Shown: positions 1 to 40,352 of the stretch, in pieces
How the letters are laid out: each line of letters opens with the position of its first letter
Numbering within the stretch: position 1 is the first letter of the stretch
Assembly (NCBI GenBank): GCA_035329685.1
Contig: DAOLGI010000006.1
Location: 1,570-41,921 of the forward strand
DNA: 40,352 nt
Origin: Acidimicrobiia bacterium
Lineage (GTDB): Bacteria; Actinomycetota; Acidimicrobiia; IMCC26256; JAGPDB01
Reading direction: 5' to 3'
Position numbers and translations under genes: made by a program
The notes under the pieces: model-generated
Told to the model about the DNA's origin: nothing
Database searches by the model: none
Seen by the model: the letters and a program-made list of their open reading frames with translations, nothing else

Positions 1-2
1 TG

Positions 3-380
3 GCTCAGGTTGCTGCCATGATTGACGACATTCTCGGCCCGTATGCAGATCAGGTCACGATTTCTTATTCTCAAGATGAAGAAAGTTCCGTGTCTCCCAC
101 TCATACGCCCTTGTGGGATGCACTCCAGCGAGTGTCTTCAGGTATTTTTCCCGGCGCACAACTATTGCCAACCATTTCAACGTTTGGAACTGATTCGCGC
201 TTTTGGCGATGGAATGGCGCAGTTGCCTATGGTGCAGCATTATTTGCACCAGATGACACAACCTATGCTGGGCACTTAGCGATGTTCCACGGAAGAAACG
301 AAAAGGTGAGTGTGAAATCTTTACAACACACTACAGATCTTTATGAAGGCGTTATTCGCTCCCTCGGCGATTTTTACTAA
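3..380 (+). CDS. M20/M25/M40-family metallopeptidase (dipeptidase/deacylase-like), C-terminal fragment; 5' end outside window
   Basis: The frame is open from the window edge to the stop at 378-380. The C-terminal block GTDSRFW..NG..AYG...F.HG.NE.V...SL resembles the C-terminal end of M20 peptidases. Confidence 0.55.
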   Translation, partial: AQVAAMIDDILGPYADQVTISYSQDEESSVSPTHTPLWDALQRVSSGIFPGAQLLPTISTFGTDSRFWRWNGAVAYGAALFAPDDTTYAGHLAMFHGRNEKVSVKSLQHTTDLYEGVIRSLGDFY

Positions 381-385
381 TTAAG

Positions 386-544
386 GTCATTCCGAGGCGT
401 TACCTCTCGTCATCCAGAGGGCTTTAGCCCGAATGATCTCCGCGCAGCCCTGTCATTCAGAGTGTAACGAAGAATCTCAACTTCAATGACCACTTCCATA
501 TTGAGATCCTTCGCTTAGTCGCTACGCTCCTGGCTCAGGATGAC
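386..544. repeat. Intergenic hairpin-repeat cluster A (3 forward units at 386, 409 and 452; linker aacttcaatgaccacttc; 1 long reverse unit ending 544)
   Basis: Units read directly: gtcattccgagg.., gtcatccagagggctttagcccgaatgatctc, gtcattcagagtgtaacgaagaatctc, and gagatccttcgcttagtcgctacgctcctggctcaggatgac. The same unit types recur at six other loci. Confidence 0.85.
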
Positions 545-572
545 TTTTTGGAAGGCGAAGCCTTCCAAAAAG

Positions 573-1571
573 TCACTTCTCTGGCGGCTGATCTCGGAGG
601 AATTTTTCCACTTCAGCAGCTAGCGCTTCCGCGCTCGGGAATTCTTCATCAGCAAGTTCGTATGTTTCAGCAAAATCTCCTGAGTCGTATCGCATTTCAA
701 GTTCCGCAACATATTCGACCGCCTGGTCGTCATCCGCAACTGCATCATTGACGTGATTCACCCAGTCGGCTGCTTGGCTAGCCAAGTCGCTGGTGTCAAA
801 GTCGACTCCCACTAACGCGCTAAATGTATTGAGTAATTCATTCATGGCTGCGGGTTGAGGACGTTGAGCAACATAGTGGGGAATCGTTGCCCACAAGGAT
901 GTAGAAGATAAATGATTCTGGGTTAAGTACTCGTGGAGGACTCCGATGATTCCTGTCGGGCCTTCATAGTTTGAGGGCAAAACTTCTAGCGCGTCTAAAC
1001 GCTCACGTTCTGATCCAATTCCGGTCAAACGAGTAGGTCGCGTGTGGGGAACCTCAGCCATCATGGAACCAAATGTAAAAATCTCTTCACATTTGAGCTC
1101 TGAGATGACCTGAAGAATGTCTACGCAGAAGGCCTTCCATCGATAGTTGGGCTCATGACTGAGCATCACGACAATGTCGCGATCACTGTCGTCGAGAGAG
1201 ATTCCGTAAATGCGATTTCGTGGCCACGATACTTGGCGAATTCCGCCTTCGCCCACAGAAATATTGGGTCGGACTGCTTGGTAATCGAAATAAGTATCGC
1301 CTTCTATTTCAGCGACAAGTTGGCTAGAAAATTTATCGACAATCCATGCAACAGAGTCGCTCGCCGCTTCTCCTGCATCGTTCCAGCCTTCAAAAGCTGC
1401 AACAAAAATGGGATTGCGCAGTTGAGGTCGGTGATACCAAATGATGGATTCTGAGTCTTCGATGCAGAAAATGCTAGATAATCCAACGTTAAATACTCGT
1501 ATTGACCGCAAAAAGGTAATTGATTTTAGGGCTGTTCCTTGCTCGAAGTGCAAGGTGCGGTCCTCCCCCAA
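573..1571 (-). CDS. PAC2 (proteasome assembly chaperone 2-like) family protein; start codon uncertain
   Basis: Contains the N-terminal PAC2 signature PIFVAAFEGWNDAGEAAS and has the typical ~300 aa length with an acidic C-terminal tail. The track start at 1571 is a TTG with no SD. No ATG lies upstream of the conserved motif, so the true start may be an internal TTG. Confidence 0.7.
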   Translation of the reverse strand: MGEDRTLHFEQGTALKSITFLRSIRVFNVGLSSIFCIEDSESIIWYHRPQLRNPIFVAAFEGWNDAGEAASDSVAWIVDKFSSQLVAEIEGDTYFDYQAVRPNISVGEGGIRQVSWPRNRIYGISLDDSDRDIVVMLSHEPNYRWKAFCVDILQVISELKCEEIFTFGSMMAEVPHTRPTRLTGIGSERERLDALEVLPSNYEGPTGIIGVLHEYLTQNHLSSTSLWATIPHYVAQRPQPAAMNELLNTFSALVGVDFDTSDLASQAADWVNHVNDAVADDDQAVEYVAELEMRYDSGDFAETYELADEEFPSAEALAAEVEKFLRDQPPEK

Positions 1572-1624
1572 ATTACTAAAGTTGCAGCTGTTCGTTCAGT
1601 TGTATCGCGTCTTGTGGTTTACAT

Positions 1625-1679
1625 AAAAAAAGAGGGCCGTGGGCGAAAACCATAGAGATGGTTTCCGCCCACGGCCCTC
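1625..1679 (-). terminator. Rho-independent terminator downstream of the whiB-like gene
   Basis: A 14-bp perfect stem, gagggccgtgggcg (1632-1645) / cgcccacggccctc (1666-1679), has a nested small hairpin aaaccat..atggttt in its loop. The plus-strand A-run at 1625-1631 is a U-run after the stem on the minus-strand transcript. The element lies 13 nt after the whiB stop. Confidence 0.7.
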
Positions 1680-1691
1680 CGAGAAAACTAG

Positions 1692-2030
1692 TTACGCAGG
1701 AGCGCTTTCACCACGAGGTGCAACTGGTGCTCCGTCGCCCTTCGGGTAACGAGCTACGCGACCGACAGGCATCTCAACACGGTATCCAGCAGCTGCACGG
1801 TCTTCTTCAGATTCGCCGCCCCAGAAACCATATTCGCGATGATTGCGTGCCCAATCGCGGCAGTCTTCCATCACGGGACACACTGCACAGATGGTGCGTG
1901 CCTTTGCTTCACGGCGTGCGCGAGCTTCCGGTCGTTCTCCCGGTGGTGGGAAAAAGAGTGATGTTTGGCCGCAACATGCTGCCTTATTGGTCCACGTCAG
2001 TGGTCCTGTGAATACGAGTGTAGATTCCAT
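1692..2030 (-). CDS. WhiB-family [4Fe-4S] transcriptional regulator (WhiB3-like spacing)
   Basis: Four Cys are arranged as C-X(n)-C-X2-C-X5-C (..AACCGQ..; CAVCPVMEDC). The segment FFPPPGERPEARARREAKARTIC is followed by the G(F/V)WGG turn (GFWGGESEEDR). Confidence 0.9.
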   Translation of the reverse strand: MESTLVFTGPLTWTNKAACCGQTSLFFPPPGERPEARARREAKARTICAVCPVMEDCRDWARNHREYGFWGGESEEDRAAAGYRVEMPVGRVARYPKGDGAPVAPRGESAPA

Positions 2031-2275
2031 TTTTTATTGCCTCCCGAGAGCCGTTTAGTATAGAACGTTTCGAAGATTTAAGCCAGAAAGGTTATGTCAG
2101 AAGGCCAATGGGGGAATTGGCCTCCCGACATGGATGGGGGAACAGAGTTATTCTGACACACATAGATCCATCCGTCAAACGTATATAATAGATAGGATAA
2201 ATCTCTATTTGTGATACTATATCTCGGAGAAATGTGTACATATATGTCGCTTTATGAAGTGAAAGTTGAATCAAC

Positions 2276-3148
2276 ATGGACCTAAGACAACTTGATGTGC
2301 TTGCAGCCATCCATCAGTCAGGCAGCTTTACCGCCGCTGCAGATTCTTTGGGAACTGTTCAAAGTAATGTATCGGCTCAGATTCAGGCGTTAGAGAAAGA
2401 ACTACACACAACACTTATTGTTCGCTCCCGACAAGGTGCTCGATTGACAGAACAAGGTCAAGTCGTTGTTGACCGTGCGAAACGTATTACGGCAGAGATT
2501 GATTCAATGCTTGTTGACCTATCGATGTTGCAAGGTCTCAAGCGCGGGCATGCTTCGATCGGTGTCATTGGAACAGCGAGTCGATGGATTGTTCCTTCGC
2601 TTGTTCAAGAAATGCGAGATTCTGCACCTGGCGTTACATTGCACATTACCGAAGCTCCATCCGAACGATTGTTGGCTGATGTTATTACACACGATCTTTC
2701 AGTTGCAGTTATCACTGAGCCTGTTGCTGATCCCCGTGTAGAAGTAACAACTTTATGTGATGAAGAAATAGTTGGTATTGCTCCCAAAGAATTTGGATTG
2801 GATTCTTCACCAAAAACCTTTGCTGAACTGTCTCAGTACCCTCACGTACTCACACCTAAAACAAATCCCCTCCGTACATGGATCGATAAGGCTGCGCGTA
2901 AAGAAGAAGTAACGCTCGATGTGCCAGTGAACTGTGAAGGTATTCGTTTGCTGCCCCGCTTAGTGCGTTCTGGGGTCGGTTGTTCGATATTGCCTTTAAC
3001 CGCGCTTCCTAATGAGCAAAGCGTTTTTACTGTTTACAAAATTGAAAACCTGCCACCGCGTCACTTGGCGTTGATCTCAGCCAAGGATGCTGTTTTGTCA
3101 ATGGCGGAGCGTGTGGTCAGTGATGTGATTATCCGGCTCACCCAGTAA
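2276..3148 (+). CDS. LysR-family transcriptional regulator
   Basis: The N-terminal wHTH reads MDLRQLDVLAAIHQSGSFTAAADSLGTVQSNVSAQIQALEKEL. At 290 aa it has the length expected for a C-terminal substrate-binding domain. Confidence 0.9.
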   Translation: MDLRQLDVLAAIHQSGSFTAAADSLGTVQSNVSAQIQALEKELHTTLIVRSRQGARLTEQGQVVVDRAKRITAEIDSMLVDLSMLQGLKRGHASIGVIGTASRWIVPSLVQEMRDSAPGVTLHITEAPSERLLADVITHDLSVAVITEPVADPRVEVTTLCDEEIVGIAPKEFGLDSSPKTFAELSQYPHVLTPKTNPLRTWIDKAARKEEVTLDVPVNCEGIRLLPRLVRSGVGCSILPLTALPNEQSVFTVYKIENLPPRHLALISAKDAVLSMAERVVSDVIIRLTQ

Positions 3149-3873
3149 GCCGCTCCAAATACTGCAAGCCCGCCGACTGCGTCGAGGATGTAATGGTTTG
3201 AAGTCACGATTACAACAAACAGGGTGCATATCGGGTAGCAACAGAGAAGAATTTTAAGCCACCTCTTTTTTATATAAGGGAAAAGCGAAAAGACGCACCA
3301 CGTAGACCAAACGATATGCACAGAAGGCATGGCTGCAAACTGATTCGAGATTGCTGCGAATTCTTCCGTATTAAATGACCAAAATGTGGGATATTTTGCG
3401 AGGGTATCGACATAGCCATAGTCTGAAGGCATCAAACGGGGTGGCATGAGGGGAAATGTGATGAAGCCCACGAGGGAAATGAGCGTTCCGGACACAATGG
3501 TTGTGCGCACATGTGAATAGCGTTTCGGATCTTTGGCGAAGACGTAGAACAAAGCAAAAAGCGTGACGATGAAGTGAAACGAGCCATAGAAATAATTACT
3601 CGCAATAATGATCCAATCAAAAGGGAGAAAATATGCGTGAATGGATCGTTCGATATACATGGAAAAGAAATGTTCCACACGAATAATGTGTTTTGCATTA
3701 GTGAACGCCTGCGACTTCGACGCATCTGTATTGTTTCGACCTAATGTATATATCGCATAAAGTGAACCAATGATGACAACTTCAACAAGAATTCGCCGAG
3801 GTTGTTCAGCGTTCTTTGCCTTATGAAAAATATTCATTTTTGTTGACTGAGGGATGTCGGGCATCAAATCCAA
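3061..3873 (-). CDS. PAP2-superfamily membrane phosphatase/phosphotransferase (PAP2_3 / inositolphosphoceramide-synthase-like type)
   Basis: Polytopic membrane protein with the motifs ..AAMPSVH.. and ..SNHYILDAVGG.. (PSxH and SxHxxxD of the PAP2 C2/C3 boxes). Its start codon abuts the stop of the upstream gene (3873/3874). Confidence 0.7.
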   Translation of the reverse strand: MDLMPDIPQSTKMNIFHKAKNAEQPRRILVEVVIIGSLYAIYTLGRNNTDASKSQAFTNAKHIIRVEHFFSMYIERSIHAYFLPFDWIIIASNYFYGSFHFIVTLFALFYVFAKDPKRYSHVRTTIVSGTLISLVGFITFPLMPPRLMPSDYGYVDTLAKYPTFWSFNTEEFAAISNQFAAMPSVHIVWSTWCVFSLFPYIKKRWLKILLCCYPICTLFVVIVTSNHYILDAVGGLAVFGAAYWVSRIITSLTTRSAIDKTASLAEINAK

Positions 3874-4470
3874 TTAACTTTCACGGATAGTGCAGACTTT
3901 AAATTTGCCATTCTCTTTGTCTAAGTTCACAATTGTCTTGTAAGTGGTTCCATTTTCCCGCTTGACTGTTCCTGTTACCTCAGCCTCTCCATTTGTTGTT
4001 GTAACATCTTTAAAATCAAAACTTACAATTCCTCGTTTGGTTTCTTCCTTGCTTTGGAATACAAAGTTGAATGATCCATCCTGCTTGAGGAATCGCTTAC
4101 ATGTAAGGGAATCCAAGTCTTTGCCATCCTGTGCTGCATGATAGAACTTATTTGTTGCATCAACTGCTGGTTTAGTTTCACTTACCACCCATAAGGTACA
4201 TCCACCTATACCGAGACCACAAAGGAAAAGAGGAACAACAATTGAGAGAGTGATCCAGAGCCAAAGCTTACTTTTCTTTTTTGGTTGTTCATTCGGTGTT
4301 CCAAGTGGTGGAGTGGGTACTTGAGTAGCGGAAGCCTCTGCGGGAAGGAATTCTTGTGGAGCATCAGATGTTGAAGCCGGTGGTTGAGTTGCTGGAGTAG
4401 ACTCACCTTCGGGAGCTGCCCATCCGGACTCCTCGTTGAGTGGATCGCCGTTGTTGATTTCGTCTGACAT
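3874..4470 (-). CDS. Single-pass membrane protein with a Pro/acid-rich cytoplasmic tail and a small extracytoplasmic beta-rich domain (DUF4878/NTF2-like guess)
   Basis: The internal ATG at 4470 is preceded by AAGGAG (cgaaggagatagaaATG). It is therefore preferred over the track start at 4521. The TM segment is LWLWITLSIVVPLFLCGLGIGG. The gene is co-directional and contiguous with the PAP2 gene. Confidence 0.65.
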   Translation of the reverse strand: MSDEINNGDPLNEESGWAAPEGESTPATQPPASTSDAPQEFLPAEASATQVPTPPLGTPNEQPKKKSKLWLWITLSIVVPLFLCGLGIGGCTLWVVSETKPAVDATNKFYHAAQDGKDLDSLTCKRFLKQDGSFNFVFQSKEETKRGIVSFDFKDVTTTNGEAEVTGTVKRENGTTYKTIVNLDKENGKFKVCTIRES

Positions 4471-4595
4471 TTCTATCTCCTTCGAACTTCCAGATAATTT
4501 AACATGCGCGATGTCAATCATGCGCCCGGTGCGCCTTGAATAACTTCAAGCAAAGTCGTCTATACACGTAGAATGGGTATCCACATGAGGACAAT

Positions 4596-5999
4596 ATGAA
4601 TATCGATCCCCAACTAATAAGTGAATCCTTGGATTATGCATCGAAAAAAGGTGCTTCATTTGCCGAAGCTTTTTGTGAACAGACCAGTACTGCTGCCACA
4701 TCGCTTGACGAAAAACGTATTGATTCGAGAACTACAGGCCTGAGCAAAGGCGTAGGTATTCGTGTTGTCAACAATTCTCGTGTGGGGTATGCCTATACGA
4801 GCACATTTACAACTGAGGGTCTGAGGGTCGCCGTGGATGCCGCATGTGCATCAGCGGGTGTCGGAGATGCCATATCTGCATCGGGCAAAGGTGTGGATGC
4901 ATCACTATTCGTGGACGTCAATAATCGGCAAGGATTTGATGCTCAAGAGTTTCGCGATCCCGCAACAATAACGGCAGAACGACTGCGAGAGATTGATGAT
5001 GTTGCACGTAGTTATCATGCCTCCATTGCTCAAGCATCAGCAACAATTGCTCAAAGTCAACGTGAAGTTCTCATTATGAATACTGCCGGAGTCAATGTTT
5101 CTGATTCGCAAACGCGTACTCGTTGCGTTGTTCAAACAATTGCAAAAAATTCTGATGGAATCCAAAGTGCACACGAAGCGCCAGGAAGAAGTATGGGGGC
5201 ACAGTATTTCGACATCTTTTCGGTCGATAACATCGCGCGTATCGCAGCCCAGCGTGCTGTGACTCTTCTTGATGCGCGACCAGCACCTAGTGGAAACCTC
5301 ACGGTGATTCTGAAAAAGGGTGCTGGTGGAGTTCTTTTCCATGAGGCTTGTGGCCATGGTCTCGAAGCTGACCACATTGACAAATCTCAGAGTGTTTTTG
5401 CTGGCAAGGTAGGGAAAAAAGTTGCTTCCCCTTTAGTGACGCTCGTCGACGACGGAACGATGGGTGATGAATGGGGGACATATCGATTTGATGACGAGGG
5501 AAATCCTGCACAAAAAAATACATTGATCAAAGATGGTGTTTTGAACGACTATATGTGGGATATTTTGCGTTCCACCAAGCTGGGCCATGGCGTTTCGGGC
5601 AACGGCCGTCGTGAGACATATGAATATCTTCCTATGGTTCGCATGACCAATACGTATCTTGAACCTGGATCAATGAGTGTTGACGACATCATTTCCTCTA
5701 CCGATTATGGAATATATTGTGTGGCTCTTGGCGGTGGGCAAGTAGATACGGTGACGGGTGAATATGTATTTGGAATTACCGAAGCGTACATGGTAGAAAA
5801 CGGAGTCATTACCTATCCCATTCGGGGTGCAACTCTCATTGGAAATGGTTTACAAACCATGCTTGATATCGACATGGTTGCAAACGATTTTGATACATGG
5901 ACAGGGACGTGTGGCAAGAATGGCCAGGGAGTCCCTGTGTCTTCGGGTCAACCGACATTGCGTGTTGCGAAGATGACTGTGGGAGGAACATCCACATGA
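4596..5999 (+). CDS. tldD: Metalloprotease TldD
   Basis: HEACGHGLEADH (HExxxH-type) motif, the C-terminal GGG..D..TG.....I.EAY.VENG block, and 467 aa length. It is paired with pmbA. Confidence 0.9.
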   Translation: MNIDPQLISESLDYASKKGASFAEAFCEQTSTAATSLDEKRIDSRTTGLSKGVGIRVVNNSRVGYAYTSTFTTEGLRVAVDAACASAGVGDAISASGKGVDASLFVDVNNRQGFDAQEFRDPATITAERLREIDDVARSYHASIAQASATIAQSQREVLIMNTAGVNVSDSQTRTRCVVQTIAKNSDGIQSAHEAPGRSMGAQYFDIFSVDNIARIAAQRAVTLLDARPAPSGNLTVILKKGAGGVLFHEACGHGLEADHIDKSQSVFAGKVGKKVASPLVTLVDDGTMGDEWGTYRFDDEGNPAQKNTLIKDGVLNDYMWDILRSTKLGHGVSGNGRRETYEYLPMVRMTNTYLEPGSMSVDDIISSTDYGIYCVALGGGQVDTVTGEYVFGITEAYMVENGVITYPIRGATLIGNGLQTMLDIDMVANDFDTWTGTCGKNGQGVPVSSGQPTLRVAKMTVGGTST

Positions 6000-7378
6000 G
6001 TTCAACAGCGCTGAAAAATATGCGTGACACGACAATGTTGCAAGAAGTAGCGCAACGTATTGCCGCACAAGCACAAGGAAACGAAGAAATTGAAGTTTAC
6101 GTTTCTCAAGGCGGTGATGTGGAAGTCACTGTTTACAGAGGCGAAGTAGAAAACATGACGACCGCCAATTCCACTGCTGTGGGAATTCGTGTTATTAACG
6201 ATCATCGTGAAGGAAGTGCTTGGGCAGAATCGCTGGATGAAGGTATTCTTCAGCAGACACTTAGCTTTGCGCGTGAGAACGCTTCGATTGCTGAACCTGA
6301 TGAGTTTGCGACGCTCGTCAAACCATCAGATATTGATGATGTCGAACCTGTTGTTCGCGACGGATGGGATGATTCGATCTTTGCTCTCTCGCTGGAAGAC
6401 AAGATTGCGCTTGCTCTAGAACTTGATCACAAAGCAAGCTCCTTTGACGAACGCATTAAAGATGTTCCCTCTGCCGATTATGAAGACGGATGGGGACACA
6501 GCGTCGTTGCAAACTCCCATGGAATTATGGTGACAAATTCATCGACTTCTGCAAGTTTGTCGGCATCTGTCATGCTGGGAGACGATGAACAGCTTGAATC
6601 AAGTGGATTTTCTTTTGGACGAGGAACAACAAATCTCAATATCGATGAAGTTATCTCAATGGCATTCTCCAGGGGACTTCGTTTGCTGGGAGGGACACAA
6701 CCCATTAGTGAAGCATTGCCTGTTATTTTAGATCCTCTTGTTGCTACACAATTTTTTGGAATTATTGCAGGCATGATGTCGGGAGGCGCCGTTGCAAAAG
6801 GTCGAGCCCTTCTTGCTGATCGTTTGGGCGACACAATTGGCCACTCGAACTTAACACTTATTGACGACCCTACACATGAAAAGGCCTTTTCGTCAGCAAC
6901 ATACGATGCAGAAGGAATGCCCACACGGAGAAATATCTTTATTGAGAATGGTGTGCTGCAACAGTTCGCTCACACCATGTATTCATCTCGGCGCTTAAAG
7001 ATGAAGCCCAATGCTTGTGCACGTCGGGGCGGTGTTGCGTCACGACCTGGAGCGGGTATGCGTGCTCTCTACGCACAAACCACCGGTGAAAGTGTTGAAG
7101 AAATCTTTGAGCGTGTAGGCGAAGCCGTGTATGTACAACATTTTCTTGGTGTTCACTCAGGGGTGAACGCGCTCTCGGGAGATTTTTCAGTGGGCGCGCA
7201 AGGCGTGTGGATCCGGGATGGTCATATGGCCGAAGCATTTAAGGAAGCAACGATTGCATCTGACCTGTTGACAATGTTGTCCCGTACAAGTGCTGTGGCA
7301 AACGATACATGGTGGTTGCCTGGTTCTGTTGTGGGCAACACAGTGTTAATTGACGAGATGGTGATGACCGGGAAGTGA
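5996..7378 (+). CDS. pmbA: Metalloprotease PmbA/TldE
   Basis: TldD/PmbA-family C-terminal block (GVNALSGDFSVGAQGVWIRDG). The preferred start, ATG 5996, overlaps the tldD stop in an ATGA arrangement. The track start at 5897 would overlap tldD by 100 nt. Confidence 0.85.
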   Translation: MSSTALKNMRDTTMLQEVAQRIAAQAQGNEEIEVYVSQGGDVEVTVYRGEVENMTTANSTAVGIRVINDHREGSAWAESLDEGILQQTLSFARENASIAEPDEFATLVKPSDIDDVEPVVRDGWDDSIFALSLEDKIALALELDHKASSFDERIKDVPSADYEDGWGHSVVANSHGIMVTNSSTSASLSASVMLGDDEQLESSGFSFGRGTTNLNIDEVISMAFSRGLRLLGGTQPISEALPVILDPLVATQFFGIIAGMMSGGAVAKGRALLADRLGDTIGHSNLTLIDDPTHEKAFSSATYDAEGMPTRRNIFIENGVLQQFAHTMYSSRRLKMKPNACARRGGVASRPGAGMRALYAQTTGESVEEIFERVGEAVYVQHFLGVHSGVNALSGDFSVGAQGVWIRDGHMAEAFKEATIASDLLTMLSRTSAVANDTWWLPGSVVGNTVLIDEMVMTGK

Positions 7379-7549
7379 TTTTCCAGGGTGGAACCCTGGA
7401 AAATCATCCTGAGCGAGCCAGGAGCGAAGCGACTAAGCGAGTCGAAGGATCTCGCCAAAGACACTCCGAACGTAAGCTCATCCTTCGCTCCGCGAAGATC
7501 CTTAGGGCTAAAGCCCTCAGGATGACATTTAAGGGTTTCACCCTAAAAT
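7378..7549. repeat. Composite hairpin-repeat element B, filling the whole pmbA/uppP convergent spacer
   Basis: The element is bounded by two related hairpins: attttccagggt-gga-accctggaaaat (7378-7404) and atttaagggt-ttc-accctaaaat (7527-7549). Inside are a long forward unit (tcatcctgagcgagccaggagcgaagcgactaagcgagtcgaaggatctc) and a reverse unit (gaagatccttagggctaaagccctcaggatgac). Both are near-identical to units in cluster A. Confidence 0.85.
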
Positions 7550-7550
7550 G

Positions 7551-8369
7551 TCAGTTAACAAACAGCCACAAAAAGATTCCAAGACCCGCAGCAACACGGT
7601 AGATCACAAATCCGGTGAACGATCGTGTGCGAACAATTTTGAGTAATCCGTAAACGGCAATCCATCCTGTAACTGCAGAAACAATGACACCGACGATCAT
7701 GGGAATAACTAATGATGAAGGAATTCCCTCGCCAGCAATCGTTTTTGTTCCAGTGAAAAGGGCTGCGCCAGCAACAATGGGAATGAGCATCAAAAAACTT
7801 AATCGTGCAGATGATTCGCGGGAAAAACCGCGGAGACGAAGTGCCGTCATTGTGATTCCGCTTCGGCTCACCCCCGGTTGCAAAGCAAGGGCCTGACTCG
7901 CTCCCGCGACGACAGCATCTTTTATACTAAAGCTCGTGTCGTTGCGATCTCCTTGAATGCGATCGCAGACAAACAATAGCAATCCAAAAATAATAAGCAT
8001 GCTCGCAATGAGTGCAGGCTTACCCAAATGTTCGGAAATAGTTTCTTCCAATAATGCACCTAACAAAGCGCCGGGAATGGATGTGACGACAAGTAACAAT
8101 CCAAGCTTGGCGTAGTCATCCATTTTCCGCGTGCGCAATCCGTTCCAGAGAGATAAAACAATACGACGAACGTCTTTATTGAGATAAGCAACTGCTCCAA
8201 TAAGAGTTCCGGCATGAAGTGCGACATCGAATGTTTTTTCTACACTGGGCGATAATTCTTCCCAGCCCAACAGCTGTGGAACTACTGCTAAGTGTCCGCT
8301 GGATGAAATCGGAAGAAATTCTGTGAGACCTTGAATGAGCCCAAGGATGATTGCATGGATAATGGGCAT
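7551..8369 (-). CDS. uppP: Undecaprenyl-diphosphate phosphatase
   Basis: BacA/UppP signature GLIQGLTEFLPISSSGHL, the later PGVSRSG motif, and about 8 TM segments over 272 aa. Confidence 0.92.
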   Translation of the reverse strand: MPIIHAIILGLIQGLTEFLPISSSGHLAVVPQLLGWEELSPSVEKTFDVALHAGTLIGAVAYLNKDVRRIVLSLWNGLRTRKMDDYAKLGLLLVVTSIPGALLGALLEETISEHLGKPALIASMLIIFGLLLFVCDRIQGDRNDTSFSIKDAVVAGASQALALQPGVSRSGITMTALRLRGFSRESSARLSFLMLIPIVAGAALFTGTKTIAGEGIPSSLVIPMIVGVIVSAVTGWIAVYGLLKIVRTRSFTGFVIYRVAAGLGIFLWLFVN

Positions 8370-8378
8370 CGCAATACA

Positions 8379-8993
8379 CTAATGATTATTACGTCGAAGA
8401 GCGAAGCGCACGTCTCCTTGACTGAGTGCTTGTGTGATATCCGCGGCTTCGTCCTGGGTAACTTCTACAAAATACCCATGGTTGTTTTCTTGGTATTGTG
8501 AAGAATCGGGCGGGGACAGATCAAAAAGAATTGTTGCATCGTAAGCAATGTATCGTGCACCAAAGTCATCAGACGAGACACTGACAAGGTCTGTCGTTGT
8601 CGAAATGCTTTCATCGAGAATGTCAGAAGTAGGAATGAACAGAATGCGATTGTCTTCATCGATAAGTGATTCAGCTGTTTTACTCAACATGTTTTTTGTC
8701 AGAATCGTTCCTTCTGCAATATCAGAACGCGTAAAAAGTTTCGTTGGCTGTGAGGTTGTTGCACCAGTGGGCGCATCTCCGGAAAACATGGCATGCGCTT
8801 TAAAGTCTGATGACGTGAGAACAGAACCTTTTGCAAGATTGTGTGTGACTATAAAATATGTATGCCGTGTGCCGTGATTATGGGCGAGGGATCGCAAAGT
8901 CAAGAGTGCATCGAGAACGATGTAAGTTGCAATGATGCTCACAACGACAAGAAGAACTGTAGCGAGTCGTGAGCGCGGTGACCTTTTGAGCAC
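8379..8993 (-). CDS. Membrane-anchored SAF-domain protein (CpaB/RcpC-like N-terminus)
   Basis: An N-terminal TM is followed by a SAF-like segment (FIVTHNLAKGSVLTSSDFK...SDIAEGTILTKNML). Function was not recognised further. Confidence 0.5.
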   Translation of the reverse strand: MLKRSPRSRLATVLLVVVSIIATYIVLDALLTLRSLAHNHGTRHTYFIVTHNLAKGSVLTSSDFKAHAMFSGDAPTGATTSQPTKLFTRSDIAEGTILTKNMLSKTAESLIDEDNRILFIPTSDILDESISTTTDLVSVSSDDFGARYIAYDATILFDLSPPDSSQYQENNHGYFVEVTQDEAADITQALSQGDVRFALRRNNH

Positions 8994-9044
8994 CTGCGCA
9001 TACTATCCATATATACAATATATTACAAGATTGAGCTAGATCAA

Positions 9045-9398
9045 CTACTTTTCTTTCTTGGTTGGAGAAGGGGTAGATGACGATGATTTCGAGTCGGTCT
9101 TAGGCGAAGGCGAACCTTCTGAAGGGGCTTTTTTCGTTTCGGTCGGCGATGCCGAGGATGAATCACCTGTATTGCTTCCTGTATCAGCTTTCTTCGAATT
9201 TTTTGTTTGAGATGCAGCTGTGCTTCGTGTGTCCGTTTTATAAAACCCCGAACCCTTCAATACAATGCCGGCACTCGAGAAAACTTTGACAACATCGCCG
9301 CCACATTCATCGTGCGTTGTCAAGGCCGGGTCAATCATGCGTTGTTCCACATCAAAATGTTTTCCGCATTTTTGACACTGGTATTCATACATTGGCAT
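9045..9398 (-). CDS. FmdB-family zinc-ribbon protein with a Ser/Thr/Lys-rich tail
   Basis: MPMYEYQCQKCGKHFDVEQRM....HDECGGDV..VFS...LKGSGFYKTD is the CxxC..CxxC FmdB signature. The start was moved to the internal ATG at 9398, because the upstream 94 codons of the track ORF look non-coding. Confidence 0.8.
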   Translation of the reverse strand: MPMYEYQCQKCGKHFDVEQRMIDPALTTHDECGGDVVKVFSSAGIVLKGSGFYKTDTRSTAASQTKNSKKADTGSNTGDSSSASPTETKKAPSEGSPSPKTDSKSSSSTPSPTKKEK

Positions 9399-9511
9399 AG
9401 CTACACAATTTAGCGTGAAATGTCCCGTCATCCTTGAGTCAGCCCCTGTTATGCAGAACTCAGAATGACTTGGGGCACTCATATTGACGTCGAGGAAAGT
9501 ACAATCTAAAG

Positions 9512-10147
9512 GTGATGTGGGCCTATCTCGTTGTGATACCTGCATACTTGGTGGGCAATCTGCCCTTCGCGGTTCTCGTTGCACGAATGGCTGGACACGA
9601 CGTGTATGCCAAAGGGTCAGGCAATCCAGGGGCGAGCAATATTGCGCGAATCGCAGGATGGCGTTGGGGCCTCTTAGCAATGGCTCTTGACATTCTCAAA
9701 GGCTTTGTGCCGACGCTTGCTGTCCTTGTCTTTATGGATGAGTATCTTTCAGACCAACAAACAAGAGTGCTTGCTTACCTCGTCGCATTTTTTTGTATGT
9801 TGGGCCATGTTGTTCCCATAGGCCGCAAAGGCGGCAAAGGAATTGCAACCGGTGGAGGTGCAGTCATCGCTTTATTCCCTCCCGCAGGCATCGCGGCAAT
9901 CCTGACCTGGGCAGTCGTGATGAAAATTACGAAACTTCCGGTAATTTCCTCCCTCGTAGCGGCGGCGGTTTTGCCAATATGGATCACGATCGACCATTAT
10001 TATTTATGGGAATGCGTTCTTGTGACATTGCTTTTTTGCTTTGTTGTCCTTAGACACATCCCCAATATTCGTCGATTCATACGTCGCGAAGAAAATACGG
10101 TGACCAAACATGGTCGGGACAAATATCGAGAAACAGAGAATTCATGA
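9512..10147 (+). CDS. plsY: Glycerol-3-phosphate acyltransferase PlsY
   Basis: GSGNPGASN motif and a polytopic ~200 aa protein. The start is either GTG 9512 or ATG 9515. Confidence 0.9.
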   Translation: MMWAYLVVIPAYLVGNLPFAVLVARMAGHDVYAKGSGNPGASNIARIAGWRWGLLAMALDILKGFVPTLAVLVFMDEYLSDQQTRVLAYLVAFFCMLGHVVPIGRKGGKGIATGGGAVIALFPPAGIAAILTWAVVMKITKLPVISSLVAAAVLPIWITIDHYYLWECVLVTLLFCFVVLRHIPNIRRFIRREENTVTKHGRDKYRETENS

Positions 10148-11031
10148 CACAGACTTCTTCCGTGAATACAGCTGTGATTCCTGCTGCTGGTTTGGGAACG
10201 CGCTTTTTGCCCCTCACAAAGAGTCAGCCCAAAGAAATGCTTCCGCTCGTGGACAAGCCTGCGATTCAATATGTTGTGGAAGAAGCAGTACTGGCAGGCA
10301 TTTCAGATATTTTGATTATTACGGGTCCGGGGAAACGCGCGATCGAAGATCACTTTTCTCACAATGCTGAACTCGATGACGCTCTAAGAGCTAAGGGGAA
10401 GTTTGCTGAACTCGAAATACTTGAAGAGATAGAGTCGCTCGCGAATATCCATTTCGTTCGTCAAGCACACGCCCATGGCCTCGGTCACGCAGTAGCAACT
10501 GCTCACGAACATGTGGGAGATCAACCATTTGCGGTGATGCTCGGTGACGACATCATGGTCGACGATTCTCGATTGCTCTCTGCGATGATAGACGATTTTG
10601 AATCTACGCATTCCAGCGTGATGGGCATCATGGAAGTGACACCCGAAGAGATTTCTTCCTACGGATGTGCTTCTTTCGAGCCTGATCCAGGCGATCCGTC
10701 ACGAATCAAAATTACGGGAGTCGTTGAAAAGCCTTCGCCTGAGCTTGCTCCCAGCAACTTTGCCATTATTGGGCGCTATATCTTTGATCCACATATTTTT
10801 GACTGTATTGACAGGATCACCACTGGCCTTGGTGGAGAAATTCAACTCACAGATGCCATTTCTCTTCTGCTTGAAGAGCAAGATGTATATGGACGAATTT
10901 TGTCTGGTGGACGTTACGATGTGGGGCAAAAGACAGACTGGCTGCTCGCAAATGTGGCGCTAGCCTTACAACGTGACGACCTCGAAACTGATGTCCGCAA
11001 AGGATTAGGGGACATTCTCGATGCACAATAA
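10144..11031 (+). CDS. galU: UTP--glucose-1-phosphate uridylyltransferase
   Basis: AVIPAAGLGTRFLPLTKSQPKEMLPLVDKPAIQYVVEEA and VEKP motifs. An ATGA overlap with the plsY stop suggests coupling. Confidence 0.9.
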   Translation: MTQTSSVNTAVIPAAGLGTRFLPLTKSQPKEMLPLVDKPAIQYVVEEAVLAGISDILIITGPGKRAIEDHFSHNAELDDALRAKGKFAELEILEEIESLANIHFVRQAHAHGLGHAVATAHEHVGDQPFAVMLGDDIMVDDSRLLSAMIDDFESTHSSVMGIMEVTPEEISSYGCASFEPDPGDPSRIKITGVVEKPSPELAPSNFAIIGRYIFDPHIFDCIDRITTGLGGEIQLTDAISLLLEEQDVYGRILSGGRYDVGQKTDWLLANVALALQRDDLETDVRKGLGDILDAQ

Positions 11032-11058
11032 CCTCTCGCGAGAGTAAGATTATCTTCT

Positions 11059-11562
11059 ATGCCATCGGAATACACTTTTCTTGATCCCCTCGGTCGTGCA
11101 CGCATGACGGAATCCTCCGCTAAAGAGCCGGTTCATCGTCGAGCCGTTGCACGTTGCAAAGTTCGAATGTTGCCCGACACAGCAGACAAAGTTGCAACTG
11201 GTTCTATTGCCAAGGGTGATGTGTTGGCAGTTGCTCGAGTTGCGGGTATCCAGGCTGCAAAACAAACGTCAAACTTGTTGCCTTTGTGTCATCCGCTGTT
11301 GGTGCAAAGTGTGTTCGTTAACTTTCGTTTGGAAGAAAACTTTGTGGAAGTCGAAAGCCAAGTTGATACGGTAGATCGAACGGGTGTGGAAATGGAAGCT
11401 CTCACTGCCTGTACCGTTGCAGCATTGACTGTATATGACATGTGTAAAAGCATTGACCGAACCATGGAAATTACCGATGTGGCGTTGTGGGAAAAAAGTG
11501 GTGGAAGCCAAGGCCCCTGGAGGCGTGCTGCGATTCTTGATGATGACGATCTTGGGTTCTAA
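11059..11562 (+). CDS. moaC: Cyclic pyranopterin monophosphate synthase MoaC
   Basis: Motifs KGDVLAVARVAGIQAAKQTSNLLPLCHPL and GVEMEALTA..VAALTVYDMCK. Confidence 0.9.
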   Translation: MPSEYTFLDPLGRARMTESSAKEPVHRRAVARCKVRMLPDTADKVATGSIAKGDVLAVARVAGIQAAKQTSNLLPLCHPLLVQSVFVNFRLEENFVEVESQVDTVDRTGVEMEALTACTVAALTVYDMCKSIDRTMEITDVALWEKSGGSQGPWRRAAILDDDDLGF

Positions 11563-11730
11563 CTCTGACGCTCTCTTACAAGCTATTATCGAAACATAAA
11601 CTCCATATGAGAGCCATGAAATTGCATTGAATGTCCATTTGCGAGTTGACTGATATGAATCAGTATGAAATGCACACCTTTCGCCTCAATCAGAGGTAGC
11701 GTATATAGTCACGACCTGGAGTTTTAAGGA

Positions 11731-12162
11731 GTGACTATTCCCGTTCTCATCATCCTCGGGGCCCTTTGGGCGGCGGTTCTTGTTCCGCCTCTCTTGCGTG
11801 CTCGTTCTGACCGTCACTCAGGCGCTGTCGGCGACTACACAAATACTTTGGGTGTGTTAAGAAATTCGAACCGAGCTGTTACTGCGCGAATGCGCCCTGC
11901 TGCTGGTTTGGTTGATGGTGCAATGCATTCACAAACAATGTCGCGTACCTCTGCAATCAAGAAACGTCGCCGGGATGTATTTACTGCGATGCTCGTCAGC
12001 GCAGGCATGACATTTCTTCTCGCTGCATTTTTAGGTAATACTGTTCTCTGGGTTATTCACATTATTTGTGATCTCGTTTTGGGTGCATATATTTATTTGT
12101 TGATCCAAATTAAAGAGCAACAAGAGATGCGTCGTAAGCAATCAATGCAAAACGATGACTGA
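11731..12162 (+). CDS. Small membrane protein (2 predicted TM), function unknown
   Basis: GTG start at 11731. Hydrophobic N-terminal segment (IPVLIILGALWAAVLVPPLL) and C-terminal TM. Its end overlaps the next gene's start by 8 nt. Confidence 0.55.
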   Translation: MTIPVLIILGALWAAVLVPPLLRARSDRHSGAVGDYTNTLGVLRNSNRAVTARMRPAAGLVDGAMHSQTMSRTSAIKKRRRDVFTAMLVSAGMTFLLAAFLGNTVLWVIHIICDLVLGAYIYLLIQIKEQQEMRRKQSMQNDD

Positions 12163-12754
12163 TTTTTCATTCGACATCACAGACGTAGTAGCGAGCCTCG
12201 AGTCGCAACACAGCGCACGCGAAGCCATGTTGGTGGCATCGCGCAAAGTCATTCAACTCTCTTCTTCCTCGATTCGTTCTACTCATCGGGGTGAATATGA
12301 AAAAGCAACGGAAATGAATGATCAAGCCCGTCAACTCTTGGAGCAATGCCAACCTCAGATGGATCAATTTCCGGGAATTGCAGCAAATTCAATGTTTTAT
12401 GATGCTCAAAAGGAATACACAGAAAGCTGTGTGACGGTAGCAATTATTACAGGGTCTTCCGTTCCTTCTCGAGCTTCATTACATGTTGAACCCGCTGCCT
12501 ATATCAACGGCATTGTGGAAGCCGCCAGTGAATTGCGTCGTTCCATTCTTGATTGCTTGCGCGCTAATGAGCTTGAAAGGGCCAGCCGTCTTCTCGATGT
12601 TATGGATGATGTTTACACAGTTGCTATTTCAATCGATTTTCCTGATGCTTTAACTCATGGGTTGCGTCGAACAACCGATGCATTTCGTGCTGTATTGGAA
12701 CGCACGCGTGGCGATGTAACGACTGCTGCCGTTTTTTTATCCGCTCGATCGTAA
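12155..12754 (+). CDS. Translin-like family protein
   Basis: All-helical ~200 aa protein. The central block YDAQKEYTES....PAAYINGIVEAASELRRSILDCL matches the translin/TRAX core pattern (Y..G..D..GEL.R). Confidence 0.55.
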   Translation: MTDFSFDITDVVASLESQHSAREAMLVASRKVIQLSSSSIRSTHRGEYEKATEMNDQARQLLEQCQPQMDQFPGIAANSMFYDAQKEYTESCVTVAIITGSSVPSRASLHVEPAAYINGIVEAASELRRSILDCLRANELERASRLLDVMDDVYTVAISIDFPDALTHGLRRTTDAFRAVLERTRGDVTTAAVFLSARS

Positions 12755-12800
12755 AATCACGCGTATGCTAAACCCCCTGCTTGGTACCATAGATATTCAT

Positions 12801-12874
12801 GGGGATGTAGCTCAGCCTGGTAGAGCACTACGTTCGCAACGTAGGGGCCGTGGGTTCAAATCCCATCATCTCCA
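12801..12874 (+). tRNA. tRNA-Ala (anticodon CGC)
   Basis: Folded by hand. Acceptor GGGGATG/CATCTCC carries the G3:U70 Ala identity pair. D arm GCTC/GAGC; anticodon stem CTACG/CGTAG with loop TTCGCAA; T arm GTGGG-TTCAAAT-CCCAT; discriminator A. No CCA is encoded. Confidence 0.93.
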
Positions 12875-12877
12875 CTT

Positions 12878-15148
12878 ATGAATAATTCGCACGACTTAAC
12901 TCAACAACTGATGTTCGCTGGCGCTCCCGTGCGCGTAACGTCGACAATATCTGAATGCACACCTGATGAAGTTGATGCGATCATTTCTCTGCTTGATACG
13001 CATCGCGGTGTGATATTGACATCGCGCTACGAATATCCGGGTCGGTATACGCGTTGGGATATTGGGTTAGTAGATCCACCTTTGGTTGTTGAAGCAGTGG
13101 GTGATACTGTGACTGTCAGCGCGCTCAATGATCGTGGCCAGGTTCTCTTGCCTATATTCCGAACTATTCTCGAGACTTGCTCCTTTTTAAGTTTTTCCTC
13201 ATCGAGTGATGTGTTCTTTTCTTGTGTCGTGCAACATGGGTCAGAGACATTCATGGAGGAAGACCGTTCTCGTTTGCCCCATGTGATGAATGTTGTGCGA
13301 GCTCTGCGCGATGCATGTGCCTTCGATGATTCACGCGCAGGTTTTTACGGAATTTTTGGTTATGACCTTGGTATAGATTTTATGGGAGTTACGCGTATTC
13401 ATGAACGCGCCGATGATCGCGATCTTGTTCTCTATTTCGCCGATGAACTATTCATTACTGACCATTCCAATAAATCTTCGTACCGTATTTCGTATGACTT
13501 TGATATTTTGGATGGTGAAAAAATTGTTGATTCAACCTCGGGGAAAGAACGCGGAGGTGCGGGAGGTATTTACGAGCCTGCTGATGTGCAAGCGACTCGT
13601 GATATGCAGCAGGGCGAATACGCCGAGATCGTAACGCAAGCGAAAGATTACTTTGCGCGTGGCGATCTTTTCGAAGTTGTCCCATCCCAAGTTTTTCGAG
13701 AACCTTGTGCAGCTACACCGTCGATTGTATTCCAACAACTTCTCGAACTTAACCCTGCCCCCTATGGAGCATTAATCAATTTAGGTAATAATGAATGGAC
13801 CGTTTCGGCATCTCCCGAGATGTATGTGCGGGTGGATGGTCGACGTGTCGAGAGCTGTCCGATTGCAGGAACAATTGCTCGAGGATCCGGACTCATTACA
13901 GATGCCCAACAGATCGAAGCTCTGTTGGGTTCTAAAAAAGAAGAGTCAGAGCTGACGATGTGCACCGACGTGGATCGAAATGATAAATCGCGCGTATGTG
14001 TTCCTGAAACAATCAATGTTATTGGCCGTCGTCAAATTGAAATGTACTCACGTTTAATTCACACCGTTGATCACGTAGAAGGATATTTAGAAGAAGGGTA
14101 TGATTCCATCGATGCATTTCTCACGCACATGTGGGCTGTGACTGTGACAGGGGCTCCCAAGATGTGGGCAATGAATTTCATTGAAGAGTTTGAGAAATCT
14201 CCGCGCCGTTTCTATGGTGGTTCCATGGGTCATGTTGGGGTCGATGGTTCAATGAACACAGGGCTTATGTTGCGCAGTATCCACTTTCATTCTGGAGCTG
14301 CACACATTCGCGTGGGGGCAACGTTACTCGCCGATTCTGACCCGCAAGCGGAAGAAGCAGAAACAGAGCTCAAAGCGAGTGCGATGCTTGATGTCATTCG
14401 TTACTGCCACGCTGTCGCTCTGGGGCAGAATCCATCGGATGAAAAAATGCATCCAGTTTCGAATGAAGTGGTGATCACCGACAAGAATGAGGACGTGACT
14501 GAAGTTTCTATTCCCCAAGTGCGCGATGAAAAGGGAAAGCAATCTCGTGTTTTATTAATAGATTGTGAAGATTCATTCGTTCATACGCTTGCGGGTTATT
14601 TTCGAATGTGTGGGGCAGCTGTTCATACGCGCCGGGTCGGGTTCACCCCGGAAGAATTTACTGCCGATATTGCAGAACTTCAGCCCCACCTTATCTGCTT
14701 ATCTCCTGGCCCTGGATCACCAACGGATTTCGGGTTGTCGTGGATTATTGATCAATCACGCAAAGCGGGTCTTCCGATTTTTGGAGTGTGCTTGGGTCTT
14801 CAAGCTCTCGTTGAGTATTTTGGCGGAAAGCTCGCGCAGTTAGATACGCCTATGCACGGCAAGGTTTCTCAAATAGATCTGGAAGCCAACCCTGGAAAGC
14901 TGTTTGTAGGTGTGACTTCGTCTTTTGAGGCTGGTCGTTATCATTCGCTTATTGCAGATGAATCAACTTTTCCGATCACTGAGCTTCGTGTCACAGCACG
15001 CACCCATGATGATGGCGTGATCATGGCCATTGAACATGTCAGCGAACCCATCGCAGCGGTACAATTCCACCCCGAATCGATCATGACTTTGGAAAATGGT
15101 ACAGGTCACGCTATAGTCCATAACGCGCTTGAACAGCTTGCGCTATAA
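12878..15148 (+). CDS. trpE: Anthranilate synthase, fused component I/II, TrpE(G) type
   Basis: 756 aa. The N-terminal SRYEYPGRYTRWD block is typical of fused TrpE(G). A chorismate-binding core is followed by a C-terminal class-I glutamine amidotransferase with GVCLGLQ (Cys) and VQFHPES (His) motifs. Confidence 0.9.
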   Translation: MNNSHDLTQQLMFAGAPVRVTSTISECTPDEVDAIISLLDTHRGVILTSRYEYPGRYTRWDIGLVDPPLVVEAVGDTVTVSALNDRGQVLLPIFRTILETCSFLSFSSSSDVFFSCVVQHGSETFMEEDRSRLPHVMNVVRALRDACAFDDSRAGFYGIFGYDLGIDFMGVTRIHERADDRDLVLYFADELFITDHSNKSSYRISYDFDILDGEKIVDSTSGKERGGAGGIYEPADVQATRDMQQGEYAEIVTQAKDYFARGDLFEVVPSQVFREPCAATPSIVFQQLLELNPAPYGALINLGNNEWTVSASPEMYVRVDGRRVESCPIAGTIARGSGLITDAQQIEALLGSKKEESELTMCTDVDRNDKSRVCVPETINVIGRRQIEMYSRLIHTVDHVEGYLEEGYDSIDAFLTHMWAVTVTGAPKMWAMNFIEEFEKSPRRFYGGSMGHVGVDGSMNTGLMLRSIHFHSGAAHIRVGATLLADSDPQAEEAETELKASAMLDVIRYCHAVALGQNPSDEKMHPVSNEVVITDKNEDVTEVSIPQVRDEKGKQSRVLLIDCEDSFVHTLAGYFRMCGAAVHTRRVGFTPEEFTADIAELQPHLICLSPGPGSPTDFGLSWIIDQSRKAGLPIFGVCLGLQALVEYFGGKLAQLDTPMHGKVSQIDLEANPGKLFVGVTSSFEAGRYHSLIADESTFPITELRVTARTHDDGVIMAIEHVSEPIAAVQFHPESIMTLENGTGHAIVHNALEQLAL

Positions 15149-15200
15149 ATAAACTGCGGGAACTTCAATTTTCGAATTCCCATTAATTAAAGGGGGAAAT

Positions 15201-15569
15201 ATGAAAAATACATTGAAGGAATTTAAAGATTTCATTGCCGGCGGGAATCTGATCGATATCGCCGTCGCATTTATCATGGCTCTTTACTTCAAAGACGTTG
15301 TTGATTCGTTTATAAATGGAATCGTATTGCGCTTTATTGCGGCCATTGTAGGTAAACCTAGTTTTAACGATATCGTTATCAATCTTTGGAGTGATAAAAC
15401 GCTTCTTGTCGGAAGTTTTATTACAACGATTGTGAATTTTGTCATCGTGGGAGCCGTAATGTTCATCATCGTGAAGGCATACAACAAGCTTAGTAAACCT
15501 GCAGACGGTGGCGACGCTGTGACCGAGATTGGCCTCCTCACAGAAATCCGAGATTCCCTCCAAAAGTAA
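15201..15569 (+). CDS. mscL: Large-conductance mechanosensitive channel
   Basis: LKEFKDFIAGGNLIDIAVAFIMA N-terminus, two TM segments, 122 aa. The SD GGGGGA lies upstream (aaagggggaaatATG). Confidence 0.92.
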   Translation: MKNTLKEFKDFIAGGNLIDIAVAFIMALYFKDVVDSFINGIVLRFIAAIVGKPSFNDIVINLWSDKTLLVGSFITTIVNFVIVGAVMFIIVKAYNKLSKPADGGDAVTEIGLLTEIRDSLQK

Positions 15570-15572
15570 TCT

Positions 15573-16333
15573 CTTTGCAGGGTCCAACCTTGCAACAGGG
15601 TCCAACCGCGCAACAAGGTTGGACCCTGTCTGTGGAAAAGTTTATGTCTCATAACAGAGAATGCGTCTTGCGTATTCTCTTGTCTTCATATCTTGAGACA
15701 GATCTTCAAGGTTCGACAAGTAACTAGCTGAATTACCGCAAGCTCCAAGAATGCATTCTGGTTTGATCCAATCTGCATTATGGGTTCCTAAATAATATGG
15801 AAGACTGGAATAACTCCATTCTTTATAATTGTTTGGATTGAGATGGATGTAACAGGAAATATACCGAAAATATTCGTCATTGTTAATTAATGATGCTCGA
15901 AAATTATCTTGAAATAGGTGACCTACTCGGCCGTGTTTTTTATTAAAATACAAGGAATAACTAGTTGATAATGACCGAAAGAGTCTGGTTATTCCTGTAG
16001 AAGTTTTTTGATGAAGAAGTAAATGAAAGTGATTCGGCATTAAACAATATGCATTGAGATTTATAATGTCATGATAATTAGATAAAACTCTGCCGTATAT
16101 ATCTTTTTCGGGTTCATGTGATAAAAGCCTTTTAAGAAGATTGAGAAAGACTCGGTAGTCTTCATCGTCTCTAAAAATGGGCTCTTTATTTACTCCACGG
16201 TTATATGCATGGTAGTAACTATCTTCTGCGTATATTTTTCGAACGTTTCTTCCTGGCATGGTTGGTAGATTACTTCGAGGGTACGACATTCTTTGCAGGG
16301 TCCAACCTCGCAACAAGGTTGGACCCTGCAAAG
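15573..16333 (-). mobile_element. RAYT-like unit: IS200-like HUH transposase gene bracketed by REP-like palindromes
   Basis: Left flank: ctttgcagggtccaacc half-site (15573-15589) plus a perfect 12-bp-stem hairpin, cagggtccaacc-gcgcaacaa-ggttggaccctg (15596-15628). Right flank: a perfect 17-bp-stem hairpin, ctttgcagggtccaacc-tcgcaacaa-ggttggaccctgcaaag (16291-16333). Confidence 0.8.
15642..16289 (-). CDS. REP-associated tyrosine transposase-like (IS200/IS605 Y1 HUH family, COG1943-like)
   Basis: HUH motif in CLMPNHFHLLL and the catalytic-Tyr region RYISCYIHLNP. The N-terminal Y.H...RG and the G.LFQ..F block are also present. The start was moved to ATG 16289, because the first 14 codons of the track ORF are simply the flanking palindrome. 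Confidence 0.85.
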   Translation of the reverse strand: MSYPRSNLPTMPGRNVRKIYAEDSYYHAYNRGVNKEPIFRDDEDYRVFLNLLKRLLSHEPEKDIYGRVLSNYHDIINLNAYCLMPNHFHLLLHQKTSTGITRLFRSLSTSYSLYFNKKHGRVGHLFQDNFRASLINNDEYFRYISCYIHLNPNNYKEWSYSSLPYYLGTHNADWIKPECILGACGNSASYLSNLEDLSQDMKTREYARRILCYET

Positions 16334-16375
16334 ACGCATTGGCGTAAAGAGGACGTTGCGTATTAACCTTAGGAA

Positions 16376-17260
16376 ATGGTTGCAGTAGCGATAGCGAATC
16401 AAAAAGGTGGGGTCGGTAAAACGACAGTCACGCTTGGACTTGCTGAAGTGGCGATGAGTCATGGGTTACGTGTTCTTGTCGTTGACTGTGATCCCCAGGC
16501 GAATGCGTCAGCTGGATTAGGCCTTTCCACTGATACGAAAAATACTCTCGCAGATGTTCTTGATCGAGAAATCGAGCTTTCATCGATAAATGCGGCTGAA
16601 TATATTACAAGAAGTTCCTGGAGTGTTTCTGCTCAACCAATGGCCAACAAACACGCAACTCCAGGTTCTATTGATGTCATCAGCGCTCATCCGCACCTTA
16701 CTAATGTTGAAACGCATTTAGCTTCTGACCCTATTGGTGCGTGCGATCGCCTCGATCGTTCTCTGGCTGGCATTGCAGATACCTATGACCTCATTCTTTT
16801 CGACTGCCCTCCCTCTGTTGGATTACTCACTATCAATGCTCTTTTTGCTGCTGATCGCGTGATTGTTGTTTCTGCTCCAAGTGCGTGGTCTTCTGACGGA
16901 GTGCAAGCCTTCATGCAGAATGTCGATCGGATTGCAGCACGTCGAAGTGGACAACCGCACGTTGCCGGAATCATTGTCAATAATGTGGGACGAACGCGTG
17001 ATGGTCGATTTTGGGAATCCGAAATTATCGAACGCTACAAAGACAATGTTGTAAGTATTGCCTCGCGAGCTGCAATTGCTGAAGCATCTGCGATGTCGAC
17101 ACCGTTGAGTGATTTGGGTGCCCGTCCAGGAGCTGCGGAAGCATTTCAAAATTTTGATGAAGTCTTTCTTCATCTCATTGGATTAGAAGTCGGCGAGTTA
17201 TCAAATTCTCGTGATCACTCACATAATATGACTGCACAATCCATTGCAGCTGCGGTGTAA
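16376..17260 (+). CDS. ParA/Soj-family P-loop ATPase (orphan; no ParB seen)
   Basis: Deviant Walker A in IANQKGGVGKTT, followed by VDCDPQANAS and DLILFDCPPS motifs. Confidence 0.88.
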   Translation: MVAVAIANQKGGVGKTTVTLGLAEVAMSHGLRVLVVDCDPQANASAGLGLSTDTKNTLADVLDREIELSSINAAEYITRSSWSVSAQPMANKHATPGSIDVISAHPHLTNVETHLASDPIGACDRLDRSLAGIADTYDLILFDCPPSVGLLTINALFAADRVIVVSAPSAWSSDGVQAFMQNVDRIAARRSGQPHVAGIIVNNVGRTRDGRFWESEIIERYKDNVVSIASRAAIAEASAMSTPLSDLGARPGAAEAFQNFDEVFLHLIGLEVGELSNSRDHSHNMTAQSIAAAV

Positions 17261-17272
17261 AGGGAGGGTGTC

Positions 17273-17548
17273 ATGACTTATGATCCTAAAAAGAAACGTC
17301 CCAGTCGAGACTCTGTGGATGCCATTGTCGATGAAATCCTCGATGAAGAGGCTTCCTCCGATTTGAGAGCTGAAAAAACCAAAATATCTTCGGCTCCCGA
17401 TCAAAAAGAATCGACTTTGGATAATGTTTTACCCCTTTACGCCGAAGAAAAAGACGCACCTCTGATTATGCAGCCTCAGGTCTGGGTTGCAACAGGAATT
17501 GCAGCGGTTCTTCTTCTGATGATTGCTCGCCGTCGAAAAAAACGCTAA
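17273..17548 (+). CDS. Tail-anchored acidic protein (C-terminal TM + RRRKKR)
   Basis: Starts 13 nt after the parA-like stop. Acidic N-terminal ~65 aa, one C-terminal TM (VWVATGIAAVLLLMIA), then a basic stop-transfer sequence. Confidence 0.55.
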   Translation: MTYDPKKKRPSRDSVDAIVDEILDEEASSDLRAEKTKISSAPDQKESTLDNVLPLYAEEKDAPLIMQPQVWVATGIAAVLLLMIARRRKKR

Positions 17549-17605
17549 CCATAGTTCGCGGTAATCTTCCAAAACTGAAATAATTAAGGCAGTATCCACC
17601 CGTTA

Positions 17606-17911
17606 ATGTCCATTTATTGGCACACTAGTAGGAAACCGGCAATACGGGGGTGGAATGTGACGGGCTTAGAGTGTGTGGCTGTGATCGATGTTGATGGCAT
17701 TGAAGCCCGTGTTGTAGGTCATTACAGCGACGATACGCCATCGGGCATGTTCGATTGTTTCGATATTTATGTGCGCAATGAAAGATCAAATATTTTTGAA
17801 TTAATTGACTTGGGTCAACCCTTTGAACAATGTCCTGTTGATGAGGAAGTCGGCACGATTATTCACGAGTTATTTAATCCGAATGCAGTGCGAATTGTCG
17901 CAAACGCCTAA
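17606..17911 (+). CDS. Hypothetical cytosolic protein
   Basis: ORF only; no recognised motif. An internal GTG (VTGLEC..) preceded by gggggtgg is an alternative start. Confidence 0.4.
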   Translation: MSIYWHTSRKPAIRGWNVTGLECVAVIDVDGIEARVVGHYSDDTPSGMFDCFDIYVRNERSNIFELIDLGQPFEQCPVDEEVGTIIHELFNPNAVRIVANA

Positions 17912-17968
17912 ATTATTTATGTACACCATTCATTCTCTCAATACTCATTTTCACTAAGGAGCCCAGTC

Positions 17969-18307
17969 ATGAAAAAAATTATTGCAAGTATCTGCATTGG
18001 CATGATTGTTTTTACTGGTTGTGGTTCATCGAAGCCTTCAAAATCGGAAGTGAAGAAGGCGTTTACAGATAGCTTTTCACAAGATGAAACAAAAAAGCTT
18101 TCTGCAAAAGAAACGAAACAATTAGAAGAGTATGTGAGTTGTTTTGTGGACGATATCTATGGAGAGCTTTCGACAAAGACATTGGAAGCAATTACGAGCG
18201 ATGATAAAAAAGTCCGAGACGAATATGAAGCAAGCGACAAAGAAAATAAGGCATTCGATAAGTCTTTGGAAAAATGTCAAAGCAAGTTGCCTGAAGGTGG
18301 CTTCTAA
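17969..18307 (+). CDS. Small lipoprotein, paralog 1
   Basis: Signal peptide with lipobox MIVFTGC. Shares EYVSCFVDDIYGELSTKTL and KCQSKL blocks with the next gene. Confidence 0.7.
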   Translation: MKKIIASICIGMIVFTGCGSSKPSKSEVKKAFTDSFSQDETKKLSAKETKQLEEYVSCFVDDIYGELSTKTLEAITSDDKKVRDEYEASDKENKAFDKSLEKCQSKLPEGGF

Positions 18308-18329
18308 AAGGTGATAAGGGGTTCCTAAA

Positions 18330-18677
18330 ATGAAAATAATATTTCTAAGTCTGTGTATTGGAATATTTCTTCTCACAGGTTGTGGTGAAACGAAGCCATC
18401 GAAAGCGGCCGTTAAGGAATCGACGAATCGTATTATCGTAAAGACTCTTGGCGTTACACCAACAGCAGAACAGAAGAAAGTAATTACCGAATACGTTGAT
18501 TGTTATGTAGATGATACATACGATGACATGTCGGCCAAGACGTTAAAGAAAATTGTTGACGCAAAAACAACCAACGAGTTGAGTGCAGTAGAAGGAACCC
18601 AAAATGAAAAAGATGCACTTGAATCGGCAACGTCGAAGTGTCAAAGTACGTTGAGCAAACTTACCACCGACTACTAA
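18330..18677 (+). CDS. Small lipoprotein, paralog 2
   Basis: Lipobox FLLTGC. The EYVDCYVDDTYDDMSAKTL and KCQSTL blocks are collinear with paralog 1. Confidence 0.7.
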   Translation: MKIIFLSLCIGIFLLTGCGETKPSKAAVKESTNRIIVKTLGVTPTAEQKKVITEYVDCYVDDTYDDMSAKTLKKIVDAKTTNELSAVEGTQNEKDALESATSKCQSTLSKLTTDY

Positions 18678-18698
18678 AGATTAAAAAGTAAGGAATTG

Positions 18699-18723
18699 AA
18701 AGAGCCCTTAGGGGCTCTTTTTT
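18699..18723 (+). terminator. Rho-independent terminator between convergent lipoprotein and serC genes
   Basis: aaagagccc-ttag-gggctcttt stem-loop followed by a T-run (18718-18723). Confidence 0.75.
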
Positions 18724-18736
18724 ATTCATAATATTG

Positions 18737-19855
18737 TTATGCGAGTGCAGTGATGACAAAATCTAAACTCTTGATGAGTTGTGAAATGTCGTCCGGGTCA
18801 ACAGATGGAAAAGTAGCAACGCGAATTTGGTTGCGCCCAAGTTTGCGATAGGGATCGCAATCGACAATTCCATTAGCACGCAATGTTGCAACAACATCTT
18901 CTGCGTCAATAGATTCTGCAATGTCAATGGTGGCTGTGACGAGCGATCGTTCTTCGGTATTAGTTACAAAGGGTGAAGTGAGTTCATGGTTTTCTGCCCA
19001 GGTGTAGAGCTGGGAGGACGAATCGGAGCAACGCTTGTGAGCAAAGTCCATTCCTCCATTTTCGAGGAGCCAATCTAGCTGTGAGTCAACAAGGAATAAT
19101 GTTGTGAGTGCTGGAGTGTTGAGTGTTTGATTCAAGCGAGAATTTTCTATCGTCGTTTTGAGATCAAGAATTGCGGGAGCATAACGATCAACAGATTCAA
19201 TGCGCGCAATCATCGCAGGTGAGCACAACGCAAAAACGATACCTCCGTCAGCACCAAAACATTTCTGTGGAGAAAAGTAGTACATGTCATACAGCAAAGG
19301 ATCAACGGCACACGATCCTGCACCCGAAGTGGCATCAATCATTACAACACTTTGCTCATCACCCACACGATAGGGAGAAACCATGACGCCTGTAGAAGTT
19401 TCATTATGCGTTAAGCAGTAGGTGTCTACACTCGAATCTGTCTTTAGATATGCTGCGATTCCTGGTTGAGCTTCGACAATCAACGGCTCATCGAGATGGG
19501 GTGCTTTCTTTGAAATAGCAGCAAAGCGAGAGGAGAATTCTCCATATACAGCATGAGCGCTCTTGTTTTTGATCACGCTAAAGCTCGCAGCATCCCACAT
19601 GAGAGATGCCCCACCATTAGTTAACAGAACTTCGTAATCGCTCGGCAAAGCAAAAAGTGTTGCCATTTTTTCTTGAATACCCGCCACGATTTTTTTAATA
19701 GGTTTTTGTCGGTGACTTGTTCCTAAGAGATGTGAATTTTTATTGAGATACTCAAGTTGCTCCGGTCGAACTTTAGAAGGACCTGAACCAAATCGTCCAT
19801 CTACGGGAAGTAGCTCGTTGGGAATAGTAATAGGTGTGTTTTGTGTTTCTGACAT
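18737..19855 (-). CDS. serC: Phosphoserine aminotransferase (actinobacterial type)
   Basis: The LPVDGRFGSGPSKVRPEQLEYL N-terminus is characteristic of the mycobacterial-type SerC. FSPQKCFGADGG contains the PLP lysine context. 372 aa. Confidence 0.85.
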   Translation of the reverse strand: MSETQNTPITIPNELLPVDGRFGSGPSKVRPEQLEYLNKNSHLLGTSHRQKPIKKIVAGIQEKMATLFALPSDYEVLLTNGGASLMWDAASFSVIKNKSAHAVYGEFSSRFAAISKKAPHLDEPLIVEAQPGIAAYLKTDSSVDTYCLTHNETSTGVMVSPYRVGDEQSVVMIDATSGAGSCAVDPLLYDMYYFSPQKCFGADGGIVFALCSPAMIARIESVDRYAPAILDLKTTIENSRLNQTLNTPALTTLFLVDSQLDWLLENGGMDFAHKRCSDSSSQLYTWAENHELTSPFVTNTEERSLVTATIDIAESIDAEDVVATLRANGIVDCDPYRKLGRNQIRVATFPSVDPDDISQLIKSLDFVITALA

Positions 19856-19891
19856 GTCACAAGGCTAGCGGCCGACAGGCGGCGAGTTGCA

Positions 19892-20932
19892 TTAGAACGA
19901 ATAGAGAGTGCGAAGTTTTTTGAGAACAAGTTCTGAGATCACGTTGCCACCTGCTCGAGTGAAATGGATTCCATCGGGAGCACGCAAAAGAGTAGGGGTG
20001 CCATTGATAGTGATGGCATCTGAATAACTGCCGTCGGGGTTGGTGAAGGACCGGGCAGTTTGCACATAGGTTGCTGTCGCCGGATGAGTATTGACAGCAG
20101 TTCGGGTGATCTCATTGATAACTCTATATCGATCGTTACGCACAGGATCTCGTACGGGTGGAATTTCAATCCATACCGTGTGGACTTTTTGGCTGGCGAG
20201 GAAATCAAGTGTTGACGATACTCGTCGTAAATATTCTGTTCGCCAGGCAGGAGATCCGAATGGTCCAATTGCGCCACCATCCCCGAAGAGAGATTGGTCA
20301 TCGTTTGCTCCAAAGGTAGCGATGACCAGCTTGGGTCGATTTTGTGTAACGAATTCATTGATGTGGGTAAACCAGTTAAAGACATCTGGGCGAGCTAAAC
20401 CTGTCGCAACTTGACCCTGTGTTCCTTGAATGTCGAAGGCCGAGGTCGAGAAAGACGCGAGCATAGATTCTGCAGGGGTAACCGAAAGTGAATCCCCAAT
20501 GATCCATACCGTTAACTTACTGGTAGGGGTAAGTGAAGGAAGGGTTGTTGAGGGTGGCGTGATGAAGGGAGATTTCGTTCCCGTGAAGGTGAAAGTATCG
20601 ACCTTGTCATCGCGCGGGAGGTCCATAGTTGTCCGGGCATGCTGACGAAGTGATGTGAGCCCGATTGTTCGTGACGCGAGATCGAAAGGACGCAGGACAG
20701 CCATGGCGGTTGTACGAGCAAATGAAGGATCCATAGTTGAAGCTCGGGTGTAGAGCGAGGAAGCGTTGAGCAAGGCACCAATCATCAAGGTGAGCATAAC
20801 GAAGAGAATTGCTTGACCTGCTGACATTACGTGATGGGGGTGATCGGCCTGTGCCACAAGTACGCGTTTGGTAGATCCTTTTTTCACATTATGTGAAGGG
20901 GTGTGGTTGATGTTTTCAAAAGGGACAGTCAT
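19892..20932 (-). CDS. Membrane-anchored SGNH/GDSL hydrolase (DUF459-like), probable acetyl-transfer partner of the MBOAT protein
   Basis: N-terminal TM. SGNH blocks IIGDSLS (I), FGANDDQ (III) and PDGIHFT (V). Confidence 0.75.
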   Translation of the reverse strand: MTVPFENINHTPSHNVKKGSTKRVLVAQADHPHHVMSAGQAILFVMLTLMIGALLNASSLYTRASTMDPSFARTTAMAVLRPFDLASRTIGLTSLRQHARTTMDLPRDDKVDTFTFTGTKSPFITPPSTTLPSLTPTSKLTVWIIGDSLSVTPAESMLASFSTSAFDIQGTQGQVATGLARPDVFNWFTHINEFVTQNRPKLVIATFGANDDQSLFGDGGAIGPFGSPAWRTEYLRRVSSTLDFLASQKVHTVWIEIPPVRDPVRNDRYRVINEITRTAVNTHPATATYVQTARSFTNPDGSYSDAITINGTPTLLRAPDGIHFTRAGGNVISELVLKKLRTLYSF

Positions 20933-20941
20933 GACATTTCC

Positions 20942-22408
20942 TTAAAAGAATCCATAAACAAAAGCCGACACTGTTCCTGAAAGAGCACTAAGAATCATGA
21001 GCCCGACTCCGAAGATTAGCGCTTGAGCAAAAATTGGTTTCGTGCTGATGGTAGTACTGATGCGCCCCGTGACAGAGGCGGGAATGCTTTGAATCATGAT
21101 CCCACACAAAATAAGAATAACGACAGATGCTGTGATGAAAGTTGGCGGTGTAGAGAAACCTGAAAATATTCTCTCTAGCATTATTCGAACATTGGACATC
21201 GATTCGGATGCGAAAATAATCCAGCCGAATGTGACAACATGAAACGTCAAAATTCGACGTACCCATGCAGGGACATCAATGTTGTGTCGCTCATTGAAAT
21301 TGCGCAACCCTCTTTCGACTAGCAGCATCATCCCCATATAAAAACCCCACACAACAAAAGTTGTGTTAGCTCCATGCCACAAACCGCCAATTGTCATTGT
21401 GGCGATCAGATTAAATGCGACGAACCGAGCTCCGAAAACACTTTTCTTGTTCCCGCCTAGTGGAATGTACACGTAGTCGCGGAGCCAACGAGATAATGTC
21501 ATATGCCATCTCTGCCAAAAATCACGCAATGATGTTGCTGTATAAGGTCGATTGAAGTTTTCTGGAAAGCGGAATCCCAAAAGGAGCGCAACACCTATTG
21601 CGATATCTGTATACCCCGAAAAATCGCAGTATAGCTGGGCTGCGTAGCCGTAAACAGCCATGATGGCATCGAGTGATCCCAGCTTTTGTGGGGCTCCAAA
21701 CGCAGGGCGCACCAGTTGCGTATAAAGCAAGTCAGCCACGATCATTTTCTTAAACAGTCCCCGTGCAATCAAAGTAGCTGCACGTGTTCCTTCGACTGCT
21801 CTCGCATTATGAGGGTTGCGCATTTGTGGAATGAATTCGCTTGCACGAACGATTGGACCCGCAACAAGATGAGGAAAAAATGAAAGGTAGACGGCAAAGT
21901 CGAGAAAAGAAACTTTTTCAATCGTGCCTCGGTAGCAATCGACAAGATAGCTAATGGCTTGAAAAGTGAAAAAAGAAATTGCAATTGGAATGATGAGTGA
22001 ACTTAAGCGAGGCAGCGCAATGGAATCGCTCAGGACTTCGTGAGCTTGTTCGATAATAAAATTACGATACTTAAAGTATCCAAGAATTCCTACGTTCACA
22101 GCTATCGCACATGCCAGAACGATTTGACGTGCACGTCCGGGTGCCTGCTTCATCATGAGATGCGTAAAGAAGTAATTGATAACGATCGAGCTTGCGAGAA
22201 CTACGCAGGGGAGAGGGAGTGAAATGGGTCCAAAGTGAAGTAGTGGTTGGTGATATCCAAGAAAGATATAACTTGCAATCAAGATCATGAGCTTCCATGG
22301 CAAACGATGAAGCCAATTTGTTTTATGGACGCCCATGGGTAGAAGAATCCACGACAGTGGAAATACGACAATGAAAAAGAGGATAAAGGGTGTTGTGGGA
22401 AACAGCAC
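20942..22408 (-). CDS. MBOAT-family membrane O-acyltransferase (AlgI/DltB/PatA-like)
   Basis: Polytopic 488 aa protein. Conserved FWQRWHMTLSRWLRDYVYIPLGG and GGLWHGA (catalytic His) motifs. Confidence 0.88.
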   Translation of the reverse strand: MLFPTTPFILFFIVVFPLSWILLPMGVHKTNWLHRLPWKLMILIASYIFLGYHQPLLHFGPISLPLPCVVLASSIVINYFFTHLMMKQAPGRARQIVLACAIAVNVGILGYFKYRNFIIEQAHEVLSDSIALPRLSSLIIPIAISFFTFQAISYLVDCYRGTIEKVSFLDFAVYLSFFPHLVAGPIVRASEFIPQMRNPHNARAVEGTRAATLIARGLFKKMIVADLLYTQLVRPAFGAPQKLGSLDAIMAVYGYAAQLYCDFSGYTDIAIGVALLLGFRFPENFNRPYTATSLRDFWQRWHMTLSRWLRDYVYIPLGGNKKSVFGARFVAFNLIATMTIGGLWHGANTTFVVWGFYMGMMLLVERGLRNFNERHNIDVPAWVRRILTFHVVTFGWIIFASESMSNVRIMLERIFSGFSTPPTFITASVVILILCGIMIQSIPASVTGRISTTISTKPIFAQALIFGVGLMILSALSGTVSAFVYGFF

Positions 22409-22494
22409 ATACTAATGATCTCACAAAATGATGCTTCACATCACTTTCACGTGTCACACACAAGAGCAGCAAATGTGGCTATTCTTTCTTTCTT

Positions 22495-24015
22495 ATGTCT
22501 AATAACGGATCACACCAAGATTTTGAACACTTTGATGATTGGGAGTCGTTCACCTTGGATGATGACATTTATGCCGGGACCGAGACCGATCTTCTTGAAG
22601 AGTGGGAAGATGATGGTGCAATTGCTCAGGTGCGTGAAGAATTTCCCATAAAGGTGGGGCGAATTCAGGACATCAATAGTTCTTCAGAAGCTATTGACAA
22701 TGTTGAACTTGACGATGAGTCTGCTGAGGTGTTTTCCTTGTTGGAGAGGGCGCAAGCCAAACATCAAAGTGGGTTACAGGAATTGTCGGGGCCGTCCATG
22801 GATGAATTGCATAAGATCGAAGAAGTGGGCATCGACGACTATATCGATATTGTCTTGGCAGAAGATTCTGAAGATGAAGTTAGTTCTGAGCAACAAACAA
22901 GTTCTCCTTCTTATTCTGGAGACGAGGGTAGTGATGGGTATGCCTTACGCACTCCTTCCCATGCTGAACGCAACGTACAGGAGCACGCAAGGCATACCCA
23001 AACACATACCACCGGCGCAAAGTTGAATTCTGACCTGAATGATTTCTTTGACACACCATCCCAACCTTTGAATGATTTTTTTGAAGATACTGACAACTTT
23101 GATTTTGTTGATCTTGTTAAAGAAGAAAAAGTCGATGTTCAACTTCTTGATCTTACTGAGGGGGAAGAAGGGGCGGCCGGGATTGATGAAGAAGTAAGTG
23201 GTGCCCATCGAAATGACGACGCAGTAATGTCTATTGGCGAGGATGAGGTCGAGTTGGTAGTGCAGCCTTTATTTGAAGGTCTTGCGTGTGCACTCCCTAC
23301 TTTGTTCGACGAAGAAGGAGATGTCGAATATAAAACAACTGCGCGTCTTGCGAAGCGCTTGTCGGAATCAAAAGTCAATGCAATATTTCTTGCCACCCGC
23401 GAAGGCGAGGGCGGTACACTTTCTCGCAAAGAGCGTAAGAATCTCGTACGTGATGTCGTTAAATCGACAGATGGAATAGTGATTGTTGATGTGACAGCTG
23501 CCAGCATCCGTCAAAGTGTTCAATATGCAGATGATTGCGCAGATGCAGGGGCCAAAGCCTTTGTTATGGCACTCGATTCATCTGTACGTGACCCCTACGC
23601 ACTGTGCGAAGCCCTCCATTCTCGTCATCGAGAGGCTGCGCTTTTTGTGCGACTCGAGGGCGAGTCTGTTGCCGTACCCATTGCGCCTGAATTTCTTTAT
23701 GATTTACCGATCAGCGGAGTTGTTGATGCAACCGGAGATGCAGCGTTCTTTCTTCACCTCATGTCTGTATATAGTGGACCGGTCTACGTGGGTTCAACAG
23801 CACTCATTGCATTGGGCAATATCATGGGAGCAGCAGGAGTCGTTCTTGCAAGTGTAACGATTAACGCCGAGTTAGTATCTCAAGCGTTTGCAGGGGATGC
23901 CCGTGCTCAAGCTGAGCTTGCGATGTGGGAACGAGAATGTGGTGGCGCGAATGCACGATCCATCAAAATTGCATTAGAAAGCGAATTTCTTATTTCATCA
24001 ACAATGCGTGACTAA
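22495..24015 (+). CDS. DapA/DHDPS-fold protein lacking catalytic residues, with a long acidic N-terminal extension
   Basis: Residues ~260-500 are collinear with dihydrodipicolinate synthase-family TIM barrels (..PTLFDEEGDV....L.....V.AIFL....GEGGTLS..ER..). The K of the GIK(D/E)..G motif is V (SGVVDATGD), and GTTGE reads TREGE. Residues 1-~255 are D/E-rich low complexity. Confidence 0.6.
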   Translation: MSNNGSHQDFEHFDDWESFTLDDDIYAGTETDLLEEWEDDGAIAQVREEFPIKVGRIQDINSSSEAIDNVELDDESAEVFSLLERAQAKHQSGLQELSGPSMDELHKIEEVGIDDYIDIVLAEDSEDEVSSEQQTSSPSYSGDEGSDGYALRTPSHAERNVQEHARHTQTHTTGAKLNSDLNDFFDTPSQPLNDFFEDTDNFDFVDLVKEEKVDVQLLDLTEGEEGAAGIDEEVSGAHRNDDAVMSIGEDEVELVVQPLFEGLACALPTLFDEEGDVEYKTTARLAKRLSESKVNAIFLATREGEGGTLSRKERKNLVRDVVKSTDGIVIVDVTAASIRQSVQYADDCADAGAKAFVMALDSSVRDPYALCEALHSRHREAALFVRLEGESVAVPIAPEFLYDLPISGVVDATGDAAFFLHLMSVYSGPVYVGSTALIALGNIMGAAGVVLASVTINAELVSQAFAGDARAQAELAMWERECGGANARSIKIALESEFLISSTMRD

Positions 24016-24023
24016 TAACCATG

Positions 24024-24130
24024 TCATCCTGTGCACACAACAGTCATTCTGAGTGAAACGAAGAATCTCCGCGCAGCGGATGTATGGGAATTGCGGGGGG
24101 AGATTCCTCGGCTAAAGCTTCGGAATGACT
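24024..24130. repeat. Hairpin-repeat locus C
   Basis: A partial unit gtcatcctgtg (24024), a forward unit gtcattctgagtgaaacgaagaatctc (24044-24070), a spacer ccgcgcagcgg.., and a reverse unit gagattcctcggctaaagcttcggaatgac (24101-24130). Confidence 0.85.
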
Positions 24131-24151
24131 CAAGAAAAAGAGAATACGAAA

Positions 24152-24238
24152 TTATCGGCGTCCGCAAAGCGGTTTCTTGCCGTGGTTTGCTTTTTTGCGC
24201 TTAGCGTTGAGCTTGCGCTTGTTCGTTTTCCTACTCAT
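24152..24238 (-). CDS. Candidate 50S ribosomal protein bL37 (28 aa micro-gene)
   Basis: The internal ATG of the track ORF gives MSRKTNKRKLNAKRKKANHGKKPLCGRR. The basic peptide with the KANHGK(K/R)P core resembles mycobacterial bL37 as I recall it. No clear SD is present. Confidence 0.5.
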   Translation of the reverse strand: MSRKTNKRKLNAKRKKANHGKKPLCGRR

Positions 24239-24332
24239 AAGGTCGCCCAGCTTAGCGTAAGACCAGGTAGCGCTGTCCAAGCGAAGGAATCGGACCCTTG
24301 TCCAGAGTACATAAATATGACAGAGTGATGGG

Positions 24333-24626
24333 ATGAAATCTTCAGGAGACGTACACGTCGGCATGACCTATATTCGAAGCGGCCCTATTGCGCAAGGGTA
24401 TCGTCAGCGCCGCAAAGGCCTTGCACGTATTAATCTTACCGACGCGCCTGCAGAACTCAGTTTTGAACGCTGTCGCTCCATTCACACATTTGGAATGAGG
24501 TTCGATCTGAGTGTGCTCTTCCTTGATCGAAACAATCGCGTGATTGCATCTCGTATTACGAAACCTCGTCGACTGGTTATTGCCCCTCGCGGCACATATA
24601 CGATTGTCGAACGTCCACTTCGATAA
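24333..24626 (+). CDS. DUF192-like small protein
   Basis: Core pattern ..RCRSIHTFGMRFDLSVLFLDRNNRVI....KP.....P.G...ivE resembles DUF192 (COG1430). Confidence 0.45.
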   Translation: MKSSGDVHVGMTYIRSGPIAQGYRQRRKGLARINLTDAPAELSFERCRSIHTFGMRFDLSVLFLDRNNRVIASRITKPRRLVIAPRGTYTIVERPLR

Positions 24627-24640
24627 GCTCGCACACAACT

Positions 24641-25492
24641 ATGGAACCTCTGACTCCCGGCCTCTATCTTGTCGCAACTCCTTTGGGAAATCTTGGAGAT
24701 ATGTCAGCGCGCGCCCATGATGTTTTGAGTCGCGTCGATGTGATCGCATGCGAAGATACGCGCGAAATGAAAAAGTTACTTTCGCTTATTGGCGTTGATC
24801 GGGGAGAACGAAATATTGTCTCCCTTCATGAACACAATGAGCGCGAGCGAAGCGGTGACATAATACAAACAATTCTTGGAGGTGCCTCCGTTGCCTATGC
24901 CAGCGATGCAGGTATGCCAGCGATTAGTGATCCCGGCGCATACCTTGTTGATGCCGCACACGAAGCATCTGTTATGGTGACGGCGGTTCCGGGTGCAACG
25001 GCAGTCGCAAGTGCAGTTGCTTTATCGGGTTTTACTTCTCAACAGTTTTCTTTCTTGGGATTTTTCCCTCGGGAGTCAAAAGAAAAGAAAGCATTGGTTG
25101 AGATAATTTCCACATCGCGTGCCACTGTCGTTTTTTATGAGTCTCCCAAACGACTGAGTGCGACTTTGCGGTATCTTGCTGATGAGTTACATACGCACCA
25201 GCGGGTTGTCGTTTGTCGTGAACTCACAAAAAAATTTGAAGAAGTCATACGAGGCTCATTGGCAGATATCGCGAATCATTTCTCGGGAGAGGTTAAGGGT
25301 GAATGTGTCGTAGTAATTGAAGCCAATGGTGATGAACCAGAAAGCCCAGATGAAACAGCGATTCGTGTGGCTCTGAGTACTTTGCGCCAAGGAGGGGTTT
25401 CAAGCCGAGATGCTGTGAATGCGTTGACTGGCCTTACGGAAATTCCGAAAAATCGTTTGAAGGAAATTTACGCCTCAATTCTTGATGACTAG
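24641..25492 (+). CDS. rsmI: 16S rRNA (cytidine1402-2'-O)-methyltransferase
   Basis: GLYLVATPLGNLGDMSARA..VL..VDVIACEDTR N-terminus of the tetrapyrrole-methylase-fold RsmI, plus the later AGMPAISDPG motif. Confidence 0.9.
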   Translation: MEPLTPGLYLVATPLGNLGDMSARAHDVLSRVDVIACEDTREMKKLLSLIGVDRGERNIVSLHEHNERERSGDIIQTILGGASVAYASDAGMPAISDPGAYLVDAAHEASVMVTAVPGATAVASAVALSGFTSQQFSFLGFFPRESKEKKALVEIISTSRATVVFYESPKRLSATLRYLADELHTHQRVVVCRELTKKFEEVIRGSLADIANHFSGEVKGECVVVIEANGDEPESPDETAIRVALSTLRQGGVSSRDAVNALTGLTEIPKNRLKEIYASILDD

Positions 25493-25530
25493 GCGACTCT
25501 TGCGCTCTCATGACGCTATTCTTATAAGCC

Positions 25531-27045
25531 ATGGCTAAGCCTTTTTACATCACAACGCCTATTTATTACGTCAATGATGCACCTCATATGGGCAGTGCCT
25601 ACACGACGATTTCTGCCGATGTTGCCGCCCGTTGGCATCGATTAATCGGTGATGATGTCATGTTTCTTACAGGCACCGATGAGCACGGGCTCAAACTCCA
25701 ACGTGCCGCGGAAGAAAAAGGGATGACCCCCCAAGAGCTTGCCGATTTTTATTCAGAGCGTTTTAAAGATCTTTGGCAAGAATTAAACATCAGTAATGAC
25801 GATTTTATTCGCACGACAGAAAAGCGCCATCGCAAAGCAGTGCGCACTTTATTGCAAAAGGTTTATGACGCTGGTTATATCGAACTGGGGACATATGAAG
25901 GACTGTACTGTGTTGCGTGCGAAGCGTATTACACGGAAGATGATCTTGTAGAGGGCAACTGTCCATTCCACGGGAAGCCCGTCGAACATGTTCGAGAGGA
26001 CAATTACTTTTTTAAGCTCAGCGCTTTTGAAGACAGGTTGAAAGAACATTACGCTCAGCACCCAGAAGCAATTCAACCTCAGTCTCGACGTAATGAAGTA
26101 TTAAGTTTTATTGATCAAGGTTTGCGAGATTTTTCAATTTCGCGTACATCAATTAACTGGGGAATTCCTCTTCCATGGGAAGAACAGCATGTGACGTATG
26201 TATGGTTCGATGCCTTAACCAATTACATCACTGCTATTGGATACCCCGACGATGAAGATAGATTCCAACAATATTGGCCCGGAATCCATTTTGTCGGTAA
26301 AGATATTGTTCGATTCCATGCAGTGTACTGGCCGGCAATGTTAATGGCCGCAGGAATTGACCCTCCCAAAACAGTTTTTGCTCACGGGTTTTTAACTGTC
26401 GGTGGCGAAAAAATGAGTAAAAGTAAAGCGAACCAGATTGTTCCCGGTGACCTTATTCCCACTTTTGGTGTGGACGGGTACCGCTATCACTTTGTTGCCG
26501 ACCAGCGTTTTGGTGGAGACGGCGATTTCAGTTACGAACAAATGGCTGCGCGCTATAACTCTGACCTAGCAAATAATTTTGGAAACCTTGCGAGTCGAGT
26601 TTTGAACATGGCCATAAAATACTGTGAGGGAGTGTCACCCGAGAGCCGACAAAATGGCCCTCTTCGTGATTTGATCAGCGAAACGTTCGATAAGACCAAT
26701 GCTTTGTTTGAGGATTTCAATTTCTCCGAGGCAACGGGACAAATTTGGAACCTTATTGGTTCAACGAATGCATACATTGAAACAATGGAACCCTTTAAGC
26801 TCGCCAAAACTGACATTGAAGCAGCAGCAGCCGTCTTAGGGGATTGTCTCGAAGCACTCCGTGCAGTTTGTCTTATGGCTTATCCGATTATGCCAGATAC
26901 AACGACCGAGTTGTGGAACAGGTTGGGATTGGCAGAGACTCCCATTGAATCAATGCGTTTGCCTGATGACATCAAATGGGGATCATATCCTGCGGGAAAG
27001 AAATTAGAAAAAGGCGAATCTCTTTTCCCCCGTCTTGAAGAATAA
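25531..27045 (+). CDS. metG: Methionine--tRNA ligase (short form)
   Basis: ITTPIYYVNDAPHMGSAYT (HIGH-region equivalent), KMSKS present, a Zn-knuckle CVACEAYY...CPFHG, and the WFDAL motif. Confidence 0.93.
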   Translation: MAKPFYITTPIYYVNDAPHMGSAYTTISADVAARWHRLIGDDVMFLTGTDEHGLKLQRAAEEKGMTPQELADFYSERFKDLWQELNISNDDFIRTTEKRHRKAVRTLLQKVYDAGYIELGTYEGLYCVACEAYYTEDDLVEGNCPFHGKPVEHVREDNYFFKLSAFEDRLKEHYAQHPEAIQPQSRRNEVLSFIDQGLRDFSISRTSINWGIPLPWEEQHVTYVWFDALTNYITAIGYPDDEDRFQQYWPGIHFVGKDIVRFHAVYWPAMLMAAGIDPPKTVFAHGFLTVGGEKMSKSKANQIVPGDLIPTFGVDGYRYHFVADQRFGGDGDFSYEQMAARYNSDLANNFGNLASRVLNMAIKYCEGVSPESRQNGPLRDLISETFDKTNALFEDFNFSEATGQIWNLIGSTNAYIETMEPFKLAKTDIEAAAAVLGDCLEALRAVCLMAYPIMPDTTTELWNRLGLAETPIESMRLPDDIKWGSYPAGKKLEKGESLFPRLEE

Positions 27046-27059
27046 GACCTGGCCTTATA

Positions 27060-27857
27060 ATGCTTTTTGATACGCACTGTCATTTCGATTCTGTCGAAGA
27101 TGCACGCGATCAACTTCCTCGAGCATATGAAGCTGGGTTACGCGGAATCAATGTCATTGGATGTGATGTAGAGACTACAACCCGATCGATTGATGTTGTA
27201 CGAATGATTGAGACCGAACGAGATGCTCTGGGCTTGCACGATTTGGATGCGCGAGCAACGATGGGTCTTCATCCTCACGAAGCCGGCCATATCGATGAAC
27301 AGTGCGAGCAACTTGAAAAACTTCTCGCAGCTAACGACGACATCATCTCAGGAATCGGTGAAACGGGATACGATTTTTATTACAACCATTCCAGTAAGAA
27401 TGACCAGACGCGATCTTTCGTGTGGCAGATCGATTTGGCGAAAAGTCATGATCGAACATTGGTGATTCATACGCGCGATGCTTGGGACGAAACGTTTTCG
27501 TTACTGGAAGATCAAGGCTGGCCCGACAAAGTAGTGTTGCATTGCTTTACGGGCGGGCCCGTGCAAGCTACTCGTGCAATAGATCATGGAGCGTATATTT
27601 CTATTTCAGGGATAGCCACATTTAAAAATGCACAAGATATTCGTGATGCCATTGAAATCACCCCTTTGGAACGGTTGCTCTGCGAGACCGATGCCCCGTG
27701 GCTTGCGCCCGTTCCCCATCGAGGGAAGCTTAATGAGCCCGCCTATGTGTCCCATGTTGTGGATCAGATTGTTGATATACGAGAAAAGAAATGTGGAGAT
27801 TCGCCCGAAGCCGTTACTGATGCTCTCTTTACTAATGCGCAAAAACTCTTCCGCTAA
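27060..27857 (+). CDS. tatD: TatD-family metal-dependent DNase/hydrolase
   Basis: LFDTHCHFD N-terminus, IGETGYDFYY, VIHTRDA and ETDAPWLAP motifs. Confidence 0.9.
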   Translation: MLFDTHCHFDSVEDARDQLPRAYEAGLRGINVIGCDVETTTRSIDVVRMIETERDALGLHDLDARATMGLHPHEAGHIDEQCEQLEKLLAANDDIISGIGETGYDFYYNHSSKNDQTRSFVWQIDLAKSHDRTLVIHTRDAWDETFSLLEDQGWPDKVVLHCFTGGPVQATRAIDHGAYISISGIATFKNAQDIRDAIEITPLERLLCETDAPWLAPVPHRGKLNEPAYVSHVVDQIVDIREKKCGDSPEAVTDALFTNAQKLFR

Positions 27858-27864
27858 CGGATTG

Positions 27865-27966
27865 TGCAGGGTCCTTCTACGTCATCCAGAGTGAAACGAA
27901 GGATCTCCGCGCAGCGGTGTACGAGATTTTCTGCGGCGGCGAGATTCCTCGCAGGCTCGGAATGAC
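27865..27966. repeat. Hairpin-repeat locus D (with a half-copy of the RAYT-flank palindrome)
   Basis: tgcagggtcc (27865-27874) equals the RAYT-flank core. It is followed by a forward unit gtcatccagagtgaaacgaaggatctc (27881-27907), a spacer ccgcgcagcgg.., and a reverse unit gagattcctcgcaggctcggaatgac (27941-27966). Confidence 0.85.
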
Positions 27967-28025
27967 TGTTTGGCAGCCTGTTATGTGGGATAAATCGGAC
28001 ATATCTGCCTTGAAAGTGGATTCGA

Positions 28026-29288
28026 GTGCACACTCTGGCTAGCGTGGATGGCTTCATGCGTTCATCCCCGGCCCGCAATGTGGCCCCAGAACCTCAGTCC
28101 TGGATTCCCATCGACTTACTTGCCGAGCTCCCTGAGCTCGAAGAACTTCTCGACCCTGGAAACCTTGTTGACTCGGGTCAAACACGAGCTGTTCGTATGG
28201 GCAGTGATGGCCAAGGATACGCGTTTGTCGATTCTGAAATCAAAGGTGTACTCGAACATGAGAAGAATGCAAACCGTGAATTGAGCCATCGCCGTTGGAG
28301 AAGCCGCCACCGAACACTGAAGCTTCAGCGTCGTGCCAAAATCCAACGTGTGGGCTTTATTTCCATAGGGGTAATTGCAATCATTGCGGCTGCTCTTTCT
28401 CTACTCTTTATTCTGAAGCCTTCTTCAGCCGTTGCTTTATCGCAAGGCACTTCACCCATGATTCCCACAGTTGTGCCAGTAGTAATCGAGGGAAAGGCAA
28501 CCACTGTTTTGTCTGTTGCATCATCTCTAGAGGACTTCAAAGAAGAGCAGGATCTTACAAAATTAGTTGCTTTACAAAAAGAATTTGACCGTAGCGATTA
28601 CGTCGCAAAAAATGCTACCGCTTCAATGGAATTTCGTTACACCAAAAAAATTACCCTTACTGCAGATGCGTCGGTTCAAGAAATTACAACAACGGATCTG
28701 ACCGTGGCAGAAGTTCTCGAAAACAATGGTGTTGTTATTGACGGCGATGATGTGGTTACTCCCGCTCGTGAAGCACCAGTACAAGGTATTTCAGCGATAG
28801 CAATCACTCGTGTTTCCACAACGACGCGCACACAAGAACGTGACGTACCTTATGCTGTAGAGAAACAAAACGATGCATCGCTTCGTAAAGGAACAACATC
28901 CATTAAGCGTGCAGGGGTTACGGGTAAAGAAACTGTAACGTATTCTCAAACGATTAAAGACGGAACAGTTGCTTCTGAGATTGAATCATCTCGGGTTATT
29001 ACTCGAGCTCCTGTTTCTCAGATCCTTCTTGTTGGAACGAAGACTCCCGAAAATGAGTCAGGTAAAGCATCATTCTATGCGTTTCACGCTGGAACCTGTG
29101 CACATAAGACATTGCCAATGGGGACCATGGTTACAGTGAGAAATACCGCTACCGGTGCGAGTGCAGTCTGTCGTGTTGCCGACCGAGGCCCGTTCGTACC
29201 AGGTCGAGTGATCGATCTTTCCAAAGATGTCTTTTCGAAAATCGCACCTCTTTCACAAGGAGTAGTCGCTGTTACTCTCTCGTGGTGA
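28026..29288 (+). CDS. YabE/RpfB-position cell-wall protein: TM + DUF348-like repeats + G5 domain + RlpA/3D-type double-psi beta-barrel
   Basis: Single TM (VGFISIGVIAIIAAALSLLFIL). G5-like block (..RAGVTGKETVTYSQTIKDGTV....RVITRAPVSQILLVGTK). The C-terminus GKASFYAF..GTCAHKTLPMGTMVTVRN..TGASAVCRVADRGPFVPGRVIDLSKDVF is the RlpA-like DPBB signature. GTG start; ATG 28056 is an alternative. Confidence 0.8.
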   Translation: MHTLASVDGFMRSSPARNVAPEPQSWIPIDLLAELPELEELLDPGNLVDSGQTRAVRMGSDGQGYAFVDSEIKGVLEHEKNANRELSHRRWRSRHRTLKLQRRAKIQRVGFISIGVIAIIAAALSLLFILKPSSAVALSQGTSPMIPTVVPVVIEGKATTVLSVASSLEDFKEEQDLTKLVALQKEFDRSDYVAKNATASMEFRYTKKITLTADASVQEITTTDLTVAEVLENNGVVIDGDDVVTPAREAPVQGISAIAITRVSTTTRTQERDVPYAVEKQNDASLRKGTTSIKRAGVTGKETVTYSQTIKDGTVASEIESSRVITRAPVSQILLVGTKTPENESGKASFYAFHAGTCAHKTLPMGTMVTVRNTATGASAVCRVADRGPFVPGRVIDLSKDVFSKIAPLSQGVVAVTLSW

Positions 29289-29292
29289 GATA

Positions 29293-30168
29293 ATGACAGA
29301 CGTGAATGAAACACATAGTGGCGTAACTTTGAGCGTCCTCAAAGAGCTCCAGCAACAATATCGTGTGACAGCCTCGAAAGCACTGGGCCAAAATTTTCTT
29401 ATTGATCCTAATATTTCACGAAAAATTGCAGATGTCATCGAACCTGGATGCAAAGTGCTTGAAATCGGCCCTGGCATCGGTTCCTTAACTGTTCCCCTTG
29501 CACGCGTCTCTTCTTTTGTGCACGCTATTGAACTAGACGAACATATTTTGGTTCCACTTGCAGATGTCTTATCTCAATTTGATGTAACAAATAAAGTTGC
29601 TGTGATCCATAACGATGTCATGAACGTTGATCTTGAAAAGATGTGTAGCGAATCACAAATCGATACAGTTATTGGAAATCTTCCCTACAATATCTCAGCT
29701 CCTTTACTCGCCAATATTGCACGCAATGCTCCTAGTGCTTCTCTGGTTGTTGCCATGGTCCAAAAAGAAGTGGGAGAGCGACTGAGTGCACCCTTAGGAA
29801 CGCGTGAGGTTTCTTCTATTACGTACAAGGTCCAGTTTTTCATGGATGTGAGTATTGCTTTTTCGGTGCCTCGCCAATCTTTCATCCCCCAGCCTCGTGT
29901 GGATTCCGTTGTGATCATTTTGAAGCGCCGCGACTCCCCAGCAGTTGATGTCGCATTCGAAGATGTCGATAATTTTTTTGCAATGATCGACGTGGCCTTT
30001 GGTCAGCGTCGCAAAATGCTTCGCAAATCATTGAGCACACATTTTAGAGAAAGATTGTCGGAGATTTTTCTTATTGCTCAGGTGGATCCGACTTTACGAC
30101 CAGAGCAATGCACGCTTGAGAATTTTGCAGCACTGTTTCGTGCTCATCAAGAGATGCTTCCAGCATGA
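29293..30168 (+). CDS. rsmA: 16S rRNA (adenine1518/1519-N6)-dimethyltransferase
   Basis: KALGQNFLIDPNI, the LEIGPGIGSLT SAM motif, and the GNLPYNIS motif. Confidence 0.93.
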   Translation: MTDVNETHSGVTLSVLKELQQQYRVTASKALGQNFLIDPNISRKIADVIEPGCKVLEIGPGIGSLTVPLARVSSFVHAIELDEHILVPLADVLSQFDVTNKVAVIHNDVMNVDLEKMCSESQIDTVIGNLPYNISAPLLANIARNAPSASLVVAMVQKEVGERLSAPLGTREVSSITYKVQFFMDVSIAFSVPRQSFIPQPRVDSVVIILKRRDSPAVDVAFEDVDNFFAMIDVAFGQRRKMLRKSLSTHFRERLSEIFLIAQVDPTLRPEQCTLENFAALFRAHQEMLPA

Positions 30169-31055
30169 AAGCATCTATCCAGGCACCAGCGAAACTTACG
30201 TTGACGTTGCGAATTCTTGATTCGACAGACGATGGTTATCACAACCTTGATGCACTGACCGTTTTTCTTCCTGATCTTTCAGATGTTATTGAAATATTTG
30301 ATAGGTCAACGCATGACTCATTCTTGACAATTTCTCATACCGATGGTTCCGTATCGGATCTTCCACGAGACAATTCAAATCTCGTGGTGAGAGCTTGGGA
30401 AAAATACTGTGAGCATGTGAATGTAGATGAGTATGATTTAACCAATATTGGTTTTCATCTTGTGAAATTAATTCCCCACGCTGGTGGTCTTGGTGGAGGA
30501 TCTGCCGATGCGGCGGCAACATTACGTCTGCTCAACCGACTGTGTGATGATGAATTGTCTACAACTGATCTTCTTTCCTTGGCAACCGAACTGGGCAGCG
30601 ATGTCGCTGCTTGCATCTATTCTCACGCTGTACGGATGCAGGGTCGGGGAGATCGCGTCGATCCTTTAGGCGAGCCCGATTTCCATATGAGCGCCTGTCT
30701 GGTGACTCCACAGGTTCACTGTCCTACGCCTGATGTTTATCGACGTTACGACGAAATTGGGCGTCCTGTCGATGAAGGGGTTGCGGCTCCCGATACGATG
30801 AAAGCACACACTCAAACATTACATAACGATCTTGCTTTGGCCGCGTATGACCTTTTCCCCGAGTTGGTTGCTTTCAAAAAGCAACTGGAAGATATTACTG
30901 GGGTTCCTTTTATGCTCGCAGGCTCAGGTTCAACCTTTTTTACTTTGGGTGATCAAGAAACAACCGATTCAATCCATCGTTTATTGTTAAGCGAACTCAC
31001 GGATGAAGAAGGTATGAGTAATCTTCGCCTCTGTGCGGTCAGTAGTTTGCGATGA
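30165..31055 (+). CDS. ispE: 4-diphosphocytidyl-2-C-methyl-D-erythritol kinase
   Basis: APAKLTLTLRIL...DGYHNLDA N-terminus, the GHMP-kinase loop IPHAGGLGGGSADAAA, and an ATGA overlap with the rsmA stop. Confidence 0.9.
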   Translation: MKASIQAPAKLTLTLRILDSTDDGYHNLDALTVFLPDLSDVIEIFDRSTHDSFLTISHTDGSVSDLPRDNSNLVVRAWEKYCEHVNVDEYDLTNIGFHLVKLIPHAGGLGGGSADAAATLRLLNRLCDDELSTTDLLSLATELGSDVAACIYSHAVRMQGRGDRVDPLGEPDFHMSACLVTPQVHCPTPDVYRRYDEIGRPVDEGVAAPDTMKAHTQTLHNDLALAAYDLFPELVAFKKQLEDITGVPFMLAGSGSTFFTLGDQETTDSIHRLLLSELTDEEGMSNLRLCAVSSLR

Positions 31056-31065
31056 TATCGGCCGT

Positions 31066-31133
31066 GTCATTCTAAGTGAAACGAAGAATCGGAGATCCTT
31101 TACTGCGTTCATGAGTATTACTCCCAGGATGAC
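31066..31133. repeat. Hairpin-repeat locus E
   Basis: A forward unit gtcattctaagtgaaacgaagaatc (31066-31090) directly abuts a reverse unit ggagatcct...ctcccaggatgac (31091-31133). Confidence 0.8.
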
Positions 31134-31165
31134 AGTACAGAACGCGAAAAGCAACAGGTAAAGAG

Positions 31166-31267
31166 CTACTTACCCTGCTGGCGACGTTGCCAACGAGTCT
31201 TTTTGAGAAGCTTCTTGTGCTTCTTCTTGCGCATGCGCTTGCGGCGTTTTTTGATAAGTGAACCCAT
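31166..31267 (-). CDS. 30S ribosomal protein bS22 (33 aa, actinobacteria-specific)
   Basis: The hand translation [33 protein letters not shown] is near-identical in pattern and length to mycobacterial bS22 ([21 protein letters not shown]..). It is below the ORF-track size cutoff. Confidence 0.8.
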   Translation of the reverse strand: [33 protein letters not shown]

Positions 31268-31398
31268 ATGAAGGGTTTAAAACTAGTGGTCCGAGTGCTC
31301 TGAACGCCAACCCAAGCTCAAATTGAAATCACTATGGCAAAGCAATCGTATATCCGTGCATAGCCGCAGTCCTCAATCCGCTAAAATCTCACAGTCTT

Positions 31399-31473
31399 TC
31401 GGGGATGGTGTAATTGGCAACACACCAGTTTTTGGTACTGGCATTCAAGGTTCGAGTCCTTGTCCCCGAGCCA
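31399..31473 (+). tRNA. tRNA-Gln (anticodon UUG), CCA encoded
   Basis: Folded by hand. Acceptor TCGGGGA/TCCCCGA (U1:A72) with discriminator G then CCA. D arm GTGT/ACAC; anticodon stem CCAGT/ACTGG with loop TTTTGGT; T arm CAAGG-TTCGAGT-CCTTG. The anticodon arm closely resembles E. coli tRNA-Gln. Confidence 0.92.
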
Positions 31474-31481
31474 CGCGGTCT

Positions 31482-32096
31482 TTAGAAAAGGCCCGATATA
31501 AATTTTACAACAACGGTTCCAAAACCAATCGAGAGCACAGCCCCTAAAGCTCCGATTGCGGCTCCCGCCATCACGATGACAACATCACCGAAAAGAACCC
31601 CTAGAGATATGCCCAGGACGCCTAGCGCAGGGAGGGTATCAAGACCGGAAAATGGTGGAGCGAAAAAAGCAACCAAGGATAGAGCAAAAACTATTATTCC
31701 AAAGCATGTTCGCGAAATTCGACTTTCAATAAATTTTGACATGCGTGGTCTAGATCTTTTCTCTACCTTCTTAATTTTTTTTATGAGGTAAGGGAGGGTT
31801 TTGGTTTGCATTTTCGAGCCAAGTTTTTTACTTCGCCATCTTTTGGGTAACCAAATAGTCCTTCTTTGAGCGATAAGCTGTAGCGCTAGGAACATCGCAA
31901 AAGCTTCGAAAATGTTCGTAAGCCCACCTGTTGGCAGGGGCAGCGCGGAGGCTGACAGAAGTAGGAAAAACATCATAGCAAAACTTTTTTCTCCGAAAAC
32001 TTCTTCTAGTCCAGCAATTGTTTTCTTCTGGTCGCTGTCCAACCATTCTTGAAGTTCATCGCTAAAGTCTTTTATAGGTTTTTCTTTGTCATCCAT
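31482..32096 (-). CDS. ExoD-like membrane protein (exopolysaccharide synthesis ExoD family)
   Basis: Family-like pattern ..LLLSASALPLPTGGLTNIFEAFAMFLALQLI..RRTIWLPKRW.. followed by C-terminal TMs. Confidence 0.55.
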   Translation of the reverse strand: MDDKEKPIKDFSDELQEWLDSDQKKTIAGLEEVFGEKSFAMMFFLLLSASALPLPTGGLTNIFEAFAMFLALQLIAQRRTIWLPKRWRSKKLGSKMQTKTLPYLIKKIKKVEKRSRPRMSKFIESRISRTCFGIIVFALSLVAFFAPPFSGLDTLPALGVLGISLGVLFGDVVIVMAGAAIGALGAVLSIGFGTVVVKFISGLF

Positions 32097-32222
32097 TATT
32101 TGTAACCATCTTTATGGGGGCATGGGAGCATTACTCTAATCTAGTATCGAATATCTATGAATTTAGGGTGAAAGTCAAGGAAGAGCGAGCCACTGCAAGC
32201 ACAAGTTTGTTTAAAAATGTAG

Positions 32223-33545
32223 TTATGCTCTTTTGCAGAGTAACTCAAAATATTTGGTGCTTCCAAAAGGGATTTTCTGTTTGACGATTCCGTGTGCTCC
32301 GAGAGCCGTTGCCATCATGATGGTGGGGATGCCAAATGCCTCATTGATCTCATCCATTGTTTCTGTGATGTGTTCTTCTTTATTAAGGTCCCGAAAGAGT
32401 TCTAATTGAGTGGACTCTCCATCTAATGGAGACAGGTGATAGCAGGTAATACTCATCATTTGAATCATTCGGTCACGAGGGCGCTGATCAAAGAGCAGCA
32501 TGGCATTTTCATAAACGCTACGATCGCTAAAAAACGGTTTGGGAAACAAGTGACGCTTGTACCATCCGCCACCTCCATGAAAGCTTAAGTACACATATAC
32601 TCCTCGTGCACGCATTTCGTTATGGCGAAGTTTGCGAGCAGCGGTGTAGCACAGATACGACAGTCTTTTTTTCAGATCTCGTTCATCAATCGTTTTCACG
32701 TCGAGAACAAATTGTTTGCCGACTATTCCGAGGTTGGTTTCGACGTCATCGACTTCGTACCCGCGGAGGCGTTGATGCCAGTGCACGCCAATAATGCTTT
32801 CAAAAACATTGCGACGCAGGGTTATCAACGGAGCATTAAGGAAATCGATCGGAGTCATGATGCCACGTTTGTTCAAACGCGCTTCAAAACGATGAGCAAT
32901 TCCGGGAAGGTCGGTGAGTTCAAGGGTCGCATATTTTTCGTGAAGGTTTTTGTGGTCAAGGACGGTCAGGCCATCGGGCTTGTCAAAACCTGCAGCAAGT
33001 TTTGCAAGAAATCGATTAGTCGAAATTCCAATGTTGCATTTCATCCAACATCCGAGGTCTTGTCTCAGACGAGCTTTGATTTCATGACCAATTTCTTCGA
33101 GGGGTCGGGTGTTGACGGATTCGCGTGTCCCATGAAAATCGATCACTCCTTCATCGATGCTTTTCATTACGACGTGTGGTGAATAACTCTTCATGATGGC
33201 CATGAGCTTTTCATAGGCGTGATGATATTTCGGCGGATCGGTTTCGAGAACAATGAGATCGGGGATAAGGGCCTTGACCTCGTCGTAGCGCATGCCCACT
33301 TTGGCTCCCTGTACCTTGGCTTCGTAGCTCAGTGCGATCATGCAGCAGTGAGGAGTGATTCGATTGGTGACGCCCAGAGACTTGCCGCGCAGGTGGGGGT
33401 GTGCTTGTTGCTCTATGGTCGCAAAACAGCTGTTGAGGTCGACGTGCATGATCTGAGACTCTTCAGTATTAAGAGCGAGAGGGACCGCAGAATCTAAGAG
33501 TTGCCCGTTCTTTTGCATAGCAAACATATGTTCGTATAGTATCAA
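32223..33545 (-). CDS. Y-family (DinB/UmuC-like) translesion DNA polymerase
   Basis: MHVDLNSCFATIEQQAHPHLRGKSLGV (catalytic Asp, D-x-N/D-x-F-F/A-x-x-E), then SIDEGVIDF (second acidic motif), little-finger region and C-terminal MDEINEAFG block. Candidate starts are 33545, 33527 and 33518. Confidence 0.85.
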   Translation of the reverse strand: MILYEHMFAMQKNGQLLDSAVPLALNTEESQIMHVDLNSCFATIEQQAHPHLRGKSLGVTNRITPHCCMIALSYEAKVQGAKVGMRYDEVKALIPDLIVLETDPPKYHHAYEKLMAIMKSYSPHVVMKSIDEGVIDFHGTRESVNTRPLEEIGHEIKARLRQDLGCWMKCNIGISTNRFLAKLAAGFDKPDGLTVLDHKNLHEKYATLELTDLPGIAHRFEARLNKRGIMTPIDFLNAPLITLRRNVFESIIGVHWHQRLRGYEVDDVETNLGIVGKQFVLDVKTIDERDLKKRLSYLCYTAARKLRHNEMRARGVYVYLSFHGGGGWYKRHLFPKPFFSDRSVYENAMLLFDQRPRDRMIQMMSITCYHLSPLDGESTQLELFRDLNKEEHITETMDEINEAFGIPTIMMATALGAHGIVKQKIPFGSTKYFELLCKRA

Positions 33546-33584
33546 CTACTTACGACAAACACAAAATAGGTTTGAGTTGAATGC

Positions 33585-33896
33585 TTATTCCACAATCATG
33601 GTAGACACCAGCGTCCATGTAAGGCTCTCGGCATCGAACTCTATTCTGTAATCAGCTAATCCATCGGTCATATCGAAAACGTGAATCATCCGGTTACCTT
33701 GACTCGTGGGGTGGCGAAAACCGAACTCGGTGAATTCAATCGTGCGACCTTTGTGTTTAATTTTACGTGGCACGCAGATTTGTTGCATGTCACCGCTATC
33801 GGCAAACACACACATGACTTCAATGCGTTCACCTACGGATTCAATATCAGGCATGAGCTGAGTATAAGTCTGGGGTACGACACTCTGCAATGTCAT
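33585..33896 (-). CDS. Small hypothetical protein upstream of, and co-directional with, the Y-family polymerase
   Basis: ORF only. The first 11 codons of the track ORF are repeat sequence, so ATG 33896 or ATG 33854 is more likely. It ends 39 nt before the polymerase start. No S24/UmuD motif was seen. Confidence 0.45.
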   Translation of the reverse strand: MTLQSVVPQTYTQLMPDIESVGERIEVMCVFADSGDMQQICVPRKIKHKGRTIEFTEFGFRHPTSQGNRMIHVFDMTDGLADYRIEFDAESLTWTLVSTMIVE

Positions 33897-33975
33897 CCAG
33901 AGGCTACAGCCGAAGGATCTCAATTTCAATGACCACTTCTGCGCGGAGATTCCTCGGCTGAAGCCTCGGAATGAC
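33892..33975. repeat. Hairpin-repeat locus F (in a divergent promoter region)
   Basis: A forward unit gtcatccagaggctacagccgaaggatctc (33892-33921), the linker aatttcaatgaccacttc (the same linker as in cluster A), then tgcgcggagattcctcggctgaagcctcggaatgac (to 33975). Confidence 0.85.
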
Positions 33976-33990
33976 GTTTCTGAACGTTTG

Positions 33991-34027
33991 CTGAAAGAAA
34001 TTTCTTGATTCTTTCAGTCAAGAATCA
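33991..34027. promoter_or_regulatory. Two overlapping, mutually exclusive hairpins in the divergent intergenic region
   Basis: ctgaaagaa(33991-33999)/ttctttcag(34009-34017) and tgattctt(34006-34013)/aagaatca(34020-34027) share bases 34009-34013. Confidence 0.3.
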
Positions 34028-34071
34028 GGTCCACTTTTTATTCTTACATTGTTCCCGTTGAAAGGAGAACC

Positions 34072-34830
34072 ATGAAAAACAGAAAGATAACCACAACAAT
34101 TGCCGCATCAGCTCTTGCCTTGACCTCCGTCATCGGATTAGGTGCAGCTGCTTTTGCTGCTGATTCAGATGGATCGACAACAAAATCCAAAGCCCCTACC
34201 GCTGCAAAGATTGCTCAGCACCAAGCGCAGCGCCAAGAGAAGCTGGAAGAAAAACTCACCACAGCTGTCAAAGATGGAAAAATTACGGAAGCGCAGAAAA
34301 CTGCGATTCTTAATTTCTTTGAAGAGAACAAGCCCAGTCATGATGCCGACGCAACCAAGGAAGAGCGCAAAGCTGCACGAGAAGCGTTTAAGGAAAAGGT
34401 CGAAGCGTTTGCCGAGGCAAACAACATTGACACTGACGTTCTCAAGCCTCAAGGCGGGCCTGGTGGCCCCGGCGGGCGCGGCGGCAAAGAAGGACGTACA
34501 CCTCCTACGAAGGAAGAGCGCACTGCAAAACTGACCGAAAGATTAGATGCAGCAGTCACGGCCGGAACAATTACAGAAGCACAAAAAGATAGTGTGCTGG
34601 ATTTTGTTTCCAGTCAAGCTGAACCTAACAAGGATGCAACTGAGGAAGAGCGAAAGTCTGAACACGAAGCTCGCAAAGCTGCCTTCGAATCCTTTGCAGA
34701 AGATAACGGTATTCCTACCGATCTCTTAAAGCCACCTGCCGGCAAGGGTGGTCCCGGTGGACAAGGTGGTCCTCAGGGTCGAGGTGGCCCACAAGGTCAG
34801 GGAACACAAAGCAGCTCAACTGCAAAATAA
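34072..34830 (+). CDS. Secreted helical protein with an internal duplication and Gly-rich (GGPGG) spacers; YckD/DUF2680- or Spy/CpxP-like guess
   Basis: Signal peptide (..ALTSVIGLGAAAFA). Two collinear ~95 aa modules: (V/T)..G(K/T)ITEAQK..(I/V)L(N/D)F.....KEERK...EA(F/R)K...E(A/S)FAE.N(N/G)I.TD(V/L)LKP, each followed by G/P/Q-rich runs. SD AAAGGAG upstream. Confidence 0.7.
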   Translation: MKNRKITTTIAASALALTSVIGLGAAAFAADSDGSTTKSKAPTAAKIAQHQAQRQEKLEEKLTTAVKDGKITEAQKTAILNFFEENKPSHDADATKEERKAAREAFKEKVEAFAEANNIDTDVLKPQGGPGGPGGRGGKEGRTPPTKEERTAKLTERLDAAVTAGTITEAQKDSVLDFVSSQAEPNKDATEEERKSEHEARKAAFESFAEDNGIPTDLLKPPAGKGGPGGQGGPQGRGGPQGQGTQSSSTAK

Positions 34831-34844
34831 TATCCCCCCACAAA

Positions 34845-34882
34845 AATGGTTGGTACGCGCAATGCATACCGACCATTTTTTA
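34845..34882 (+). terminator. Rho-independent terminator
   Basis: An 11-bp stem, aatggttggta (34845-34855) / taccgaccatt (34867-34877), with one G.U pair, followed by a T-run. Confidence 0.7.
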
Positions 34883-34920
34883 TTGCACGGTTATTCCGAG
34901 AGAGCCGATTGAAAGGAGTA

Positions 34921-34970
34921 GTCATTCCGAGCCTGCGAGGAATCCAGATCCTTCGCAAGCTCAGGATGAA
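34921..34970. repeat. Hairpin-repeat locus G
   Basis: gtcattccgagcctgcgaggaatc is the exact complement type of the reverse unit at locus D. It is followed by cagatccttcgcaagctcaggatgaa (a degenerate reverse unit). A further degenerate unit lies at ~34891. Confidence 0.8.
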
Positions 34971-34976
34971 CGGGAC

Positions 34977-35396
34977 TTAAATTCCGTTGTCGTTGAGGTT
35001 TGAGCTATCCAAAGTATTCGATGAAATGTCACTCGACAAATCTTTATCAAAGGATGTAAGTGCGTCATCAATTTCATCTGCCACTGCATTAGCTTCAGAG
35101 TTGTTTGTACCAGGTGTTGTAGTGGCTGTTGTGGTGTTCGGGCGAGTGTTGATGGCAACATTGCGTTGTGAACCAGCAGAATTGTCGGATGATTGCGAGC
35201 CAAGTGAGAGCCCAAAAGCAACGACAAGAACCGACGCGGCGATGCCCAAAAGTATATAGAGCTTTTTCTTTTTACCAAACTCTCCATGAGAGACGTTCGA
35301 TCCGTGCTCGATCTTGTCCATGACGCGATCTGTAAAGTCTGATGTTGGTTCGTGTTCCATTCTTGCTTCTCCTATCATGTCCTCAAAATTGCCCAT
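34977..35396 (-). CDS. Single-pass anti-sigma factor candidate
   Basis: Its ATG overlaps the 3' end of the ECF sigma gene by 14 nt. Short cytoplasmic N-terminus, one TM (LYILLGIAASVLVVAFGLSL), and a Ser/Thr/Asn-rich extracytoplasmic tail. Confidence 0.65.
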   Translation of the reverse strand: MGNFEDMIGEARMEHEPTSDFTDRVMDKIEHGSNVSHGEFGKKKKLYILLGIAASVLVVAFGLSLGSQSSDNSAGSQRNVAINTRPNTTTATTTPGTNNSEANAVADEIDDALTSFDKDLSSDISSNTLDSSNLNDNGI

Positions 35397-35922
35397 AAAG
35401 CTGCTCCTCTAATTGTTGCTTGCCGCGAGATAGCCAAGTGCGTGCGGTGCCGATAGGGCATCCCACAATGGTGGCGATCTCTTCATAACTTTTGTTTTCC
35501 CAATAGAAAAGGTTGATGACTTGTTGATAATCAGGCTTTAGTGTGGCGATTGCGTCGCGAACATTTTGTGCCCGTGCGCTTTGTGTGAATGCTTCGTCGG
35601 GAGAGAGCTCGCTCGCTCGTCCGTCTGGGACAACACGCAGGATTCGTGAATTTTTCTTAAAGTGGTCTTTTGCAATGTTTGATGCGATTGCGTAAAGCCA
35701 CGTAGAAAACGAATATGCAGAATTATACGTAGAAAGCTTTCGGAACGCTTGTACAAATGCATCTTGAGCTAGGTCCTCTGCGATGGTTGAATCTCGAGTC
35801 ATGTTATAGAGATAGTTGATAAGACCGCGGTGATAGCGTTCCACAACGACACGGTACTGAGCCTTATCTCCGCTCAGTACCGCATTGATTGCCGTCACGT
35901 CGTCTGTTGTTTCCCCATTCAT
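35383..35922 (-). CDS. ECF-type sigma-70 family RNA polymerase sigma factor
   Basis: Region 2 (..YHRGLINYLYNMTRDSTIAEDLAQDAFVQAFRKL..Y......FSTWLY.IA.N) and region 4 HTH (LFYWENKSYEEIATIVGCPIGTARTWLSRGKQQL). 179 aa. Confidence 0.9.
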   Translation of the reverse strand: MNGETTDDVTAINAVLSGDKAQYRVVVERYHRGLINYLYNMTRDSTIAEDLAQDAFVQAFRKLSTYNSAYSFSTWLYAIASNIAKDHFKKNSRILRVVPDGRASELSPDEAFTQSARAQNVRDAIATLKPDYQQVINLFYWENKSYEEIATIVGCPIGTARTWLSRGKQQLEEQLYGQF

Positions 35923-35939
35923 TGCTCTGCACCTTATTT

Positions 35940-36515
35940 TCAGAGAGCTCGAAGTTGATCGCGAATACTTTTAAGTTCGGGAACAATTGTGTTGACCCAA
36001 TACTGGCGTCGAGATAATTTCACTTCTTTAATCTCTTCCACTTTTGTCTTGCACTCTTGGAAGGCCGCGCGACCCCCTTCACGATCACCCTCACAGACAA
36101 GTGAAACTGCTGAATCAATGAGTGCTGCGATTTCTGTTCGTTTGTCTTTTATCTCGTCGGTGAATTCTTCCCAGATCTCGTGGTATGTTTCAAGATCGCT
36201 TGTATCAACTCCGTTTGCTTTTGCTTTCTCAACGAGCGCAGCGAGCTTGGCATCCTGCTTTTCGTAGAGTGATTCTGTTGATGCAGCACGTTCTTGAATC
36301 GTTGCCTTTTGAGTGGCGACGCGTGTCGTGATGCGTTCGCAAGCCTCAGCTTGGCGCTGTTCTGTCGCTGCTTGGCGTTGTTCGATGCGCGTTTGTCGCG
36401 AAGTCGAAGTCGGGGTTGTTGTGGTCGTTGATGATGTCTCGGCAAAGGCCGGGGCAGCACTGGTGACAAGAAGTGCGGCGCATAGGGATGCGCAACTAAG
36501 TAGTTTGAACTTCAT
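35940..36515 (-). CDS. Secreted all-helical protein, unknown function, first gene of the ECF sigma operon
   Basis: The internal ATG at 36515 is preceded by GGAGGA (cgaatggaggacccATG). Signal peptide MKFKLLSCASLCAALLVTSAAPAFA. Coiled-coil-like mature part with 3 Cys. It ends 17 nt before the sigma gene start. Confidence 0.7.
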   Translation of the reverse strand: MKFKLLSCASLCAALLVTSAAPAFAETSSTTTTTPTSTSRQTRIEQRQAATEQRQAEACERITTRVATQKATIQERAASTESLYEKQDAKLAALVEKAKANGVDTSDLETYHEIWEEFTDEIKDKRTEIAALIDSAVSLVCEGDREGGRAAFQECKTKVEEIKEVKLSRRQYWVNTIVPELKSIRDQLRAL

Positions 36516-36602
36516 GGGTCCTCCATTCGTTGTGGCATAGGTTATAGGGAGGTAAGAGCCAAAAAGTTTCACTTTTCCAGAAAAATGAACTGGACTGGTG
36601 AA

Positions 36603-36618
36603 ATAAAGTGCACTTTAT
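36603..36618. promoter_or_regulatory. Perfect 16-bp palindrome ataaagtgcactttat upstream of the ECF operon (candidate operator)
   Basis: Read directly. It lies in the 132-nt spacer between the peptidase-NHL stop (36648) and the 36515 start. Confidence 0.3.
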
Positions 36619-36647
36619 CCTCTTTGGAAGGACGGACCTCCCGGAAA

Positions 36648-38750
36648 TTAGAGCGCACTGTAAATGGCGCGCACACGAGAACTGGGCGTCGTGAGGTTTT
36701 GTGAAAAGAGGAGGATGCTGCTGGCGCTGTCGTAGGCAAGACCCCAAGGAGATGCCAGGAGTGCTCCAAGTGAGGGACCGTTGTCTCCGGTGTTCCCCGA
36801 TACTCCTGTACCTGCAAAGTTCGCAACCGCTGTTCCGGTTTGTTTGACAATACAACGACGACCCAGCTGTGTCACATAGATGCTTCCCGTTGATGTCGCA
36901 ATGACGTCAGATGGATTCGAAAGGTTAATTGCTGTTGCCAGACCTGAGAATGCGCAGGTGTTATTCGGTGCTACATTGGTTCCTCCGCCCATCACTTGCG
37001 AAATTTGGCCGGTAGCAACTGCGAGTTTTCGGATACAACTACGACCTGTGTCGGCAATGAGGAGATCTCCTGCTGCATCAAAAGAGATTCCGCGAGGGCC
37101 AGACATCGAGACACCTGTTCCTGCACCTGCGAATGTGCAAGCAGTCGTCGCACCCGTGCCTGCAATCAGTGAAATGACTCCAGACGAGAGAAGAACCCTT
37201 CGTATTCTGTTATTGGAAGAATCGGCGATGTAGAGATGGGTGCCATTCACGGCCAAGCCTAAAGGTGCACTGACCCGTGCTGCCGAGGCAAGGCCACCAT
37301 CACCATTTGAGCCAGCAGTGCCGTTGCCCACATACCGGGCTATCTGTCCTGTCGCTACTGTGATTTTGCGAATACAATTGCCTGTAGATTCTGCAATGTA
37401 GATGTCACCTGCAGAATCAACGGTGACATCGCTTGGCCCGCTCAGAATTGCCGCAGTTGCAGCACCGGCAAAGGTGCACCCGGCGGTGGCTCCTCCTCCT
37501 GCGATGGTGGTAATAATTCCCGTGCTTTTGGTGACCTTGCGGATTCTGTTATTTGTAAAATCGGCGATGTAAAGATTTCCACTACTGTCTGTTGAAATGC
37601 CTCGGGGCAGGTTCAGTGTGGCTGACGTTGCCGCACCGGTATCTCCTGTTGCCCCAACCGTTCCAGTACCGGCGTAGGCGTCAATCGAAAATTGGCAGCG
37701 ATCACTGCGGATTTCTGAAGTATTCGAACTTGTCCAACTGGTACCTGTGCGCGTAGAACGAATTGCATAGAACCATTCATTAGCGACAGGGGAGGGCGCG
37801 TCTGTTCCTATGGTTGCGGGATTCGCAAAGTTTGTTTGCGTGCCGTACGGTCCACCTGTGACAGTTCCGCGTTGGAGTTGGGTATTGTTTTGTGAACCTG
37901 AACCAGCTAGCGACCAATTAAATGAAAGCGTGGAGAGCGATGTGGTCCACGAGCAACCGATGTAGCTTACGTTTTGAACATTTGATGCTGCAACGACGGG
38001 GTTACTTGTCGATGTTGTTGAGGAAGCCGTAAAGGCAGCATAAGCCCCCGAATAAAGAACGAGCACTGCCACCGCCAAGAAAAAAGCACTAGCTACAGTC
38101 GCTCGTGACGAGAGTGATTTTGTAAGTATACTTTGTCGCTTTTTAAAAACAACTTGTTTTAGACGAGAGGCTTTAGCTTTATTTTGACCCCTCGCAACCA
38201 GGATGCCCGCGAAGATCATGACGGCAAGTTCGATGACGATCGTGATTTCACGACGTGACCCGACAGAAAAAAAAGTAAAGAGGCTTCCCGCTTTAGGAAT
38301 TGATTCAACAACGATCCATGCCCTGTTTCCCGTTATGAAAAAATTCCATTTGTCGGGAGAGGAATTTGCATCCCCCTTTGTCTTAAAGAGAGGCTTTTTG
38401 CCATCACTTATTTCTATAATTCGGTGAGCAATAATTTGTTTTCCAGAGGTTGGTTCTTGAAAGATCATGACATCGCCGACCTTAAGATCAGCGACATTTT
38501 TTTCAGTTGCAATCGCCAATGAATTTTTTGGCATTTCAGGAGCCATTGATCCACTCAAGATAGAAACGGCTCGATATTTTCCTGTGATGAGACTCAGAGC
38601 AATGACCAGGAAGAGAAGAACGACCGCTATGAAAATACCATTGCCAAGAAATTTAAGAATGCGGACGAAAGGAGGTGAGGGAGTTTCAGATGTGTCCGTA
38701 TCCTTGGACGTTGATTGGGTTTTATGAACGTTATTTTTTCTGCTAACCAT
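36648..38750 (-). CDS. SipW/archaeal-type signal peptidase I fused to a TasA-type signal/cleavage motif, an Ig-like linker and a six-bladed NHL-repeat beta-propeller
   Basis: aa 34-56: TM. S26 motifs ILSGSMAP (Ser), IIAHRII (His) and TKGDAN, as in SipW-type enzymes. aa 168-187: second TM. aa 198-251: a basic stretch plus hydrophobic stretch ending YSGAYAAFTASSTTSTSNP. aa ~376-700: six repeats of the type (L/P)xGxxxDxxGxxY(I/V)ADxxNxxIR(K/R)(V/I). No in-frame ATG/GTG/TTG exists between the peptidase and the signal-like segment. Confidence 0.8.
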   Translation of the reverse strand: MVSRKNNVHKTQSTSKDTDTSETPSPPFVRILKFLGNGIFIAVVLLFLVIALSLITGKYRAVSILSGSMAPEMPKNSLAIATEKNVADLKVGDVMIFQEPTSGKQIIAHRIIEISDGKKPLFKTKGDANSSPDKWNFFITGNRAWIVVESIPKAGSLFTFFSVGSRREITIVIELAVMIFAGILVARGQNKAKASRLKQVVFKKRQSILTKSLSSRATVASAFFLAVAVLVLYSGAYAAFTASSTTSTSNPVVAASNVQNVSYIGCSWTTSLSTLSFNWSLAGSGSQNNTQLQRGTVTGGPYGTQTNFANPATIGTDAPSPVANEWFYAIRSTRTGTSWTSSNTSEIRSDRCQFSIDAYAGTGTVGATGDTGAATSATLNLPRGISTDSSGNLYIADFTNNRIRKVTKSTGIITTIAGGGATAGCTFAGAATAAILSGPSDVTVDSAGDIYIAESTGNCIRKITVATGQIARYVGNGTAGSNGDGGLASAARVSAPLGLAVNGTHLYIADSSNNRIRRVLLSSGVISLIAGTGATTACTFAGAGTGVSMSGPRGISFDAAGDLLIADTGRSCIRKLAVATGQISQVMGGGTNVAPNNTCAFSGLATAINLSNPSDVIATSTGSIYVTQLGRRCIVKQTGTAVANFAGTGVSGNTGDNGPSLGALLASPWGLAYDSASSILLFSQNLTTPSSRVRAIYSAL

Positions 38751-38772
38751 GATGAATCTCTTCTTTATACAA

Positions 38773-38802
38773 CTCTACCGGCAGAATGATCTGCCGGTAG
38801 AG
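38773..38802 (-). terminator. Perfect 12-bp-stem hairpin between the tasA-like and peptidase genes (attenuator/partial terminator or mRNA-stabilising hairpin)
   Basis: ctctaccggcag-aatgat-ctgccggtagag. On the minus transcript it is followed only by UUGUAUAAAG (a weak U tract). Confidence 0.45.
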
Positions 38803-38826
38803 ATGCTTTATTGGAGTCCGGTAGTG

Positions 38827-39495
38827 TTACTGGTTAGTTCCTGCGCGTTGTTGTGATGCGAGTTCGTACTCAATTTGTGATGTGAGGTTTTGGAAGGTGT
38901 TTCCAGCGCCCACTGGGAAAGACAACGTAACTCTGAGGAAGTTGTCTGTTCCTGAGGTTCCCACAATGTTGTTAAGGGTCACAGCGGATTGGATGACAGG
39001 GACTGATGTCAATACTGACGAGGTTGTGCCTCCACATGTGTATGTGTATGCGGGTGCGACGCCGGCTTCTGTCCAAGCAACGGAGCATTTGTCGATTGCC
39101 ATTTGTAGACCGTTGGTTGTGTCGGTGTTCAAAAGTGATGATTGACATGTTCCCAAGCAACCCGTTGCACGACTAGTGAGACGGATAGGTGTTGTTGCGT
39201 TCAAACATGAGGAACCTGAGTTCTTTGCGTTGACTGTTCGTTGCATTGTGTCGCCGGGAACAATGTTTGACGCACCTAAGGTGAGTCGGTTGTTCGCCGC
39301 GTTTGTTCCAATTCCTGCAAGAGTCATTGTACAAGTGGTCGTTATAGGGTTAGAGGCAGATGTGTCGGCCGTCCCAGTAAACGTTGAAAATGCACCAAAG
39401 CTCATAAGGCTTGAGCTCACTGCAATGAGACATATTGCGAATGTCATTTTTGCAAGGAGCGAGGTCTTTTTGATCGCTCGTATTGATTTTCTCAT
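38827..39495 (-). CDS. TasA/camelysin-superfamily exported protein with a SipW-cognate-type signal peptide
   Basis: The N-terminus MRKSIRAIKKTSLLAKMTFAICLIAVSSSLMSFGAFSTFTGTADTSASNP has a basic n-region, an h-region and a G-A-F-x-x-F-T motif. LGASNIVPGDTMQRTVNAKNSGS matches the PGD...v.N.G strand of the family. The C-terminus IEYELASQQ fits the f.f.a.Q ending. SD GAGGA upstream. Confidence 0.75.
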   Translation of the reverse strand: MRKSIRAIKKTSLLAKMTFAICLIAVSSSLMSFGAFSTFTGTADTSASNPITTTCTMTLAGIGTNAANNRLTLGASNIVPGDTMQRTVNAKNSGSSCLNATTPIRLTSRATGCLGTCQSSLLNTDTTNGLQMAIDKCSVAWTEAGVAPAYTYTCGGTTSSVLTSVPVIQSAVTLNNIVGTSGTDNFLRVTLSFPVGAGNTFQNLTSQIEYELASQQRAGTNQ

Positions 39496-39746
39496 TTGGG
39501 TCCTCTTTCAATGGGACAGGTTTTTGTTCTAGAAATATTTCGGTTGTTGGAATCGATTCTGAATACTGAATTTGAGAAATTTGTAAAAACGGGTCATTTG
39601 GTCGAGGCTAATAACTCAATACGTGGTTGGTGGAGTATGCGAGACCGCAAAGCGTGATCACACAGCTTTCGTGATTCCTGATACTACCATAATGGCATAA
39701 AAGCATATTTTTCAGTAATATGGTTCATGTCAGAAAAGGATTTTCC

Positions 39747-40352
39747 ATGAACATCAGATTGCCCAGATTACCGAGACCGCTTTACCTCGCGATTGTGCCC
39801 TTCGCTTTACTTGTGGCGAGTTGTTCCCACGATACGATCAACCAGTCATCGATAGATGAAAACTCGGTTGTCCCTGATTCAACATCGACAACAGAAGCTG
39901 CGCCATTAGATGGATCGCTTGAACCAACAATCTGGGAAATGGAGTGTAGCGATTTTACCAGCGTTACGATTAATGGTGGCGTGGCAGTAAATAACGCTCC
40001 ACCACGATCGCGTTGGCGTTACTCACCTGCAAACAATCCCTATTTCGAAGCAGTGGGCATTTTGGTTCCCAAGCCCGAACAACTTCTCAGCGATGTGTTG
40101 CCTCCGACCCTTACAGTGCCGACCGGTGCTTATGGATATGTGGTCGAGCACAATGAAGTAATTGGTGAAAGAGGACAATCAACAGGTGTATCGCAAACTG
40201 ACTTTTATGTTATGCCCATTTTAACACCCAATGATCGTATAATTTTCAGAGAGATGGCGACAGATCCCACTGTATATCCCGAAAGAGTTCCTGGGGTGGT
40301 TGAAGCAATTGAAGGAATCAAGACAGAGGGAAATTTTGTGACAGTTCTCGAT
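39747..40352 (+). CDS. Lipoprotein, unknown function, 3' end outside window (not in the ORF track)
   Basis: Hand translation from ATG 39747 is open for 202 codons to the window edge. The N-terminus MNIRLPRLPRPLYLAIVPFALLVASCSHD has a lipobox (LVASC). The gene is divergent from the tasA-like gene. Confidence 0.6.
   Translation, partial: MNIRLPRLPRPLYLAIVPFALLVASCSHDTINQSSIDENSVVPDSTSTTEAAPLDGSLEPTIWEMECSDFTSVTINGGVAVNNAPPRSRWRYSPANNPYFEAVGILVPKPEQLLSDVLPPTLTVPTGAYGYVVEHNEVIGERGQSTGVSQTDFYVMPILTPNDRIIFREMATDPTVYPERVPGVVEAIEGIKTEGNFVTVLD

Follow-up and report, generated by a model that had tools for sequence, protein, structure and literature searches.

Gene-less hairpin doublets in the spacers of an Acidimicrobiia bacterium as probable relatives of the Ssn nuclease repeats

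Ssn enzymes are tiny GIY-YIG nucleases that are flanked by single-stranded-DNA hairpin repeats and occur in many bacterial phyla (Chenal et al., Nat Commun 2025, PMC11893778). In Neisseria and Wolbachia the repeats are bound by Ssn and the DNA is cut beside them; the Neisseria repeat, NTS/dRS3, has the form CGTCATTCCCGCG..CGCGGGAATC, and the published NTS is CGTCATTCCCGCGMAVGCGGGAATCYRG (PMC11893778). Cutting depends on the three nucleotides before the palindrome and binding on the C after it, RNA is not bound by SsnA, and single-stranded DNA alone, in its forward strand alone, is bound and cut, as established for four enzymes, none of them on a unit of the GAG/CGA class described below (PMC11893778). 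An ssn homologue is present in 81% of the genomes with more than 200 Ssn-related motifs (SRM), the family to which NTS/dRS3 belongs (PMC11893778). The same authors liken Ssn repeats to REP/RAYT and to IS200/IS605, and raise an IS-like origin of the Ssn system as a hypothesis only (PMC11893778).

The window analysed here is a stretch of 40,352 nucleotides from an uncultured Acidimicrobiia bacterium, in which repeat units cluster at eight loci (A to H). Like these units, the Neisseria NTS/dRS3 repeat has the oriented frame GTCAT-ATTCC...GGAAT-C; both are hairpins of 20-50 nt with many intergenic copies, and both bracket a single-domain GIY-YIG gene of about 90 aa, which for the window class is the case in other genomes. 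They differ in that the stem of the window units is interrupted by conserved GAG/CGA G.A mismatches, that the window copies form gene-less doublets with their heads out, unlike the head-in units that lie closest to ssnA in the gonococcus, and that the window comes from a host in which an ssn gene has not been seen.

The units also invite comparison with other DNA elements. REP and REPIN elements with their RAYT enzymes share with them extragenic palindromes read as single-stranded hairpins, an inverted doublet as the repeated unit, an enzyme gene bracketed by repeats and a lineage-specific expansion, but differ in the enzyme (an HUH/Y1 transposase instead of a GIY-YIG hydrolase) and in the 5' signature, typical REPs beginning with GTAG or GTGG. 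The 'peel and paste' elements of the IS200/IS605 type are likewise small, with DNA-hairpin ends read only when single-stranded; in them a covalent Y1 enzyme cuts the two ends on the same strand, whereas the inverted units of the window would put nicks on opposite strands, presumably with no covalent intermediate. The Neisseria intergenic mosaic elements (NIMEs) of N. meningitidis are arrays of spacer segments bounded by dRS3, and share with the window multi-unit clusters whose linkers recur elsewhere, as does the linker of loci A and F. However, the window linkers are unrelated to the Neisseria ones and the clusters are much smaller (2-4 units).

Repeat units and their arrangement in the window

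The motif GTCATYCNRRG has 14 matches on the two strands of the window, compared with 0.88 expected by chance (100 dinucleotide shuffles, maximum 3). Thirteen of them lie inside the seven loci listed in the original prediction, and the remaining one (9459-9469, minus strand) is part of a newly found eighth locus, H, at 9427-9469. A covariance model (R1), whose training set consisted entirely of units beside Ssn-type GIY-YIG genes in unrelated metagenomes, identified 14 full units at E<=0.005, all in loci A-G, the next match having E=0.27. When truncated and degenerate copies are added (386-408, 409-448, 7476-7501, 24023-24040 and locus H) the total is about 19, in agreement with the at least 16 units at seven loci first proposed. 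The features are as follows.

386-408, plus strand: locus A, truncated unit GTCATTCCGAGGCGTTACCTCTC with its 3' arm deleted (direct reading, head match)
409-448, plus strand: locus A, degenerate unit with the GGGCTTTAGCCC apical hairpin and the CGCGCAGC extension (R1 9.5 bits, weak; 88% complementary to 7487-7526)
452-478, plus strand: locus A, full unit GTCATTCAGAGTGTAACGAAGAATCTC (R1 28.9 bits, E 6.7e-5)
503-544, minus strand: locus A, long-loop unit closing the head-out cluster (R1 30.8 bits, E 2.3e-5; 96% complementary to 7415-7440)
7403-7454, plus strand: locus B, long-loop unit with head ATCATCC (R1 23.4 bits, E 0.0014; kept in sister L207)
7476-7501, plus strand: locus B, degenerate unit-like hairpin CTCATCCTTCGCTCCGCGAAGATCC (direct reading; no significant R1 match)
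7494-7528, minus strand: locus B, unit with the GGGCTTTAGCCC apical hairpin (R1 23.7 bits, E 0.0012; a different unit there in the sister)
9427-9469, no strand assigned: locus H, minimal head/head pair GTCATCC..GAATGAC in a divergent spacer (in the sister with an altered right half)
15642-16331, minus strand: RAYT-like Y1 transposase gene (PF01797, E 1.1e-8)
24023-24040, plus strand: locus C, orphan head fragment GTCATCCTG (direct reading)
24043-24069, plus strand: locus C, full unit GTCATTCTGAGTGAAACGAAGAATCTC (R1 40 bits, E 1.4e-7)
24100-24129, minus strand: locus C, partner unit (R1 25.2 bits; doublet missing from sister L004)
27881-27907, plus strand: locus D, full unit with the CGCGCAGC extension (R1 26.2 bits; orthologous copy in L004)
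27941-27966, minus strand: locus D, partner unit (R1 32.1 bits; 25/25 match to 34920-34944)
31066-31090, plus strand: locus E, unit (R1 24.1 bits; orthologous copy in L004, missing from L006)
31092-31133, minus strand: locus E, degenerate long-loop partner (R1 21 bits, E 0.005; shorter in the sister)
33892-33921, plus strand: locus F, unit (R1 24.7 bits; sister without the doublet, another palindrome at the spot)
33946-33975, minus strand: locus F, partner unit (R1 29.9 bits)
34921-34945, plus strand: locus G, unit (R1 27.3 bits; sister without the doublet, gene-order breakpoint)
34946-34969, minus strand: locus G, partner unit with head TTCATCC (R1 21.1 bits)

The copies are confined to the approximately 10% of the window that is non-coding (89.7% is coding in a greedy ORF map), and the repeat loci overlap 0 real genes, as the earlier description of all copies as intergenic had implied. 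The sharing of sub-variants between distant loci was likewise recovered: the long variant of loci A and B is 96% complementary, the GGGCTTTAGCCC variant of the same two loci 88%, the linker common to A and F agrees at 78%, and repeat comparison places the CGCGCAGC extension in A, C, D and F. Neither confinement to this window nor an artefact of alignment was found, in that the family occurs in other genomes and the R1 matches are significant. A search of Rfam returned nothing at gathering scores. Intrinsic terminators were considered as a class for the units and rejected, only three weak matches to the pattern of a G+C-rich stem followed by a T-run overlapping them.

The conserved unit can be written GTC-ATYC-N-GAG-(variable mini-hairpin)-CGA-N-GRAT-C(TC), that is, a 5' GTC, a stem of ATYC(N) and (N)GRAT, the GAG/CGA element, a free apical mini-hairpin and a C directly after the stem. 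GTCAT and ATC are invariant in the R1 training alignment, and these orientation signals are present in 12 of the 14 R1 matches of the window; in the two exceptions, at about 7404-7454 (ATCAT head) and 34944-34969 (TTCAT head), the match begins only at position 4. Each unit had first been described as a 5-bp stem between GTC and CTC, of which the hairpin stands and the simple stem does not: GAG/CGA is conserved too, as a pair of G.A mismatches that interrupts the stem, and every second window copy has a mismatch at N:N. Among 218 distinct units, the three unconstrained stem positions are paired in 95-100%, compared with 56-90% (also given as 64-90%) in permutations, and T-A, C-G and G-C pairs alternate there, which are the compensatory changes that had been proposed as a check. 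The hairpin stem is maintained by selection. Nevertheless, many window units may be decaying relics, given the mismatched N:N pair in half of them and the truncation of several.

All loci are head-out clusters in which plus-strand units stand on the left and a single minus-strand unit on the right, so that the GTCAT heads of these 50-110 nt doublets or clusters point outward. The spacing of adjacent head-out pairs peaks at 60-100 nt (48 of 82), and no such peak is seen for head-in pairs. Doublets F and G each fold into a single long DNA hairpin (z = -4.6 and -3.9). Convergent genes flank five of the eight loci, and two are in divergent spacers, of which that of locus H separates a Zn-ribbon gene (true start about 9404) from plsY. 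Loci C and E are convergent once small minus-strand genes are counted (bL37-like, 24152-24238, and bS22-like, 31166-31267), and the context originally given for the seven loci (five convergent, one tandem, one divergent) holds. The possible start codon at 33896, which locus F had been thought to supply, is unused, since the sister orthologue is annotated as 89 aa from a conserved ATG equivalent to window position 33854.

Relationship to the Ssn repeats

The association of the unit class with Ssn comes from other genomes. Around 80 ssn loci chosen by protein alone, a plus-strand head occurs within 150 nt upstream in 45, a minus-strand head within 220 nt downstream in 46 and both in 39, compared with about 3 expected heads per class across the 80 loci at a background of 0.47 heads/kb. 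The bracketed proteins align over their full length with the 94-aa gonococcal SsnA orthologue (hhalign probability 99.8%, E 2.5e-30, 48% identity), with Y6, Y17 and E64 conserved between them, and by these sequence criteria the GIY-YIG proteins bracketed by this unit class are Ssn. Named examples of units beside ssn genes come from Planktothrix, Spirosoma and Rhizobium plasmids; the ssn-type gene of one locus (L038) lies inside a head-out pair, and that of another (L064) has a unit-like sequence on one side and a unit head on the other. The window unit at 24043-24069 is identical at 27 of 27 positions to units beside the ssn gene of Planktothrix agardhii plasmid p1 (Ssn WP_083616022.1), and a near-identical version of it occurs in a Bacteroidales MAG.

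The published SRM pattern, HGTCWYN(0-2)YYVSBRHN(0-5)WNVSBRGN(0-2)RNCYNB, which is an operational search pattern and not a definition, matches the Neisseria NTS but only 9 of the 80 ssn loci, and has 0 matches in the window (shuffles average 0.12), because the GAG/CGA mismatches interrupt the stem. The window units are termed a variant on account of this failure to match, and can be classed as a GAG/CGA sequence variant of the known Ssn repeat family, their doublets reading as ssn cassettes minus the gene. No ssn gene or remnant was found in the window or in 83 kb from three related genomes (best E 0.1), the search having covered the window, L004, L207, L006 and L007, about 123 kb of lineage DNA, so that for this organism an Ssn partner is presumed. 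The first reading of this DNA had overlooked the arrangement in doublets, the conserved GAG/CGA, locus H and the connection with Ssn.

Turnover between sister genomes and alternative readings

Over the compared regions, the window has 14 units, as against 5 in a sister genome whose TatD is 92% identical and 0 in each of two relatives at 75-77%. Comparison with the sister spacers, another check put forward with the original prediction, revealed differences in presence and absence: loci A, C, F and G are found in the window only, D and E are common to both genomes, and the right halves of B and H differ. The repeat copies are polymorphic between sister genomes: within spacers, gene-less doublets have appeared, disappeared and been exchanged. 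Recent copying is indicated by copies that agree exactly or almost exactly (25/25 for loci D and G, 94% for C and F). No clean pair of empty and filled sites and no target duplication was found in the sister comparison, so that it is presence and absence alone that argue for mobility.

These observations bear on whether the doublets are orphan relics, left to drift without function or mobility in a lineage that has lost its ssn cassette. This is consistent with the lack of an ssn gene in about 123 kb of lineage DNA, with the truncation of several units and with the mismatched N:N pair of half of them, but it is unlikely, as, for the same set of genes, the units of the window are nearly three times as many as those of the sister, four of its loci have no counterpart there and the copies include the identical and near-identical pairs of loci D-G and C-F. 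It is very improbable that the units act chiefly in RNA, whether by terminating or insulating transcripts of convergent genes or by stabilising their 3' ends. A T-tract is absent from the units (only three weak matches to a terminator pattern overlap them, at 528-540, 7407-7423 and 24068-24080), clear terminator hairpins adjoin them at 545-572 and 34852-34870, two of the loci are in spacers with divergent promoters, copies come and go between sisters despite the same flanking genes, SsnA does not bind RNA (PMC11893778) and there is no Rfam match at gathering scores; against this, five of the eight loci do lie between convergent genes and the covariation of the hairpin is also compatible with an RNA stem. 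Of the functions originally listed, a REP/MITE-like element and protein binding are supported by the Ssn link and the sister polymorphism, and the RNA-level options are not supported.

The RAYT-like Y1 transposase gene in the window, together with the REPIN-like layout of extragenic inverted doublets foldable into one long hairpin, could suggest REP/BIME (REPIN) elements that depend on a RAYT tyrosine transposase. That is extremely improbable: the gene is bracketed by another palindrome, its own hairpins CAGGGTCCAACC..GGTTGGACCCTG (15573-15630 and 16290-16334) being unlike GTCAT units, and it is kept in the sister, yet just 5 units occur there; the units start with GTCA, unlike the GTAG/GTGG of REPs, and across phyla GTCAT units bracket GIY-YIG genes. 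The REPIN-like folding of the doublets is a shared organisation, not REP membership. Hardly credible, finally, is an origin as classical MITEs from a DDE-type insertion sequence, even though the outer GTCATYC ends resemble terminal inverted repeats and the elements are intergenic and 50-110 nt long. No target-site duplication or direct repeats flank any of the 8 loci, the gene-bearing form encodes a 90-aa GIY-YIG protein and not a DDE transposase, and selection acts on each unit's own hairpin, not on the ends alone.

A model for the doublets and its implications

The preferred reading, to which we assign a probability of about 0.82, is that the window units are SRM repeats related to NTS/dRS3 and the doublets gene-less ssn cassettes, probably multiplying with Ssn in trans. 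In the cassettes of other genomes, a top-strand and a bottom-strand unit bracket the single-domain GIY-YIG gene ssn of about 90 aa, with the GTCAT heads outward. In single-stranded DNA a unit would fold and be bound by Ssn, and a nick would be made a few nucleotides 5' of it, as shown elsewhere; with two units facing head-out, the nicks would fall on opposite strands, one immediately beyond either end of the doublet. Doublets would then multiply and turn over in spacers with Ssn probably supplied in trans, a dependence akin to that of REPINs on RAYT. As a more tentative proposal, which we hold somewhat less probable than its negation, head-out SRM doublets could be what replicates in a non-autonomous mobile element that relies on a GIY-YIG ssDNA nuclease and moves between phyla, the last because the 27-nt unit is identical in an Acidimicrobiia MAG and a cyanobacterial plasmid, with a near-identical version in a MAG of Bacteroidales. 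Such an element would parallel REPIN/RAYT with an enzyme of another fold. For a hydrolytic GIY-YIG nuclease, however, the chemistry of rejoining is not obvious, which counts against the proposed spread.

The turnover of the doublets bears on whether Ssn cassettes are mobile or have been domesticated as tools of the host and, if the proposal of a mobile element is true, the pattern of presence and absence in the sister would be the first comparative evidence that gene-less doublets move. GAG/CGA units are a major class missed by the published SRM search pattern, so that counts of SRM-bearing genomes are probably too low. Ssn enzymes are in development as site-specific ssDNA cutters, for which the highly conserved GAG/CGA class is a candidate new specificity. 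For annotation, a repeat that litters the intergenic DNA of many phyla would gain a name and a tested biochemical partner. The repeat also gives rise to numerous spurious 'hypothetical proteins' and adds odd C-terminal tails to GIY-YIG genes; among 81 homologues whose tails are 15 aa or longer, 58 fit the peptide patterns expected of translated units.

Repeat loci and unit anatomy

The short GTCAT-headed intergenic hairpin repeats of the window are a real and dense family of the published system formed by Ssn, a small GIY-YIG single-stranded DNA (ssDNA) nuclease, and its Ssn-related motif (SRM), not a new kind of system. The seven loci of the original prediction (A to G) were borne out by direct reading of the sequence, and the head motif GTCATYCNRRG gave 14 matches on both strands, against a mean of 0.88 and a maximum of 3 in dinucleotide-preserving shuffles. 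One match fell outside the predicted list and defines an eighth locus, H.

Repeat loci in the window and their state in the sister genome
A, 386-544: 159-nt cluster in a 192-nt spacer; sister, absent, 15-nt spacer
B, 7378-7549: present; sister, present, right-hand unit replaced
H, 9427-9469: minimal pair with heads outward, in the divergent spacer that separates plsY from a Zn-ribbon gene (true start near 9404); sister, present, right half different
C, 24024-24130: present; sister, another palindrome at the same spot
D, 27865-27966: present; sister, present, few substitutions
E, 31066-31133: present; sister, present, second unit shorter
F, 33892-33975: present; sister, another palindrome at the same spot
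G, 34921-34970: present; sister, absent, gene-order breakpoint

A repeat finder recovered the sub-families said to be shared between distant loci. Loci A and B have in common the long variant (96% complementary) as well as the GGGCTTTAGCCC variant (88%), A and F share the linker (78%), and the CGCGCAGC extension is found at A, C, D and F. Near-identical copies occur within the window at loci D and G (25/25) and at loci C and F (94%), and this similarity argues for recent copying. All copies had been described as intergenic. A greedy ORF map, in which 89.7% of the window is coding, has all eight loci clear of real genes; locus F alone seems to overlap one, owing to an over-extended ORF that is annotated in the sister as 89 aa from a conserved ATG. 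At loci C and E the convergent setting holds only when two small ribosomal-protein-like genes are counted (24152-24238, bL37-like, and 31166-31267, bS22-like, both minus strand), whose products resemble the actinobacterial ribosomal proteins bL37 and bS22. The two products are very small and basic (MSRKTNKRKLNAKRKKANHGKKPLCGRR and MGSLIKKRRKRMRKKKHKKLLKKTRWQRRQQGK), and the genes lie below ORF length cut-offs and would be missed.

Brought into a common orientation, the units take the form GTC-ATYC-N-GAG-(variable mini-hairpin)-CGA-N-GRAT-C(TC), in many cases with CGCGCAGC after it. GAG stands opposite CGA as G.A, A.G and G-C, giving two adjacent G.A mismatches and a closing G-C pair, and the apex is free and mostly self-complementary (TGAAA, CCTG, GC-TTCA-GC, GGC-TTTA-GCC). 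Polarity is uniform: every locus starts on the left with at least one plus-strand unit and closes on the right with a single minus-strand unit, so that the GTCAT heads form its outer ends (a head-out doublet). As ssDNA, a doublet can form two small hairpins or one long hairpin. Thermodynamic folding is weak evidence for these hairpins: doublets F (z = -4.6) and G (z = -3.9) fold much better than shuffles and the others are marginal (B and C marginally better), under an energy model that perhaps under-credits adjacent G.A mismatches, which makes covariation the better test. Compensatory change, proposed earlier as a check on the stem, was found when the inner three positions of the stem were unconstrained: in a set of 218 distinct units, 95-100% pair there, compared with 64-90% in permutations, and T-A, C-G and G-C alternate, showing selection on the stem.

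Ssn genes and the published SRM family

In other genomes, units of the type found in the window (the GAG/CGA class) bracket ssn genes. A small ORF lies exactly within a head-out pair at one locus (L038), and a second (L064) is preceded by a unit-like sequence and followed by a unit head; both encode single-domain GIY-YIG proteins (PF01541). Of 81 L038-protein homologues that continue for 15 or more residues past the NPxWxDL motif, 58 carry unit-like peptide tails (..DPSLRSG, ..LGMT.., ..ARDD.., VIPNEVRD..), patterns that are expected from translated units. Eighty metagenome loci were then selected on the protein alone, through similarity to a GIY-YIG domain alignment (A1). In 45/80 a plus-strand head lies no more than 150 nt upstream, in 46/80 a minus-strand head lies no more than 220 nt downstream, and 39/80 have heads on both sides; a head background of 0.47 per kb leads to an expectation of about 3 per class. 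The usual cassette is unit, gene, inverted unit, in about 0.4-0.45 kb. A first guess at the protein, YhbQ/UPF0213-like, was imprecise, as the UPF0213 structures 1zg2 (E 3e-10) and 1ywl (E 4e-7) match the profile weakly. No NCBIfam model was found for the bracketed family, nothing relevant was found in the literature on GIY-YIG proteins with REP or selfish elements or on COG2827/YhbQ/UPF0213, and literature queries with sequence strings returned unrelated primer matches only.

The system to which these genes belong was described by Chenal et al. (Nat Commun 2025; PMC11893778) around the Neisseria transformation sequence (NTS). This sequence, CGTCATTCCCGCGMAVGCGGGAATCYRG, is an extended and oriented form of dRS3. 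[quoted passage not shown] An SRM is found near 71% of ssnA homologues and on both sides of 42%, and the NTS-ssnA-NTS layout was considered insertion-sequence-like and likened to REP/RAYT, with mobility not shown (PMC11893778). The A1 profile aligns with a 94-aa SsnA orthologue from a gonococcal chromosome over 86 columns (probability 99.8%, E 2.5e-30, 48% identity), which identifies the genes bracketed by GAG/CGA-class units as Ssn; the orthologue has Y6, Y17 and E64 as in the published mutants (PMC11893778).

The window unit shares with the NTS the same GTCAT-ATTCC...GGAAT-C frame. A covariance model (R1) built solely from units that flank metagenomic ssn-type genes (38 units) detected 14 window units at E<=0.005, each of them within A to G, and its next match was at E=0.27. 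Sequence and structure together place the window repeats in the SRM family. The published degenerate SRM pattern matches the NTS and 9/80 ssn loci, and has no match in the window or in the commonest cross-phylum form. The GAG/CGA class makes up about half of the stem-complementary hairpins in the 80 ssn loci, which, together with the failure of the published pattern, indicates a major variant outside the printed operational definition. Both this sequence class and the host phylum are beyond the reach of that pattern. Arrangement also differs, since the gonococcal NTS copies nearest ssnA (L209; N. gonorrhoeae NZ_CP119140.1, 250-850) are head-in, with the upstream copy minus and the downstream copy plus, whereas the metagenome sample and a Rhizobium plasmid are head-out. 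Two 2.17-Mb gonococcal chromosomes are entered as plasmids in PLSDB, and one of them is the source of the SsnA orthologue above.

For other unit classes, strand-specific binding of ssDNA and cleavage on the 5' side of the unit are known (PMC11893778). By analogy, an Ssn enzyme would act on the window units in this organism and would nick just outside each doublet end on opposite strands, and the doublets may spread by means of Ssn provided in trans. Neither an ssn gene nor a remnant of one was found in the window and 83 kb of sequence from relatives.

Distribution and turnover

The repeats are not confined to the window; confinement to it was the outcome that the original prediction had named as fatal. 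A scan of species-representative genomes with GTCATYCNGAG-N(3-30)-CGANGRATCTC matched at least 119 stretches, and the matches listed span Chloroflexota, Acidobacteriota, Bacillota, Bacteroidota, Nitrospirota, Verrucomicrobiota, Planctomycetota and Gemmatimonadota, together with candidate phyla radiation (CPR) lineages, several Pseudomonadota classes and one Nanoarchaeota MAG, with GTCATYCTGAGCGAAGCGAAGRATCTC as their commonest form. Among the matches listed, neighbouring head-out pairs show a sharp peak at 60-100 nt (48/82) and head-in pairs lack one, suggesting that the doublet is the normal form of the element everywhere and not a peculiarity of the window. Doublets at 43-230 and 684-780 of locus L210 flank the ssn gene WP_083616022.1 on plasmid p1 of Planktothrix agardhii (NZ_LR882964.1), and their plus-strand unit, GTCATTCTGAGTGAAACGAAGAATCTC, agrees with window 24043-24069 at 27/27 positions. 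A Bacteroidales MAG (L047) has this loop variant too, as does a soil contig (L146), where it lies immediately 5' of an ssn ORF. In six Acidobacteriota loci (L016, L027, L033, L090, L099, L103) the doublets are enclosed by a further inverted repeat, ACAGGCTGCGGAAAAA ... TTTTTCCGCAGCCTGT, a nesting suggestive of a larger, composite palindromic element in this phylum. A Nitrospirales locus (L015, 3387-4114) has a long tandem array of ~21-nt units with GGATGAC (translated ..AGMTEGR..) between two unit heads.

The window has the gene order tatD, rpfB-like, ksgA, ispE, plus a PAC2 protein, which indicates Actinomycetota, and TatD and UppP have their closest named homologues in Acidimicrobiia MAGs. 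An ENA metagenome contig matches the window. Orthologous regions were compared from three relatives, the sister GCA_964391505.1 (L004, L207), L006 and L007, with TatD identities to the window of 92%, 77% and 75%, respectively. Over the same genes, R1 counts 14 units in the window, 5 in the sister and 0 in the 75-77% relatives. Doublets are present or absent between sisters, which is comparative evidence of unit turnover between relatives. Sister spacers without the window's doublet are non-homologous throughout or hold another palindrome, and no clean empty/filled insertion site or target duplication was definable at the eight loci in the sister comparison. An NHL-repeat gene follows directly in the sister and lies beyond a sigma-factor block in the window (34830-38750 vs L004 17911-20798), placing doublet G at a rearrangement breakpoint. 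The sister also has, after tRNA-Gln (L004 14420-14590), a ~66-nt tandem repeat not seen in the window, each copy with the unit-arm-like GAGCGAAGGATGAGTGAC.

Alternative explanations and other window features

The window does contain a RAYT-type transposase gene, of which the GTCAT units might be the REPs:

15642-16331, minus strand: RAYT-like Y1 transposase gene (PF01797, E 1.1e-8), AT-rich
15573-15630 and 16290-16334: hairpins flanking this gene, CAGGGTCCAACC..GGTTGGACCCTG

However, the gene is bracketed by these other hairpins, so that the GTCAT units are not its REPs and the reading is scarcely credible. The gene, which is kept in the sister (L207 1819-2478), and its own hairpins (15573-16334) are a second, unrelated hairpin-repeat system. 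Classical MITEs deserve even less credence, with neither target duplications nor a DDE parent. That the units act at the RNA level is very unlikely, since they lack T-runs, overlap with three weak terminator-pattern matches only and are adjoined by clear terminator hairpins; Rfam at gathering scores found two tRNAs only in the window and nothing at the repeats. Orphan relics would be an unlikely though less strained explanation, fitting poorly with the unit excess and near-identical copies of the window. Membership of the Ssn/SRM system is preferred. A hammerhead ribozyme, prompted by GAG-hairpin-CGAA, was rejected because the CUGANGA core is absent from the sequence, and integron attC sites and CRISPR repeats were rejected because neither the consensus nor the arrangement fits.

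Perfect hairpins with T-run/A-run flanks lie directly after stops in the window (545-572, 7376-7405, 7522-7551), in L004 (7020-7085) and in L006 (~6025-6050). They are of two types, TTTTCCAGGGT-GGA-ACCCTGGAAAA and TTTTTGGAAGGC-GAA-GCCTTCCAAAAA, and look like bidirectional terminators. Their core AGGGT..ACCCT recalls the RAYT-flanking hairpins, with only two short copies in the window. Separately, 34072-34830 encodes a secreted-looking protein of 252 aa with no Pfam match, which has an internal duplication ~285 nt apart and Gly/Pro/Gln-rich linkers.
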